From: Sphingopyxis sp.
GTDB taxonomy: Bacteria; Pseudomonadota; Alphaproteobacteria; Sphingomonadales; Sphingomonadaceae
Assembly: GCF_035250425.1 (NCBI RefSeq)
Contig: NZ_DATFFD010000011.1
Location: 5,990 to 69,989, forward strand
Reading direction: 5' to 3'
DNA length: 64,000 nt
Below, one piece after another: positions 1-64,000 of the stretch. The number at the start of each line of letters is the position of its first letter. Positions within the stretch are counted from its first letter, which is position 1. A model generated the notes under the pieces. That model was not told the DNA's origin, did no database searches, and saw only the letters and a list, made by a program, of their open reading frames with translations. Made by a program: the position numbers and the translations under genes.

Positions 1-1756
1 CCTTATAGGAAGGGCACATGGCGTCATGGGTATCCCAGCTGAAGCAGGCTCCATTGCCATTGCAGGCGATTGCGCGATCAAACTCCTGCTTCAACGCCTC
101 GTCGATGCGGGCGTCGAGCGTTCCTCTGAAGGGTATCGCGTCGATGCGGTCGATCGCGTCTCCCCCCGGGGGGCTCGCGAGCTTTCCGGGATTGAGCAGG
201 CCCGCAGGATCGAAAGCGCGCTTGATATTCTGCAATTCGGCATAAAGGGTGGGTCCGAAGAAAAATGGCGAATACTCTCCCCGAAAGCCGCGGCCGTGCT
301 CGCCCCATAGGAGCCCGCCGTGCGCTTTCGTCAGGGCAGCTATCTCGTCGGACAGCGGGCGAATGAGCGCGGCCTGTGCCGGGTCCTTCATGTCGATGAA
401 CGGGCGCACATGGAGGCATCCGACGTCGGCATGGCCAAACATGCCGTATTTGAGACCGTATCTGTCGAGGGTGCCGCGAAACCTGGCGACGAATTCCGGG
501 AGCCGTTCTGGCGGAACCGCCGTGTCCTCGACGAACGGGATGCCTTGGCCGCCGCCTCCGATCCTCGCCAGCAGGCCTACGGATTTTTCGCGGAGACGCC
601 ACAAGCCGGCGATGGTTTCCAGGTCGCGGACGATCTTAATGTCGATCTGTTCGGACGGGGCGGCCTGTGCAAGTCCCGCGAGCAGGGCAAGCCCATTCTC
701 GACTTCGCCGGCTGAACCAGCGAACTCGACGAAGCTGATCGCCTTCGTAAGCGCGTCCGGATCGTCTCCAAGCACGGTCTCGATGCCGTTCCAAACAACG
801 TCGGATTGCGCGACGCCGATAACCTTGTCGTCGATGATTTCGATGGCAACCGGGTCGGCGTCGAGGAGGCGCGCCACGTCTCGAAGCCCGGTTTCAAATC
901 CGCTGTAGCGCACGACCGCAAGCGCCTTCGCTCGGGGCTTGGGAATGGCCCGCAGCGTGACCGCCTTGGTTACCGCCAGCGTCCCTTCCGAGCCCGCGAG
1001 GAGAGAGCCGAGGAAAAAGCGGTCGAGCGGCTCCTCGTACACCTTCTGAAGATTATATCCGGTGAGACCCCGGTTCATCTCTGGAAAGACGCGGGCAATC
1101 TCGTCCGCTTGCTCGCGCACGACACGCAGGACCTCGCGGTGGATATTGCCGACCATATCCACGGTGGCCCCCAACTCCTCGGCCCTAGCGGCGGTCATGG
1201 GTTCGGCTGTCCAATCCTCGCCGTTGGACAGGACCAGTTCGACGGCTTCGACATAATCCGACGTCTTGCCGTAGCGCCGCGACCCCTTGCCCGAGGCATC
1301 GGTGCCGACCATCCCGCCGATCGTGGCCCGGCTGGCCGTCGAGACCATGGGCGGGAAGAACAATCCCCGTTCGGAAAGCGCGGCATTGAGCTGATCAAGG
1401 ACCACGCCAGGTTCGACCCGGACGCGGGCACCCGTCTCGTCGCTTTCGACGGAAATGATCCGGTTCATATGGCGAGCGAAATCGACGATGAGGCCGCGGC
1501 TCAGCGATTGCCCGTTGGTGCCTGTGTTGCCGCCCCGCGCGCAGATGGGCACGCCCGCGCGTGCAGCCTCGCGGACGATCCGGTTGATGTCCTCGCCCGA
1601 CCGCGGATAGGCGACGGCGAGCGGGAGAAGATGATAGATTGAATTGTCGGTCGCCGCGACTTCGCGAGCGCCAGCTCCTGTTTCCAGGTCGCCCAAAAAT
1701 CCCGAGCCTGCGAGCGCGTCGGCGAACTTGGCGAAACGGAGATCGTCGGGCCTCAC
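1..1756 (-). CDS. ydiJ: FAD-binding/Fe-S oxidoreductase, D-2-hydroxyglutarate dehydrogenase family (3' part runs off the window)
   Basis: Not in the ORF track (no stop inside the window). Manual translation from GTG 1756 gives VRPDDLRFAKF...ATDNSIYHLLP...ARGGNTGTNGQSL...TIGGMVGTDASG...GSEGTL...FGHADVGCLHVRP...WGEHGRG...CNGNGAC...MCPSYK. The GTG overlaps the upstream TGA (GTGA). Confidence 0.88.
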   Translation of the reverse strand, partial: MRPDDLRFAKFADALAGSGFLGDLETGAGAREVAATDNSIYHLLPLAVAYPRSGEDINRIVREAARAGVPICARGGNTGTNGQSLSRGLIVDFARHMNRIISVESDETGARVRVEPGVVLDQLNAALSERGLFFPPMVSTASRATIGGMVGTDASGKGSRRYGKTSDYVEAVELVLSNGEDWTAEPMTAARAEELGATVDMVGNIHREVLRVVREQADEIARVFPEMNRGLTGYNLQKVYEEPLDRFFLGSLLAGSEGTLAVTKAVTLRAIPKPRAKALAVVRYSGFETGLRDVARLLDADPVAIEIIDDKVIGVAQSDVVWNGIETVLGDDPDALTKAISFVEFAGSAGEVENGLALLAGLAQAAPSEQIDIKIVRDLETIAGLWRLREKSVGLLARIGGGGQGIPFVEDTAVPPERLPEFVARFRGTLDRYGLKYGMFGHADVGCLHVRPFIDMKDPAQAALIRPLSDEIAALTKAHGGLLWGEHGRGFRGEYSPFFFGPTLYAELQNIKRAFDPAGLLNPGKLASPPGGDAIDRIDAIPFRGTLDARIDEALKQEFDRAIACNGNGACFSWDTHDAMCPSYK

Positions 1757-3138
1757 GCGTCGGCGCGCCCGAGCGCCATTCGCCGAGCCTGCGAAAGCTT
1801 CCGGCGGACCTGCTCGATCGATTGTTGCTGTCGTTCCGCATAGAGTTCGAAAGGATCGGCGACGGGGGTGCCGAGTATCGCTTCGAACGCTAACTGTGCA
1901 GCCGCAGCCGAATAGGACTTCGGCCCTTGATCGCCGAGATTCGATTGGAATATCCCCGCCGCGCTCACCGGCAGGAAATCTTCATAAGTGATGGGAAAAG
2001 CGTCGACGAGACCGGCGGCAACCAGGGATTCCACATCGTCAGGTTCATAGCCGTTGATTTCAGCGGTGCTCGAAAGACGATATTCGAAATAGCCGAGGCC
2101 CTCCCGCCGAAGGGTGCAGAGATCGTCGGGAAAACGCTCGAACGCTGAAGAGAGCCGGGCGTCATACGCTTTCGGTTCTTCGCGCGCCTCGGCGAGCAGT
2201 TCGTCATACAGCTGGCGCCCCTTCGGGGTCAGCGCCATGCCCCGCTGCTCGATTTCCCCGAACCTTGCCGTATGCGTACCGCTTTGCGTCTTGTTCCCGT
2301 CCACGAAGCGCACAGGTTCATCGAGCGCTTTGAAGCTCGTCTGGCGCAGCAGAATCGGATGGGCGCGTGCCGGCGGTCCCTCGATTAGGTCCTTGGCCTG
2401 CATGCCCCGGGCGAGCATCTTGCGTTGCGCTGCGTCGATGTCGAGTGTGCGCGGTGTGAGATGATTAATGTGCGGCCCGTTAAAGCAGACGATATCCGCG
2501 ACCAAGCGATGCGCATTATGAAGCCGATTGTAGAGCGCGACGTCGACATTTACCTCGCTATGCCAGCGAAATATCTCGAGGGCGCTGGCAACGAACAGAC
2601 GCGCCTCGCTCTCGTCGAGGCCGCCCTCATGCTCGAACTTCTCGATCAGTGAGATCGTTGCCTCCGGAAAAATCCGGCGAGCGGCGAGCCGGCGGTCGAT
2701 TTCGTCTCTGATATCGGCATCGTCGATCAGTTCGGGCCGAAGCAGCGAGGTGAAGATGCGAAACGGGTTTTTGTTCAGCTTTCCCGGACGCAGGGGCCGG
2801 AAAGCAGTCGCGTGAACCGGCACACCGGCCATCGTCAAATCATAATAGCCTACAGGGTACATGCCCATGACCGCGAAAAGGCGCCGCATCATTGCGAGTT
2901 CGTCGGGGCGCCCCAACCGGATTGCACCATGATATTCTTGAGACAATCTTGCGAGTTCGTCGTGCCGTGCAAGTTCGAATGTCATCGCTGGCTTCGCTTC
3001 GAGAACCTCGCTGTTCACGGCGTCGACGATTTCAAGCAGGGTGCCGTAGAGGGGAACTTCCTCGCGGTACATTGCCGACATCGCATTCGCGAAAAGGCTC
3101 CGGATGAAATCATCCTGGACCAGATTGGAATAAGGCAT
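1753..3138 (-). CDS. hglS: 2-oxoadipate dioxygenase/decarboxylase (DUF1338/YdcJ/HglS family)
   Basis: MSAMYREEVPLY, HGAIRLG, YYDL..AGVPVHATAFRP, NPFRIFTSLLR, GPHINHLTPRTLDID, LRQTSF, HTARFGEIEQRG and YEDFLPVSAAGIFQSNL motifs. Start re-set to MPYSNL at 3138. Confidence 0.9.
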   Translation of the reverse strand: MPYSNLVQDDFIRSLFANAMSAMYREEVPLYGTLLEIVDAVNSEVLEAKPAMTFELARHDELARLSQEYHGAIRLGRPDELAMMRRLFAVMGMYPVGYYDLTMAGVPVHATAFRPLRPGKLNKNPFRIFTSLLRPELIDDADIRDEIDRRLAARRIFPEATISLIEKFEHEGGLDESEARLFVASALEIFRWHSEVNVDVALYNRLHNAHRLVADIVCFNGPHINHLTPRTLDIDAAQRKMLARGMQAKDLIEGPPARAHPILLRQTSFKALDEPVRFVDGNKTQSGTHTARFGEIEQRGMALTPKGRQLYDELLAEAREEPKAYDARLSSAFERFPDDLCTLRREGLGYFEYRLSSTAEINGYEPDDVESLVAAGLVDAFPITYEDFLPVSAAGIFQSNLGDQGPKSYSAAAAQLAFEAILGTPVADPFELYAERQQQSIEQVRRKLSQARRMALGRADA

Positions 3139-3233
3139 GTCCGTCCTGTCTCGGGTTTGCGGCACGTTGAGTGTCCGGGATACAGGCCTTCTAGCGCGGC
3201 GGACTCGAGTACTAAAATCAAGAATCCGACGCA

Positions 3234-3256
3234 TCTTATTCCGAACCGGAATAAGA
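3234..3256. promoter_or_regulatory. 23-bp inverted repeat, probable LysR binding site
   Basis: TCTTATTCCG-AAC-CGGAATAAGA (perfect 10-bp arms, contains T-N11-A), about 100 bp upstream of the hglS start. Confidence 0.65.
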
Positions 3257-3362
3257 AAGGCGCGCGGCGGTGGTGCCGCGCCCTCGCGCGCCAGCGGGTT
3301 AGCGGCCGGAAGCGCTACGGGATAACTGCACCGACCGGCCCGCGCGGCGGGGAGTCTTTCCC

Positions 3363-4523
3363 TTAAAGCTGCGGGCAGATCACGTAGTTGGTGAAGCCGC
3401 CGCATCCGAAGTTGAGTTCCGAAAGCGCGGTGTTCAGTCCTTCGAGCGGAAAGACCTTGGTGTCGAACATGTCGAAGGTGACTCGCCCCATTGCGGCCAG
3501 ATCGGCCATTTCCTGGCCCTGCGCTGTCGAAAACCAGAGCGAGCCTATGAGGGTTTGTGCCTCGTTGACGAGCATGAGCATATTGAGCGGGACCGGTTCT
3601 AAGACACCACCGACATTGACGTGCGTACCGCCTTTTGCAAGCCCGCCGAACGCATCGAGGTAGGCGGCTGCCGACGATCCTGTCGAAAGTGCGTCGATCA
3701 CGACGTTGGCGCCTTCTCCCCCCGTCAGCGCGCGCACGCGCTCGCTAATCGATCCCTCCCCGGCACAGAGGACATCGATCCGGTCGGGTGCGAGCGCCTT
3801 CACCCGTTCGAGAAGCTCCGGGTTGCGACCGACCCCGAAAATTCTGGGGGCCCCCATCGCCAACGCGAACAAGGCCGCGCCGAGACCGAGCGTTCCCGAT
3901 ACGCCGTTGATCAGCACCGTGGTGTTGACATCGACGTTACCTGCCCGAACCGCGCCATAGCCCGTACCGAGATATCCCCACCGCGCTCCGACCTCGAACG
4001 GTACGTTCGGCGGGAGCTTGACGATGCTTTCTTGCGGCGCGACCATGAATTCCGCGAAGCCGCCATAGGGATAATCCGCGAGTGTCTGCGCGGATTTCGG
4101 GCCGAAGCCGAAATAATTGCTGAGCGCGCCATAATCGCAAGCGGTAGGTTGCCCGCGCCGGCAGGCGCGGCAGCTTCCGCAATAGCGCAGGGGGTTGGCA
4201 TAGACACGGTCACCGATTTCGAGCCCGTGCACGAGACATCCCTTCTCGACGATGACGCCTGCAGGGTCGAGACCGTAGATGGCCGGGAGTGTCGGCGCGG
4301 AAATGGCGGGATGGTCTCTGAGCTTCTCGAGTACCGTCGCGTAATTGGGCACAAGGCCGCAGGCGTGGACCTGAACCACAACCTCGTGCGGTCGAGGCGA
4401 TGGCCGATCGATCACATCCACCGAAAAGGGAGCGCCGACGCGATGATATCGGGCCGCTCGCATCGTCTCGTGCACCGCGGTCCCGACGCGATCGCCGTCG
4501 ATTTCCGCCATGTCGATGCTCAT
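3363..4523 (-). CDS. MDR-superfamily (Zn alcohol dehydrogenase-like) oxidoreductase with atypical active site
   Basis: Structural-Zn CGSCRAC...C, Rossmann INGVSGTLG; HACGLVPN and YGLDPAG replace the usual CHxD and GHE. Strong RBS GAGGAGG. Confidence 0.85.
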   Translation of the reverse strand: MSIDMAEIDGDRVGTAVHETMRAARYHRVGAPFSVDVIDRPSPRPHEVVVQVHACGLVPNYATVLEKLRDHPAISAPTLPAIYGLDPAGVIVEKGCLVHGLEIGDRVYANPLRYCGSCRACRRGQPTACDYGALSNYFGFGPKSAQTLADYPYGGFAEFMVAPQESIVKLPPNVPFEVGARWGYLGTGYGAVRAGNVDVNTTVLINGVSGTLGLGAALFALAMGAPRIFGVGRNPELLERVKALAPDRIDVLCAGEGSISERVRALTGGEGANVVIDALSTGSSAAAYLDAFGGLAKGGTHVNVGGVLEPVPLNMLMLVNEAQTLIGSLWFSTAQGQEMADLAAMGRVTFDMFDTKVFPLEGLNTALSELNFGCGGFTNYVICPQL

Positions 4524-4683
4524 ATATTTTCCTCCTCATCCCAGCCGCATACCGGCAATGCCCGATTTCGTGACCGGACTTGTGTTCAGGAATTTTTCAC
4601 AGAGGAGGATTTTTTGCAAGATGAAATGGTATGACAAAAAAGTTCTCATTCTTGAGCCCTAACCTCGACAGAATGGACGGCCT

Positions 4684-4696
4684 ATTGTAGGCCCAT
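4684..4696. promoter_or_regulatory. Module A operator (ATTGT-N3-ACAAT class)
   Basis: ATTGTAGGCCCAT, 11/13 match, between the divergent MDR and GntR genes. Confidence 0.55.
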
Positions 4697-4785
4697 GCGC
4701 TGTGATGGCCGTGAAGTGGGGCGGGGCTACCCGAATTTGCTTTGAAAGTGCCGTATTTACAGGGAATGCTTGGGGTGTCCGAATT

Positions 4786-5535
4786 ATGAAACTGTCTGAG
4801 GAAATGGACGAATTGGTCTACGGTAAGCCGAGCAAAATGTCCGACACGGCCGATGCAGGCGAGGAGAGAGTCGATTCTGCCAATCGTGTCGGATCGGTCG
4901 ACCAGATCGTCCTCGGGATCGTCCGCGGCGTCTACGAGGGACGCTTCGTCCCCGGGCAGAAGCTGATAGAGGGAGATCTGACGCGCCGTTTCAGTGTCGG
5001 ACGCGGCACCATACGCGAAGCGTTACGGCGACTCGAGGCCGAGGGTCTGGTGGTCGCAAGCCTGCACCGGGGGTTTCGCATCCGGCATTTCAGCCGTGAC
5101 GAGGTGCGCGACATCCTCGAGATCAACGCCACGATCATATCGTTGGCCGCCAGTCTCGCGGCGCAGCGGTTCGAACGGAGCCAGGATGTCAACGCACTGC
5201 GCGCTGTTGTTTCCAAAATGGCCCACTCCATCGGGGAAGGTAACGCGTTCGATCTTGCGAGCCTCCGGTTCGATTTTATGCGCGAACTCGTGAAGCTCAC
5301 GAAAAACAAGGAGTTGAGCCGCCACCTCCCGCGTTTCGATGCGACAATCATCCGTGCGCAGTTTCGCGCAACCTTCAGCGTCAAGAACGCCCACGCCGAT
5401 GTCGCCGCCTTCGACAGCATGGTGAGGTCGATCCTCGCGCGCGATGCGGAAGGCGCTGCGCAAATTGGGCGCGATTATGTCCGCTCCTGGTCGACCAGCA
5501 TACAGGAGTTGTCGGACGAACATTTCGCGCACTAG
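4786..5535 (+). CDS. GntR-family (FadR/FCD) transcriptional regulator
   Basis: wHTH PGQKLIEGDLTRRFSVGRGTIREALRRLEAEGLV plus an FCD-like C-terminus. Start re-set to ATG 4786 (could be a later ATG). Confidence 0.88.
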   Translation: MKLSEEMDELVYGKPSKMSDTADAGEERVDSANRVGSVDQIVLGIVRGVYEGRFVPGQKLIEGDLTRRFSVGRGTIREALRRLEAEGLVVASLHRGFRIRHFSRDEVRDILEINATIISLAASLAAQRFERSQDVNALRAVVSKMAHSIGEGNAFDLASLRFDFMRELVKLTKNKELSRHLPRFDATIIRAQFRATFSVKNAHADVAAFDSMVRSILARDAEGAAQIGRDYVRSWSTSIQELSDEHFAH

Positions 5536-5669
5536 TTCGCCCGGCTCTTCTCGATGCTGAGATCGCCGCCCCGCTATCGCGGCTTCTGTAAATCGCTCCG
5601 GCTTCTTCGCCGGTTGGGCGGCTACCGGATCGGTCTGGTGGCAGGGTGAAATAGCTTGTGGGTTTCCTG

Positions 5670-5682
5670 ATTGTCGGTCAAT
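5670..5682. promoter_or_regulatory. Module A operator
   Basis: ATTGTCGGTCAAT, 11/13, overlapping a -10-like TATAGC upstream of the FAH gene. Confidence 0.6.
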
Positions 5683-5748
5683 ATAGCATGACTAAATTCC
5701 GCATGGCCGGACGCTCCGCCACTGGTGCTGCTGGCGGGGAGTCAGGTT

Positions 5749-6714
5749 ATGAAATTCGTCCTTTTTGGAAGTGACGGACGGCTCGGTGTGCTGGACGGCT
5801 CGCGCATTCTCGATCTCGACCGGGCAGCCCGTCGGCGCTCGCAGCCGTTCGAGGCGTTCTCGACCCTCGTGCAATTGATCGAAACCGGAGATCGCGGGCT
5901 CGACGAGGCGCGGACATTGCTCGAGCATTTTGCGGCGAGCGATGATCCTGAGATTTTCACGGCGCTCGATGCGGCGTATCTTCATGCCCCTTTCCCGGGG
6001 CGTCGCCTGGCGTTGGCCGGCAGCAACAACGCAGACCATGTATCGCGAGGGCGGACAAACATGGGCCGGCCTGCAACGCCGGAGGACGTGCGCGAACGGA
6101 CCCGGGAGGGGCTTGGAGGCGGCTTCTGGTCGGTTTCCATCCCCGCTGCGCCGGGCGCCGACATTCCATATCCGCGGTCTTCGCACGGACTCTTCGATTT
6201 CGAGGGCGAGGTGGCAATCGTTCTGGCGCGTGGCGGCAAAGGGGTGCCGGCCGAAGGCTGGAAGGAGCGCGTCTGGGGCAGCACCCTGCTGATCGACTGG
6301 AGCGTACGCAATCACGACTTGCTGTCGAACAAGCGGCCTTTCTACGCACATAAGGTCTTCGACAATTCGAAATCAATCGGACCGTGGATCGCGGTCGATG
6401 AAGTCGATCCGGAAGATTGCATCGTCGAAACGCGGGTGAACGGAGAGCTGCGCCAGAAGTTCAACAGCGGCAACATGATCCACAGCTATGCCGAATTGCT
6501 CGCGCAGATCAGCGAGGACCTGACATTGCTTCCCGGCGATATGCTGTCGGGCGGAACCGGTCCGGGAACCGCCGCTGATAGCACCGTACCAGAGCCGGAC
6601 GGGAAACTGCCCCTCGATCTGTTCTTGCGCGTCGGCGATGAGGTCGAGGTTTCGGCCTCGGGCTTGGGGAGGCTTTCGGCGACGATAGTGGCTTATGATG
6701 GCCCTGTCGGCTAG
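5749..6714 (+). CDS. Fumarylacetoacetate hydrolase family protein
   Basis: DFEGEVAIVL, IDWSVR, HKVFDNS.SIGPW, LLPGDMLSGGTGPG motifs. Start re-set to MKFV. Confidence 0.88.
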   Translation: MKFVLFGSDGRLGVLDGSRILDLDRAARRRSQPFEAFSTLVQLIETGDRGLDEARTLLEHFAASDDPEIFTALDAAYLHAPFPGRRLALAGSNNADHVSRGRTNMGRPATPEDVRERTREGLGGGFWSVSIPAAPGADIPYPRSSHGLFDFEGEVAIVLARGGKGVPAEGWKERVWGSTLLIDWSVRNHDLLSNKRPFYAHKVFDNSKSIGPWIAVDEVDPEDCIVETRVNGELRQKFNSGNMIHSYAELLAQISEDLTLLPGDMLSGGTGPGTAADSTVPEPDGKLPLDLFLRVGDEVEVSASGLGRLSATIVAYDGPVG

Positions 6715-6731
6715 CGCGCCGGACTAGGTCG

Positions 6732-7640
6732 ATGTTCCCGAGACGATTGCTGCCAGCGACGAGCTTGCTCGCGGCTTTCGATGCCGTTGCGCGCCATTTG
6801 AGCTTCAGCGCAGCGGCCGACGAGCTGCAACTGACGCAGAGCGCGGTCAGCCGGCAGATCAAGGTCCTCGAGGATCAGCTGGGCTGTCTCCTGTTCGTGA
6901 GGGACCGCCGCAAGGTGATGCTGAGCGACGCGGGCGCAGCCTATCACCGAGAGGTTAAGCCGATCCTGGCAGCCCTGTTTCGAGCCACACTTGAAATCAC
7001 GACAAATCGCGCCGGCGGGTCGCTCGACTTGGCTATCCTGCCGACATTCGGAACGCGCTGGCTCGCGCCGCGCCTCGGCCACTTTCTTGCCGATAATCCC
7101 GGGGTCACGATCAATCTTTGTACACGGCTCAACGTCTTTGACTTTCATTTCGAGTCGATCGACGCCGCAATTCATTTCGGCCTGCCCGAATGGCCGGGCG
7201 CCGGGCTCGACTATCTAATGGGAGAACAGGTTATCCCGGTCTGTTCGCCCGCGCTGCGGCGCGAGGCAGGTTTCGCCGAGCCCGGCGACCTTCTGCGTGC
7301 GCCGCTCATTCATCTGGTGTCTCGCCCCCGTGCCTGGATGAACTGGTTCGGCTCGATGCAGGTCCGGGCCGGGCAGATCGACGGGCTGATGATCGACCAG
7401 TTCGCGACAGCTGCTCAGGCGGTTGCCGGGGGCGTCGGGGTGGCACTCATGCCGACCTTCCTGATTGCCGCGGAACTCGGGCGCGGGGAGCTGGTACCTG
7501 CAGTCGATGTCGAGCCGATCGCTGGCGAGGAAAGCTATTATCTTGCCTGGCCAAAAGCCCGGACCTCGCATCAGCCCCTGGCGGCATTCAGGGCTTGGCT
7601 CGTCGAGGAAGCTACGCGGTTCCGCAGCGGGGCGCCCTGA
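6732..7640 (+). CDS. LysR-family regulator (GcvA-like)
   Basis: FDAVARHLSFSAAADELQLTQSAVSRQIKVLE HTH; LPTFGTRWLAPRL. Confidence 0.92.
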   Translation: MFPRRLLPATSLLAAFDAVARHLSFSAAADELQLTQSAVSRQIKVLEDQLGCLLFVRDRRKVMLSDAGAAYHREVKPILAALFRATLEITTNRAGGSLDLAILPTFGTRWLAPRLGHFLADNPGVTINLCTRLNVFDFHFESIDAAIHFGLPEWPGAGLDYLMGEQVIPVCSPALRREAGFAEPGDLLRAPLIHLVSRPRAWMNWFGSMQVRAGQIDGLMIDQFATAAQAVAGGVGVALMPTFLIAAELGRGELVPAVDVEPIAGEESYYLAWPKARTSHQPLAAFRAWLVEEATRFRSGAP

Positions 7641-7740
7641 GCTGCGCGACACTTTGTTACGCCGACAGCATTTATCGCGCGTCCCGGCGACCTTCGGGAC
7701 GAACATAGGGGTTGCAATTGTTCCCCCTTTGCTAGACACA

Positions 7741-7753
7741 ATTGTCCTACAAG
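7741..7753. promoter_or_regulatory. Module A operator
   Basis: ATTGTCCTACAAG, 12/13, just upstream of the enoyl-CoA hydratase operon. Confidence 0.7.
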
Positions 7754-7771
7754 AACATAGGGAGTGGATTG

Positions 7772-8554
7772 GTGAGCGAAGGACGCATTTCCGTGTCGTC
7801 GGCCGGCGGCGTGACGACGATCACTATCGACAATGCCGAGCGCATGAACGCGATATCGCTCGCCATGTGGCAGCAGCTAGGGGCCGCTGTCGCGCAGATC
7901 GACGCACAGACGCGATGCGTGGTCGTAACCGGGGCGGGTGGCCGGGCATTTGCATCGGGGGCCGATATTTCTGAGTTCAAGGCGCTTCGACGCCAGCCAG
8001 CGGCGCGCGAGGAATATGACAAGGCCGCTTATGAGGCGATGACCAGCCTCTATGCGCTGCCGCAACCCACGATCGCGCACATCTCGGGCTATTGTATCGG
8101 TGCTGGAATGGCGTTGGCGCTGTGCTGCGACGTCCGTCTTGCCACCGATCGCAGCCTGTTCGCAATTCCTGCGGGGCGTCTCGGGCTCGGCTACGGGCCC
8201 GCAGAGATCAAGCGTCTGATGGATGCCGTCGGCGTTGCGACAGCATCCGATATCCTTCTCAGCGCGCGGCGATACGACGCCGCCGAGGCGCTCGCAAAGG
8301 GACTCGTGACGCGGTTGTTCGCCGCAGATAAGATCGCCGAGGAGGCTGCCAGCTACGCCGCGTCCGTTGCGAAAAACGCTCCGATGACCATTCAGGCCGC
8401 CAAGCGCGTGATCAAGGAACTGGCCGTCACAAGTGACACGGCTGACATGGCGCTTTGCGAGGATCTCACCGATCGCTGCTTTGCAAGCGCAGACTATATC
8501 GAGGGCATCAATGCGTTTCTCGAGAAGCGCCAGCCCGATTTCAAAGGGGAATGA
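7772..8554 (+). CDS. Enoyl-CoA hydratase/isomerase family protein
   Basis: ERMNAISL, GRAFASGADISEF, GYCIGAGMALALCCD. GTG start at 7772 after GGAG. Confidence 0.88.
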   Translation: MSEGRISVSSAGGVTTITIDNAERMNAISLAMWQQLGAAVAQIDAQTRCVVVTGAGGRAFASGADISEFKALRRQPAAREEYDKAAYEAMTSLYALPQPTIAHISGYCIGAGMALALCCDVRLATDRSLFAIPAGRLGLGYGPAEIKRLMDAVGVATASDILLSARRYDAAEALAKGLVTRLFAADKIAEEAASYAASVAKNAPMTIQAAKRVIKELAVTSDTADMALCEDLTDRCFASADYIEGINAFLEKRQPDFKGE

Positions 8555-9732
8555 AGATGGGCGATCTGCCTCTGTCGCACCTCAAGGTCCTGGATCTTTC
8601 CCGGGTCCGCGCCGGTCCGACGTGCGTAAAGTTCTTCGGCGACTTCGGCGCGGATGTGATCAAGATCGAACGAACCGACGGGGAGGGCGACCCGATGGGG
8701 GACAATCGGCTTTCGTCGGATTATGTGAACGCGCAGCGCAACAAGCGCGGCATCACGCTGGATCTGAAGACGCCCGAGGGGGTAGAGGTCCTGAAGCGAC
8801 TAGTGAAGGATGCTGATATCCTCGTCGAGAATTTCCGTCCCGACGTGAAGTTTCGTCTCGGCATCGACTATGAATCGATGGCCGCCGTGAACGAGCGCCT
8901 CATTTACACCTCGATCTCGGCATTCGGCGAAAGCGGCCCATATCGTACAAGGCCGGGCTTCGATCTGATCGCCCAGGGAATGGGCGGGCTGATGTGGCTG
9001 ACCGGCTACCAGGATCGGGGGCCGCTTCGGGTGGGTATCTCGCCGGCCGACCTTTGCGCCGGTATCTTCGCGGCTATGGGGACGTTCGTCGCGCTTCAGG
9101 AGCGCGAGCGTTCGGGCAAGGGGCAATGGGTCCAGAGCAGCCTGCTGGCCTCGCAGATCATGATGCTCGACTATCAGGCGATGAGCTGGTTGATGGACAA
9201 GCGCATTCCGCTGCAACGCGGCAATGACCATCCGCAAATCGTGCCGACCGGCGTATATGAAGCGAGCGACGGCTATTTCACGCTCTCTACCGTGGGCAAT
9301 GACAGCTACCTGCGGCTTTGCAAAGCCATCGGCGCCCCCGAACTCGGCGCGGACCCGCGGTTTGTGGATGCTCCGACGCGCGAACGCAATCGCGACGAGA
9401 TGAACCATCTCATCAACCGGGCAACGCAGAAGAAGACGGCCGTCGAATGGGTCGAGATACTGAACGAAGCGGGTGTGCCGGCCGGACCGATCTACAAGCT
9501 CGACGAAATGTTCGATGATCCGCAGGTCAAGGAAACGGGGATCGTGCAGCCGCTCGATCATCCCGATCTCGGGACGGTCGAAATACTCGGCCAGCCGATC
9601 GGACTGAGCCGCACGCCGGCGCAATTCCTGCGGCCGCCGCCACGTCTCGGCGAGCACACCGACGAAGTTCTGACCGAAGCGGGCTTTGAAGCGCGAGAAA
9701 TTGCATCGCTTCGCGACAGGGGCGTGATCTGA
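8551..9732 (+). CDS. Family III (CaiB/BaiF) CoA-transferase
   Basis: LKVLDLSRVRAGP, GADVIKIE, RNKRGITLDLK, ADILVENFRP, GFDLIAQGMGGLM. ATGA overlap with the upstream gene (alternative start 8557). Confidence 0.9.
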   Translation: MKMGDLPLSHLKVLDLSRVRAGPTCVKFFGDFGADVIKIERTDGEGDPMGDNRLSSDYVNAQRNKRGITLDLKTPEGVEVLKRLVKDADILVENFRPDVKFRLGIDYESMAAVNERLIYTSISAFGESGPYRTRPGFDLIAQGMGGLMWLTGYQDRGPLRVGISPADLCAGIFAAMGTFVALQERERSGKGQWVQSSLLASQIMMLDYQAMSWLMDKRIPLQRGNDHPQIVPTGVYEASDGYFTLSTVGNDSYLRLCKAIGAPELGADPRFVDAPTRERNRDEMNHLINRATQKKTAVEWVEILNEAGVPAGPIYKLDEMFDDPQVKETGIVQPLDHPDLGTVEILGQPIGLSRTPAQFLRPPPRLGEHTDEVLTEAGFEAREIASLRDRGVI

Positions 9733-9775
9733 AGGATCGGACGCGGGAAAAGACGCGGCGAATAGGAGAGAGGTA

Positions 9776-10975
9776 ATGACGGATGTTCCACTTTATGATG
9801 TGGATCTTTTTACAAAGGAAAATCTCGACAACCCCTTTCCGCATTATGACGCGATCCGCGAGCTTGGTCCGGTGGTGCGGCTGCGAGCGCCCAATCCCGA
9901 CGTCCTCGTGCTCAGCCGCTTTCGCGACGTCACCCGCGCGCTTCAGTCACCGGCAGCGCTGATTTCCGGGAAGGGCACCGGGTTCAACGCCTTTATCAAC
10001 CAGGAAGTCGCGGAGCCCGGCGTTCTGGCGTCCGACGGAGCCCGCCATCGCAAGATGCGCATGCCGCTCATGAAATATCTTGCGCCGCCGGTCCTCGCCT
10101 CCATCCGTCCCGACCTCGATGCGAAAGCCGATGTCAAGCTTGCCGCCCTTGCAGATGGAAGCACGCGCGAGGCGATTTCCGAGATCGCCAGTCTTCTGCC
10201 GGTGGATGTCATTTCCGAACTCGTGGGGTTGCCCGAGGGGGACCGCAAGAAGATGCTGAAATGGGCATCTTCGAGCTTCAATGTGCTTGGCCCTATCGAC
10301 CGTGACGGCGAGCCGATCCCCGAACTCATCGACGATCTGGCAACCGCCGGCGAGGTGATCCGATATCTGAAGACCTTTGATCCGGCCTCGCTGCGACCCG
10401 GTTCATGGGCCGCGGAGCTTTTCGAGCAAGTGCAGACCGGCGGCATGACGGTCGGCGATGCGCGCGTCAGCCTTCGGGCCTTCGTCCTTCCGAGCCTCGA
10501 TACGACAATCAACGCCGCCGGCAATCTGCTTTATCTCCTCGGGACCAACCCCGACCAGTACCAGCGCCTTCGCGCCGAGCCGGAGCTGATCCCGAGCGCG
10601 GTGCTCGAGGCGATGCGCCACACCACGATCGTCCGCTGGTTCTCGCGCGTCGCCGTCGAGGACTATCGCGCCGACGATGTCTTCATTCCTGCCGGCGAAC
10701 GCGTGATGCTGCTGTTCGGGGCCGCAAACCGGGATCCCAGCAAATATCAGGATCCGGAACGCTTCGACGTAGCGCGTAATCCGGCAGACCAGCTCGGATG
10801 GAGTGCGGGTCCGCATATTTGCGCCGGAAAGCATTTGGCGAAGATGGAAATGGAGGCGCTATTGAAAGCGCTTGTCAAGCATGCCGCCGCGATCGAGGTG
10901 GATGCGCCGACGCCGCTTTCCAATCGCGGCGTTATTGGCATTCGCTCGATGCCGATCCGGCTGCTTCCGGCCTGA
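9776..10975 (+). CDS. Cytochrome P450 (reminiscent of CYP199/aryl-ether O-dealkylase types)
   Basis: I-helix PSLDTT, ExxR (EAMR), AANRDP, heme-Cys motif GWSAGPHICAG. Confidence 0.9.
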   Translation: MTDVPLYDVDLFTKENLDNPFPHYDAIRELGPVVRLRAPNPDVLVLSRFRDVTRALQSPAALISGKGTGFNAFINQEVAEPGVLASDGARHRKMRMPLMKYLAPPVLASIRPDLDAKADVKLAALADGSTREAISEIASLLPVDVISELVGLPEGDRKKMLKWASSSFNVLGPIDRDGEPIPELIDDLATAGEVIRYLKTFDPASLRPGSWAAELFEQVQTGGMTVGDARVSLRAFVLPSLDTTINAAGNLLYLLGTNPDQYQRLRAEPELIPSAVLEAMRHTTIVRWFSRVAVEDYRADDVFIPAGERVMLLFGAANRDPSKYQDPERFDVARNPADQLGWSAGPHICAGKHLAKMEMEALLKALVKHAAAIEVDAPTPLSNRGVIGIRSMPIRLLPA

Positions 10976-10979
10976 CGCC

Positions 10980-11783
10980 ATGGAACCGTCGAAGCGCTTT
11001 GGGGTGAAGGCGGGCCGCGTCGCCGGCAAGCTTGCCCTCGTAACCGGTGCAGGGCAGGGGATCGGCGCCTGCACTGCGCGCCTGCTCGCCTCCGAAGGGG
11101 CGAAGATCCTGCTCACCGATCGCAACGAGGATGCCGTTCAGGAGCGCGCAGGAGAGATCAACGCCGAGTTCGGGCCCGGCGTTGCCTTCGCCGCCCGCCA
11201 GGATGTAACGCAAGAAGAGGACTGGGCTACGGCGATTCAGGCCGCAAGCGAGATGATGGGCGGACTGTCGGTGTTGGTGAATAATGCAGGCATCGTCCTG
11301 ACGGGCAGTGTCGAGGATTTCAGCCTTGAGGAATGGCGTCACGGTATGGCGGTCAATACCGACAGCGTCTTTCTTGGCTGCAAAATTGCGCTGCCCTTGC
11401 TGCGAGAAGGCCAGCCTGCATCGATCATCAATATTTCTTCGATCGCCGGGCTGATCGCATCGGCGACCTTCGCGAATTACAATGCCTCGAAGGCTGCCGT
11501 ATGGCTCCTCAGCAAGTCCGTCGCCCTGCATTGCGCGCGAAACGGCTGGGACATCCGCTGCAACTCGGTACACCCGAGCTTCATCCAGACGCCGATCCTC
11601 GACGACCTGGTCGGAGACAAGGAGCGCGATGTGGTCCTGGCCAAGCTTGCGCGTCAGGTTCCGCTTGGCCGTCTCGGCGAGGCGGAGGAGGTGGCCAGCG
11701 CAATCCTTTATCTGGCCTCGGATGAATCGCGTTTCATGACGGCCTCAGAAATGAAGCTCGACGGCGGAATTTCCGCAATGTGA
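10980..11783 (+). CDS. Short-chain dehydrogenase/reductase
   Basis: TGAGQGIG, VNNAG, YNASK. Start re-set to MEPSK at 10980. Confidence 0.9.
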   Translation: MEPSKRFGVKAGRVAGKLALVTGAGQGIGACTARLLASEGAKILLTDRNEDAVQERAGEINAEFGPGVAFAARQDVTQEEDWATAIQAASEMMGGLSVLVNNAGIVLTGSVEDFSLEEWRHGMAVNTDSVFLGCKIALPLLREGQPASIINISSIAGLIASATFANYNASKAAVWLLSKSVALHCARNGWDIRCNSVHPSFIQTPILDDLVGDKERDVVLAKLARQVPLGRLGEAEEVASAILYLASDESRFMTASEMKLDGGISAM

Positions 11784-11790
11784 CCAGCTC

Positions 11791-12426
11791 TCAGCCGGGC
11801 AAGGCGGCCAGCGTCGCGGCTTCGAATTCCAGGGTCCTGCGAATGCACTCCCGCGCGCCAAGGCGCTCGAAAAAGGCGCTGCACCGGGGGTGTTCGTCGA
11901 TGCCGATCCCCAGCTGTACCATTCGCCGCAGGCACCAGAAAAGATAGATGTCTGCGATCGAAAAGCGATCGAAGAGCCATTGGCGCCCGGCCAGCATGTC
12001 TTCGGCGATGTCGGAGAATTCCTGGAGGCGAGCAACCGCACGCTCACGGACGGCTGCCTCGGCCGCTTCGAGGTCGCAGAAATGCCTTGGCACCTGGTAC
12101 GCCGAAAGCGGCGGGTGCACGCCCGAGGCGAACCAGGCCATCAGCGAAATGCTGCGATACCGGTCAAATCCGGACGGCAAAAGTGCCGCGTCGGCAAACT
12201 GATCGGCGATCCATTCGAGAATGGCCACATTTTCGGTAAGCCGATCCTCTCCGATAGCGAGTACGGGCACGGCATGCTTGCGTGTGATGCTAAGAAACGC
12301 GTCGCCATGCTGTTCGCGCTTGCGAAGGTTGACGACCTCCACGTCGAATTCGACGTTCGCCTCGATCAGCGCCGCGAACGGCACGAGCGCGCAGGTGTTG
12401 GGGAAATAATAGAGCTTGATGTTCAT
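11791..12426 (-). CDS. Glutathione S-transferase (beta-class-like)
   Basis: KLYYFPNTCALVP, VPVL, LTENVAILEWIAD, FSIADIYLF. Confidence 0.88.
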   Translation of the reverse strand: MNIKLYYFPNTCALVPFAALIEANVEFDVEVVNLRKREQHGDAFLSITRKHAVPVLAIGEDRLTENVAILEWIADQFADAALLPSGFDRYRSISLMAWFASGVHPPLSAYQVPRHFCDLEAAEAAVRERAVARLQEFSDIAEDMLAGRQWLFDRFSIADIYLFWCLRRMVQLGIGIDEHPRCSAFFERLGARECIRRTLEFEAATLAALPG

Positions 12427-12450
12427 ATACTCTCTTCCCGCATCGGTTCC

Positions 12451-14181
12451 TCAGGCCAGCGACAGGACATGCCGTACGGCATCGGTGAGACCGGCTACGG
12501 CATCGGGAGGCAGATCCGTCGATCGCCACGCCACCCAGCGGTCGGGACGCACCAGCAGCGCGCCATGATCGCTCACTTCGCGCACCGCGGCCCATTCGCC
12601 GGTCAGATCGTCGAATTCGCACCCCTTGCCAATGGTGCGAACGGTGAGCGGCACGCCGGTCTCGCGAGTGACCGCTTCGGCTGCCTCGGCCCAAGCTTTT
12701 CCTCCCAGGCCGACGAGAAGGCAGAAACTGCCCTTGCCCACGATGTCGAGTGTCGACACCTCCGCTGCGCCGTGCTGGACCCACGCGTGGGGAAGGTAGG
12801 CGCCTGGAAAGCTGGTCGGTTCATAATATAGTTCCGGGTCGCGCGACGGAGAAGGCATCGGAAGCCCGTCATCGTGAATTGCGCTGGATCGGTAACGCTG
12901 CCCCAGTTCCATGCCGATCGCATTCGAACGATAGTTGCCGAGCGCGATGGCCGCGTCGAGTTTTGCGCGTCGTTCGGCCGCTTCCGCCGTGTCCGAGAAC
13001 AAGGTTTCCAGCTTCTGCCATGCTTCGTTCTCGGGCATCTCGTCCGTCCAGCCCACGGCGGCGGGAATCGGGGCGTTATTCGCCATGCTCTTGTTCGCGC
13101 GCTCCACGAGGTGGCGGCCGACCGGCTGGCGTTCGTCATGATAGGTGTCGAGAAGCGCCTCGCCCGCATACCCTTTGAGAACATGGGCGAGCTTCCAGGC
13201 GAGATTGAACGCGTCCTGCACCGAGGTATTGGCGCCGAGGCCGCCTGCGGGGGGATGCCGGTGCGCCGCGTCGCCGGCGAGGAAAATGCGTCCCTTGCGA
13301 TATTGGCGGGCGTAGATGTGATTGACGCGCCAGTCGTAAATCTGGTTGATCTTGATCGCTACGTCGGGGTCGCCGATCGTTTCGCGCGCCCGCTTAAGAA
13401 GCTCTGCCTCGCCGACGTCCGCCGTGCCGGCCATTGAGAAGAGCCACTCGCTGTAGGGCGTTACGCAAAGCCAGCTGCCTGCGCCGTACCATTGATGGGG
13501 GCCGGGCCGGAAGATATTGTAGAGATAGGCGGGCCGGTGGGCGGCATATTTGGCTAGATCCGCCTCGACCCACATGCTGACGAGACCTTTTTCAGTCGGT
13601 GCTCCTTCCATTTCGAAACCGCACTGCTCCGCGACAGTGGAGCGCCCACCATCGGCACCGATCGCGAAGGCGGCCTCGATCCGATATTCTTCGCCTGTCT
13701 CGCGGTTTCTGATCGCCGCGACCACCCCGTCGGTATGCTGTTCGATGCTGAGCATCTCGTTGGAATATCGGATATCCGCGCCCTTGGACTTGGCTCCAGC
13801 AAGGAGGACCGGTTCGAGCCTGTGCTGCGCAATATTCCACCCGACGCACGGCGATGCGGCGGCATAATCGGATAGCCGCGCGGCCGAGGTGCCGTAGCTT
13901 CGATAGCGCGCGAACTCCATTCCATCCATCGAGGTCGCAAACACGTTGAATGGCAGCGACCGCATCGAGACCCCCTGCGTCTTCATCTCATCCTCGATGC
14001 CAAGGTCGCGGTAGACTTCCATGCTCCGGGCGTTGGCGACGGTCGCGCGGGGGGTCGGAGCGCACGCGCCATATTTTGAAATGCCGATGACCGCGATGCC
14101 GTATCCCGCCAGCAAGGCTGACGCCGCCAATCCGCTCGGTCCAGCGCCGACGACGAGTACCCCGCATTTTTCAGTGCGCAT
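12451..14181 (-). CDS. FAD-dependent phenol monooxygenase (TfdB/HbpA/PheA family), copy 1
   Basis: GAGPSG, IGADGGRS, LAGDAAHRHPPAGGLGANTSVQDAFNLAWKL, C-terminal LVRPD domain. Start re-set to 14181 (RBS GGGAG). Confidence 0.9.
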   Translation of the reverse strand: MRTEKCGVLVVGAGPSGLAASALLAGYGIAVIGISKYGACAPTPRATVANARSMEVYRDLGIEDEMKTQGVSMRSLPFNVFATSMDGMEFARYRSYGTSAARLSDYAAASPCVGWNIAQHRLEPVLLAGAKSKGADIRYSNEMLSIEQHTDGVVAAIRNRETGEEYRIEAAFAIGADGGRSTVAEQCGFEMEGAPTEKGLVSMWVEADLAKYAAHRPAYLYNIFRPGPHQWYGAGSWLCVTPYSEWLFSMAGTADVGEAELLKRARETIGDPDVAIKINQIYDWRVNHIYARQYRKGRIFLAGDAAHRHPPAGGLGANTSVQDAFNLAWKLAHVLKGYAGEALLDTYHDERQPVGRHLVERANKSMANNAPIPAAVGWTDEMPENEAWQKLETLFSDTAEAAERRAKLDAAIALGNYRSNAIGMELGQRYRSSAIHDDGLPMPSPSRDPELYYEPTSFPGAYLPHAWVQHGAAEVSTLDIVGKGSFCLLVGLGGKAWAEAAEAVTRETGVPLTVRTIGKGCEFDDLTGEWAAVREVSDHGALLVRPDRWVAWRSTDLPPDAVAGLTDAVRHVLSLA

Positions 14182-14228
14182 CGGTTTAATCTCCCAAGTT
14201 CGTATCACCATCCCATATCTTCCAAGAG

Positions 14229-14241
14229 ATTGTAGGACAAT
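14229..14241. promoter_or_regulatory. Module A operator (perfect)
   Basis: ATTGTAGGACAAT, 48 bp upstream of monooxygenase 1. Confidence 0.75.
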
Positions 14242-14311
14242 ATAGTCATTAAGCTGTCTTCGCAGCGATCGGGCTGGATGCTTTCCGTCCCCGCGCCGCC
14301 GCTTTAAACCG

Positions 14312-15280
14312 TTACGGGGCCGTGATACGGCTTACGAGGGATCCGATGCCTTCGCCCTTGATCTCGACCTCATCGCCGGGCTTCAGGAAAAGGTCGACAG
14401 GCCAGCTGCGATCGGCATTCGGCTTTGTCTGGTCGATCGCCGTTCCGGCTCCCGTACCGCCGGCGATCACATCGCCCGGAAAGAAGGTGAAATCGCGAGA
14501 ATAATATTCCAGGATTTCGGCGAAGGAATAGATCATCTCGTTCGAACTGAAATGCTGTCTCACTGTACCGTTGACGATGGTGGACAGCATGAAATCGTCG
14601 GCATCGACCTCCCCGACGACGATGCAGGGACCAATTGACTTCGAGCAGTCGAAATTCTTCACCGGCATGAAAGGAGGGTTGGGCTTGGGAGGCCATTCGG
14701 GAATCCGGATGCTCCAGTCCGCCACGAGGGTCACGCCCCAGACATAGGCAGCACCGTCGCTGGCCTTGATGTCCTTGCCCTGCTTGCCGAGGATAATGCC
14801 CGGCTCCGCCTCGAAATCGAAATAGCCGTTCGCGCGCTTCGGAATCTGGATATCGGCATCGGGTCCCATGATTGGGCGAGCTTGGCCCCAGAAACCGGAC
14901 GGCGGCAAGGCGCGGCCTTTCTCCCGGGCCTCTTCGACCGTGAGCGCATCGCCCATGTTTGTGAAGGCTTCCGACTGGTGCGAGGGGTTATTGCTGCCGG
15001 CGAGGAAGAACCGCTGCCCGGGCCAGGGGGCGTTGAGACTGGTTTCGGCGGCGTCGAGCCAAAGCGAGGGCTGGTCGGCCCCCGCGAGTTTGTCGGCGAG
15101 ACGGCCAACGATGTCGAGCCCGTGCGAACCCGACTCGATCAAGCCCTGAAGCGAGCCGAAGGTGGCGACCCAAGCGTCGCCGCCCAGCGTATGCGCGCCA
15201 GCGGCGATCGCAAGATCGAGGATACGGTCATTCACGAGCAGCCCGACGCGGTTCCGTGGCCCAAATGTAACGAATTTCAT
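14312..15280 (-). CDS. FAH family protein, paralogue of 5749-6714
   Basis: MKFVTFG, LAGSNN, DFEAEPGIILG, ADWSIR, KNFDCS.SIGP, PGDVIAGGTGAG. Confidence 0.88.
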   Translation of the reverse strand: MKFVTFGPRNRVGLLVNDRILDLAIAAGAHTLGGDAWVATFGSLQGLIESGSHGLDIVGRLADKLAGADQPSLWLDAAETSLNAPWPGQRFFLAGSNNPSHQSEAFTNMGDALTVEEAREKGRALPPSGFWGQARPIMGPDADIQIPKRANGYFDFEAEPGIILGKQGKDIKASDGAAYVWGVTLVADWSIRIPEWPPKPNPPFMPVKNFDCSKSIGPCIVVGEVDADDFMLSTIVNGTVRQHFSSNEMIYSFAEILEYYSRDFTFFPGDVIAGGTGAGTAIDQTKPNADRSWPVDLFLKPGDEVEIKGEGIGSLVSRITAP

Positions 15281-15394
15281 TGGCTGTCTCTCCCTTGGCC
15301 GCGACCTCGTTTCTGGTGCGCTGGCTGTCAAACATTGGCCCGGAGCTGTTGCCCGAGCGTTATGGGCATATTAGGCCGACGATGCTATTGCAAG

Positions 15395-15407
15395 ATTGTA
15401 GGACAGT
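15395..15407. promoter_or_regulatory. Module A operator
   Basis: ATTGTAGGACAGT, 12/13, between the divergent FAH and hydrolase genes. Confidence 0.7.
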
Positions 15408-15508
15408 GTTGTAACATAAAATGGCTATCAAGGCAGGCGGAGCGAACGCGATCCGGTGCCGGCGCATTGATGAAACGGCGGGTTAACCGCTTGGTCACGG
15501 GGAAAGAG

Positions 15509-16408
15509 ATGCCTAATTTCAAGAGCGATGGCGTCGATCTGTATTTCGAGGAAACCGGCGCGGGCGATCCGATCATCTGGATTCATGAATTCGCCGCCGA
15601 TTATCGGACGTGGGAAGCTCAGGTCCGTCGCTTCTCGCGCGATTATCGTTGCATCACATACAACGCCCGCGGCTACCCACCTTCGGCGGTGCCCGAGGAT
15701 CCCGGCGCATATACCTATGTAAGTCACCGCGACGACGTCATCCGCCTGATGGACCATCTGGACATCGAAAAGGCGCACCTCGTCGGACTGAGTATGGGGG
15801 CCTATACCGGTCTTCAGGTGGTGCTCGAATATCCGCATCGCGTGCGATCGCTGGTCTTCTCCAGCGGCGGCTCGGGCGCTCCCGGCGCCTCGCGCGAGAA
15901 GTTCAGGCAGGACACGTTCGAAGGCGCCGACCGCATGCTGGCCGAGGGAATGGAGGCGGGCGCCCACGGCCTCGCGATGGGCGCGACGCGCATCCAGCTT
16001 CTCAACAAGGATCCGCGTGGATGGGAAGAGTTCCGCCGCTATATGGGCGAGCATTCAGCCCTTGGCTCCGCGTTGACGCTGAAAAACTACCAGGCGCTCC
16101 GGCCGAGCCTCTATGATTATGAGGAGCGGCTGAAAGCCGTCGACGTACCGGTGCTGCTCGCGGTCGGCGACGAGGATGACCCGGTTATAGAAGCGAGCAT
16201 CTATCTCAAGCGAACGCTGCCGCGTGCTGGACTCTGGATGCACCCGCAAACCGGGCATGGAATGAATATCGAGGAACCTGACGAATATAATCGGCGGATA
16301 GGCGAATTCCTGTCCGCGGTGGAGCGCGGCGCCTGGCGGGTGCGCGACAATCGCGCAAACCCGGGGCAGTCGGTTTTCATGGGTGATCGTGCGGAGCACA
16401 GGGCGTGA
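15509..16408 (+). CDS. Alpha/beta hydrolase (enol-lactonase-like)
   Basis: YFEETGAG, YNARGY, nucleophile GLSMG, VGDEDD, TGHGMNIE. The ORF-track extension to 14882 is antisense to the FAH gene. Confidence 0.88.
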   Translation: MPNFKSDGVDLYFEETGAGDPIIWIHEFAADYRTWEAQVRRFSRDYRCITYNARGYPPSAVPEDPGAYTYVSHRDDVIRLMDHLDIEKAHLVGLSMGAYTGLQVVLEYPHRVRSLVFSSGGSGAPGASREKFRQDTFEGADRMLAEGMEAGAHGLAMGATRIQLLNKDPRGWEEFRRYMGEHSALGSALTLKNYQALRPSLYDYEERLKAVDVPVLLAVGDEDDPVIEASIYLKRTLPRAGLWMHPQTGHGMNIEEPDEYNRRIGEFLSAVERGAWRVRDNRANPGQSVFMGDRAEHRA

Positions 16409-17148
16409 ATCTCCAGTTGGAAGGCAAGCTGGCGCTCGTAACCGGCGGGTCGAAAGGCATCGGTGCGGCCATCGCGCGCAAGCTCGCTGAGGAGGGATGC
16501 GAGACGGTCATCGTGGGCCGAAACAGTGACCAGCTGGAAGCGATCGCTGCGTCGATTGCTGCAGATACAGGCTCGCGGTGCCATGCCGAGGCTGCTGACC
16601 TCTCGCGGTCGGAGGCGATCACCGATGTCGCCGCGAAATGGGCGCATGTCGATATCCTCGTCAACAATGCTGGCGCCATTCCCGGCGGACGGCTTGGCGA
16701 TATTTCCGAAGCGGCGTGGCGCGAAGCTTGGGACCTGAAGGTGTTCGGCTATATCAATTTGACGCGAGCGTTATTCGACGCGATGGCGAAGCGCGGGCAG
16801 GGCGTCGTTGTGAACATCATCGGTGCGGCCGCCCAGATCCGGGACCCCTCCTATATCTGCGGGGTGACGGGCAATGCCGCGCTTACTGCCTTCACAATGT
16901 CGCTCGGCAGCGACAGTCATCGTCACGGTGTCCGGGTCGTGGGCGTCAGTCCTGGACCGGTCGCCACCGAGCGGCTGCAGCAACTTCTCGGCGCCGTCGA
17001 GAGCAGCGCGGCGCGACCGTTCGGACGGGCCGCGTCGCCCGAAGAAATCGCCGCCGCCGCCGTTTTTCTCGCGTCGCCGATCTCGGGATATACGACAGGA
17101 ACCGTGCTGATGGTCGACGGTGGAATTTCGGCTCGCGCGGCGTCTTAG
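16405..17148 (+). CDS. Short-chain dehydrogenase/reductase (non-canonical YxxxK)
   Basis: TGGSKGIG, VNNAG; YICGVTGNAAL in place of YxxxK. GTGA overlap. Confidence 0.85.
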   Translation: MNLQLEGKLALVTGGSKGIGAAIARKLAEEGCETVIVGRNSDQLEAIAASIAADTGSRCHAEAADLSRSEAITDVAAKWAHVDILVNNAGAIPGGRLGDISEAAWREAWDLKVFGYINLTRALFDAMAKRGQGVVVNIIGAAAQIRDPSYICGVTGNAALTAFTMSLGSDSHRHGVRVVGVSPGPVATERLQQLLGAVESSAARPFGRAASPEEIAAAAVFLASPISGYTTGTVLMVDGGISARAAS

Positions 17149-17320
17149 GTGGCCCTGATGATGACACGCCCGCTCGATAGGGACAGTTGGGTTGCTCCGC
17201 GCATGCGCGTCGTGTCGCCGGATTTGCAGGATGTCTTCGCGACCGCCCGGTTTTTGCGAGGCCATCGTTCATTGACCGGGCATCGCAAGGCCTTGCTTCA
17301 CCGGATTGTCTTTGATAAAA

Positions 17321-17333
17321 ACTGTCCTACAAT
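17321..17333. promoter_or_regulatory. Module A operator
   Basis: ACTGTCCTACAAT, 12/13, upstream of monooxygenase 2. Confidence 0.7.
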
Positions 17334-17375
17334 GTCATCATACATAAATAGCAATTTGTGGAGGGGGAGGGGTTG

Positions 17376-19121
17376 GTGCGAATAGAAGAAGTCGACGTGC
17401 TCGTTGTGGGTGCGGGGCCGACCGGCCTCACCGCGGCCATCCTGCTTGCCGATTTCGGCGTTGGCGCGATCACGCTTAATCAGTATCCCGGAACCGCCCA
17501 CACGCCGCGCGCGCACATCACCAACATTCGGACAATGGAGATGTTTCGCGATATCGGCATCGAACCGGATATCGCGGCCGTTTCGGAGAAGCTCTCTTTT
17601 CTGTGCAACAATGTCATGAGCGAGTCCTTGGTCGGCACCGAACTCGCACGCTACATGAGTTATGGGAGCGGCTCGGACCGTCTTACCGACTATGCTCAGG
17701 CGAGCCCGACGGTTCCGCTGAACTGCGCGCAGCACATGATGGAGCCGGTGCTGCTTGCCGCCGCCCGCAAGCGCGGGGCAGACGTCAGATTTTCGGAGCG
17801 CCTGCTTGCGGTCGAGGATGCCGGCGAGCGCGTCGAGGCCCGGATTCTCGACATCAATGCGAACGAGGAATATCTGGTTCGCGCTAAATATTTGATTGGC
17901 GCTGATGGTGGCCGTTCGCTCGTGGCTGCGCAGTGCGGGTTCGAATTCGAAGGGGAATCGGGCCTTCGCGATATGGTGAATGTCTGGATGGACATCGACC
18001 TCGAGCGCTACACTGCCCATCGCCCCGCGGTCATCTACAGCATTCTCAAGCCTCAGGAGCGAGGCTGGGTGAACTATGGCGCCTTCATCAACGTGTCGCC
18101 GTGGAAAGACTGGATTTTTTCATCGCCCGGAACCGCCGATATCCCGGAGGAGGAACTGCTCAACCGGGTGCGCAACGCGGTCGGCGACCCTTCGATCGAC
18201 GTCCGGGTCAAGAACATATCGGGATGGCAGGTCAACCATCTCTATGCGACCTCCTACATCAAGGGGCGCGTGATCCTCGCTGGCGATGCCGCGCATCGCC
18301 ATCCGCCCTCGGGAGGTCTAGGCACCAATACATCAGTGCAGGACGCCTATAATCTGGTCTGGAAGCTCGCGCTCGTGTTGGAAGGCAAGGCAGGCGAGGG
18401 CCTGCTGAACACCTATCATGATGAGCGCATGCCGGTCGGAAAGTCCATCGTCAATCGCGCGATCCAGAGCCTCTATAATCAGGACAGCGTCGCAGTCGCG
18501 CTCGGTTCAGCCGAAGACGCGGACGAATGCCCGTCGATCGACGACATCTTCGGAGACCGCCCGGGGGCATTGGAACGTCGCACGGCTCTCGCTGCGGCCG
18601 TCAAGAAACAGGATTATCGCTCAAACGCGCTCGGCGTCGAACTGGGTCAGCAGTATCAATCGAGTGCAGTCATCGACGACGGAACTCCGCCCGTGCGGTC
18701 CGAAAAGGATCCTGAACTCTTCTACGCGCCGAGCACGCGCCCGGGCGCCTTCGTCCCGCATGTCTGGCTTGAACATGATCGCGCGCGTACATCCAGTGTC
18801 GACCTCGTGGGCAAGGGCCGCTTTACCTTGCTGATCGGCGTCGGGGGCAGCCAATGGACGGCGGCGGCTGACCGCCTCGCTGCTCAGCTAGGGATTGACC
18901 TTGCCGTTCGTCAGATCGGATATCGCTGCGAGTATGATGATGTCTATGGCGACTGGACGCGACTTCGCGGGATAGCCGACGACGGAGCGCTGCTCGTCCG
19001 CCCCGACGGCTATATTGCTTGGCGAACCGATCACATGCCCGACGAGCCGGACGCGGCGCTGCGCGCGGCATTTGACGCAATATTGTCTCTCCAGGAACAC
19101 GACCGAAGGGAAGTAGCATGA
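17376..19121 (+). CDS. FAD-dependent phenol monooxygenase (TfdB/HbpA/PheA family), copy 2
   Basis: GAGPTG, TPRAHITNIRTMEMFRDIG, IGADGGRS, LAGDAAHRHPPSGGLGTNTSVQDAYNLVWKL. GTG start after GGAGGG. Confidence 0.9.
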   Translation: MRIEEVDVLVVGAGPTGLTAAILLADFGVGAITLNQYPGTAHTPRAHITNIRTMEMFRDIGIEPDIAAVSEKLSFLCNNVMSESLVGTELARYMSYGSGSDRLTDYAQASPTVPLNCAQHMMEPVLLAAARKRGADVRFSERLLAVEDAGERVEARILDINANEEYLVRAKYLIGADGGRSLVAAQCGFEFEGESGLRDMVNVWMDIDLERYTAHRPAVIYSILKPQERGWVNYGAFINVSPWKDWIFSSPGTADIPEEELLNRVRNAVGDPSIDVRVKNISGWQVNHLYATSYIKGRVILAGDAAHRHPPSGGLGTNTSVQDAYNLVWKLALVLEGKAGEGLLNTYHDERMPVGKSIVNRAIQSLYNQDSVAVALGSAEDADECPSIDDIFGDRPGALERRTALAAAVKKQDYRSNALGVELGQQYQSSAVIDDGTPPVRSEKDPELFYAPSTRPGAFVPHVWLEHDRARTSSVDLVGKGRFTLLIGVGGSQWTAAADRLAAQLGIDLAVRQIGYRCEYDDVYGDWTRLRGIADDGALLVRPDGYIAWRTDHMPDEPDAALRAAFDAILSLQEHDRREVA

Positions 19122-19528
19122 TTTTCCACACGACGTTTCGCATTGATCTGGATCGCGCGCATGAATGGCTCGCCTGCTTGTGGCAAGGGTCGGCACCGGC
19201 CAGCATAGTGGTCCGCGAATGGATTACGCTGAAGGATGTGAAGCCGCACACCGCTGTCCTGATCTGGGAGGGCGACGAGGAAGCCAAGACATTTGTCGAC
19301 CGGGTATTCGGTTCGTTCGGTGAACTCGAGCATATCGAGGTCACATCTTCGAGCGGGATGGCATCCGCATTCGCACGCGACGTCGAGGGCTATGAAAGCA
19401 TGATGAACGGGCGTGGGGGCGATCCCGCGGAGACCGCTCGCCAGGTCGATCTTCGGCGCCGCGCGATCGCGGCGCCAAGCCCCGATGCGGCGATCGAGGC
19501 GGCGCGAGCCTGGAAAGCTGAAGCATGA
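19118..19528 (+). CDS. Hypothetical protein, possibly ferredoxin-like/dimeric alpha-beta barrel fold
   Basis: ATGA overlap with the monooxygenase stop, RBS, plausible beta-alpha-beta pattern; no family recognised with certainty. Confidence 0.65.
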   Translation: MIFHTTFRIDLDRAHEWLACLWQGSAPASIVVREWITLKDVKPHTAVLIWEGDEEAKTFVDRVFGSFGELEHIEVTSSSGMASAFARDVEGYESMMNGRGGDPAETARQVDLRRRAIAAPSPDAAIEAARAWKAEA

Positions 19529-19636
19529 CCTGAGTTAGTTCATCGGGGCCGCCGCCCGCACGACATCGGTTGCGCTTGCCAGAGTTCGGGCGGCGTACAA
19601 CCGGGACTGGCGCGGCCTCGCAACGGGAGAGAGGCG

Positions 19637-20809
19637 ATGAGCCAGATTGAACCAGAAAGACGCGACTTTCGCGATTCCAAAACGCGTGTACCCGCGATGC
19701 GTGCCGCACGCCTTCACGACAGGCTTCAGCCGCTGCGCATCGACTCGGTCGAACGGCCGTCCCCGCGGCCTAACGACGTCCTCGTCGAAATTCATGCCTG
19801 CGGCGTGGTTCCCAATGTGCTGAATGTGCTGAATTACAGCGACGATTTTATCGCGGTCCAGCCACCCAAGCCTGCCATTTTCGGCCTAGATGTCGGCGGA
19901 ATCGTCGTCAAGAAAGGCGATCTGGTTCACGGTTTCGAAATCGGGGACCGCGTCTATGTCAATCCCGCCAGATACTGCGGCACGTGTCATCATTGCCGGA
20001 GGGACCACCCGTTCGCCTGTGATTCCTACACGTTGAACGGCTACTTCGGTCTCGCGCCGAAATCCGCCCAGATGTTTCGCGACTACCCCTACGGCGGTTA
20101 CGCAGAATATATGACGGCGCCGGGTTACAGCTTGGTGAGGCTGGCGGACGGCATCGATTTCTCCCTCGCCGCGCGGTGGGGGTATCTTGGAACGGCCTAT
20201 GCGGCGCTTCAGCGCGCGCATTTCACGCCTTTCGACACCCTCCTCATCAACGGCGTCTCCGGAACGCTCGGTATAGGCGGGGTCCTATTCGGTCTTGCCA
20301 TGGGGGCAACCCGCATTCTCGGCGCCGGCCGCGATCCCGATCTCCTCGCACGCGTTAAAGCGATAGCACCGGACCGGATCGAGGTTTTCTCGACTAATGA
20401 GGACACTCCACTCGCCCAATGGGTCTTTTCCCGAACCGGAGGATATGGCGCGGACGTTGTCCTGGACGCGCTTGCGCCCGAGGCGAGCATCGAAGCTTTT
20501 GAAGCCGGCATCGATTCCCTCGCGAAATACGGGCGCCACGTCAATTGTGGGGGCATTTTGCAGCGTGCGTCCTTCGACACGCCACGCGTGATGGTGAGCT
20601 CGCAGTCGATATTGGGATCGAACTGGTTCACGAGCGCACAGGCGCGCGAAATGATGGAACTCGCGCAAGCCGGTCGCGTGGATCTGTCGATATTCGATCA
20701 TCATGGCTTTGCGCTCGATGACATTAACGAAGCGCTCGCGGCGGTCGAACGGCGCGCGGGGGGCTTCTCGAACTATTTCGTCACGCCGCAATCGGGAGTG
20801 GGGGCATGA
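19637..20809 (+). CDS. MDR-superfamily oxidoreductase, paralogue of 3363-4523
   Basis: HACGVVPN, FGLDVGG, CGTCHHC...C, RWGYLGT, INGVSGTLG. Confidence 0.85.
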   Translation: MSQIEPERRDFRDSKTRVPAMRAARLHDRLQPLRIDSVERPSPRPNDVLVEIHACGVVPNVLNVLNYSDDFIAVQPPKPAIFGLDVGGIVVKKGDLVHGFEIGDRVYVNPARYCGTCHHCRRDHPFACDSYTLNGYFGLAPKSAQMFRDYPYGGYAEYMTAPGYSLVRLADGIDFSLAARWGYLGTAYAALQRAHFTPFDTLLINGVSGTLGIGGVLFGLAMGATRILGAGRDPDLLARVKAIAPDRIEVFSTNEDTPLAQWVFSRTGGYGADVVLDALAPEASIEAFEAGIDSLAKYGRHVNCGGILQRASFDTPRVMVSSQSILGSNWFTSAQAREMMELAQAGRVDLSIFDHHGFALDDINEALAAVERRAGGFSNYFVTPQSGVGA

Positions 20810-21858
20810 ACTTCCTGCAGAACTGCTGGTATGCCGCAGCCTTGGCGAACGAGCTTGCAGACGCACCTCTCGGTCGCACTCTGCTCGGCGAGCCCATCGC
20901 GCTCTACCGCTTGCGTTCGGGGGAGCCAGTTGCCCTTACCGACATCTGTCCGCATCGCTTCGCGCCGCTCAGCAAGGGGCAGGTCGTCGAGGATGCCATT
21001 CGCTGTCCCTATCACGGGCTCCGGTTCGGGCACGACGGCAAATGTACCCACAACCCGCTCGGCGCGGGAGTATTGCCGGCTGCCGCGAAGGTCCGCTCCT
21101 ACCCGATCCGCGAGGTCGATGGCATACTCTGGATATGGTTCGGTGACGAAAAGCCCGATTTTACGACGCTTCCGCGCTTCGAAGAATTTGGAAAACCGGA
21201 CGAATGGACCTGCGTCGAGGGATATATCCCAGTAAAATCGCATTTCCTCCTTGTGTCCGACAATCTGCTCGATCTCAGCCACGCCGAGTTTCTGCATCCC
21301 GACCTTGCCACTCCGGGTTTCAATCGCCGGGTAAAGGTGACCGTCGAGCGCGACGGCGATGCTATCGTCGCTGTAAACCGGCGTCCGAGCGAACCGATTT
21401 CGAATGCATTTCGTCTCAGCATGGGAGGGGATGAGGCACCAGATTTCGTCGACCGTGTTTCGACCGTGAGGTGGGAGGCGCCGGCCAATCTCAGTTTGAT
21501 TTTCGATGCGTTTCCGGCCGGTCAAACAACGGAGCGGGTGAGGACCGTTCAGGCCCATCTGATCACACCGGAAACGGAAACAAGCTGTCACTATTTCTTC
21601 AAGATCGCGCGTGACCACCTGCTCGATAATGCCGGGGTGAGCGAACGGATATTCGCGCTCGCCGACCATGCTTTCCGGTCGGAAGACGCGCCGATGATCG
21701 AGGCGCAGCAGCGGCGGATCGGTGAGGGGGGCTTCGATGCCATGGGCCCGGTCCTTCTTAAGAGCGACGAGGCCGCAACCCGCGCGCGAAGGATTTTCGC
21801 GGAGAAGCTCGACGCGCAGACGGAGAATGAATCGCGAGTCAACATCGGGAGGATTTGA
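20806..21858 (+). CDS. Rieske non-heme iron oxygenase alpha subunit (VanA/DdmC/TsaM-like)
   Basis: CPHR...CPYHG Rieske motif, DNLLDLSHAEFLH mononuclear Fe motif, FRSED. Confidence 0.92.
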   Translation: MNFLQNCWYAAALANELADAPLGRTLLGEPIALYRLRSGEPVALTDICPHRFAPLSKGQVVEDAIRCPYHGLRFGHDGKCTHNPLGAGVLPAAAKVRSYPIREVDGILWIWFGDEKPDFTTLPRFEEFGKPDEWTCVEGYIPVKSHFLLVSDNLLDLSHAEFLHPDLATPGFNRRVKVTVERDGDAIVAVNRRPSEPISNAFRLSMGGDEAPDFVDRVSTVRWEAPANLSLIFDAFPAGQTTERVRTVQAHLITPETETSCHYFFKIARDHLLDNAGVSERIFALADHAFRSEDAPMIEAQQRRIGEGGFDAMGPVLLKSDEAATRARRIFAEKLDAQTENESRVNIGRI

Positions 21859-22391
21859 TGGTCAGAAGAGTTGTGGCGGGTCACCGGGGCGGGAAGGCCG
21901 TTTTCCTGTCGGACGGACAGCCGGCTGGCGTCCAGAAATTCCAAGCCATGCCCGGCATGATGACGGCGCCGATCTGGGAGACGGGCCCGACAGCGGCGGT
22001 TTCGTCAAACGACGCGATCGTACCGCCGGGCGAAACAAGCTTTCTTCCGGCTCCGGGGGAAACCAGGTTCCTCTATCTGCAGGTTGCTCCACAATCGGTG
22101 ATGATGAACCCGGACTTCGACCCCGTCGCGGCGCAGGAGGAAATGTTGCGACTGCAACCGGAGATGGCGGCCTTGATGGAAGCCGATGCTCCCGGAATGC
22201 ATCGCACCGAGAGTATCGATTATGTCATCGTCCTCGACGGCGAGATCTACATCGAACTCGACGATGGCGCCGAAATCTTGCTTCGCCAGCACGATACGAT
22301 CATCCAGATCGGAACCCGGCACGCGTGGCACAATCGAAGCGACCGGCCGGTGCTGCTTGCAGTTGTCCTCGTCGGCGCTTTGCGAGGCTGA
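21855..22391 (+). CDS. Cupin-domain protein (MHRTxSxDY type)
   Basis: GMHRTESIDYVIVLDGE...IGTRHAWHN. Confidence 0.85.
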   Translation: MMVRRVVAGHRGGKAVFLSDGQPAGVQKFQAMPGMMTAPIWETGPTAAVSSNDAIVPPGETSFLPAPGETRFLYLQVAPQSVMMNPDFDPVAAQEEMLRLQPEMAALMEADAPGMHRTESIDYVIVLDGEIYIELDDGAEILLRQHDTIIQIGTRHAWHNRSDRPVLLAVVLVGALRG

Positions 22392-22394
22392 GGC

Positions 22395-23216
22395 TTGCTG
22401 TTGAGGCAGGGCACCACAACCAGCTCGGATGGCACGTCCATCGCGTTTGTCGAGACCGGCGAGCCCTCGCGGCCGCCGATCATTTTCATTCACGGCTATC
22501 TTTTTTCGACGGACGCATTTGAGCGACAGATCGAATCGAGCCTGGGAAGTTCGTTCCGATTGGTTGCTCTCGATCTCCGCGGTCACGGAAACTCTGGCAA
22601 GCCCGAGGCCTCGAGCGCTTATCAGGATGCGTCGCTTTGGGCTGACGACGTGGAAGTCGTCCTGAACGAGCTCGATATAGAAAGGGCGCTTCTTGTCGGA
22701 TGGTCGCTGGGATCGCGCGTCGCGCTTAACTATGCCTGGTGCAAGGGGTTCGAGCGCATTGCCGGTATGAACCTGGTGGCCGCGACGCTAGCGACGACGG
22801 CTCATGACGCTAGTGGCGGTCTGACCCAAGATCTCAGGAATCTTCTGTCTCTCTCCAAGCCTGAAAGGGAGGACGCAACCCGCTATTTTCTAAAATTATG
22901 CGGTGCGCCGACGCTCGACCTTGCGGCGGAAGAGCATTTTCTCGATATGGCGATGCGGGTGCCCCCGACTGCGCGCTTAGGCGCCCGCTCCTGGATGCTG
23001 CCTTATGACGACACGCTGAGCTGGGTGACGGTCCCGACGATGATCACCCACGGCGAAAGCGACCCCGTTGTCGCCGAAGCCCTGTCTCGATCGCACGTAG
23101 CCGCAATTCCAGGCGCGCGCCTCGATATCACTCCCGACGCCGGGCATCTGGCGTTTTTCCAGAATCCTGAGGTCTTTAATCAACGACTCCGATCTTTCGC
23201 CCGCGAAGTTTTCTAA
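22395..23216 (+). CDS. Alpha/beta hydrolase (arylesterase/non-heme haloperoxidase-like)
   Basis: IIFIHG, DLRGHGNS, GWSLG, HGESD, AGHLAF. TTG start is uncertain. Confidence 0.82.
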   Translation: MLLRQGTTTSSDGTSIAFVETGEPSRPPIIFIHGYLFSTDAFERQIESSLGSSFRLVALDLRGHGNSGKPEASSAYQDASLWADDVEVVLNELDIERALLVGWSLGSRVALNYAWCKGFERIAGMNLVAATLATTAHDASGGLTQDLRNLLSLSKPEREDATRYFLKLCGAPTLDLAAEEHFLDMAMRVPPTARLGARSWMLPYDDTLSWVTVPTMITHGESDPVVAEALSRSHVAAIPGARLDITPDAGHLAFFQNPEVFNQRLRSFAREVF

Positions 23217-23329
23217 CTCAAAATCGTCATACATTTCAGTCTTGCAATTTCGCCGGAATGATGACAGCCTTCGCTTGGGAAAATCGAAAAAATCGCCCGT
23301 TAGCGGCGATCGAACCACGGGAGAGGAAG

Positions 23330-25486
23330 ATGAATAACATCCGGATTGCGTCTCTGGTTGGCGTTGCTGCAGCTTCATTGATGTCGGCGCCGGCATGGGC
23401 CCAGGCATCGGGCGAGGAGGATGGCACCAAGGTTGCCGAAATCATTGTCACCGCCCAGAAGCGCGACGAGCGGCTTCAGGATGTTCCGGTAGCCGTCACC
23501 GCGGTTTCGTCCTCGCAGCTCGAGGCTGCCAATATCGAGAATGTTCTCGACCTCAACCTCGTCGCGCCGTCGCTCAACACCGTGGCGACCAACGGCATCT
23601 ATCTCGGCAACACGATTCGCGGCGTCGGTTCACTAGCCTATGGGGCAGGCGTCGAGTCGCCCGTCGGGCTCTATGTCGATGGCGTATATCAGGCCGCGCC
23701 CTTCGCGTTTTCGACGCAGCTCAACAACGTCGCGTCGGTCGAGGTGCTGAAGGGGCCGCAGGGAACATTATTCGGTCGGAACGCCACCGGCGGTCTTATC
23801 AATATCAAGACCGCTGTTCCCGGCCCTGATCCGACGGCAAAATTCTCCGTGAGCTACGGGAACTATCAGATCCTCCAGGGCGATGCCTATGTTTCGGCGG
23901 GTCTCGGTCCCAACCTGGCCGCCGACATTGCCTTCTCGGGCAAGACGCAGGGCAAGGGCTTCGGGTTCAATCCGACGACTGGGCGCGACTGGGACAAGCT
24001 TGACCATAATATCGCCCTGCGCTCGAAATGGCTTTGGACACCGGGAAGCGCTACGACGATAACGCTGATCGGCGACTATTTTGAGGGTTCGGGCACCAGC
24101 GGTGGTGGCATCTCGTACCCTGGCAAAGTCTCCGGCTACACGGGGCGCATCGCTCCCGATCTCGGGTGGGGCGCGGACAGCGATCTCGAGATTCAACGCA
24201 AGGTCAGCGGTGGCGGCGTCTCGCTGCAACTGGAGCAGGATTTCGGCGGCGTGACGCTGAACAGCATTTCTGCCTATCGGGAATCCAAATATCCGCTCCT
24301 GCAGGATATCGACTTCACGCCGCAGTCGTTGGCCTTCATCGATTATTCGCAAAAGGATCGCCAGCTTAGCCAGGAATTCCAGCTCAGCTCAGATAACAGC
24401 TCGAATTTCAAATGGACGGTCGGGCTCTTCTACTTCGATCTCAAATCTGATGTGGATTTCGTCGTCGATCTCACCGGATTTCCCTTCGTCGCCGCACGAT
24501 TCAACTATCTCGATACCGTGGGAGCCAAGTCCTATGCTGCTTATGGTCAAGGTACATATGCTCTCGGCGAAGACACCAACCTCACCGTCGGCCTCCGCTA
24601 TACGAGCGAGAAGCGCTCCGAACGCAACGCGTCCCTAGGGCTCGAGTTTGTGCCTGGCGTTATCATTCCGATTACCTATCCTGACAGGACGTCGAAGGAA
24701 AACAAGCTGACCTACCGTGTCAGCCTCGATCATCGTTTCTCGGACGAGGTCATGGTCTATGCGTCGCTCAATACCGGCTTCAAGAGCGGCGGCTTCAACT
24801 CGACCGCGCCGGGCGAAGCACCCTATCTGGCCGAAAAACTTACGGCTTATGAAGTGGGCATCAAGAGCGACCTCTTCGATCGCCGGCTCCGCGCCAATAT
24901 CTCGGGCTTCTACTATGACTACAAGAATGTTCAGGTGCAGCGCCTCTTCAACGACTCGCTGTTCATCATCAACGGACCCGCTGCACGCATCTACGGCCTT
25001 GATGCCGACTTTACGGCGGCGCTCGCCGACGGCCTCACATTCTCGGGCGGCGTGACTTGGATCGACCCGAAGTTCAAGCAGTTCCTAGGCTGCCCGCAGG
25101 CGACGCCCGCGGGCGGGGTTCCGCTTACGACCATCGGCACCGATTGTACCGGCAATCAACTGCCGTTCGCCGCGAAGTTCAATTTCAGCGGCGCTCTCAA
25201 CTACACGGCGGAGGTCGGCTCCGGAAAACTCGATCTGGCAGCGAACATCTATTATAACAGCGGATATTTCTTCGAGCCGGACAATATTCTTGAGCAGACG
25301 AAATATGCAATGCTTGGCGCCTCAGCGAAATACAAGTTCGACAATGGCCTATCGATAGGCCTGTTCGGGCGCAATCTGACCAACAAGCGCGTCATCGGAT
25401 ACGCGACCCACCAGGCCAATGGCAATGCGTCGCTCAGCTATCAGGAACCCCGTACCTACGGAGTGACCCTCGGCTTCGAATTCTAA
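23330..25486 (+). CDS. TonB-dependent receptor
   Basis: Signal peptide, EIIVTAQKR TonB-box region, EVLKGPQGTLFGRNATGG, terminal Phe. Confidence 0.93.
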   Translation: MNNIRIASLVGVAAASLMSAPAWAQASGEEDGTKVAEIIVTAQKRDERLQDVPVAVTAVSSSQLEAANIENVLDLNLVAPSLNTVATNGIYLGNTIRGVGSLAYGAGVESPVGLYVDGVYQAAPFAFSTQLNNVASVEVLKGPQGTLFGRNATGGLINIKTAVPGPDPTAKFSVSYGNYQILQGDAYVSAGLGPNLAADIAFSGKTQGKGFGFNPTTGRDWDKLDHNIALRSKWLWTPGSATTITLIGDYFEGSGTSGGGISYPGKVSGYTGRIAPDLGWGADSDLEIQRKVSGGGVSLQLEQDFGGVTLNSISAYRESKYPLLQDIDFTPQSLAFIDYSQKDRQLSQEFQLSSDNSSNFKWTVGLFYFDLKSDVDFVVDLTGFPFVAARFNYLDTVGAKSYAAYGQGTYALGEDTNLTVGLRYTSEKRSERNASLGLEFVPGVIIPITYPDRTSKENKLTYRVSLDHRFSDEVMVYASLNTGFKSGGFNSTAPGEAPYLAEKLTAYEVGIKSDLFDRRLRANISGFYYDYKNVQVQRLFNDSLFIINGPAARIYGLDADFTAALADGLTFSGGVTWIDPKFKQFLGCPQATPAGGVPLTTIGTDCTGNQLPFAAKFNFSGALNYTAEVGSGKLDLAANIYYNSGYFFEPDNILEQTKYAMLGASAKYKFDNGLSIGLFGRNLTNKRVIGYATHQANGNASLSYQEPRTYGVTLGFEF

Positions 25487-25526
25487 TCCCGCGTTTTCGA
25501 CTTCGGCACGCTCTCAGCCGGACTAA

Positions 25527-25558
25527 CCTGGTGGGGCCGTCGCCCCACCAGGATTTTT
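25527..25558 (+). terminator. Rho-independent terminator after the TonB receptor
   Basis: CCTGGTGGGGC-CGTC-GCCCCACCAGG followed by ATTTTT. Confidence 0.75.
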
Positions 25559-25829
25559 CCGTTTAGCTGCCTAAGGGGGCGCGAAGGTGATCGGAACTCG
25601 AATAGCTTTGCCCGTCGCGCCGATATCAGCGGCCGGCACCGCGACCCTTGCGAATATGCGCAGGCGCCGGCCGACCGCAGGCTGCGTCAGGGTTCTTTAA
25701 CCGCTGGCAGCGGCGCGGCGGCAAGAGCGAGGGGGAATTGCCGTTCTATGGGCGACCGCGATTCCAGTCGATCTCGACGGATCTTGAGCGGCGTTGATGC
25801 GCCCGGCGTGAGTTCGGTCGCACCAATGC

Positions 25830-26954
25830 TTATTGTATGATAAATCCTCCCGCTGCCGAGAATGCCCGGAATTCCTGATCGGTCAATCCTGCCTTCGCTT
25901 TGGCGCGCAGGGCCGCCATGGCATGTTCGTGGCCGCCGGGCGTATTCATTGTCATGAACTTGTGATCGATGTCTGGCGCTGGCGGTCCGAAGGCATGTGT
26001 GCAATTGCGCGGGGCAAAAGCCAATGCGCCGCGCTCGAGGATGACGTCGGCCGTTCCGCACGTCATCGCGAGCTGGCCATCGAGAATGAAGAACATCTCC
26101 TCCTCGGTGGGCTGATAATGCTTCGGTGCGGGCGGAATTCGCGATACGAAATTGAGCATCGCCGTACCGCCGCTTTCGTCACCTCCGAGAACGCGTTTGC
26201 GAAAACCCGGGTCGGGTCCGTCGAGGGCGACTTCGCTCTCTGGGGTGTGCACCAGCCGCGGGACCGCGCGGCGCTCGAACAGCTTTTCGCGAAGAGCTTC
26301 GAGATCGCCCTCGCCGCTGAACTCGAACTCGACCGGAGGCATTTCGCTATTCGTCAAGCTATCGTTTTCGAGCAATGCATCGTCGAACCGGAAGCCGTAG
26401 CGCGAAAGGACCGCCCGATACGGCGTGAAGTCATTTTCTTTTTTGTGCGCCCAAAGCTCATGCGCGTCCGCGAAGGCGCGCTCGAGTCCGGCGGATTGAT
26501 AGACGAGGTTCACCCAGACCGGCGCGTCGGACGTATTGCGGATGCTGAACCGCGTGCGGGGAGGGGCGTATGCGAGGGTGAAGCGGGCGGCGGTTTCGAC
26601 AAGGCTACCAACGCCGATCTCGGGCGTACCCTCGACGACAATCAGAAATGTCTCCCGATCATCGTGATAGTGCGGCGGCAGTCCTGCGCCAGGAGCGATC
26701 ACGATGCTGTGAACGCTGAGCCGGCCCGCGCTCTGTTCCCCGCGCAGATAGGTACGGATGTCGAAGCCTAGCCATGACTGGTCGATCCCGTCTTCACGGC
26801 TGGCACAGACGACCGGGCAGGCTTCGGTTTCGGCCCACCGGTTCCGGAGGCGCTCGAGATCCAGCGGCGAAGCGACCGACCATTCGATGGGGGGTCGCGG
26901 TTCGGTGATGAGGGCATTCACCCTGAGATTGTCGGCTTCATTGGCCTGAGGCAT
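25830..26954 (-). CDS. Bicupin protein (quercetin 2,3-dioxygenase-like)
   Basis: Two cupin motifs: LPPHYHDDRETFLIVVEG and PKHYQPTEEEMFFILDG...PRNCTHAF; QueD-like YLRGEQSAG and TPGGHE segments. Confidence 0.75.
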   Translation of the reverse strand: MPQANEADNLRVNALITEPRPPIEWSVASPLDLERLRNRWAETEACPVVCASREDGIDQSWLGFDIRTYLRGEQSAGRLSVHSIVIAPGAGLPPHYHDDRETFLIVVEGTPEIGVGSLVETAARFTLAYAPPRTRFSIRNTSDAPVWVNLVYQSAGLERAFADAHELWAHKKENDFTPYRAVLSRYGFRFDDALLENDSLTNSEMPPVEFEFSGEGDLEALREKLFERRAVPRLVHTPESEVALDGPDPGFRKRVLGGDESGGTAMLNFVSRIPPAPKHYQPTEEEMFFILDGQLAMTCGTADVILERGALAFAPRNCTHAFGPPAPDIDHKFMTMNTPGGHEHAMAALRAKAKAGLTDQEFRAFSAAGGFIIQ

Positions 26955-26965
26955 GTCATCTCTCC

Positions 26966-26978
26966 ATTGTCCTACAAT
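26966..26978. promoter_or_regulatory. Module A operator (perfect)
   Basis: ATTGTCCTACAAT, 12 bp upstream of the bicupin ATG. Confidence 0.75.
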
Positions 26979-27023
26979 CACGTAGTATATATCTCGCTTG
27001 TGATTTTGTAAATTGCGCGGCGC

Positions 27024-28334
27024 TCACCTGCCGAAATTGACAGGGCGAGGCCATAGCCCCTTCGCCGCCTGGCTGCGTGCATCAGCGAGGCTTAGCACGT
27101 CGGCAAAGCCTCCCGTACGCGCAGCATCGGTGCTGTTGTGGCGCTCTATTTCGAGGCGCCCGAGCTGGTTTCTGTGAACTTCGTCTGGCCCGTCCGCGAG
27201 CCGCAACAGACGTGCCGTTGCGAATGCCGCAGTTAGGAAATGATCGTTGTTCGTTCCGCCCCCGCCGAACAGTTGCATGGCCCAGTCTATGACTTGCTGC
27301 GCCATGCGCGGGGCGGCGATCTTGATCATTGCGATTTCGCGACGCGCCGCCTTGTTGCCGTCGGAATCCATCATGCACGCCGCCTTCATCGTAAGCAGGC
27401 GGCACTGCTCGATCATGATGCGGGCTTCGGCGATTCGCTCGAGCGTGACAGTCTGTTCGGACAGAGGGCGACCGAACGGTTCGCGCATCGTGGCCCGGCG
27501 GCACATGCGTTCGAGGATGCGCTCTGCCAGTCCGATGAGGCGCATACAGTGGTGAATACGGCCAGGGCCAAGGCGGCCTTGGGCAATTTCGAAACCCCGT
27601 CCCTCGCCGAGTAGCATATTGCTGGCGGGAACGCGCACATCATCGAAAACGACTTCGGCCGCCCGGTCAGGCACTCCGTAAAAGCCGAAGACGGGAAGGG
27701 CGCGGATGACTTCAACTCCGGTGGTCGCACGCGGCACGAGGATCATCGACTGCCGCCTGTACGGGTCGGTTTCGTCTCCGCCGTTCTTGCCCATCACGAT
27801 CATGATTTCGCAGCGCGGATGGGTTGCGTTGGTAGTGTACCATTTCCGCCCGTTGATCACATAGTCATCGCCATCGCGCACGATCGAGCAGCTTATGTTG
27901 GTGGCGTCCGATGAAGCTTGGTCTGGCTCCGTCATAGCGAAAGCGGATCGGATTTCGCCACGGAGCAATGGCTCAAGCCATCGGGCTTTTTGCGCGTCGG
28001 TGCCGTAGCGGAGAATGGTTTCCATATTCCCGGTATCGGGGGCGGAACAGTTAAAGATCTCGGGTGCGAACAGGCTGCGTCCCATGATTTCGCAGAGTGG
28101 CGCATAGTCGGCATTGGACAGTCCGTCAGGGCATTCACTCGCAGGCAAAAACAGGTTCCACAAGCCCGCGGCACGTGCGAGCTGCTTAGTTTCCTCGACG
28201 ACCGGATAAACGGCCCAAGGGCCGAGACGCTCGGCCTCGAGATAATAGCGGCGCTCTTGCGGATAGATGTGCGCTGCCATGAAATCCTCAAGCAGCGTCG
28301 CGGTCACCGTCGCATCGTGGCGAGTCCGATTCAT
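27024..28334 (-). CDS. Acyl-CoA dehydrogenase (ACAD10/11 C-terminal, LvaC-like)
   Basis: [61 protein letters not shown]. Confidence 0.9.
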
Positions 28335-28358
28335 AACTTCTCTCCCCGAGTCTTGTTA

Positions 28359-28371
28359 AATGTCCTACAAT
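28359..28371. promoter_or_regulatory. Module A operator
   Basis: AATGTCCTACAAT, 12/13, between the divergent ACAD and phosphotransferase genes. Confidence 0.7.
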
Positions 28372-28424
28372 CTGTAATGACAATCTGCAAGCGTGACGGG
28401 ACAGTCGCCGATCAGGGAAGAGGA

Positions 28425-29552
28425 ATGGGCGCCATGGCAGAAGGCATCGATACACCGGCGTACGGCGAACTTGACGCTGCGGCACCGGAAACGAGCCAGC
28501 GGCCCGAAACGACATCCGTCGCTCTGTCACAGGAGGCAAGCCAGTGGCTTGCCGCTAATGTGGAAGGTTTTGCGGGACGGGGACGCGTTGCCAAATTCGG
28601 ATTTGGGCAATCCAATCCGACCTTCCGTCTCGATGGCGATAGCGGTTCTTTCGTGCTGCGGCGCAAGCCCCCCGGCGTGCTCCTCCCGGGGGCTCATGCG
28701 ATCGAGAGGGAGTTTCGCGTCCTCCAGGCGATTGCAGACACCGTCGTTCCGGCCCCGCGCGTATTTGCCTTATGCGAGGACGATAGACTGCTGGGCGCGC
28801 CTTTTTACGTCATGGAACTGGTCGAAGGTCGGCTTTTCTACGACCAGCGCATGCCGGGTGTCGAACCAGAAGCCCGGCGTGCATTGTTCGAGGCGATGTG
28901 CCGTGCTGTCGCAAGCCTCCATTCGGTTGATCCCGCCGGGGTCGGGCTTGCGGACTACGGTCGCGCCGAGGGGTTTCTGGGCCGGCAGGTCGCGCTCTGG
29001 ACGCGGCAATATCGCGCCAGCGAAACAAGGCGGATTCCGGCCATGGAGCAACTCATCGACTGGCTGCCCCGCAACCTGCCTGAGGATCAGGCGGCGCGCA
29101 TCTTCCACGGGGATTTGAGGCTCGATAACATGATCTTCCATCCGAGCGAGCCGCGAGTGACTGCGCTGCTCGACTGGGAACTTTCGACGCTGGGAGACCC
29201 GTTGGCGGACTTCGCCTACCATAGCATCGCCTGGTGGATCGAAGCCGACTTGTTCCGCGGTTTCGCGGATCTTGACCGGGTGGCGATGGGCATTCCCGAA
29301 TGGCCCGATTATCTGCAACTCTATCTCGACCTGTCGGGCAGGACCGACCGGCCCGACTGGGACTTTTATCTGGCGTTCGCATTTTTTCGTATCGCCGCGA
29401 TCCTCCAGGGCGTCCGCCGCCGCGCCGAAACCGGTCAGGCGAGCAGCGCTGATGCCGCTCACGTCGGTGCCAAAGCCGAACCCCTTGCGAAGCTCGGCTG
29501 GGCGATCGCCGTGGCTGGCCATGGGGCGACCGCCCCGGGAGGCCGTTCATGA
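28425..29552 (+). CDS. APH-family phosphotransferase (ACAD10/11 N-terminal, LvaA-like)
   Basis: FGFGQSNPTF, VLRRKPPG.LLPGAHAIEREF, HGDLRLDN, LDWELSTLGDPLAD. Start 28425 or 28434. Confidence 0.88.
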   Translation: MGAMAEGIDTPAYGELDAAAPETSQRPETTSVALSQEASQWLAANVEGFAGRGRVAKFGFGQSNPTFRLDGDSGSFVLRRKPPGVLLPGAHAIEREFRVLQAIADTVVPAPRVFALCEDDRLLGAPFYVMELVEGRLFYDQRMPGVEPEARRALFEAMCRAVASLHSVDPAGVGLADYGRAEGFLGRQVALWTRQYRASETRRIPAMEQLIDWLPRNLPEDQAARIFHGDLRLDNMIFHPSEPRVTALLDWELSTLGDPLADFAYHSIAWWIEADLFRGFADLDRVAMGIPEWPDYLQLYLDLSGRTDRPDWDFYLAFAFFRIAAILQGVRRRAETGQASSADAAHVGAKAEPLAKLGWAIAVAGHGATAPGGRS

Positions 29553-30907
29553 CAGGCGTGAGCGATAATTCACTTGGCGGCGCCCAGGCAGGCGCCGCGC
29601 GTGGAGCGCGGCCTAGGCTGACCGGCGGACAGGTCTATCTTCTTGGTCTGTTGATGGTCATCAACATGTTCAACATGCTCGATCGCTATGTGATCAACAT
29701 CGTCGCCGAACCGATCAAGCGCGAACTGGCGCTTAGTGATGCGCAAATCGGTATCATGACCGGAATCGGTTTTGCGCTCACCTATGCGATTGCCGGAGTC
29801 GCGGTGGCGCGGCTCGCCGACCGCATGAACCGACCATGGTTGATCGCGGGGAGCGTCACTATCTGGTCCGCCTTCACGGGATTGAGTTCGGCAGCTCAGT
29901 CATTCGCACAGCTTCTGATCTGCCGCTTTGGCGTGGCGTTCGGCGAAGCCGGTTGTACGCCGGCAGCTCATGCCCTGATCGTAGACTCGGTTCCGCGCGA
30001 GTCGCGCGCATCGGCGATCGCCATATATTCGATCGGTGCGCCGCTCGGCCTGCTGCTGGGCATGGGCGTTGGCGGTCTCGTGGCGCAGGCCTATGGGTGG
30101 CGGATGGCGTTTGTCGTCGCAGCCGTGCCCGGTGTCGTGCTTGCGCTTCTGGCCGCGCTGACGATCCGCGAGCCGCGCGTGCGCTCGTCCCGCATTCCGG
30201 CGGATCGTGTCTCGCTCAAGGAAGCCCTCGGGATGGTGCGCGTGAAGCGAACCTATTGGTTTGCGTGTGCGGGATATGGCTGCGTCCTCATGGTATCGTT
30301 CGGGCTGTCCGCTTTTTCTGCGCCCTATTTTCTGCGCAACCATGAGGCGGAGATCGGAGTGCTCGCTGCAACGATCGGTTCGCATTTCGGGGTCGCGATG
30401 AAGCCGCTGGGCTTTCTTGGCATCGCGCTCGGCCTGACATATGGCCTTTCGGGCGCATTCGGTACCTGGTTGGGCGGCTATGTGAGCGATGCGCTCGGCC
30501 GCGTTGACATGCGGCGTGCGTTGTGGCCCAACATAGTCGGCAATCTGCTGGCCGCCGGCTTTTTTGTCGCCGGCTTTACCGCAGACTCGGTTGTTGTCGC
30601 ACTCATCCTGCTGACGATCGGGCAGATCGCGCTCGCGTCATCCGCAGCGCCCTTCTTTGCGACGATCCAAGGGATAACCCCCGCTCCGATCCGCGCCACA
30701 TCGGCTGCGATCGCTCTCTTGGTGATCAATCTCATGGGAAGCATGGGGCCGCTGGTAGTCGGCATGGCTTCGGATTTGGCGAGCGTGCGTCAAGGCGAGG
30801 GAGGGGGCGTTCGCACCGGCCTCTATTGCGTCATTGCGATGTCTGCCATGGCCGCCTGGCTTTTCTATCTGTCGTCGCGAACGGTGACGCGCGACGCCGA
30901 ATTTTGA
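29549..30907 (+). CDS. MFS transporter (spinster-like)
   Basis: About 12 hydrophobic segments, DRYVINIVAEPIKREL.LSDAQIG, GEAGCTPAAHALI. ATGA overlap. Confidence 0.9.
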   Translation: MTGVSDNSLGGAQAGAARGARPRLTGGQVYLLGLLMVINMFNMLDRYVINIVAEPIKRELALSDAQIGIMTGIGFALTYAIAGVAVARLADRMNRPWLIAGSVTIWSAFTGLSSAAQSFAQLLICRFGVAFGEAGCTPAAHALIVDSVPRESRASAIAIYSIGAPLGLLLGMGVGGLVAQAYGWRMAFVVAAVPGVVLALLAALTIREPRVRSSRIPADRVSLKEALGMVRVKRTYWFACAGYGCVLMVSFGLSAFSAPYFLRNHEAEIGVLAATIGSHFGVAMKPLGFLGIALGLTYGLSGAFGTWLGGYVSDALGRVDMRRALWPNIVGNLLAAGFFVAGFTADSVVVALILLTIGQIALASSAAPFFATIQGITPAPIRATSAAIALLVINLMGSMGPLVVGMASDLASVRQGEGGGVRTGLYCVIAMSAMAAWLFYLSSRTVTRDAEF

Positions 30908-31010
30908 TCGCAATCGCGCATAGCCGGGAGACCGTTCGCGATCGACGGCCTTTCGCTCTGGGATCGTCCTTCGCAAATGAGCGCCCGCGCATCCGCGCGG
31001 CTCGCCGCGT

Positions 31011-31736
31011 TTAGGGTTCGGGTGCGAACGCACGATCGGGCAAGGCGGACACGCGCGCGCGCGTAAAATCAACATGGCGCCGTCCGGCAGCTTCGGCGGC
31101 AAGCTCGTCTCCCGAAAGAATGGCTTCGGTGAGCTGAATGAAGTCTCCGGGCTGCTCGGAGTCCGCCGCGCGGCCGAACGTTCTGAGCTGCACCCGCATG
31201 ATGTGGGTGTGCGCATCGGGGAAAAGGCTGCGCAATTCCTGATTTTGCGACATGCGCACGATGAAGCGGTAGTAATTCTCGCGAACCCGCAGAAAATCGG
31301 GAAAGCTGCCGCCGCTGCTTTCGGGCGTCAGGTGCGCCTGGAGGTCCTTGAACGACTGGCGATCTTCGGGGCTCTTGAGGTTTCGGGCCGCGCCCCTGGC
31401 TGCAAGCCCGAGCATCACTTCGACAACGTCGAGAAGGTCGCCGACTTCCTGGCGCGTCAATTGTCTTACGACTGCTCCCCGGTTGGGAATGATCGTGACC
31501 ACGCCGGTAGAAGCCAGGCGATGGAGAACTTCGCGAATAGTGCCGCGGCCGACCCCGAAGCGATGCATCAGGTCCGGGGCGATAAGGCGCTGACCGGGTA
31601 CCAGGCTACCCTCGTAAAGACCTCGCAAAATACCTCGATAGGCCCGCTCGAACGGAGTGAGGGGCGGGGCGGCTTTCGGGTTCGCATCCCCTTCGCCGTT
31701 CGTATCAGAATGTCTCTGCCGATCTTCCAAATTCAT
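31011..31736 (-). CDS. GntR-family regulator, paralogue of 4786-5535
   Basis: PGQRLIAPDLMHRFGVGRGTIREVLHRL. The ORF-track extension to 32903 is antisense to the ACAD gene. Confidence 0.87.
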   Translation of the reverse strand: MNLEDRQRHSDTNGEGDANPKAAPPLTPFERAYRGILRGLYEGSLVPGQRLIAPDLMHRFGVGRGTIREVLHRLASTGVVTIIPNRGAVVRQLTRQEVGDLLDVVEVMLGLAARGAARNLKSPEDRQSFKDLQAHLTPESSGGSFPDFLRVRENYYRFIVRMSQNQELRSLFPDAHTHIMRVQLRTFGRAADSEQPGDFIQLTEAILSGDELAAEAAGRRHVDFTRARVSALPDRAFAPEP

Positions 31737-31908
31737 AGCTTCGTCCCGGACCGCTCCAGCGCGCACGGGCGGTCCAGTGCAGGTCCCCCGCCACCTGTGC
31801 ATATTTCCACATAGTTGCCCGGCGGCGATAACTGCTGAGGCCCGCTGCGCAACGTTTTTCTGGCTAGCAGCATTGCGCGCGATTGACCATGCCATGCAAT
31901 CATGCAAA

Positions 31909-31921
31909 ATAGTAGGACGAT
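31909..31921. promoter_or_regulatory. Module A operator
   Basis: ATAGTAGGACGAT, 11/13, between GntR2 and the beta-oxidation operon. Confidence 0.55.
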
Positions 31922-31940
31922 CTCTCTCTCTGGTGTACTC

Positions 31941-33752
31941 ATGATCATTGACAAGCGTGACTTTGACTTTCTCTTTGCCTGGCTCGACGTAGACACTCTT
32001 CTCAACCGTCCGCGCTTTTGCCACAGCGACCGGCAGATCGTCGATGCGGTCGTCTCGCTGGCTTGCGACCTTGGCGAAGGCGAGCTCGCCACCCATTTGC
32101 GCGCGTCGGATATGGTCGAACCGCAGCTCAACGAAGCCGGGCAGGTGCACGTGCTTCCCGCAGTCACAAAGGCAGTCGGCGAGATTGCCGACGCCGGCAT
32201 CTTCGGCATGGTTTTCGACGAGGACGAGGGAGGGCTGCAGCTTCCGCATATCGTCTATGCCGCGACGATGGGCGTGCTGATGAGCGCCAATCTGGGAACC
32301 GCTTCCTTTCTTCTTTTGACGGTCGCGAATGCCCGGCTTCTGACGAGCCATGCGAGCCGGGCCCAGACAACCCAATTTGCCCTGCCGCAAATCGCAGGCG
32401 AGGCGCTGGGGACGATGTGTCTGTCCGAACCGCACGCCGGATCGTCGCTTGGCGATATCCGTACGCGCGCGGTGCCTGATGGACGCGACGAATTCGGCGA
32501 TCGCTATCGTCTGCGTGGTAGCAAGATGTGGATTTCGGCGGGCGATCACGACGTCACGCCGAATATCGTGCATCTGGTTCTGGCGAAGGTTCCCGGCGCA
32601 AACGGGCAGCTGGAACCGGGATCGGGGACCATTTCGCTGTTCATTGTTCCCAAAATCCTTCCTGACGGCCAAGCGAACGATGTCGCGGTGGCGGGTCTCA
32701 ATCACAAGATGGGATACCGAGCCATTCCGAACTGCGCGCTGAACTTCGGCGAAGGCAGGGCGCGGCCGAGTGGTGCGGACGGGGCTGTTGGCTGGATGGT
32801 CGGAAAGCCGGGGCAGGGCTTGCCCCAGATGTTCCAGATGATGAACGAGGCCAGGATCAGCGTCGGCCTTTCGGGCGCGATGCTGGCGGTCCGGGGCTAT
32901 CAACTATCGCGCGACTATGCCCTCGAGCGGTTGCAAGGAAGAGTCTCGGGGACGGCCGCGGAACCGCAAGTGCCCATCATCGAGCATGCCGACGTAAAAC
33001 GCATGCTGCTGGCCCAGAAGGCGATCTCGCAAGGAGCGCTTGGCCTAGTGCTATTCTCCGCGCGCTTGCTCGACGACGAGAAGACGGCGGAAACGCCGGA
33101 GGCCCGGAGCGAGGCCGCCACGCTGCTGGCACTTCTGACGCCCGTCACGAAAACCTGGCCGTCCGAATGGGCGCAGCTGTCGCTGCATTACGCGCTCCAG
33201 ATTCATGGCGGCGCCGGATACACGCGCGATCACGACGTCGAACTCCTCTATCGCGACAATCGCCTCAATCCCATCCATGAGGGCACGACCGGCATTCAGG
33301 GGGTTGACCTCGTCGGCCGGAAGCTGCGGCGCGATGGGGGCGCGGCGTTTGCGATGCTCGCCGCCAGGATACGCGCAACGGTCGAGCGCGCCGAAGGGAT
33401 GACAGGCCTCGAAGGCGTGGGCGCGCAGGTCGAGATGGCGCTCGCATCGTTCGAAGCTGCGGTCGCGGTGCTTCTCGCCGAACCGGACAGTCGAACCGCG
33501 CTGGCGCATGGCACCCCGGTCCTTTTTGCGCTTGGCCATTTGGTAGTCGGCTGGCTCTGGCTCGATCAGGCGCTCGAGGCCCGGCATTTCTTGCAAGACG
33601 ACTCCTCCGCGTTCGACGCGAGCTTTCTGCAGGGGCGCATACGTGCGTGCCGCTTTTTCGCGGAATGTGAACTTCCGAAGGTATCGGTCTGGCTCGAACC
33701 GGTCCTCGCATCTTCGGACATCGTGCTGTCGGCGCCCGTCAGCGAATTTTGA
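31941..33752 (+). CDS. Acyl-CoA dehydrogenase (long, about 600 aa type)
   Basis: TMCLSEPHAGSSLGDI, GSKMWISAG, LNHKMG, MFQMMNEARI, QIHGGAGY, RLNPIHEGTTGIQG. Confidence 0.92.
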   Translation: MIIDKRDFDFLFAWLDVDTLLNRPRFCHSDRQIVDAVVSLACDLGEGELATHLRASDMVEPQLNEAGQVHVLPAVTKAVGEIADAGIFGMVFDEDEGGLQLPHIVYAATMGVLMSANLGTASFLLLTVANARLLTSHASRAQTTQFALPQIAGEALGTMCLSEPHAGSSLGDIRTRAVPDGRDEFGDRYRLRGSKMWISAGDHDVTPNIVHLVLAKVPGANGQLEPGSGTISLFIVPKILPDGQANDVAVAGLNHKMGYRAIPNCALNFGEGRARPSGADGAVGWMVGKPGQGLPQMFQMMNEARISVGLSGAMLAVRGYQLSRDYALERLQGRVSGTAAEPQVPIIEHADVKRMLLAQKAISQGALGLVLFSARLLDDEKTAETPEARSEAATLLALLTPVTKTWPSEWAQLSLHYALQIHGGAGYTRDHDVELLYRDNRLNPIHEGTTGIQGVDLVGRKLRRDGGAAFAMLAARIRATVERAEGMTGLEGVGAQVEMALASFEAAVAVLLAEPDSRTALAHGTPVLFALGHLVVGWLWLDQALEARHFLQDDSSAFDASFLQGRIRACRFFAECELPKVSVWLEPVLASSDIVLSAPVSEF

Positions 33753-33764
33753 GAGAGGACAATA

Positions 33765-34607
33765 ATGTCTCTTGCGGGAAAAACACTTTTCATCACCGGC
33801 GGCAGCCGGGGGATCGGGCTGTCTATCGCTGAGCGTGCTGCAAGGGACGGCGCCAACGTCATCATCGCAGCCAAGACGGCCGACCCCCACCCGAAGCTGC
33901 CGGGGACGATCTATAGCGCTGCCGAGGCGATCGAAAGCGCGGGCGGAAAGGCGATGCCGCTCATCCTCGACGTGCGCGATGCTGACGCCATCGAGCGTCA
34001 GGTGAACGAGGCCGCCAGCCGGTTCGGCGGTATCGATATTTGCGTGAACAATGCGTCGGCGATCAATCTCTCGCGCTCCGAAGACATCGCGGTGAGCCGG
34101 TTCGACCTGATCCAGCAAATCAACATGCGCGGCACCTTTCTGGTTTCGCGGGCCTGCGTCCCGTTCCTGCGCGAGGCGAAAAATCCGCATGTCCTCACGC
34201 TCTCTCCGCCGCTGACGATGCGCGCCGACTGGTTCGCGGACCATTTGCCGTACACATTGAGCAAATATGGAATGTCGATGGTGACATTCGGCATGGCCGA
34301 AGAATATCGCGAGGTCGGCGTCGCCTTCAATGCGCTGTGGCCCCGCACGACCATCGCCACCGCAGCCGTCGAATTCTCCCTGGGCGGCGACGAGATGATG
34401 CGCCGGTCGAGGCGCCCCGAAATCATGGCCGACGCCGCTTATGCCATCTTCCAGCGATCGGCCCGGGACTATTCGGGCAACTTCGTCCTCGACGAGGACA
34501 TTCTCCGCGAAGAGGGCATGACCGATTTCAGTGGTTACCGGTTCGATCCCGCCGAGCCGCTCGAGATCGACATTTTCGTCGCCGATGACGGACAGCCCGT
34601 CGCCTGA
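33765..34607 (+). CDS. SDR of the HSDL2/citronellol dehydrogenase-like family
   Basis: [45 protein letters not shown]. Confidence 0.88.
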
Positions 34608-34635
34608 TCATTTTCTCTTGACTGCGAGTTTCCCG

Positions 34636-35856
34636 ATGCCATCCAACAACGAAGCCGTCATTGTTTCTGTCGCGCGCACCCCGATCGGAAAAGCCTATCG
34701 CGGCGCGTTCAACGACACCCAGCCCCAGGCCCTCGCGGGGCACGCAATCCAGCATGCCGTCGGTCGCGCGGGCGTGGATCTCGCCGACATCGACGATGTG
34801 GTCCTCGGCTGCGCGATGCAGCAGGGCGCGGCCCAGGGAAATATCGCCCGGCAGGCCGCGCTGCGCGCAGGCTTGCCGGCGACGGTCGCGGGCATGAGCA
34901 TTGATCGACAATGCGCATCCGGACTGATGGCGGTGGCAACGGCCGCCAAGCAGATCGTGGTCGACGGCATGGATGTCGTCGTGGCCGGCGGCGTCGAATC
35001 GATCTCGCTCGTCCAGAATAACCACATGAACATGTACCGCGCGCAGGATGCCTGGCTCACCGAGCGGCGGCCGGACCTTTACATGTCGATGCTCGAAACC
35101 GCCGAGATGGTCGCGCGGCGCTACGGCATCAGTCGCGAAGCTCAGGATGAGCTGGGGGCCGCGTCGCATCAGCGCGCGGCGGCGGCTGCCGCCGCAGGCC
35201 GGTTCGATGACGAAATCGTGCCGCTCCCTACCACGACGCTGGTGCCTGACAAGGCCAGCGGCACCACGACTCCCCGGGACGTCACGCTGGCGGGGGACGA
35301 AGGGATGCGCCCTGACACGACGGCCGCATCGATCGCCGCTCTTCCGCCTGCTTTCAAGGGTGGGCAAACCCTTGAGCCGGGCGGGTCGGTGACTGCCGGC
35401 AACAGCAGCCAGCTCTCCGACGGGGCCGCGGCCCTCGTGCTGATGCGGTCGGATGAAGCGGTCCGGCGAGGCTTGGCGCCGCTCGGGGCGTACCGCGGCA
35501 TGGCGGTAGCCGGCTGCGATCCGGACGAGATGGGCGTCGGGCCGGTCTTCGCCATTCCCAAGCTGCTCAAGGCCCATGGACTGAAAGTCTCGGATATCGA
35601 CCTTTGGGAGCTCAACGAGGCCTTCGCGAGCCAGGTAATCTATTGCCGCGACAAGCTCGAAATCCCGAACGATCGCCTCAACGTGTCGGGCGGAGCGATC
35701 GCGGTCGGCCATCCCTATGGGATGAGCGGCGCGCGCATGGCCGGCCACCTCCTGATCGAAGGGCGGCGCCGCAAGGCGAAATATGGTGTCGTGACGATGT
35801 GCGTCGGGGGCGGAATGGGCGCCGCCGGCCTGTTCGAAATCTTCCCGGGAGACTGA
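34636..35856 (+). CDS. Acetyl-CoA C-acyltransferase (thiolase)
   Basis: [28 protein letters not shown] catalytic motifs. Confidence 0.93.
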
Positions 35857-35857
35857 T

Positions 35858-36631
35858 ATGTCAGACGTTTCCGTCGAAATGGTCGCTCCGCATGTCGCCC
35901 TCGTCACGATACGGAGGGCAGAGGCTCGGAATTCGGTGAACGCTGCCGTCGCGGCGGGGCTCGACCGCGCTGTCAAGCAGGTCGAGAGCGATCCCGACAT
36001 CTGGGTCGCGATATTGACCGGGGAAGGTGGGGTTGCGTTCAGCGCCGGTGCCGATCTCAAGGAAGTATCGGCGGGCAACATGCAGGGGTTGTACACGGCT
36101 GACGGCCAGTTCGCCGGTTTCGTCAAACATCCCCGCGACAAGGTCTGGATCGCCGCCGTTGAAGGATTTGCGCTTGCCGGAGGCTTCGAAATCGCGCTGG
36201 CCTGCGATCTGATCGTTTCAGCGGATCATTCGGTCTTTGCGCTTCCCGAGGTTACGCGTGGCCTCGTTGCCGCCGCCGGCGGGGTTTATAGGCTCGTTCG
36301 GGCCTTGCCGCGTGCTGTCGCACTGGAACTCATCGCGACAGGCGACCGGTTGCCCGCCTCGCGCGCTGCGGAGCTAGGACTCGTCAATCGGGTCGTTCCC
36401 AAGGGGGAAGCGGTTGCGGAAGCAACTGCTCTTGGCGTCCGAATCGCCGGGAACGCGCCAATAGCCGTCAGGGAAAGCCTTGGTGTCGCCCGGAGCGCGC
36501 TCGACCTTGATGATGACGCGCTCTTCTCGCGGGGTCTCGAGGCACAGTCGAGGGTCATGCTGACCGAAGACTTCAAGGAGGGACCCCGCGCCTTCATCGG
36601 AAAAAGAGCCCCCAACTGGGTCGGCCGCTGA
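35858..36631 (+). CDS. Enoyl-CoA hydratase
   Basis: AFSAGADLK, ALAGGFEIALACD, FALPEVTRGL. Confidence 0.9.
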   Translation: MSDVSVEMVAPHVALVTIRRAEARNSVNAAVAAGLDRAVKQVESDPDIWVAILTGEGGVAFSAGADLKEVSAGNMQGLYTADGQFAGFVKHPRDKVWIAAVEGFALAGGFEIALACDLIVSADHSVFALPEVTRGLVAAAGGVYRLVRALPRAVALELIATGDRLPASRAAELGLVNRVVPKGEAVAEATALGVRIAGNAPIAVRESLGVARSALDLDDDALFSRGLEAQSRVMLTEDFKEGPRAFIGKRAPNWVGR

Positions 36632-36666
36632 ACGCGCCCGACCATTTGCATTTCGCAGGAAGAAAT

Positions 36667-37998
<1,332 letters not shown>

Positions 37999-38084
37999 TG
38001 GGATGAATAGAGGTCTAGTTTCGTCACCTCGATCCCTTGCCATTTGGGTAGCTGCGAGGATGAGGATGGTGCGTATGACCTGGT

Positions 38085-38774
38085 ATGCGCGTGTTCCCTT
38101 TGGAGTCTGCGTGGACGGTGGGTAACAAAAACGCATATGGATCCCGTCTGTCCGAAGCGGCCGCCCGGCGCCGCCAAGCATTCATAGCGGCGGCGAGGGA
38201 CGCGTTTTTCACCCACGGTTATGGCGGAACGACGATGTCGGGGATCGCCGCGCGTGTCGGGGGATCCAAAACCACCCTCTGGTCGTATTTTTCTTCGAAG
38301 GAGCAGCTGTTCGCGGCCGTCGTCGATGACATTATCGAGCTTTACGGGGCGGCCCTTTCGGTTCCGCTGCCTGTCGACGAGCCGCCTCAGCTTGTACTTG
38401 AGCGATTTGGCTATGCTCTTGTCGCGACAATGGCGTCTCAACCAGTCCTCAGGCTTCACCGCCTGGTTATCGGTGAAGCCGAACGTTTTCCGGCCTTGGC
38501 GCAAGTGCTTTACGAAAAAGGGTTGCGGCGGGGCAGGGCCCGCCTCAAGAACTATTTTATGAGTTTGATGGCTCTTGGTCGCCTTCGCGACGGCGACCCT
38601 GGACGGGCTGCCGCCCAATTTGTCGGTCTCGTCCAGAGAGACCGGTTTCACCTCCAGCTCCTAGGTCAGTCGGACGATAGCGGCGAGAGCTCGGAGGAGG
38701 TCGCGGACGCCGTGACCGTCTTTCTCGCATTTTGGTCTAACGAGCCTCTCCAGCATGACGGGCGCGCGAGCTAA
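38085..38774 (+). CDS. TetR/AcrR-family regulator
   Basis: GYGGTTMSGIAARVGGSKTTLWSYFSSKEQLF HTH. The true start may be the GTG near 38118. Confidence 0.88.
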   Translation: MRVFPLESAWTVGNKNAYGSRLSEAAARRRQAFIAAARDAFFTHGYGGTTMSGIAARVGGSKTTLWSYFSSKEQLFAAVVDDIIELYGAALSVPLPVDEPPQLVLERFGYALVATMASQPVLRLHRLVIGEAERFPALAQVLYEKGLRRGRARLKNYFMSLMALGRLRDGDPGRAAAQFVGLVQRDRFHLQLLGQSDDSGESSEEVADAVTVFLAFWSNEPLQHDGRAS

Positions 38775-38893
38775 CACCGACAGACGGCGGACGCAGCTGT
38801 AAGGCTCAAGATTCGCGGCCTTTGCCCGGAGTGTGGGGCAGATGGCGCCGTTATGGAGCGACATCGGGCGCAACGGTGCCGCAACTCTACTAG

Positions 38894-39170
38894 GGTATGC
38901 CGATGCCTTATGGTTATAACGCGGAGGTTAACGCACAAGGCGGATATGCTGCAGCATCCTCGACAGTGCGTGCGCCTGTGCCGTTCATTCGAAGCTTGAG
39001 GAGGACAACCTTACACGACGCTTGAACTCAAGGTTTCGTATCGTCGTGCGATTACTGAAGCGAGCGGACCGGTGCGAGCCGAAGGTCGCATCATGACGAT
39101 CGGACGATCGGGCGTCACACCGCATCCGTGGAAGGCAAGCTGACCGACAACAAGGGAGAACTTTGCACAC
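38894..39170 (+). pseudogene. Degenerate PaaI/hotdog thioesterase
   Basis: Frameshifted pieces AQGGYAA / ILDSACACAVHSKL / GQPYTTLELKVSYRRAITEASGPVRAEGRIMTIGR / VEGKLTDNKG align with the intact gene at 56922-57389. 5' end is missing and is preceded by CTAG. Confidence 0.85.
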
Positions 39171-39340
39171 TCCCAAGTGACCAAGTCGTGATAAAGCCGC
39201 TAGATATCTCGTCTAAATCACGCAGCCAAGGTATGGAAACCGACGTAGCGCGATTGGTTCGAGGCGAAAGCGCCAAAATCGGCCCCGCGCGAAATTAAGG
39301 ACAGGCCCCAGACCGCTGAGGCAAATTTCCGCAAGGACGC

Positions 39341-39505
39341 CTAGAGCACCGCTGGCGGACACAGGGAGGGGACCCCTGCGGTGAACCCGCTGATCCATGG
39401 CATCCCTATCCATCATCCCGCCGCGCTCGAACCGCAACGTGCCCGATCATCTCGACTTCGCAGCGACAAAGATCGTGACAGCATCGAGCACATGTTTTCG
39501 CCTAT
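39341..39505 (+). mobile_element. IS5-family transposase remnant
   Basis: Frameshifted fragments LAD.G / LIHGI / IIPPRSNRNVP / DKDRDSIEHMF match the IS5 DDE C-terminal pattern. Starts at CTAG. Confidence 0.65.
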
Positions 39506-42500
39506 TTTACCGCTATGACGTTGTCGGCCGAATTACGGTCGATGTAGAAATTATATGGGTCCACACCGGCGTAAATCGGACGACGGCTAGCGACGAAGCG
39601 CAGCACCTGCCGACCGACATGAATCGGTCGGCGCTCCATCAGCAGCACGTTGGCTTGGCTGAAGGCACCCCGGCCGGGGATCGCCGTGAACAACCCGACC
39701 TCGATGCCTTCGTTCAGCGGCACCTCGCGCTCGACGCCGCGCCCATCGGCGTAGAGCTTGCGCGCGTGGACCGCGAGCGTGACGTCCCAGCGGCCATCCG
39801 GCCGCTGGCGTGCACTTGCCTGTTCCATACGCAGATCATAGACGGTGATCAGCTCGAACAAGTCGGTGATGAGCATCTGCTGGGCGGGGGTGCGTGCCTC
39901 CTCGCGAAGCAGACGAATAAGGTCGGTCGACCGCGGATAGGGCGCGCTGCGAAAGCGATACTGCTCGATTAGTCGGTAAAGTGCTCGGTTGACTGCCGCT
40001 TCGCCCAGCCGCTGCTGAAGCAGGTACATCACCACCGCGCCCTTGTTGTAGTGGATATATGCCTGGTTCTCGACACGGAAGAGTGGCAGCTCCTCAATGC
40101 CCTCGCCGCCGCGGCGGCGAAGATAGCTGTCGAGCTCGAACTGTAGGAAGCGCCGGATTTTATCGTCGCCATATTGATGCTTCATCACCATCAGCGCGGA
40201 ATATTGCGCCAAGGTCTCGCTGAGCATCGTGCTGCCTTGACTGTCGGCGCCGATGATCTGGTGCGCCCAATATTGGTGACCGAACTCGTGGGCCGTTACG
40301 TAGCTGACATAGTCGATCGCATCAGGGTTCGAGTTGTCGGCGAGGAAGCCTAGCGCCTCCGAATAGGGCATCGTATTCGCGAACGCCTGCGCGTAGACTT
40401 GGTAGCCAGGGAATTCGATAATCCGCGCCTGCTTGAACTGATAAGGCCCGAAATTGGCTTGGAAATAGTCAAGCGAACGCTGCATCGCGTCGAGCATGCG
40501 ACTGACATTCCAGGCGTGCGCGGGGTGGTAATAAACGCCCAAATCGACGCCCTGATAGCTACGATGGGCTTCGGCGTACCGAGCGGATTGAACCGAAAAG
40601 AAGGCAAGGATCGGCACATCGGAGACGAAGCGCGCCGTCCTGCGTCCACCCTCTACCCGATCGAAAACCTTGCGGCCGGGCGCGATCGGCGTTTGGTCGG
40701 CGACGGTCGACACCGTGATGTCGGCAGTGGTCCAGCTCAGCCCCACGTAGTTGCGTCGGATACCTGAGGGATCCTCCAGCCGGGCGGGACGCACCTCCGG
40801 TGGCAAGCCATATTTGCGCCGCGTCGCGGGATCCTGCAGCAGTCCGCCGCGATCCATCCCGATCGCGGGCGCGAACTCGGTATTGTTTAAGAATGTGCCG
40901 TTCGGGACCAGCTTTTTGTCGACACCTGAGTTGCGGAAACCGACTTGTTGACGGCGCGTGCGGAATCCCAGCTCGCGGCTCTCACCCGCAGCCATGGGTC
41001 GGTCGAGCCGATAGGTTCTGAATTCGAACTTCTCGTCGTACGAAGCGAGCTGCGCTCCGTGGAAGTCGATGGCAAGAAGCTTGAGGTCCCGGTCTGGATT
41101 GCGGACATAAACTTCGCTGATCGGTTGGCCGGTCAGGTTGGTCAGTCGATAGCGCCCGGTGATGTCTGCGCGAATGTCCTCCGGATACAGCGCGACGTTG
41201 AGAACCACGTTGCTGATCGACGGCTGCGCAACCTGCTCGAAGCGTAGATAACGGCGTTCATATTCCGCCTGATAGCGTTGGGTATCCTTTGCCGTGCGAT
41301 AGGTGTTGAGGACGTTCGTGTTGTAGATGATCCATCCGCCGCTCGCGACCGTGACGACGAACGCGATCCCGGCGATTGCACCCGGCGTGCCGCGCATCCG
41401 CGCGGCAGCCAAGCGAAGCCGCGACTTCAGCCGGGTCTCGCTGCCGCGCCGCCAGAGCAGGTGCGCGGCGACGAGCAGGATGACGGCGACTCCGCCCCAG
41501 AAAAGCCGGAACCACCATGCCGCGATCCAGTAGATTCCGGCACCGTTCATCGCCGACAGCGGCTCGTCGGGATGCTGTCCGTAGAGGAAGAGTCCATGCT
41601 CCAGCCCGATGCTCGGAAAGACGAGCGTCGAGACGATATAGAGCGTCATGATTCCCCAGCCGAGATATTTGCTAGGACTCATCGCTTGGACGAACACGGA
41701 CAGGACGGCGATCAGGATGACATCGAAGCCGTAGGGGATCAGGTACCAGAGAAGATATTCGAGGACTTCCAAATCCTGGAACCCCTTGAGCAGTTGGACC
41801 AGCACAGCAGTGAAGGCGCTCATTAGCAGCGTAGCAAGCAATACCGTGCTCACGGCGAGGATTTTCGGAACGGCAAGGATCCAATTCGGGAGCGGCGTCG
41901 AGTCGATGATCTCGTGCATCTTGCGGTCGCGGTCGCACCAGACGAGTTCGCCGCCATAGTAGATCGCGACCACGATCGGGATCAGCGCGAACGCCCTTTG
42001 CAGCATAGGAATGACAGCAAATGTCGCAGGATAGGTCGGCGTACCATACAGGTCGCCCCCGACCCATAGCACACTTGCCGCGTTGAAAAGGCCAAGGGCC
42101 ATCAGGACGATGAAGGCCGGGCTCCTGAAGACCTGACGCATCTCAAGGCGCGCACGAGCCGAAAACATCGTGAGCACGGTGGCACGGTCATATCGCGGCG
42201 CGGCTTGGACGACAGCGTTCGACCACAAACGCTGTTCGATCGCCTCGGTCTCGGCCTTCGACCGCTCCTTCTCGCTCTGACGCGGCGAGACACCTTTGTC
42301 GGCGAAGCGATACACCGAATAGGCGAGCGCTAGAAACGCCAGCGCTATTCCGATCCACAGCAGCCTGTTCCAGAGGATCAGTCCTGACAGCTCGACTAGC
42401 TCGCTATTGCGCTCCGATACGGTCCAGTAACGCATGATCCAATTGGCGGCTGTCAAGCCGAAGGGATCCCCGATCGCGACGGGCTGCTGATATTCGGGAA

Positions 42501-43095
42501 GCTGTGCCAGAGAGGCGTAGATCACGACCCACAGCACCAGCAGGGTGACCACGCCGAGATAGGTCGCCATCATCGATCGCGTCGCAGTGGCGAGGGCAAA
42601 GAAGATCGCGCCTGTCACGAAGATGTTTGGCAATGCCAGGACCAGATAGGGTTGCAGATAATAGGCGAGGTTGTTTGGCCCCAAGGTCTCGGGATCCACC
42701 CACGGCATCAAGGAGCCGAGCCAAAGGCCCAGCGGGATCGCCAAAAAGCCGATCGCCGCGATCGTCACCGCGCCCAAGAAGCGGCCGAACAGATAGTCGA
42801 ACTTCGTGATCCGCGTGGATCGAACGATCGGCCCAAACCTCGTGTCATCGTCACGGACGATGACATTCGAGACGAATGCAGCCGTCACGAACATGTAGAA
42901 AACCGACAGAATCAATTGAGCCTGCGCGATCATGAATGGCCCGTTCTCGTGTGTATTCCCACCTCCGCTTCCTACCGAGATTCGATCGTTGGCGAGGATT
43001 GAGAACGCGAACAGAAAGAAAAGGCAGGTCGCGACCCAGACGACCGGGTTCTTGAGTTGGTAGCGGACCTCGAACGCCGCGATCTTGTTGAGCAT
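39502..43095 (-). CDS. ABC-2 permease (two membrane domains) fused to an M1-family zinc aminopeptidase
   Basis: Two hydrophobic TM blocks, then VTAHEFGHQYW...LSETLAQY (HExxH...E) and YIHYNKG. Start re-set to MLNKIA. Confidence 0.9.
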   Translation of the reverse strand: MLNKIAAFEVRYQLKNPVVWVATCLFFLFAFSILANDRISVGSGGGNTHENGPFMIAQAQLILSVFYMFVTAAFVSNVIVRDDDTRFGPIVRSTRITKFDYLFGRFLGAVTIAAIGFLAIPLGLWLGSLMPWVDPETLGPNNLAYYLQPYLVLALPNIFVTGAIFFALATATRSMMATYLGVVTLLVLWVVIYASLAQLPEYQQPVAIGDPFGLTAANWIMRYWTVSERNSELVELSGLILWNRLLWIGIALAFLALAYSVYRFADKGVSPRQSEKERSKAETEAIEQRLWSNAVVQAAPRYDRATVLTMFSARARLEMRQVFRSPAFIVLMALGLFNAASVLWVGGDLYGTPTYPATFAVIPMLQRAFALIPIVVAIYYGGELVWCDRDRKMHEIIDSTPLPNWILAVPKILAVSTVLLATLLMSAFTAVLVQLLKGFQDLEVLEYLLWYLIPYGFDVILIAVLSVFVQAMSPSKYLGWGIMTLYIVSTLVFPSIGLEHGLFLYGQHPDEPLSAMNGAGIYWIAAWWFRLFWGGVAVILLVAAHLLWRRGSETRLKSRLRLAAARMRGTPGAIAGIAFVVTVASGGWIIYNTNVLNTYRTAKDTQRYQAEYERRYLRFEQVAQPSISNVVLNVALYPEDIRADITGRYRLTNLTGQPISEVYVRNPDRDLKLLAIDFHGAQLASYDEKFEFRTYRLDRPMAAGESRELGFRTRRQQVGFRNSGVDKKLVPNGTFLNNTEFAPAIGMDRGGLLQDPATRRKYGLPPEVRPARLEDPSGIRRNYVGLSWTTADITVSTVADQTPIAPGRKVFDRVEGGRRTARFVSDVPILAFFSVQSARYAEAHRSYQGVDLGVYYHPAHAWNVSRMLDAMQRSLDYFQANFGPYQFKQARIIEFPGYQVYAQAFANTMPYSEALGFLADNSNPDAIDYVSYVTAHEFGHQYWAHQIIGADSQGSTMLSETLAQYSALMVMKHQYGDDKIRRFLQFELDSYLRRRGGEGIEELPLFRVENQAYIHYNKGAVVMYLLQQRLGEAAVNRALYRLIEQYRFRSAPYPRSTDLIRLLREEARTPAQQMLITDLFELITVYDLRMEQASARQRPDGRWDVTLAVHARKLYADGRGVEREVPLNEGIEVGLFTAIPGRGAFSQANVLLMERRPIHVGRQVLRFVASRRPIYAGVDPYNFYIDRNSADNVIAVK

Positions 43096-43105
43096 CGGAC
43101 TCGCC

Positions 43106-43984
43106 TCAGGCCGCGCGGCGCGCTTGCGCGAGCGTGGAGAAATAGACGTCCTCAAGTCCGCCTTGGGCCGCAACGAAGCCATTGCGCGGATCGGTCTCGG
43201 CGAGCACGTGTATGACCGTCCTTCCAGCGAACAGCCGGGTCGAAATCACTTGGTAGCGACTCCCATAGGCGTCGAGTTCCGCCCGATCGATCATCTTCGT
43301 CCAGATGCTACCGCGAGTCTTCTCGATCAGCGCAAGCGGCGCGCCCTCCAGCAGGATACGGCCGCCCGCTAGCACCGCCATCTGCGGGCACAGATCGGCC
43401 ACGTCTTCGACGATATGGGTCGAGAGAATGACGACGACATTCTCGCCGATCTCGGCGAGCAGATTGTGGAAGCGGTTCCGCTCTTCGGGATCGAGGCCGG
43501 CGGTCGGTTCGTCGACGATGATCAACTCGGGATTGCCGATCAGGGCCTGCGCGATACCGAAACGCTGACGCATGCCGCCCGAAAAGCCGGCAATCGCCTT
43601 TCGGCGTACATTCCACAGGTTAACCTGGTGAAGCCGGTCCTCGACGGCCGCTTTGCGCTCGTTCCTGGCGCTGATCCCCTTCAGCACCGCCATGTGCTCG
43701 AGCATGTCATAGGCTGACACGCGGGGGTAAACCCCAAAATCCTGCGGCAGATATCCCAGCGTCCGCCGCAGCTTCTCGGGTTCGCCGATCACGTCGACCT
43801 CTCCAAACCGAATCTGACCCTTCGTCGGGGTCTGCAACGTGGCCAAGGTTCGCATCAAGGTCGACTTCCCGGCGCCATTGGGACCCAGAAGCCCGAACAT
43901 GCCCCGCGAAATGGATAGCGTTACGTCGTCCAGCGCGCGCGTACCGTTAGGATAGATGTGGCTGACGTTGCTAAGCTTCAGCAT
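43106..43984 (-). CDS. ABC transporter ATP-binding protein
   Basis: GPNGAGKS Walker A, FSGGMRQ signature, IIVDEP Walker B, STH. Confidence 0.95.
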   Translation of the reverse strand: MLKLSNVSHIYPNGTRALDDVTLSISRGMFGLLGPNGAGKSTLMRTLATLQTPTKGQIRFGEVDVIGEPEKLRRTLGYLPQDFGVYPRVSAYDMLEHMAVLKGISARNERKAAVEDRLHQVNLWNVRRKAIAGFSGGMRQRFGIAQALIGNPELIIVDEPTAGLDPEERNRFHNLLAEIGENVVVILSTHIVEDVADLCPQMAVLAGGRILLEGAPLALIEKTRGSIWTKMIDRAELDAYGSRYQVISTRLFAGRTVIHVLAETDPRNGFVAAQGGLEDVYFSTLAQARRAA

Positions 43985-44164
43985 TACGGATTTCCTTAAA
44001 AATCATAGAAACTAGGATGGTTTTGTCGAGCATAGGGGGCGCTCCCAAATGCTGGGCCCGTACCAGCATCGTAACGTCGCGTGCAGCCGGGGCGGAGCCG
44101 GGCTTTGCGCGGCCCGGACCCTCGGTGCTGTTGCGATAATAACCGCCCGCATTGCCACCGCTAC

Positions 44165-46303
44165 CTAGCGTACTGCCGTTCCGAAGCGGAGATTCGCTTC
44201 GATCCCGAAAGTCCGCGGGCGCAGTCGATACGCAGTGATGTCGTTGATCCCCGGTGCGAGTGGCTGGACGGTACGGAAGCTCGTCGCGCCGTTCTCGTTG
44301 GTCAGGTTGTCTACAAACAATGCAAGATTGATTTGGCCGACATCAATGCCAAGTCGCGCGTCGATGCGATCTATCGTGTCCCCCGACACGAACTGCGGCG
44401 ACAGCTCGCTATCGCGCGGCGAAGTGTGCTGCCAGCTGATCCGAGCATTTCCTCGCACGGTGGAGCTGATATCGAAGCGATAGTCGCCGGAGGCATTGAA
44501 TGTGAACTTAGCGACATCCTCGACCCGAGCGCCGTTGACGATGCCGGTGCCTGGCACAGTGCCCTTGTAGTCAGCATCGATATAGGCGCCGCCTGCCTGC
44601 AGGCTCAGCCCGGAGACGGGACGAGCGACCAAGTTGAGCTCGACGCCATTGGTTCGCGTGCCGGGCGAGTTTATCAATCCATTGAGGCCGGTCGTCGCGA
44701 TCGGAATACGGACGGTTACGTCGTCCCAATCGCTGTGAAATACAGCACCCTCTATCGTCACGCGACGATCTATGAGCTCCGCCTTGGCGCCCAGCTCGTA
44801 GGTCCAGATTGAATCCTCTCCGAGCGCAGCCGGCAAATTGAGGCCAAAAAGTTGTCCGAGCGACACTGCGACCAGTGGCTGGAGTTGGCCGGAGCGGAAG
44901 CCCTTCGCGGCGCTGGCATAGATCGTCGTGTTGCGCGCCGGGTGCCAAGCGATTGAGAAGCGCGGATTGAACGAGTCGAACTTGTCGCCCGGCACGTTCG
45001 CCGCGACGCCGCCATTGGTCTCGGAGCCGCGCAAGTCGTCGGCGAAGTAGCGCAGGCCGGCGGTCAAATCTATGCCGATGCTCCTAATGCTGTAGGTCGC
45101 CTCGCCGAACAGCGATTTCGCGGTGCTGCGTGTCTCGGTGCCATTGTTGATGCCGAACAGCGCGAACACGACCGTGTCGTTGCGTTTGGACTCACGCAGA
45201 TAGGCACCAATCGTCCATTGCAGCGCAGGGCCGGGATTGGACGCCATCCGAAGTTCGTGGGAATCCACTTGCACCCCGACGCCCGATAGCAATGTTCCGC
45301 CCAGCAGAGCGCCGCGCGTCGGAAGCGTAAAGTCGTTGTGCGCATAGCCGTAGAAGATTTCGGCGAAGCCGAAATCATACCGAGCATTGGCGCCATACAG
45401 TTCGTAGCGTGCCTTGCTCGTCAGAGCGTTGGTCAGCGGCACATTGCCTGCATCGGATGCAGATGCAGCACCGGCAGGAAAATCCGCGTCGTATAGCCAG
45501 TAGCTGCCATTGATCGACAAGCCTTCGACCGGATCGAACCGCACTTTCGCCCGGACAGTGTCGAAGTCCTGCGTATTGACGTTCCGGCGATTGGTGGTCG
45601 GATCATCGATCCAGCCGTCGAACCGCTCGTGAGTGCCAGCGACGCGTGCGGCAAGCACGCCAGGTATGATCGGCACATTGGCGGCACCGCGCAGCCCAAA
45701 ATTGATACCACCGTCCTCTGTGCTCGACAGGAATCCGGAACCCTTCAGTTCCCAATCATTGAGATCGGCCCCGCGGGTGAGGATGCGGACGGTTCCGCCC
45801 ATCGACCCCTCGCCGAAAAGCGTGCCCTGCGGGCCCCGCAGCACCTCGACGCGATCGAGGTCCCATGTACGGACGTCCGGCGTAACCGGCACCGTTACGC
45901 CGGTAAACGGAAGATCGTCGAGATAATAACCATTCTCGTTCGCGCCAAGTGAAGTCGAGATGCCGCGGATCGTGATCTTCGACGCGCCACTGCCCGAATC
46001 ATAGATGCCGACACCCGGAGCCTCTTGAAGAACGTCGGCAAGGTTTCGCGCACCTCGCTCTTCGAGCGACTGGCCGGAAATGGCGGTGACGGCGATGGGC
46101 ACGTCAATCGCGCGTTCCGCGCGCTTTCTCGCTGTAACGACAATTTCGTTTGTATCTTTTTGTGGCTGGCTGCGGCTCCGCGCAACGGTTGCGCCCGGCT
46201 CGGTAACGACGCCGGACGGCTGGGCACCTTGCGCGAATGCCGGAGTGGCCAACAACGCTGTGACAACCAAGATCGGCCGTGGAATCGACTGGGAAATCCT
46301 CAT
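44165..46303 (-). CDS. TonB-dependent receptor
   Basis: Signal peptide, EIVVTARKR, EVLRGPQGTLFGEGSMGG. Confidence 0.93.
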   Translation of the reverse strand: MRISQSIPRPILVVTALLATPAFAQGAQPSGVVTEPGATVARSRSQPQKDTNEIVVTARKRAERAIDVPIAVTAISGQSLEERGARNLADVLQEAPGVGIYDSGSGASKITIRGISTSLGANENGYYLDDLPFTGVTVPVTPDVRTWDLDRVEVLRGPQGTLFGEGSMGGTVRILTRGADLNDWELKGSGFLSSTEDGGINFGLRGAANVPIIPGVLAARVAGTHERFDGWIDDPTTNRRNVNTQDFDTVRAKVRFDPVEGLSINGSYWLYDADFPAGAASASDAGNVPLTNALTSKARYELYGANARYDFGFAEIFYGYAHNDFTLPTRGALLGGTLLSGVGVQVDSHELRMASNPGPALQWTIGAYLRESKRNDTVVFALFGINNGTETRSTAKSLFGEATYSIRSIGIDLTAGLRYFADDLRGSETNGGVAANVPGDKFDSFNPRFSIAWHPARNTTIYASAAKGFRSGQLQPLVAVSLGQLFGLNLPAALGEDSIWTYELGAKAELIDRRVTIEGAVFHSDWDDVTVRIPIATTGLNGLINSPGTRTNGVELNLVARPVSGLSLQAGGAYIDADYKGTVPGTGIVNGARVEDVAKFTFNASGDYRFDISSTVRGNARISWQHTSPRDSELSPQFVSGDTIDRIDARLGIDVGQINLALFVDNLTNENGATSFRTVQPLAPGINDITAYRLRPRTFGIEANLRFGTAVR

Positions 46304-46314
46304 AACCCCTCCCT

Positions 46315-46360
46315 AAAAGCGTGCGCTCGTTTTTTATTAAAACGAGCATGTGTTCGTTTT
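46315..46360. promoter_or_regulatory. Tandem palindromic TetR-type operators
   Basis: AAAAGCGTGCGCTCGTTTTT and AAAACGAGCATGTGTTCGTTTT in the divergent TBDR/TetR spacer. Confidence 0.6.
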
Positions 46361-46413
46361 TCATGCTTGGCAAGCAAAATTTTCATCCGTATGCCCGGAA
46401 CCGAGGAGAGTTC

Positions 46414-47091
46414 ATGCCAGTTCGAGACACCGATTATATGCAGCGCGACCGGCGCAGGATCGCAGCTGCCGCCGCAGAAGTATTGTTCGAGAAGGGTGTC
46501 ACCGACACGTCCATTCGAGACATTTGCAAGCGGTCGGGCATGAGTATGGGGGGAGTTTACGTCCATTTTGCAAGCAAGCGCGACATCATCGTTGCCGCTA
46601 TTGAATCCATCGTCGAAGGTGCTGCCGCGCTACCGTCGCTCGCTACTTGGAATGACCTCGTCGAGTTGCTGCGTTTGCGTCATTTCACCATCCAGTCGGA
46701 CGCCGCTCGCCAATATGCCAGGCTCCAACTGGAATTCCTCGGATCGATTGTGACCTCGGGCGACGAGTCGCCCCAGTTGCGCGCGATCCGCGAGAAGGAC
46801 GAGGAGTTGCTCGGCGATTCTTTGTTGAAGCTACAGGAGAGTGGTGAGATTGAGATGCCACTCGGCCTGCAGGCCACGCGAAGCGCCATCCGATGGATAG
46901 CGCTCGGCAGCGCGCAAGATTATTTGGCAAGTCCGAGCCTCGATCTCTTCAAAGCATGGACTGAAAAGGTTTCAGTCATGGAAATGCTGGTTGCGCCAAG
47001 GTGGCCAGTCGGCGCAGAAATGCTTGAAGCCCCTGAACAAATTGCTGACGTCCCGCCCCCCAAAAAACTCAGGCGGAAAGAAGACCCTTAG
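46414..47091 (+). CDS. TetR/AcrR-family regulator
   Basis: TSIRDICKRSGMSMGGVYVHFASKRDII HTH. Start re-set to MPVRD (RBS GAGGAG). Confidence 0.9.
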   Translation: MPVRDTDYMQRDRRRIAAAAAEVLFEKGVTDTSIRDICKRSGMSMGGVYVHFASKRDIIVAAIESIVEGAAALPSLATWNDLVELLRLRHFTIQSDAARQYARLQLEFLGSIVTSGDESPQLRAIREKDEELLGDSLLKLQESGEIEMPLGLQATRSAIRWIALGSAQDYLASPSLDLFKAWTEKVSVMEMLVAPRWPVGAEMLEAPEQIADVPPPKKLRRKEDP

Positions 47092-47269
47092 GAATCGGCT
47101 TGAGAGCACATTTGATCGAAGGCATTGATAGGATCACATGCGTTCGTGACTGCGAGTGCGCCATCGTCGAAAATCGTGGTGCGATTTCCAGCTACAATCA
47201 TTCCGCCTATTCGACCGAGTGTCGGCATCGCCGGACTAGTCTGAAGGCTTGTCGGCGCTACCTGCACCG

Positions 47270-47950
47270 TCAGCATCGCGACGAAGCAATAGGGACGTAG
47301 ATGTGGGGAGTGCCCGGGAGCGGAAGGTTCGGCTCTACAATGGCGCGACCAGACCGTTCAGCTTCTCCCTCGATCCAGTCGGCACCAGCCGCAGCTCTTA
47401 TAGCCGCCCCCAGATTCAGTCGCGGCGTCGATTTGCGCCCCGGCAAGCTTGCCGCCATTGTTGTCGATCTCTTCGAAGGCGCCGCCGAGCCGCACCTTCA
47501 CACCCTTCTTACGCAGTGTCGCGGCCGTATAGTCGGACAGATCCTTGGGGGAAAGCCGTCAGCAGCCGGGGTCTACCTTCGACGAGAAGGACGCGCGCCA
47601 AACTGCCGGCAATTGTCCCAAAGCGGGTGCCGGGCGAGTTCCGCGATTGTTCCTCCCATCTCGCCCCGGTCGGGCCACCGACGACGACTATGAAGGTGAG
47701 CAGTGTGGTGCGGCGGACTGGGGTCGTGCTTTTCTCGGCGTCCTCAAATTTCTGTAACAAGCGTGCCCGGATTTTGCGGGCATCGTTGGTCGTTTTTGGC
47801 GATGGCGCGTTGCACTGCCAGTGGGCGTGCACTACATATTTTTAGACCGGCCCGGTTGCGAGGATCAGTCAATCGAATTCGAACCGCGTTTCGTTGTCGA
47901 GGACGACTTGCCGGGCTTGCTTGTCGGTCGCCTTTAGTGCCGCAATATAG
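47270..47950 (-). pseudogene. ndh: Type II NADH dehydrogenase (NDH-2) remnant
   Basis: Fragments D*LILATG, APSPKT..DARKIRARLLQKFEDAE...LLTFIVVVGGPTG, ARVLLVEGRPRLLTAFP, GVKVRLG, IWGAAIRA, GRAIVEPNL; several stops and frameshifts. Confidence 0.8.
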
Positions 47951-47963
47951 ACCTCAGCGCACC

Positions 47964-48765
47964 CTAGGAGGTGTTGACAAGTTCACGCATCCGCAGGCGG
48001 ATTGAGACGATGTGGATGAAGCCGTCAGCCTCGACGAGGATGCGGGACATTTCGAACTGCAGCGTCCGGCGAGCCGCCGGGTGGCCTGAAGGGGGAGGGC
48101 GTTCGGGCCGCATGGACACGCCGAGCGCTCGATCGAGCTGGATTCGCCGTAAGCGCGGAAGCAGCGCTGCGGATTTCGGTCGAGACCGACAGATGGTCGA
48201 CTGGCGCTGTGCGTGTCGACAGCATCGCGGCGATGCTAGCGAAGCTCGACGACCTATGGAGCAGGCGGCCTCCTTGCTCTCCTCGGCGCCGTGCGCTGCG
48301 GGAAATGTTCTGAACTGCGCGGTACCGGTTCCTACACCATGGCCGCCGGACGCGTCTTGTCGGTCTATCTGACCGCGGTTTTCTAGGCTATCGAGCTCAC
48401 TTCTCGCGTCGGATATGGGCATGAAACACCCCAATTCGCTCGTGGGCGGCCTGCAAACCAGACGCCATTTCACGTCGAGCAACGCTCGCCGTCTTGCTGA
48501 CGCCATCGAAGAGCCAGCGTCCGCTTTTTTACTGATTGCGCCCATGCTCCCTCGCTGCGCCACCTCATCCTATTGCGATTGACTAAACGATACGGCTTAG
48601 AATGCGCCGGCCATCGACCCGCACGGCCATGGTTCTTGCGAAAATACGGCTGAAGATGGGCCATCTGCTCATCCATCAGCCAAAACAGTTTGCTATTCAT
48701 TCAGGCCTCTCACATCCGCCTGAATTGCAGTCGTCGCCGCAAATCAAGTTAGACCCTTGGCGAGG
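47964..48765 (-). mobile_element. Degenerate IS5-family element(s)
   Basis: N-terminal LFWLMDEQMAHLQPYFRKNHGR...VNRNRMRW (IS427-like) at 48470-48700 and C-terminal RRLA...EADGFIHIVSIRLRMREL ending in CTAG at 47964. May be two nested remnants. Confidence 0.7.
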
Positions 48766-48785
48766 TCTCCCGCGAGGAAGCACGG

Positions 48786-48803
48786 CATTTTACACGTAAA
48801 ATG
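48786..48803. promoter_or_regulatory. Module C operator
   Basis: CATTTTACACGTAAAATG, near-perfect palindrome upstream of GntR3. Confidence 0.6.
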
Positions 48804-48866
48804 TAGGTTGTTGAAAAATCGACAGTTATAGATAAGGTAATGAGCCTGATCGGAGCATAGGAAAAT

Positions 48867-49583
48867 ATGGTAGCGGATGCAGGGGAAGGTCGTCTCAAGA
48901 ATGCTTCACTCTCGGATCTAGCGCGCGATCGCCTGCGCGCCGCGATCATGGAGGGAAAGCTGCGACCCGGTGAGAAGATCAATATAGAGCGCGTTTCCGA
49001 AATGTTCGGCATCAGCCGGACTCCTGTTCGAGAAGCGTTAAAGGCACTCGAGATGGAGGGCATGGTTCGGATCGAGGCGCATCGGGGCGCAATCGTCGAG
49101 CCGCTGGCATGGCGTGAAATTGATCATCGCTATGCAATCCGCAGCATGCTTGAGGGTTACGCCGCCGAGCAAGCCTGTCTGAACAGAGGCCCGGAGATTG
49201 CCTCGGTTCTCGAAAAGAATTGCAGCCGCGTGCGGCGGGAAATTGAATCGCCGGGCAAGATGACTCCGAAGAAGCTCCGCACGATCGCTGAACTCAACAA
49301 CGAGTTTCACCGCACGATATGGCTGGCCTCCGGGAGCCTCACGCTGATCCGCTTCCTGGATTCGCTAGAATTGCCCCGATCGTTCAGCGATTCCTTCTGG
49401 ACGGAGGGCGATTATCGCGAGCTGGTTTGCTCTCATCACGAGGAGATCGCAGCGGCTTTCGGCGCAGGCGATTCGACGGCAGTGCGGCACCTGATGGAGC
49501 GGCATATGCTCGCCTCGGCGGACATGATTGCATCGGCTGCCCATGCCGATCACGAGAGTGCCAGAGCCCCTATTTGCTGCTGA
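48867..49583 (+). CDS. GntR-family (FCD) regulator
   Basis: LRPGEKINIERVSEMFGISRTPVREALKALEMEGMV; NNEFH and HHEEI metal-type FCD motifs. Confidence 0.92.
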   Translation: MVADAGEGRLKNASLSDLARDRLRAAIMEGKLRPGEKINIERVSEMFGISRTPVREALKALEMEGMVRIEAHRGAIVEPLAWREIDHRYAIRSMLEGYAAEQACLNRGPEIASVLEKNCSRVRREIESPGKMTPKKLRTIAELNNEFHRTIWLASGSLTLIRFLDSLELPRSFSDSFWTEGDYRELVCSHHEEIAAAFGAGDSTAVRHLMERHMLASADMIASAAHADHESARAPICC

Positions 49584-49692
49584 TTTTGCACTGAACCATA
49601 GCAGCACCCTATTTATTTCAGTTGGTTAGGATCCATCTGAAGTCGACGGCGCACGCCTTCGGTTCGGTTGAGGCCCTGCTTCCGGAAGGCTG

Positions 49693-49733
49693 TTGACACA
49701 GCTCTCTCCTAACTACATATTGCATGTAATATA
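49693..49733 (+). promoter_or_regulatory. Sigma70-like promoter overlapped by a Module C operator
   Basis: TTGACA at 49693, then CATATTGCATGTAATATA at 49716-49733. Confidence 0.65.
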
Positions 49734-49738
49734 TAAAG

Positions 49739-52243
49739 ATGAGTGGGAGAGATGAGATGCGGTTTATGGGCGTGCGTGCCATTCTTTTGGCGTCAACGAC
49801 AGTTTTTTGCTCGACCGGCGCAACGGCGCAGGAGGATCCGGGTGCAGTTGCCGCATCAAAGGTCGGCGCGGCATCCGGCGACGTGATCGGCGATGGGGAC
49901 ATCGTGGTCACGGCAAGGCGGCGCGACGAAACGCTGATGTCGGTCCCTGTGGCGGTTACCGCGCTTTCATCAGAAACGCTCAAGCGCTATAATGCGACCG
50001 ACCTCGGTGCGATCGGCGAACTTACGCCAAGCGTTATCGTGGCGGACTATAAGCTCAACGGCGGCGGTTCGATCGCAATTCGTGGCATAAGCACCCCGGC
50101 GACACAGGTCGGGTTCGAGCAAGCAGTTTCGGTCGCCATAGACGGCATTCAGAGCAGTAACGGGCAAGTGACACAGCTCGGCTTTTTCGACCTTCAGCAG
50201 GTCGAGGTCCTGAAGGGGCCGCAAGCCCTCTTTTTCGGAAAAAATAACACGGCCGGCGTCATCTCGATCGCAACGGCCGGGCCGACGCCCGATCTCCAGG
50301 TGAAGCTTCGTGCCGGCTATGAATTTCGCGCGGATGAGCTGATCACCGAGGCGGCCATATCCGGGCCGATCACGGACACGCTCGGTGCACGTCTGGCGGT
50401 CCGCTACCGCAATATGGAAGGCTATTTGCGCAATCTCGCGCGCCCGATCGCCAACCCTTTCTACAATCCCGCGACGGGCGCGCCCGCGTCGGTTGCCACC
50501 TTGCCAGGCGCGTCAGATACGCGTCCGGGCGAATCCGAACTTCTGGGCCGCCTGACGCTGAAGTTCGAACCGTCATCGGACTTTACCGCAACGCTCAAGG
50601 TGGCGGCCAACTATTCGGACGATAGCGGGGCAGGCATCGCAACCCAGAATATTGGCCCTTGCTCGGGCCCCAATCCACGCGTGAGCGGTGTTGCCGATCC
50701 GTTCGGCGAATGCGTTCCCGACAATCGCGTGACCTCCGGCGACGTGCCGGCTCATATTGCCAGCACGATCCGTGGGCGCGGCGTCAATCCCGATGGTTCG
50801 CCGGGTGGCAAGATGAAGCTCTGGCTGAGCTCGCTCGACCTTCGCTACCATGCCGGGCCGCTGACGATTTCTTCGCTGACGGGTCTCAGCAACATGCGCT
50901 ACCGTTATTTCTCGGGCGCTGATCAGACGACATTTTCGCAGCTCACGGTCTACGAGGATCAGGTTCAGCGCGACTTCAGCCAGGAAGTCCGGCTCAGCAG
51001 CGATTTCGAAGATAATTTCAACTTCCTGCTCGGCGGCTTCTACCAGCACAGTTTTCGCAGCGTCGAGAATGACAACAAGCTGAATGACGGGCAGTATAAC
51101 CTCGCCCAGAACCGGTACACGGGCTTTCACAATTACGCGACGCAACCGGGCGACACGGTCTCTGCCTTTGGCCAGCTCATCTGGGAATTTGTCCCCGCGC
51201 TTGAGCTTGCCGGCGGCCTTCGCTGGACGCAGGAGAAGAAGCGCTTCCGAAAGGTCGGCCTCTACGGCTTTGGGAACTTCAACGTTGCCACGACGAACTT
51301 CCCGGGTTCGAGCGAGCCCGGCGTCCTGCAAGGCCGGTTCAAGGACGAGAATCTGTCTCCCGAAGTGACCCTGACCTGGCGCCCTGATGGCGATCATACG
51401 GTCTTCCTCGCCTATCGCACCGGCTTCAAGTCGGGCGGCTTTGGGATGACCAATCCTCTCCAGCGATCGACCACGATCGGCGCGGTCGATTTCAACTCGG
51501 AGACGGCAAAGGGGTTCGAACTTGGCGCGAAGGGGCGCTTTTTCGATAATGCCCTCAGCCTGACCGCCAATCTTTTTGCCTATGAGTTCAACGATCTCCA
51601 GGTGAACACCTATGATCCGGCGCTGATCGCCTATACGATCAACAATGCCGGGAGTCTGAAGCAGCGCGGTTTCGACCTCGAGGCGAGCTACAGACCGAGC
51701 AGCAACGTGACGTTTCACGGCGCGCTCGCCTATATCGACAACAAGTTCAAGAATTTCATCGGCCAGTGTTACGCCTACACTTTCCCGACCGGCACGACAC
51801 GCGCCACGGCAACGCCGCCGCCGAATTGCAGCTTCGTCAACGCCACCGCGCTGACGCTCCAGCAGGATTATGACGGACGCACTCCCGCGCGTTCACCGAA
51901 GTGGACGGGCAATGGCGGAATCGACCTGCGCGTCCCGGCCGGGAATCTGGAGTTCGGCGCTACTGCGGATGCTTATTACACCGGCAGCTATTATGCCGCC
52001 GACACGCTGGCTCCGCCGACTTATCAGTCGGATTTCTGGACATTCAATGCGAGCGTCAGTGTAGCCAGTGCGGACGAGCGCTGGAAATTGTCGCTGCTCG
52101 GGCGCAACCTCGCCAACAAATATTATGTGGTTTATGCCGTGGACCGGACGGGCGGGGCAGGTGTGCCGGGTGCGATCGGTGAGCAGCGCGGCGTCGTGTC
52201 GCGTGGGCGCGAGGTCACGTTACAAGCTCAGTTCAGCTTCTGA
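49739..52243 (+). CDS. TonB-dependent receptor
   Basis: DIVVTARRR, VEVLKGPQALFFGKNNTAG, terminal FSF. Start 49739 or 49757. Confidence 0.93.
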   Translation: MSGRDEMRFMGVRAILLASTTVFCSTGATAQEDPGAVAASKVGAASGDVIGDGDIVVTARRRDETLMSVPVAVTALSSETLKRYNATDLGAIGELTPSVIVADYKLNGGGSIAIRGISTPATQVGFEQAVSVAIDGIQSSNGQVTQLGFFDLQQVEVLKGPQALFFGKNNTAGVISIATAGPTPDLQVKLRAGYEFRADELITEAAISGPITDTLGARLAVRYRNMEGYLRNLARPIANPFYNPATGAPASVATLPGASDTRPGESELLGRLTLKFEPSSDFTATLKVAANYSDDSGAGIATQNIGPCSGPNPRVSGVADPFGECVPDNRVTSGDVPAHIASTIRGRGVNPDGSPGGKMKLWLSSLDLRYHAGPLTISSLTGLSNMRYRYFSGADQTTFSQLTVYEDQVQRDFSQEVRLSSDFEDNFNFLLGGFYQHSFRSVENDNKLNDGQYNLAQNRYTGFHNYATQPGDTVSAFGQLIWEFVPALELAGGLRWTQEKKRFRKVGLYGFGNFNVATTNFPGSSEPGVLQGRFKDENLSPEVTLTWRPDGDHTVFLAYRTGFKSGGFGMTNPLQRSTTIGAVDFNSETAKGFELGAKGRFFDNALSLTANLFAYEFNDLQVNTYDPALIAYTINNAGSLKQRGFDLEASYRPSSNVTFHGALAYIDNKFKNFIGQCYAYTFPTGTTRATATPPPNCSFVNATALTLQQDYDGRTPARSPKWTGNGGIDLRVPAGNLEFGATADAYYTGSYYAADTLAPPTYQSDFWTFNASVSVASADERWKLSLLGRNLANKYYVVYAVDRTGGAGVPGAIGEQRGVVSRGREVTLQAQFSF

Positions 52244-52275
52244 CACCTTGTTATATCCCCGGCGGGAGAAGCAAT

Positions 52276-53565
52276 GTGGAATTGAATGACAAGATCGAAA
52301 AAGCATTGCATGCTGAACAAAAAGATCACGAAATTTCAGCGGGATGGCGGCTCATACTGGCAAGCGCGCTCGGCATAGGTTTCGGGTCGGTCGGTTTTGC
52401 GACCTATGCGATCGGGGCTTTCATCGATCCGCTCGGGAAGGAGTTCGGCTGGAGCCGGGCCGAAGTGCAAGGGGCGATCGCATTCGGTGTAGGGCTCGGC
52501 GGCTTCGCCGCTCCGATAATTGGTATGTTGATCGACCGCTATGGCGGTCGCTCGATTGCCATCTACGGTCTTTTGGGCGTCACTGTCGGATATCTGATGG
52601 CGTCGACCGCCGGCGGCAATCTTTGCTACTTCTATCTGGCTTACGCTGCCGTAGCGGTGCTGGGTGCGGGGAGCGGGCCGGTTAGCTGGACGCGTGCCGT
52701 CGCGGCGCGCTTCGACCGGCGGCGCGGGCTGGCGCTTGCGCTGACCCTTTCGGGCACCGGCATGGCCGCGATCGTCGTACCGCCCTATGCGGTTCTGCTC
52801 GTCGAAAACTTCGGGTGGCGCGTCGGCTATGTCGGACTGGCATGCCTGCCCTTGTTCGCGCTCCCTTTCGTGCTGCTATTCTTCTTCCCCGCGAAGTCGG
52901 GACCGGCGGCAGCTGCGGCGGCCCCGGTCAGCACAGATGCCGCCTCTGCGCCACCAACCGGTCTGACGCTGAAGCAAGCAACAAGCTCGTACCGCTTCTG
53001 GCTGCTGCTTTTTTCGATTCTCGCCATGTATCTTGGCATCACGGGCATCGTGCCCAACCTCATTCCGGCTCTCACCGACAAGGGCTTCACGCCGTCGGCG
53101 GCGGCGGCAGTTCAAAGCGTCTATGGCTTTTCCTTGATCGTCGCGCGCCTCGGAATCGGTTGGCTTCTCGATCGCTTCTGGGGACCGGCGGTCGCCGCGC
53201 TCGTTTTGACTTCGCCGGTTATGGCCTGTCTCATCCTGATTGGCGAGCCGAACTATGCCACCGCGATCATCGCGTCGGCGCTGATCGGCGCCGCGGCCGG
53301 CGCCGAACTCGATCTGCTCGCCTTCTTTACGGCCCGCTATTTCGGTATTCGAAACTACGGTCGTATTTACGGCTTTCTCTACACCGGGGTCGCCTTCGGT
53401 GCGGGCCTTGGGCCTGTCGCCTTCGCCTATCTTTCCGACCTCACGGGTTCCTACAATGCCAGCTTCCAAGGCGCGCTTGTGCTCTTCGCTCTCGGAGGGA
53501 CCAGTATATTGTTCCTCGGCCGCTACCCGAACTTGAGCGCCGAAACGAGGCCGGCCAATCATTGA
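52276..53565 (+). CDS. MFS transporter
   Basis: About 12 TM segments, GMLIDRYGGR, GWLLDRF, GAAAGAELDLLAF. Confidence 0.9.
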   Translation: MELNDKIEKALHAEQKDHEISAGWRLILASALGIGFGSVGFATYAIGAFIDPLGKEFGWSRAEVQGAIAFGVGLGGFAAPIIGMLIDRYGGRSIAIYGLLGVTVGYLMASTAGGNLCYFYLAYAAVAVLGAGSGPVSWTRAVAARFDRRRGLALALTLSGTGMAAIVVPPYAVLLVENFGWRVGYVGLACLPLFALPFVLLFFFPAKSGPAAAAAAPVSTDAASAPPTGLTLKQATSSYRFWLLLFSILAMYLGITGIVPNLIPALTDKGFTPSAAAAVQSVYGFSLIVARLGIGWLLDRFWGPAVAALVLTSPVMACLILIGEPNYATAIIASALIGAAAGAELDLLAFFTARYFGIRNYGRIYGFLYTGVAFGAGLGPVAFAYLSDLTGSYNASFQGALVLFALGGTSILFLGRYPNLSAETRPANH

Positions 53566-53590
53566 CTAATTACATATTACATGTAATATG
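53562..53590 (+). promoter_or_regulatory. Internal promoter with a perfect Module C operator
   Basis: TTGACT at 53562; perfect 18-bp palindrome CATATTACATGTAATATG at 53573-53590. Confidence 0.72.
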
Positions 53591-53615
53591 ATCCCGACAA
53601 TCGAGGAGATGAATT

Positions 53616-54155
53616 GTGACTGAACTCGTTACGCCGAAGAACCCTGCGCAGACCGCCGACGGTGAACGCCCGCGGATCAAGCTGTTCCGTTTCAACGAAA
53701 CATACCCGGTGCAATGGCATGAGAACAAAATCGGAGCGACACATCGTCCCTGGTGGTTTTACGACGTTCGTGACGCGTCGGATTGGTTCAACATTTTCTG
53801 CATTTCTTGTCTGCAGCCCGGCCAATCTGAGGGCTTCCACAGTCACCTGCCTGAAAATGAAGGGCCCTATGAATGCTGGTATCTCGTGTACCAGGGGAAG
53901 GGCCAAATTCGGACGGAATTCGCCGACTATAACGTCGAGAAGTTCGATGCCGCCTTCATGCCGCCGAATGCGTCGCACCAGATGCGGAACAATTCCGATG
54001 AGCCGCTTTGGTATGCCACGTTGTCGTCGCGCGGCGGACACCCGCTGCGGGTCGATACCTACCAGATGGAATGCTCCGAAGCGCGTCCGGGTTATATGGA
54101 AGAATATGAAAGGATCATGGCGGTGCGCAAGAAGAACGGCCTCCCGGTGCCTTGA
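53616..54155 (+). CDS. Cupin-domain metalloprotein
   Basis: FHSH...YECWY...PPNASHQMRN (H-H-E-H set). GTG start with GAGGAG. Confidence 0.85.
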   Translation: MTELVTPKNPAQTADGERPRIKLFRFNETYPVQWHENKIGATHRPWWFYDVRDASDWFNIFCISCLQPGQSEGFHSHLPENEGPYECWYLVYQGKGQIRTEFADYNVEKFDAAFMPPNASHQMRNNSDEPLWYATLSSRGGHPLRVDTYQMECSEARPGYMEEYERIMAVRKKNGLPVP

Positions 54156-54217
54156 GGCGCCCTCGACTGGAGCAGGCATGGCGTATGCCGGTCAAAACGT
54201 CACGATGGGAGCGAGAT

Positions 54218-55738
54218 ATGCCGGGAGAACCAAACGCGATATTCAAGGGTGTCGTGCGAACCGCCCGGCGTACCCCCGACGCTACGGCGATCCGGTTCGG
54301 CAATCGGCGCTGGTCATATGCCGAGTTGGTTGCGGCGGCTGTGGCTTTTGCGGACGAGCTGGATGCTAGGGGAGTGCACCCCGGCGACCGGGTTGCGTTT
54401 CTCGGCCGAAACAGCGACGCCTATGTGATCGGGTTTCTCGCGACGCAGTATCTTGGCGCGATCCACGTCCCGATCAATTTCATGCTCGGCGAGCATGAAA
54501 TTGCCTTCATTCTTGGCCACGCCGCGCCGCGTCTGCTCTACTCTGACGACGAATTTTACGCTGTAGCGCAAGCAGCCGCAACGAACGTCGCGCCGCTTTT
54601 GGACTGCCTCCGGCTAAGTGCGCCGGGAGCGATCGAGCCATTCGATTTTGGCGAGTGCCGGCGCGAGATATCGGGAGCCCCGCGAGGGGCGCAGCTTGCT
54701 TACACTAGCGGGACCGAGTCCGCCCCGAAAGGTGCCCTGCTTTCGGACACGGGCCTGATCTATCAGCACCTCAGTTGTATCGCGGTGGGCGAATATCTGG
54801 AGAGCGACGTCATCGTACACGCGCTGCCGCTCTATCATTGCGCACAATTGCACTGCTTCCTGATACCGTCGCTTTTTCTGGGCTGCGAAAATATCATTCT
54901 TGCAAGTGCGGAAATCGGCACCGTCATCGCGACCATCGAGGCCGTCGGCGCGACCTCGTTCTTCGCGCCGCCGACCGTCTGGATCAGCCTTATCGGCCAC
55001 GCGTCATTCGCACCCGCCAAGCTGTCGACTTTGCGCAAGGGATACTATGGCGCGTCCATCATGCCGACCGAGGTTATCCAGCGCATGCGGCGGCTGCTAC
55101 CTTGGCTCCGCTTCTGGAACTATTATGGCCAGACCGAAATGGGGCCGCTCGCAACCGCGCTACGCCCCGAGGAGCATGAGGATCGCCCGTCCTCGGCCGG
55201 GCGCCCGGTGCTTTTCGTCGAGACGCGCATCGTTGACGAGGACATGCAGGATGTCTTGCCGGGCGATGTCGGTGAGATCGTGCATCGTTCGCCGCAGCTG
55301 CTGATGCAATATTATCGCGATCCCGAAAAGACTGAGGCCGCATTTGCGGGCGGCTGGTTCCACAGCGGCGATCTCGGCATCATGGATGCGCAGGGTTTTC
55401 TCACGATCGTCGATCGCAAGAAGGACATGATCAATTCAGGAGGCGAGAACGTCGCTTCGCGTGAGGTGGAAGAGGCCATCTACCGGCACGATATGGTCGA
55501 TGAGGTAGCAGTGATCGGGCTTCCCGATCCCAAGTGGGTTGAGAAGGTTTGTGCCGTGGTCGTACTCAAACCTGGCGTCTCGGCAACAAGGGAAGAGATT
55601 ATTCAGGCTTGTAGCTGCCTCGCGCCGTTCAAGCGCCCCAAGCAGGTCGAGTTCATGGAGACCCTGCCCAAAAACCCGTCAGGAAAAGTCCTCAAGCGAG
55701 ACCTGCGTGTGTCGCTGATGGGAAATTCTGCCCTGTGA
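54218..55738 (+). CDS. Acyl-CoA synthetase/AMP-dependent ligase
   Basis: YTSGTESAPKG, YGQTE, WFHSGDLG, DRKKDMINSGGEN, PKNPSGK. Confidence 0.93.
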   Translation: MPGEPNAIFKGVVRTARRTPDATAIRFGNRRWSYAELVAAAVAFADELDARGVHPGDRVAFLGRNSDAYVIGFLATQYLGAIHVPINFMLGEHEIAFILGHAAPRLLYSDDEFYAVAQAAATNVAPLLDCLRLSAPGAIEPFDFGECRREISGAPRGAQLAYTSGTESAPKGALLSDTGLIYQHLSCIAVGEYLESDVIVHALPLYHCAQLHCFLIPSLFLGCENIILASAEIGTVIATIEAVGATSFFAPPTVWISLIGHASFAPAKLSTLRKGYYGASIMPTEVIQRMRRLLPWLRFWNYYGQTEMGPLATALRPEEHEDRPSSAGRPVLFVETRIVDEDMQDVLPGDVGEIVHRSPQLLMQYYRDPEKTEAAFAGGWFHSGDLGIMDAQGFLTIVDRKKDMINSGGENVASREVEEAIYRHDMVDEVAVIGLPDPKWVEKVCAVVVLKPGVSATREEIIQACSCLAPFKRPKQVEFMETLPKNPSGKVLKRDLRVSLMGNSAL

Positions 55739-55761
55739 ACTATATTTCGGGAGAGTAAAAA

Positions 55762-56604
55762 ATGCACACTCATGCAAATCGCATCCACGCAAAGCCGCTT
55801 TCTGCATCGCTGGGCGTAGAGATTCTTGGCTTGAATCCGAAACATCTGTCGGAGGAGGAAAAGGGCGCGATCAAGCTTCTTTTCGACAATCATCATTTCG
55901 TGCTATTTCGCAATGCCGATGTCACCGAGGAGGAGCATGTGTCGCTGGTGCGGGCTATTGGGCCGATTTCCACGGCGGACGAGATCATGAAAGACGGTCG
56001 GCAGTTCACTTATATCTCGAACGTTCATGCCGATGGGCGCGTCCCGAACGGCGAGCTCTTCTATCATTCGGACCATATGTTTCTGGACGAACCGCTGAAG
56101 GGGATTTCGCTTTATTCGATCGAGGCGCCTCGAGTTGGCGGCGAAACGCGGTTCCTGAATTCCGCCAAGGCCTATCAGGCGATGCCGGACGATCTGAAGA
56201 AGCGAGTTGAAGGCCTGTCCGCTCGCCACGTCTACGATTATGACGCGAACCGCGGCGATCAGCGTCCCGATCCCGCCACGCTGAGTGCGAATACCGACAT
56301 GGCAGTCTATCCTCTCGTTTGGCGCCACCCGGTAAGTGATGTGCCGCTCCTCTATATCAGCCGACTGTTCACCATCGAGGTTCTTGGACTTTCGCGCGAG
56401 GAAAGCGAAAAACTTCTGGACGACCTGTTCGCTTACCTCGACACGATCGGCGACGACTATACCCACAAATGGGCGAGCGGAGATCTCATTGTCTGGGACA
56501 ATCTTCATTTGCAACATGCCCGTAACGACTTCCCACACACCGAGCGTCGGGCTTTGCGCCGCGTGCCGATTGCGCTTGAGGCGGCCTACCAGCATTCGGG
56601 ATAA
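55762..56604 (+). CDS. TauD/TfdA-family Fe(II)/2-oxoglutarate dioxygenase
   Basis: YHSD (HxD), GGETRF, GDLIVWDN..LQHAR, R.LRR. Confidence 0.92.
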   Translation: MHTHANRIHAKPLSASLGVEILGLNPKHLSEEEKGAIKLLFDNHHFVLFRNADVTEEEHVSLVRAIGPISTADEIMKDGRQFTYISNVHADGRVPNGELFYHSDHMFLDEPLKGISLYSIEAPRVGGETRFLNSAKAYQAMPDDLKKRVEGLSARHVYDYDANRGDQRPDPATLSANTDMAVYPLVWRHPVSDVPLLYISRLFTIEVLGLSREESEKLLDDLFAYLDTIGDDYTHKWASGDLIVWDNLHLQHARNDFPHTERRALRRVPIALEAAYQHSG

Positions 56605-56921
56605 TCGTCCGCCGATTACGGGCGGTCCGCGCACACTTGTTGCTTCCTCCGGCCAGGGCGCGAGACCGCCTTGCTCACGGTTGTGGGAATGATATTCGCC
56701 TCAGGCATCGTGCAGATCGAACTTCTCGTGCGCGGAGCGGCGTCTTTTTTTAACGCCAATCAGCTCGGCATAACGGCGCTGCGCTGGGCGGGGGGGGGGC
56801 AGCCTATCTTTTATACCTTTGGTCGAAGCTGCTCTGGCCAAGCTTTGGCGCCCATGCAGCGGGCCGGCTCGATAGGCCGGAGCATCCGATTAGACCGCCG
56901 TGCGGGACGACGCTAACCGGA

Positions 56922-57389
56922 TTACAATATCATCAATGTCGAGGTGGCCGAGGCACAGAGCCGCCCATTTTTGTCCGTAAGCTTTGCTTCGACAAATGCC
57001 GTTCGGCGCCCGATCGTCATGATGCGCCCCTCCGCCCGCACCGGGCCATCCGCCTCCGTGATGGCTCGATGATAGGCGATCTTGAGTTCCAGCGTCGTAT
57101 AGGGCTGGCCCAGATCAAGCTTTGACTGGACTGCGCAGGCACAGGCGCTGTCGAGGATCGCCGCGGCATATCCCCCATGCGCCGTTCCCGCCGGGTTATA
57201 GACGTGCGCGAGCGGAGTTCCTTCGAAAACAGCAAATCCCGCCTCGATAGCGACGAGCCGAAAATTGAGGGTCTGTGCAATCGGAGCCTCCTGGCCCGCT
57301 CCGATCAAGGCCTTGAGTTGATCGAGTCCGCTTGGGGGCGTCTCGCGGCCACTGGCCGCCTCGGCAGATTTTGAAGCATTATCGGGCAT
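56922..57389 (-). CDS. PaaI-family thioesterase
   Basis: YNPAGTAHGGYAAAILDSACACA, YTTLELKI. Start re-set to MPDNA. Confidence 0.88.
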   Translation of the reverse strand: MPDNASKSAEAASGRETPPSGLDQLKALIGAGQEAPIAQTLNFRLVAIEAGFAVFEGTPLAHVYNPAGTAHGGYAAAILDSACACAVQSKLDLGQPYTTLELKIAYHRAITEADGPVRAEGRIMTIGRRTAFVEAKLTDKNGRLCASATSTLMIL

Positions 57390-57759
57390 CCGGAATAGCA
57401 CCCCAATCAGATGGTGACGCCGCAGACTGGTTCCCAAATCCTGCAACGCGGCTCGTTCGCCACATCGCATGGCTTATGCCGACATCAACCTTATGTCCTC
57501 GTCAACTTGAGCGTCAAGTCCGTCGCCCCAAACAATGCCCCGCGAATAACACTTTTCAGGTTCGTCGAGACTGGCGATTACGCGGCTATTCCTGATCAGA
57601 CGCGAGTAGAAACCGTCGTTGTAGAAATGAAGCCTTTCGGCAAATGGGCAAGGCACTCACCCAGAGGATGCAGTTGGCTCCACTCCTTAATGAGTGGTTC
57701 GAAATCGATGACATTTTTGGCTTGCTGTGCCGCGGAACAATCTTCGATGTTCCAAATCG

Positions 57760-59055
57760 CTAAATCGCTAATGTGCTGCGAACGATCTCTCCGACATGCC
57801 GAGCTTCAACATCGGCGGAGGAAACCAGAGCAACCGGCGCAATCTGCTTCATTCGTGGGTAAGTAAGGGCTTTGGAAGCAAGGTATTCCGGATCACGTGA
57901 TCCCATCGCCTCGACCACGATCCGTCGTATCTCCCCGGTGTCGCGTGCGTGCGCTTCGAGCAAGAAATCAGGTCGACATGCTCCGAGCGGCGTCAGTGTG
58001 TCAAACAGCGGCTTCTCAAGCGCAAGGGTCCATCCAGCGCGGTCGAGTGTGCGTCGGAGGGCGAGCAGCTCTTGGAGCACGAGACGCTCAAACTCTGAAT
58101 CGACGGGCACGAACCGATTGCCCGCGAAGATCGGCTGGGCATAGCCGCGAAGCGCGGCAAAGTCGTGGGTCTCGGGATATTGGCCGACGACGACCAAGAC
58201 CAGGTAGGGGCCCTTGATCCGGTTTCCCCGGATTGATGGCGACTGGACCCGGTTCGCGAGCACCACGGGGCGGCCTGCAGCTACCTCGATCGTCGAGCCG
58301 CGCACCTCCCGCGCGAAAAGAGCAAGAAAGGCCTGAGGGACGTGGCCGCGAGGCCATCGCGGCGCGAGCGTGCGGAGCGCGGCATAGACGCGATTGCTGT
58401 GGAGCGGCTGCGCATGCGTCCAGAAGGCGCGGCCGAGCTCGACACCCGGTGCGACCTCGACCCGGGCGGCGGTGCAAGCGAGCCGTTGGAATTCGTGGGT
58501 AATCGAACGCTCCGGGTTCTCCTCGCAGAGCGGCGGGCAATGATTGAGCCCAGAGAGGGCCATGAGCCGCCAAAGCAGGCGCGCGAGGTGCGGGATCGAC
58601 CCCTGACGGGTTCGATCGTCGGTCGCGTCGGTTTCCGGGCGTTGCGCCAGATTCTCCGGCGCCGGGCGCAACACCTCGAAATAGCCGATAGGGGGTTCGG
58701 TCGGGCTGTCGTGGGTCCGGACCTCGGATAGCCGGTTGGTCGCCTGCTCGCGGAAGAACGGGCAATTCGCCCGGTGCTCCGGACGTTTTGCACTCGTCAA
58801 CCGGCGCAGATAATAAGTGTCCGCCTCGGACAGGAAGGCGGGCGTTAGGATCGGTGGCGCTTCACCGTCATCCAGGCAATCACAGGCGATCCACCGTTCG
58901 CCGATCCGGGCCTGCTGGACGAGCATGATCCCGGCATCCTCGTCGGCCCGTGAACCCTGACCGATATACCATCGAACGAGCGCCTCCTTGACGAGTGCGG
59001 GAAGAGTGATCCGCCCGCCGCCACAGCCATCGCTGTTTCTTGGAATCAGCCACAT
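57760..59055 (-). CDS. Conserved plasmid backbone protein, Zn-finger plus PD-(D/E)xK-like (DUF1173-like)
   Basis: WIACDC...EHRANCPF and C-terminal RPDF...VVEAMG. Family assignment is from recall and is unverified. Confidence 0.6.
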   Translation of the reverse strand: MWLIPRNSDGCGGGRITLPALVKEALVRWYIGQGSRADEDAGIMLVQQARIGERWIACDCLDDGEAPPILTPAFLSEADTYYLRRLTSAKRPEHRANCPFFREQATNRLSEVRTHDSPTEPPIGYFEVLRPAPENLAQRPETDATDDRTRQGSIPHLARLLWRLMALSGLNHCPPLCEENPERSITHEFQRLACTAARVEVAPGVELGRAFWTHAQPLHSNRVYAALRTLAPRWPRGHVPQAFLALFAREVRGSTIEVAAGRPVVLANRVQSPSIRGNRIKGPYLVLVVVGQYPETHDFAALRGYAQPIFAGNRFVPVDSEFERLVLQELLALRRTLDRAGWTLALEKPLFDTLTPLGACRPDFLLEAHARDTGEIRRIVVEAMGSRDPEYLASKALTYPRMKQIAPVALVSSADVEARHVGEIVRSTLAI

Positions 59056-59165
59056 CGACACGTTCCAATTCGGTTGCCGCTGGTAACGTGGGCTCGTCCC
59101 CGACGGATTGACAGATCGCCGGTAGCTGATCTCCACTTTGCATCTGGCAGATCGGAGGAAGCGTC

Positions 59166-60113
59166 ATGCGAGCAGCATTTATGTATTTGATGGGGCTGGC
59201 GACATGCTGGACAGCCACCGCGCGGGGCGATGAAGGCCAACCGAGAACGGCGCGGCGCGTCGAACTTATCCAGATGGGTGACATGGCCGGACCGCCGCGC
59301 GCGCGCAGCTCCGCGAATATCGCAACGGCCGCTGCCCCGCGCGTGACGGGGGTTGAAGTGCTGGCCTATGGGCCGAACGCGCAATCGATGGAACGGCAGT
59401 TGCGCACCCGGTTGCAGGCGTGGGCGATGCCTGGCGATCCAGATAACTTGCTTGCCGATGGGAGCGCTGGAATGCCTTTCATGCCTGAGCTTGTGGCGCC
59501 CGTGTCGGCCATCTCCGTACCCTTGTGGATGCGGCCGGGTTCGGTTCTCTCCGAGGAGACCTGGCGTTTCGTTCCAGGCTGCGCATCTTCTGGCTATCGG
59601 CCGACCGGACTTCTGCGGCCCGACGCGGAGCTGCGCCGCGCATCCTACTATGGGATGATGAGCCGGATCGCATGCGAATATGGCATTCCAGTCGGGTTGT
59701 TCGATGCGATGATAATTCGCGAGAGCCGGTATCACCCGACCATCGTCTCCCCTAAGAATGCCTTCGGTCTTACACAGTTGATGCCGGCGACGGCCGCGGG
59801 TCTCGGCGTCGACCGGTACAGCGTCGAGGGCAATTTGCGCGGTGGTGCTAGCTACCTGCGCCAGCAGCTCGACACGTTCGGGCAATATCATCTGGCGCTC
59901 GCTGCCTACAATGCGGGACCAGGCCGCATTCGCGGCGGCCGGATTCCCCGGATCCGCGAGACCCAGGACTATGTCGGCAATGTCCTCTCGAACTGGTCGC
60001 GCCTGAGCGGACTCCAGCGCCAGGCGGTGTCTCTCTCGACGGACAACACCCCACAGCTCGGGCCGATCGTACCGCCAGCCAGGCAGCGGACGGCCGCTGT
60101 CTCGACCTTTTGA
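59166..60113 (+). CDS. Lytic transglycosylase (SLT, VirB1-like)
   Basis: IIRESRY, GLTQLMPATA, LAAYNAG motifs; next to tra genes. Confidence 0.9.
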   Translation: MRAAFMYLMGLATCWTATARGDEGQPRTARRVELIQMGDMAGPPRARSSANIATAAAPRVTGVEVLAYGPNAQSMERQLRTRLQAWAMPGDPDNLLADGSAGMPFMPELVAPVSAISVPLWMRPGSVLSEETWRFVPGCASSGYRPTGLLRPDAELRRASYYGMMSRIACEYGIPVGLFDAMIIRESRYHPTIVSPKNAFGLTQLMPATAAGLGVDRYSVEGNLRGGASYLRQQLDTFGQYHLALAAYNAGPGRIRGGRIPRIRETQDYVGNVLSNWSRLSGLQRQAVSLSTDNTPQLGPIVPPARQRTAAVSTF

Positions 60114-60153
60114 GGCGTGCCGGCCCCCGAGCGCGCATCGCACGGTCAGATGC

Positions 60154-60648
60154 CTAGAGCTCGAAATCATCGCCGTCGGTAAGGCGCGCGCGGCGCTCGC
60201 GGATCTTCACAACCTCGTCGGCCACCTTCTTCACGACGGCGCGCTGGAGCGGTGCGCCCCAATCGCGCTTCACTTCCGAACCGTCGATGCCGTTGATCTC
60301 GTCGAGTGCGTCGATGATCTTGCGCGGCAGCTCGGCGAACATGTCGCAAAGCATCGAAATGATCGTCGAATAGCGTTGGCGATCGAGGAGATCGAGGCCC
60401 TGGAAGGTCTCGAGGCAGGTGTAGGCCTGAACGATGTTCGTCCCCAGCGCATGCAGGATCTTCTCGAGTTCGGGCTGTGTCATGACGGACCGCTTGGCCG
60501 GATCGCGATGGAGAAGGAGACCGAGCCGGGTCTTGTTGATCCCTGTCTTTTGCGCCAGCGCGCGCTGCGCTGTTTCCTGCTCAGCCATGGATTCGAGGAT
60601 CAGCGGAATATAATCGCGGAGCGGATTCCCGCTTTCCCCGGCGTCCAC
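60154..60648 (-). CDS. Hypothetical protein with a Cro/C1-like HTH
   Basis: AQRALAQKTGINKTRLGLLLH helix-turn-helix pattern. Confidence 0.6.
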   Translation of the reverse strand: MDAGESGNPLRDYIPLILESMAEQETAQRALAQKTGINKTRLGLLLHRDPAKRSVMTQPELEKILHALGTNIVQAYTCLETFQGLDLLDRQRYSTIISMLCDMFAELPRKIIDALDEINGIDGSEVKRDWGAPLQRAVVKKVADEVVKIRERRARLTDGDDFEL

Positions 60649-60791
60649 GATCTACGCCTCAAACCAGGCTAGAGATGACATTTCGACCCCCAATGCCGCT
60701 CCGTTAACCAAAGACAATCATACAGAAATTGGCTTTGCAAGCGCGGTTTGGGCCAGATTGGCACTCGCGGCGCGCCTCGAGGGCGAGCCTG

Positions 60792-61241
60792 TCAGTGGGA
60801 GCACGAGGTATCGTCGTGGCCGGGTTCCGGGTTATCGGATCGGCCAAGCCCCAGCGTATCGAGCACGCGCGCGGCCTTTTGTTCGACAACATAGTCGAAG
60901 AGGAGAAGCGAAAGCGTATCCTCGGACGTGAGACGGTGGCCAACCCGTTTCTCGAGGCTGGTCCCGATCGCCGCGAGCCGGTCCACATAGCGCGCCGGCA
61001 GGGCCATCAGGACAGCTATGTTGCCGCTCCCCGGTATGAGCTTCAGATGATGGCGAAGGACGTCGGTATCATGGGTCGCCATGTCGGGGTTCGTGCCCGC
61101 GAGATGCAACGTCAGGCTTGAAAGGCTCTCGTGCGAACGCGTCTCGTTCGAGCGCAGGCGGATGCCCTCCGTCGTGAGCCGGAACAAGGGCTCAGATATT
61201 TCGAGCGCATAGTTTTGAGCGTCAGCGGGCATAAACGCCAC
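60792..61241 (-). CDS. Hypothetical protein (tra-adjacent)
   Basis: Protein-like ORF, divergent from traA and codirectional with 60154-60648. Confidence 0.6.
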   Translation of the reverse strand: MAFMPADAQNYALEISEPLFRLTTEGIRLRSNETRSHESLSSLTLHLAGTNPDMATHDTDVLRHHLKLIPGSGNIAVLMALPARYVDRLAAIGTSLEKRVGHRLTSEDTLSLLLFDYVVEQKAARVLDTLGLGRSDNPEPGHDDTSCSH

Positions 61242-61355
61242 GTTCCCATTTGACCCTGTTCACAAGCGTGCCCCCCGCAAGCGTCAGCCCCGATCCCACT
61301 TTGTTGAACTTCGAATGGTTAACAAAACCCGAGTCCGCAGGCGCGAATCTACCGG

Positions 61356-61465
61356 GATGGCCTTCTGTCCGCAATTGCGGGGCAAAGCGCCCCGGATCGG
61401 CGGCCATCGCGCCCTTTCCCGAGGGGCAACCTGTCCCTTGGGTCGGGGCAAAGCGCCCCGAATTC
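61356..61465. repeat. Five 22-bp phased imperfect repeats
   Basis: Units start at 61356, 61378, 61400, 61422 and 61444; CGGGGCAAAGCGCCCCG is identical at 61378 and 61444. Confidence 0.75.
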
Positions 61466-61605
61466 AGTGTCTTTTGAAAGAAAAACCACGGTCACGGCCG
61501 TCGATTCGGATTGCGTGTCCGTTGGCCGCTTGTCCGGAAGGGAGTGGATTGGTGAGCTTCTCCTTGGACGCGGTTGTTCGCGCCTTGATGTGAAGGAAAC
61601 CCACC

Positions 61606-61926
61606 ATGCAACTTGTTCGAAGCAATGTTGGACGCGCGGAGCTGGCGATCGCCCTCGCTCTGCTCGTCCTTTTTCTCTTCGTCTGGACGTCCGGCCCAGC
61701 GTTCGCAGGCGCCGACACGACGTTCGATACGGCCCTCAACACGTTCACCGATTTCCTTGAGGGCTCGGGCGGCAAGATCATCACTGTCCTGTCGCTGGCG
61801 GGCGGGATCGTCGCCCTCGCATCGGGACGGTTCTCGATGGGCCAAATCGCAATCCCCGTCGGTGTTGGCGTCGGCGCCGGCACCGGGATCCCGATCGTCA
61901 CTTCGACGGTGACCGCGACGATTTGA
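61606..61926 (+). CDS. traA: Conjugative pilin (TraA/TrbC/VirB2 family)
   Basis: Signal peptide ending AFA-G, two hydrophobic helices; first gene before traL. Confidence 0.8.
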   Translation: MQLVRSNVGRAELAIALALLVLFLFVWTSGPAFAGADTTFDTALNTFTDFLEGSGGKIITVLSLAGGIVALASGRFSMGQIAIPVGVGVGAGTGIPIVTSTVTATI

Positions 61927-61984
61927 AAGTTCCCGCGACCGGTCGAGGTGGCAGCTTCGGCCGATCCAAGGAGAGGGTGGTGCA

Positions 61985-62275
61985 ATGGCCGCGGACAAGT
62001 ACGTCATTCCGACTCATCTGGACGATCCCGAGCTGATCGGGCTGTGGACGCTGGATGAGTTCCTGGCGATGGTAATCCCATTCGCATGGGGAATTTTGTC
62101 TCAGCATATCCTTATCGGCATGTTTCTCTCGGGTGCAGGCTGGTGGGGTCTCAGGAAAGCTAAGGCAGGCCGGGCGACGTCATGGCTTCTGCACATGGCC
62201 TATTGGCATCTCCCGTCCGGGTTCACCGGGCTGAGAGCCACACCACCCTCATACTTGCGCCTGATGGCCGGCTGA
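61985..62275 (+). CDS. traL: F-type T4SS TraL
   Basis: YVIPTHLDDPELIGLWTLDE, MAYWHLP; position in the operon. Confidence 0.9.
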   Translation: MAADKYVIPTHLDDPELIGLWTLDEFLAMVIPFAWGILSQHILIGMFLSGAGWWGLRKAKAGRATSWLLHMAYWHLPSGFTGLRATPPSYLRLMAG

Positions 62276-62276
62276 C

Positions 62277-62843
62277 ATGGAACTCGCATTCAGCCATTCG
62301 CACAGCCAGCGTATCCTGCGGCAGCGCAATTGGCTGGCGGTCGCCGCCGCCGCGCTCGCCGCAACTTCGGCCGGGCTGTTCCTCACGACCATCTCCCGCG
62401 ACCGGGAGGTCGTCCTCCAGCCGGTCCTTCGCTCGCCACTGACGGTCAGTTCTGCCGGAGTTAGCCGCCAATATCTCGAGATGATCACGCGCGACACCGT
62501 CGTGCTGACGCTCGATCGCAGCCCTCAGAATCTCGAATATTGGATGAACGAGGTTCTCGAGATCACCGCGCCGCGCATGCAGGGTCGGATCAAGGCGGAC
62601 CTGATGAAAATCGTCAGCGAGCAGCGCGGATCATCGATTGCGCAATTCTTCACGATCGAAAAGATGGAGATCGATACGGCGAACCTGCGCTCCAAGGTGA
62701 CCGGTGAACTCCACACAATCGTCGGCAACAAGGTCGTTTCGAGCGAGAACCGGACCTTTCAGTACGACTGGGAATATTTCGGGCTGTCGCTGAAGCTCAT
62801 CGGCTTCGGAATGGTGACGCCCGACAAGGGGACAAATTCATGA
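62277..62843 (+). CDS. traE: F-type T4SS TraE
   Basis: N-terminal TM, REVVLQP, YLEMITRD; synteny L-E-K-B. Confidence 0.88.
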   Translation: MELAFSHSHSQRILRQRNWLAVAAAALAATSAGLFLTTISRDREVVLQPVLRSPLTVSSAGVSRQYLEMITRDTVVLTLDRSPQNLEYWMNEVLEITAPRMQGRIKADLMKIVSEQRGSSIAQFFTIEKMEIDTANLRSKVTGELHTIVGNKVVSSENRTFQYDWEYFGLSLKLIGFGMVTPDKGTNS

Positions 62844-63634
62844 TGTCGGTCATCGCCATGGGCAGCGCCGGCGCTGTCCTCCTTTCGCGCAACCAATGCC
62901 AACTCAGCCGTTTCGCGGGCGCGGGACTGGTGGCCGCCGCCGTCATGGTCGCGGCCGCACCAGCTTGGGCCGACCAGACAGTTATGGCGTCCGACAGCAG
63001 CCAAGTCGATTGCACGGCATCGGCGCGCGATCTGACACGGATCAGCCTCGTTGAAGACGAGTTCGCCTCGGTCTCGAAAATCTCGACGGGGAATCCGACG
63101 GACGATTTCTCGGTCGTCAACGAGCCGGTACGGGGCGATATTTATCTGTCCGTGCCAGATGGGTTTGCACGCCCGGCGCTGTCCTTCTTCGCGACGAGCA
63201 AGCGCGGCTATGTCTACAAATTCGTGTGCCGGGTCGATGGCGATCAAGCAGTCCAGGTCTTCATCTCCAATCCCGCGATCGCGAACGAGCGCGCGGCCGA
63301 GGAGAAGCCCTCGGCATCGCGCGGCCCGCAAGATGCGGCCATCGAGCTAGTTCAGGCGATGTATACGGGCGCGATCGTCGACGGCTACGAGATGCGCCAG
63401 CGCAGCCTGACGCCCGTCAATGTCGGCCCGCTCAAGGTCCAGCTCGTGGCTGAATATCGCGGCGCGGACCTCTCGGGGAAAGTCCTCCGCATCGAAAATA
63501 AGAGCGATCAGGCCATCGAACTGACCGAAGCGATGGTGGCTCCGGCCAGCGCATTAGCGGTTTCGGTCGCAGAGAAGACGCTGCCCCCGGGGAAGGCGAC
63601 AACCGCCTATCTCGTGTCCCAGACTGGAAGGTGA
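62840..63634 (+). CDS. traK: F-type T4SS TraK
   Basis: Signal peptide, DLTRISL, GDIYL, FATSKRGYVYKF; synteny. Confidence 0.88.
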   Translation: MMSVIAMGSAGAVLLSRNQCQLSRFAGAGLVAAAVMVAAAPAWADQTVMASDSSQVDCTASARDLTRISLVEDEFASVSKISTGNPTDDFSVVNEPVRGDIYLSVPDGFARPALSFFATSKRGYVYKFVCRVDGDQAVQVFISNPAIANERAAEEKPSASRGPQDAAIELVQAMYTGAIVDGYEMRQRSLTPVNVGPLKVQLVAEYRGADLSGKVLRIENKSDQAIELTEAMVAPASALAVSVAEKTLPPGKATTAYLVSQTGR

Positions 63635-63638
63635 GTCC

Positions 63639-64000
63639 ATGTCTCTTGCCAATTTACTGAAGCGCAATCGCCAACCAGTCGCCGAAACGGCCGAAACCGG
63701 GGTATCGCCCCTCACGGGCGACCTTGCCGGCAATGAGGCCATCCGCCGTCGTCAGCGACTGCTCCTGGCGGGTGCGGCGGGTGCCGGCCTGATCCTGTCG
63801 TCTATTTGGATTTTTTCAGGCGATGAATCGGATGGAGCCGCAAAGGGCGATGACACCACCGAGGTCGCCGTGTCGACCAAGGACATGGTCAACCGCAATC
63901 TTTCTCAGCAGGAGTGGATGGCGATCTCCGAGAACCGGTTCCAGTCGACCGAGAACCGGCTCAAGTCAGTCGACGGGCAAAACCGAAGGCTGGAGCAGCT
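63639..64000 (+). CDS. traB: F-type T4SS TraB (partial, runs off the window)
   Basis: Manual translation MSLANLLKR...RRRQRLLLAGAAGAGLILSSIWIF TM followed by a coiled-coil-like segment; follows traK. Confidence 0.8.
   Translation, partial: MSLANLLKRNRQPVAETAETGVSPLTGDLAGNEAIRRRQRLLLAGAAGAGLILSSIWIFSGDESDGAAKGDDTTEVAVSTKDMVNRNLSQQEWMAISENRFQSTENRLKSVDGQNRRLEQ

Follow-up and report, generated by a model that had tools for sequence, protein, structure and literature searches.

A recurrent 13-bp palindrome, likely the operator of two FadR-type GntR regulators, in a catabolic gene cluster of Sphingopyxis sp.

Regulators of the FadR subfamily of GntR proteins recognize A/T-rich palindromes with the consensus TKGT-N3-ACMA, in which GT and AC are separated by three and sometimes by two nucleotides (PMC4494728). 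Sites of the type TTGTC[CG][GT]ACAA are given for GlcC, GudR and DgoR in the accessible part of the supplement to that work, where we found no entry for the exact operator described here or for orthologues of the two regulators, GntR#1 and GntR#2. DgoR, an FCD-type member of the GntR/FadR subfamily, controls a single sugar-acid operon, E. coli dgo, through two adjacent inverted repeats that overlap the promoter (IR1 is ATTGTAGTACAAC); it is autoregulated, and a pathway carboxylate releases it (PMC11705089).

E. coli FadR, the acyl-CoA-responsive regulator of beta-oxidation genes, has a GntR winged helix-turn-helix (wHTH), and its dimer recognizes a GT-N3-AC palindrome whose centre is CC[GT] (TGGTCCGACCA). 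Agrobacterium fabrum Atu1419 (PDB 6Z74) and VanR are FCD-type GntR regulators of aromatic-acid catabolism. In this rhizosphere alphaproteobacterium, Atu1419 represses a cluster for the catabolism of plant phenolics and binds a short palindrome, ATGTATACAT, whose spacing differs from that of the motif reported below. The protein is tetrameric (PMC11705089).

We analyzed 64 kb of Sphingopyxis sp. DNA (the whole stretch is referred to as the window), in which the 13-bp palindrome ATTGT-CCT-ACAAT (ATTGTAGGACAAT) precedes nearly all transcription units of a ~36-kb catabolic cluster of this soil or rhizosphere sphingomonad. Two regulator genes are present:

4786..5535 (+), GntR#1, GntR wHTH + FCD, 249 aa (PF00392, PF07729)
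31011..31736 (-), GntR#2, GntR wHTH + FCD, 241 aa (PF00392, PF07729)

Both proteins exceed the Pfam gathering scores for both domains, and the GntR#1 start codon agrees with that of the called gene in comparison locus L010. They are 33% identical and have the recognition stretch VGRGTIRE in common. Unlike E. coli FadR, whose effector domain is FadR_C and whose Arg35 reads TGGT, the cluster GntRs have an FCD domain and, at the Arg35-equivalent position, Gly (GntR#1) or Pro (GntR#2), predicted to read TTGT or TCGT. The GntR#1 clade is rare (38 matches at E<=1e-20); the closest solved structures are 3IHU, 7XP0, 9ISW and 6Z74, the last being that of Atu1419, a remote relative of GntR#1 (E = 2e-7) with low sequence similarity. 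A close sequence relationship to DgoR was not found. GntR#2 orthologues are common in Sphingomonadales and always lie beside a FadE-type beta-oxidation operon, as in L093, L095 and L096. In the canonical metal-dependent FCD domain (DgoR, LldR, TM0439 type), the effector pocket has a conserved Asp and three His that chelate a divalent metal. Whereas the DgoR FCD holds such a metal, no His in the C-terminal domain is invariant among 23 GntR#1-clade proteins in a sequence-based alignment, in which R128, R161, N174, R190 and Q192 are invariant.

With up to two mismatches allowed, ATTGTAGGACAAT occurs nine times in the window, always between 4.6 and 32 kb: two copies are perfect (14229, 26966), four have one mismatch (7741, 15395, 17321, 28359) and three have two (4684, 5670, 31909). 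A re-scan of the window recovered every coordinate and sequence listed in an earlier sequence-only reading, which had also placed all copies in intergenic DNA. Indeed, 9/9 are intergenic, in a window of which intergenic DNA makes up 10.5%. That reading had called for comparison with coding DNA and with a shuffled background, and both comparisons favored it: the coding DNA (57 kb) has no copy, and the nine observed stand against 0.07 expected (maximum 2) from intergenic-only shuffles and 0.44 from whole-window shuffles. Because copies with three mismatches are at background (two intergenic and five coding versus 0.88 expected), mismatch counting alone does not support the sites at 4626 and 23223. 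In an unbiased 8-mer count of the intergenic regions, the top four words were all sub-words of the palindrome. Its centre, previously given as a free N3, is instead CCT/AGG in eight of the nine copies; in the CCT orientation G4, C6 and C10 are invariant and T5 is present in 8/9. The GT..AC core is broken at two sites, 5670 and 4684. The sites and the surrounding genes are as follows (bits refer to the weight matrix described below).

1753-3138/3405 (-), HGLS-family gene (Pfam)
3363-4523 (-), Zn-ADH gene (Pfam), leftmost unit predicted to be served by the 4626 operator
4626..4638, predicted operator ATGGTATGACAAA, between ADH (-) and GntR#1 (+), a weak match at a conserved position
4684..4696, doubtful copy ATTGTAGGCCCAT, two mismatches, AC core broken, no counterpart in the L006 alignment
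5670..5682, predicted operator ATTGTCGGTCAAT, 67 nt upstream of the FAH1 ATG at 5749, 14.2 bits
5749-7640 (+), FAH1-LysR unit, behind the 5670 operator
6732-7640, LysR-type gene, co-directional with FAH1 and 17 nt behind it
7741..7753, predicted operator ATTGTCCTACAAG, 19 nt upstream of the ECH GTG at 7772
7772-11783 (+), ECH - CoA-transferase III - P450 - SDR unit, behind the 7741 operator
11791-14211 (-), FAD ring hydroxylase 1-GST unit, behind the 14229 operator
14229..14241, perfect predicted operator, 18 nt (or 48 nt) upstream of FAD ring hydroxylase 1, 21.6 bits
14312-15280 (-), FAH2, flanking the 15395 operator
15395..15407, predicted operator ATTGTAGGACAGT, halfway along the 228 bp that separate FAH2 from the divergent a/b-hydrolase-SDR unit
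15509-17148 (+), a/b-hydrolase-SDR unit, flanking the 15395 operator
17321..17333, predicted operator ACTGTCCTACAAT, 43 nt upstream of the FAD ring hydroxylase 2 GTG at 17376
17376-23216 (+), FAD ring hydroxylase 2 - 136-aa protein - Zn-ADH - Rieske/VanA-like - cupin - a/b hydrolase
23223..23235, predicted operator ATCGTCATACATT, upstream of the TonB-dependent receptor
23258/23330-25486 (+), TonB-dependent receptor
25830-26954 (-), bicupin gene
26966..26978, perfect predicted operator, 12 nt upstream of the bicupin ATG at 26954
27024-28334 (-), ACAD
28359..28371, predicted operator AATGTCCTACAAT, between ACAD (-) and the APH-family kinase-MFS unit (+)
28425-30907 (+), APH-family kinase-MFS unit
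31909..31921, predicted operator ATAGTAGGACGAT, 20 nt upstream of the FadE ATG at 31941 and 173 nt upstream of GntR#2
31941..37998 (+), FadE-type ACAD - SDR - thiolase - ECH - 3-hydroxyacyl-CoA dehydrogenase operon (Pfam)
38085-38774, TetR gene, in or beside the cluster

Since the FadE operon sits behind the 31909 site, beyond the coordinates considered earlier, the regulon reaches ~38 kb. On the left, membership of the HGLS gene is uncertain because a 224-nt site-free gap separates it from Zn-ADH. The HGLS gene also accompanies the cluster in L003, L007 and L010.

Using a weight matrix trained solely on sites from other genomes and loci, with none from the window, we observed ten matches of at least 14 bits in the window compared to 0.59 in shuffles. 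Nine are intergenic; the other (14.7 bits at 21252) is inside the Rieske gene, and ~0.6 such matches are expected by chance. Two copies that the sequence-only reading had called weaker fared differently from one on its main list: 23223 scored 16 bits and 4626, more modestly, 12.4 bits, both with the GT..AC core intact and both conserved at orthologous positions (L093 13347; L006 1297 in alignment A6), while 4684 scored 8.5 bits, which is within noise. The 4626 site and its near-perfect L006 counterpart, ATTGTCGGACAAT, align within the conserved block TTTGCAA-N-ATGAAAT.GT..GACAA.

In other Sphingomonadales contigs, which carry GntR#1 or GntR#2 orthologues, the palindrome is a conserved island at 7-8 orthologous promoters: those of FadE, bicupin, the TonB receptor, APH<>ACAD, FAH<>hydrolase, ECH/CoA-transferase and GntR#1. 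The FadE site is conserved in five genomes (alignment A3), and its sequence at L093 7596 is the same as at 31909. L093 also carries the orthologue of the 23223 site upstream of the orthologous receptor (13347, AATGTCCGACAAT) and a bicupin site (8740, CTTGTAGGACAAT) positioned as at 26966, with a TATAYA box 7 nt upstream. Sites orthologous to 7741 are present at L003 17618 and L007 12482. Two sites were found upstream of the L007 FAH gene (8846 and 8859), in the L003 divergent region orthologous to 15395 (13914 and 14036), and in the APH<>ACAD region of L096, where they lie amid otherwise diverged DNA. Among distant homologues with the same HTH, a site with no more than two mismatches is present within 400 nt upstream at 24 of 79 metagenome loci, or 15 of 61 after de-duplication, compared to 2 of 184 control windows (Fisher p = 3e-12 and, after de-duplication, 2e-8).

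This comparative evidence supports a link between the motif and this type of regulator. The proposal that the palindrome is a FadR/GntR-type operator is consistent with the wHTH + FCD architecture of both regulators, with the TKGT-N3-ACMA consensus, and with the position of the sites at the promoters of the regulators and neighboring operons, where they co-occur with orthologous regulators. DgoR IR1 matches the window consensus at 11/13 positions. Altogether, we consider it likely that the palindrome serves as the operator of the cluster-encoded FadR-subfamily (GntR wHTH + FCD) repressors. The consensus and spacing are the same as in the GlcC, GudR, LldR, PdhR and other regulons of Suvorova, Korostelev and Gelfand (2015), in which a single site can likewise lie in the middle of a divergent region, as at 15395. 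However, a regulon of this size is unusual for a local FCD regulator, and the DgoR arrangement of one operon with two repeats contrasts with ~10 single sites, ~14 transcription units and two paralogues here.

The sequence-only reading had assigned the genes to one or both GntRs. GntR control is supported, but the two proteins are probably not interchangeable. HTH position 28 has been found to correlate with the K of TKGT (Suvorova et al., PMC4494728), and we equate that position with FadR Arg35 on the basis of a hand alignment. When the Arg35-equivalent is Pro, half-sites have 9 C : 1 T at motif position 3/11; with other residues they have 33 T : 8 C (Fisher p = 7e-5, for counts that are not phylogenetically independent). 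Because the Pro/Gly difference tracks ATCGT/ATTGT, the beta-oxidation operon is probably run by GntR#2, and most other units by GntR#1. Specifically, GntR#2 would prefer ATCGT/ACGAT and act mainly on its own gene and the adjacent FadE operon (31909), perhaps also on the TonB receptor (23223); GntR#1 would prefer ATTGT/ACAAT and act on the oxygenase, FAH, bicupin, kinase/ACAD and CoA-transferase units. The case for this division is weak. It is weakened by L093, where the only orthologue within +/-8 kb is that of GntR#2 (His rather than Pro), and yet T-type sites occur at the bicupin and receptor genes. Only one FadE operator, in L003, adjoins a GntR#1 orthologue.

It is conceivable, though rather doubtful, that a single GntR binds all the sites and that the other paralogue recognizes something else or is redundant. 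The two recognition stretches are identical, L093 and L096 have T-type as well as C-type sites with a GntR#2 orthologue and without a GntR#1 orthologue in the fetched flanks, and GntR#2 orthologues are widespread while the GntR#1 clade is rare. Nevertheless, GntR#1 orthologues have near-perfect upstream sites of their own (L006 1297; L003; L007), each of the two GntR genes in the window is preceded by a site, and the correlation of Pro/non-Pro with C/T half-sites suggests diverged preferences.

In the five-species alignment A3, the FadE promoter has a -35 TTGAC(C/T), a 16-17 nt spacer and a -10 CMAAAT, and the operator begins within the last 2 nt of this conserved -10, thereby overlapping -10/+1. 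At the bicupin gene, a TATAYA box is located 7 nt upstream of the site, which abuts the Shine-Dalgarno sequence and overlaps the -10/+1 region. At 17321, a promoter scan returned TTGTCT-16-TACAAT, with the motif itself used as the -10. The promoter elements are consensus guesses, a convincing -35 was not found at 14229, 28359 or 7741, and the metatranscriptome contigs were too sparse for mapping transcription starts. The -10/+1 overlap at FadE and bicupin points to repression, and the site upstream of each GntR gene would subject both to negative autoregulation.

We infer that a GntR dimer would bind each ATYGT-CCT-ACRAT site, one monomer per half-site, with ATTGTCCTACAAT or ATCGTCCTACTAT as candidate target DNA for GntR#1 and GntR#2. 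At ~13-14 transcription units between 3.4 and 38 kb, the sites would coincide with the -10/+1 or follow it closely, and a dimer bound there would block RNA polymerase. Release would come when the FCD domain takes up a pathway intermediate, probably a carboxylate or an acyl-CoA; the acyl-CoA is a guess. The palindrome is in all likelihood an ordinary FadR-type GntR repressor site, and it adds nothing mechanistically new for such repressors.

Activation or dual regulation by GntR at some promoters appears unlikely. The candidates would be 5670, 15395 and 4626, where the distance from site to start codon is larger (67-115 nt), and there is precedent in that E. coli FadR activates fabA/fabB. On the other hand, at the promoters deduced from conservation (FadE, bicupin) the site lies over -10/+1. 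In addition, FCD regulators of catabolic clusters are mostly repressors (PMC4494728, PMC11705089).

We regard binding of the palindrome by the LysR-type protein or by TetR instead of GntR as very improbable. Both genes are in or adjoin the cluster and their orthologues recur in L003, but the palindrome is also present in L006, L007, L093 and L096, which have no LysR or TetR gene in the fetched flanks, and it follows GntR homologues over ~80 unrelated metagenome loci. As a LysR binding site, the 13-bp GT-N3-AC palindrome lacks the T-N11-A dyad (~15 bp); such sites usually occur in the region divergent from lysR, and here lysR is co-directional with FAH1.

That the palindrome is an alternative sigma factor promoter element, a short dispersed repeat or an RNA hairpin is least credible of all, since, despite the resemblance of TACAAT to a -10 hexamer (hence the scan result at 17321), it is palindromic, occurs in either orientation relative to downstream genes, precedes GntR homologues in many phyla, has mutually unrelated flanks (28% identity), indicating that it is not part of a larger repeat element, and would fold into a stem of 5 bp closed by a 3-nt loop, which is not strong enough to serve as a terminator.

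For the GntR operator, a broader and tentative picture, which may well prove wrong, is that two FCD-type repressors read two operator flavors with one HTH residue, at the FadR Arg35-equivalent position, as the switch (Gly/Ser for ATTGT, Pro for ATCGT). A generic beta-oxidation operon under GntR#2, a FadR analogue of Sphingomonadales, would thereby be wired to strain-variable ring-hydroxylating, ring-cleaving and 4-hydroxyacyl-CoA-type enzymes under GntR#1, giving one ~36 kb regulon for a plant-derived phenolic with an aliphatic side chain; acyl-CoA or carboxylate intermediates would be sensed by effector domains devoid of the usual FCD metal site.

None of ten enzymes checked reached a curated NCBIfam equivalog cut-off, and the palindrome helps to delimit this uncharacterized pathway by defining, from sequence only, which of the ~35 genes in the 3.4-38 kb interval form one group. 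Given a known effector, the regulators and operator could become a small-molecule-inducible switch. Soil, rhizosphere and plant metagenomes contain other Sphingomonadales with the same regulon signature in shuffled gene order, and this signature can thus be used to trace the pathway and to pick candidate genes for a substrate search.

The exact pattern ATTGT-N3-ACAAT occurs twice in the window (at 14229 and 26966, each site being numbered by its first position) and in none of the shuffles. Allowing up to two mismatches to ATTGTAGGACAAT, we found nine copies, at 4684, 5670, 7741, 14229, 15395, 17321, 26966, 28359 and 31909, where 0.44 are expected from whole-window shuffles. All nine are intergenic, although intergenic DNA makes up only 10.5% of the window, and the 57 kb of coding DNA contain none; dinucleotide shuffling restricted to the intergenic segments gave 0.07 copies, with a maximum of 2. 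The claim of a sequence-only reading that this palindrome marks the intergenic DNA of a catabolic cluster thus holds against both the shuffled background and the coding DNA. That reading had left the central three bases free; instead, the triplet is conserved, being CCT/AGG in eight of the nine copies. In an unbiased ranking of 8-mers over the intergenic regions, four sub-words of the motif lead the list, and all six window copies of GTAGGACA are intergenic. The sites have unrelated 30-nt flanks (mean identity 28%), so the motif is not part of a larger repeat. Copies with three mismatches were at background level (two intergenic and five coding versus 0.88 expected), and the density of extra TTGT/ACAA half-sites within 35 nt of the sites was unconvincing (1.3 versus 0.84 per 100 nt for intergenic DNA overall).

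A weight matrix trained only on sites outside the window yielded 10 window matches at 14 bits or more, versus 0.59 in shuffles, and nine of these are intergenic. The sole strong coding match, 21252-21264 (TGTGTCCGACAAT, 14.7 bits), lies inside the Rieske/VanA-like gene; about 0.6 is expected by chance. Two weak copies proposed earlier proved credible, 23223 (16 bits) and 4626 (12.4 bits), but the 11-of-13 copy at 4684 scores 8.5 bits, within the noise range, and is doubtful. Operator sequences include those at 26966 (ATTGTCCTACAAT), 31909 (ATCGTCCTACTAT) and 23223 (ATCGTCATACATT).

Genes in the window (61% G+C) were mapped by combining GC bias at third codon positions with Pfam and with the genes called on related contigs, and sites were listed for the 64-kb window plus ±10 kb of related loci.

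Genes of the cluster, from left to right
HGLS-family protein, Zn-ADH: left end, - strand (Pfam)
GntR/FCD #1 (GntR#1): 4786-5535, + strand (Pfam)
FAH1-LysR: right of GntR#1, + strand (Pfam)
ECH - family III CoA-transferase - P450 - SDR: right of FAH1-LysR, + strand (Pfam)
GST, FAD ring hydroxylase 1: right of the ECH unit, - strand (Pfam)
FAH2: right of FAD ring hydroxylase 1, - strand (Pfam)
a/b hydrolase - SDR: right of FAH2, + strand (Pfam)
FAD ring hydroxylase 2 - 136-aa protein - Zn-ADH - Rieske/VanA-like oxygenase - cupin - a/b hydrolase: + strand
TonB-dependent receptor: right of the FAD ring hydroxylase 2 unit, + strand
Bicupin: right of the TonB-dependent receptor, - strand
ACAD: right of the bicupin, - strand
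APH-family kinase - MFS: right of the ACAD, + strand
GntR/FCD #2 (GntR#2): 31011-31736, - strand (Pfam)
FadE-type ACAD - SDR - thiolase - ECH - 3-hydroxyacyl-CoA dehydrogenase: 31941-37998, + strand
TetR gene: right of the FadE-type operon

Between 4.5 and 32 kb, a site is present in every promoter-capable intergenic region except the short gaps 9733-9775 and 19529-19636, which are probably intra-operon. Two convergent gaps in this interval contain no site, and none was found from 32 to 64 kb. The regulon, proposed earlier to span 28 kb, runs to ~38 kb.

GntR#1 belongs to a rare clade (38 matches at E ≤ 1e-20 among 5.8 billion proteins), whereas GntR#2 orthologues are common in Sphingomonadales, the nearest named relatives being in Sphingomonas, Novosphingobium, Sphingobium and Croceicoccus. 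Assemblies with a GntR#2 orthologue include those of Sphingomonas sp. Root710, Croceicoccus bisphenolivorans and Sphingobium lactosutens. We examined contigs carrying orthologues of GntR#1 (L003, 62% identity; L006, 75%; L007, 49%) or GntR#2 (L093, 69%; L002, 67%; L095; L096; L001). They contain subsets of the window cluster genes in rearranged order, and all have the motif at orthologous promoters. In the promoter alignments, the site is a conserved island within diverged DNA.

Operator sites at orthologous promoters (window position, then related contigs)
FadE: 31909; L093 7596 (identical sequence), L003 9477, L095 8861, L096 10549
Bicupin: 26966; L093 8740
TonB receptor: 23223; L093 13347
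APH<>ACAD (divergent pair): 28359; L096, two sites
FAH<>hydrolase: 15395; L003 13914 and 14036
ECH/CoA-transferase: 7741; L003 17618, L007 12482
GntR#1: 4626; L006 1297
FAH1: 5670; L007 8846 and 8859

An alternative is that a LysR protein, rather than a GntR, binds the motif, but the motif is present without a LysR gene in the fetched flanks of L006, L007, L093 and L096. A profile search of genome contigs with an alignment of the two GntRs returned two loci, both with GntR#2 orthologues; AGG-type sites at up to two mismatches are absent from both, and a looser pattern revealed ATCGTCATACGAT-type sites at them.

The association of the motif with this regulator type was examined further in distant homologues. 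Scanning metagenome contigs with the GntR#1-clade alignment gave 80 loci (535 kb), whose homologues are 26-44% identical and have in common the helix GV[SG]RG[STP][VI]REA. These loci contain 47 copies of the motif at up to two mismatches. Within 400 nt upstream of the HTH, the motif occurs in 24 of 79 loci versus 2 of 184 control windows (Fisher p = 3e-12); after removal of near-duplicates it is upstream in 15 of 61 (p = 2e-8). We also considered whether the CCT centre points preferentially one way with respect to the regulator gene; the split of 11 versus 4 after de-duplication is not significant, and the idea was dropped. At L051, L056, L058, L062 and L063, which encode GntR/FCD homologues with a GVGRGTVREA helix, ATTGTCATACAAA or ATTGTAAGACAAT adjoins the regulator gene. 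Since L051 and L062 are labelled human-gut, the operator type reaches well beyond Proteobacteria-like soil organisms.

The best PDB matches of both regulators are 3IHU (presumably an unpublished structural-genomics entry), 7XP0 and 9ISW, with Atu1419 (6Z74) in addition for GntR#1 and McbR (4P9F) for GntR#2. We found no characterised close homologue of either; a literature search for the motif string gave only primer matches, and one for a characterised sphingomonad GntR of this kind gave nothing relevant. The FadR-subfamily consensus is an A/T-rich palindrome with TKGT/ACMA boxes, and GT and AC lie 3 nt apart in DgoR, FadR, GlcC, LldR, PdhR and others (Suvorova et al., PMC4494728). DgoR IR1, ATTGTAGTACAAC (PMC11705089), is like the window consensus at 11 of 13 positions, and site types in the supplement of Suvorova et al. 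include TTGTCCGACAA (GlcC), TTGTCGGACAA (GudR) and TTGTTCTACAA (DgoR) (PMC4494728). Given this agreement, the operator class is a well-known one, and the assignment of the GntR regulators and their operator to it is well supported. The earlier reading of the motif as a FadR/GntR-family operator is thus supported by conservation at orthologous promoters, enrichment upstream of distant homologues and fit to the subfamily consensus. The main value of the motif is that it delimits an uncharacterised catabolic pathway.

GntR#1 and GntR#2 are 33% identical and have the stretch VGRGTIRE in common. We placed the equivalent of the DNA-contacting FadR Arg35 by hand alignment to the E. coli FadR sequence. 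GntR#1 has Gly there and its orthologues Ser or Gly; Pro occupies the position in GntR#2 and in its orthologues from L001 and L002. At all loci with a clear upstream site, picked with N at motif positions 3 and 11, we counted C-type (ATCGT/ACGAT) and T-type (ATTGT/ACAAT) half-sites.

Half-sites by residue at the Arg35 equivalent
Pro: 9 C-type, 1 T-type
Any other residue: 8 C-type, 33 T-type

The association of Pro with C and of other residues with T has a Fisher p of 7e-5, from counts that are phylogenetically non-independent. Suvorova et al. correlated HTH position 28 with the same nucleotide (PMC4494728); by the hand alignment, position 28 would be the Arg35 equivalent. An ATCGT/ACGAT half-site occurs at least once in each FadE operator beside a GntR#2 orthologue (the window, L093, L095 and L096) and also in the site that precedes the GntR#2 orthologue of L002; the only FadE operator beside a GntR#1 orthologue (L003) reads TTTGT...ACCTT. 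From the residue counts and these FadE half-sites, we predict that GntR#2 serves mainly 31909, and perhaps 23223 too, and that the ATTGT/ACAAT sites belong to GntR#1. L093 weakens this prediction: its GntR#2 orthologue has His at the Arg35 equivalent and T-type sites close by, and the 16 kb fetched there contain no GntR#1 orthologue. A residue of the wing, which is His in the GntR#1 clade and Asn in GntR#2, was rejected as the determinant of ATTGT versus ATCGT, as L042 and L046 encode Asn-wing homologues and have ATTGT sites. The suggestion that one or both GntRs co-ordinate the cluster is supported, with the addition that the two probably split the sites between them.

Aligning the DNA upstream of FadE from five genomes shows a -35 (TTGAC[CT] or TTGCTT) separated by 16-17 nt from a -10 of CMAAAT, and the operator starts within the last two bases of the latter. 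At the bicupin, the operator is preceded at a distance of 7 nt by a conserved TATAYA and ends 12 nt before the ATG, abutting the Shine-Dalgarno sequence; at ECH, TTGCA[AT] is conserved ~30 nt ahead of the site. Distances from site to start codon are 12-115 nt. With these consensus elements as the promoters, the site positions fit a model, inferred from sequence, in which GntR would occlude -10/+1 and so repress, and both GntR genes would be autoregulated. No convincing -35 could be placed at 14229, 28359 or 7741. The lone site at 15395, mid-way in a 228-bp divergent region, has the layout in which a single site serves two operons (Suvorova et al., PMC4494728). A TTGCAA hexamer, which may be a local -35 element, lies 0-30 nt from several operators (4613-4618, 7716-7721, 15388-15393, 23242-23247) and is kept at 7716 in the L003 alignment and at 4613 in the L006 alignment. 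Metatranscriptome runs X25-X27 (~1-6x coverage, short contigs, possible DNA carry-over) were too sparse for transcription starts; rhizosphere contigs, 3-6x deep, end beside two operators: at 26965, where the 26966 operator faces the bicupin, and at 14223, 6 nt from the 14229 operator in the direction of the gene.

Canonical FCD domains chelate metal through His residues. The GntR#1-clade alignment (A2) has no invariant His in this domain, and Arg128, Arg161, Arg190, Asn174 and Gln192 are invariant. The clade may thus have a variant FCD without the usual metal site, and it is reasonable to guess that it binds a carboxylate or a CoA-thioester independently of metal.

None of 10 cluster enzymes tested reached an NCBIfam equivalog cut-off. 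Cluster DNA is present in rhizosphere, soil and plant metagenomes, and a megablast of 25 kb against a plasmid collection found no related record. The flavonoid/isoflavone (fde/ifc) clusters have an FAD monooxygenase, an a/b hydrolase and small cupins in common with the window, but the likeness is partial and the FdeC-type glyoxalase dioxygenase is absent here; we rejected this identity, and an fde/ifc-type reading is speculation.

In L010 and L011, contigs of a strain whose GntR#1 is 99.6% identical, collinearity with the window runs from HGLS to the SDR and breaks off inside the GST gene (window 11791-12426; L010 15175-15549). In that strain the GST gene is cut to 124 aa, and ADH, an unknown gene and a TetR come after it; the hydroxylase/FAH part of the window thus lies at a strain-variable junction. 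In one X26 contig (word depth 23.6), 15309 adjoins 20890, so that 5580 nt, from FAH2 to inside the Rieske gene, are missing; with only 21 nt on the short side, the contig may be chimeric or reflect a variant arrangement.

The HGLS-family gene (2-oxoadipate dioxygenase/decarboxylase family) is cluster-linked in four genomes (window 1753-3405; L003 18973-20744; L007 15732-20085; L010 2207-6522). In the relatives it is followed by a ~980-aa FAD_binding_4/FAD-oxidase_C/Fer4_8 oxidase; the window instead has two unannotated ORFs (320-715 and 806-1642) at that position. The LvaA/LvaC pair of levulinate catabolism phosphorylates and eliminates 4-hydroxyacyl-CoA, and we take the APH-family kinase and divergent ACAD (27024-29552) to resemble it; the pair is kept in Croceicoccus bisphenolivorans (L096 2981-5476). 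Further right, a 1226-aa ORF (39502-43984), whose sole domain is a C-terminal Peptidase_M1, shares 77 nt with the beginning of an ABC-transporter ATPase gene, and two more TonB-dependent receptors follow (44165-46303 and 49739-52243).
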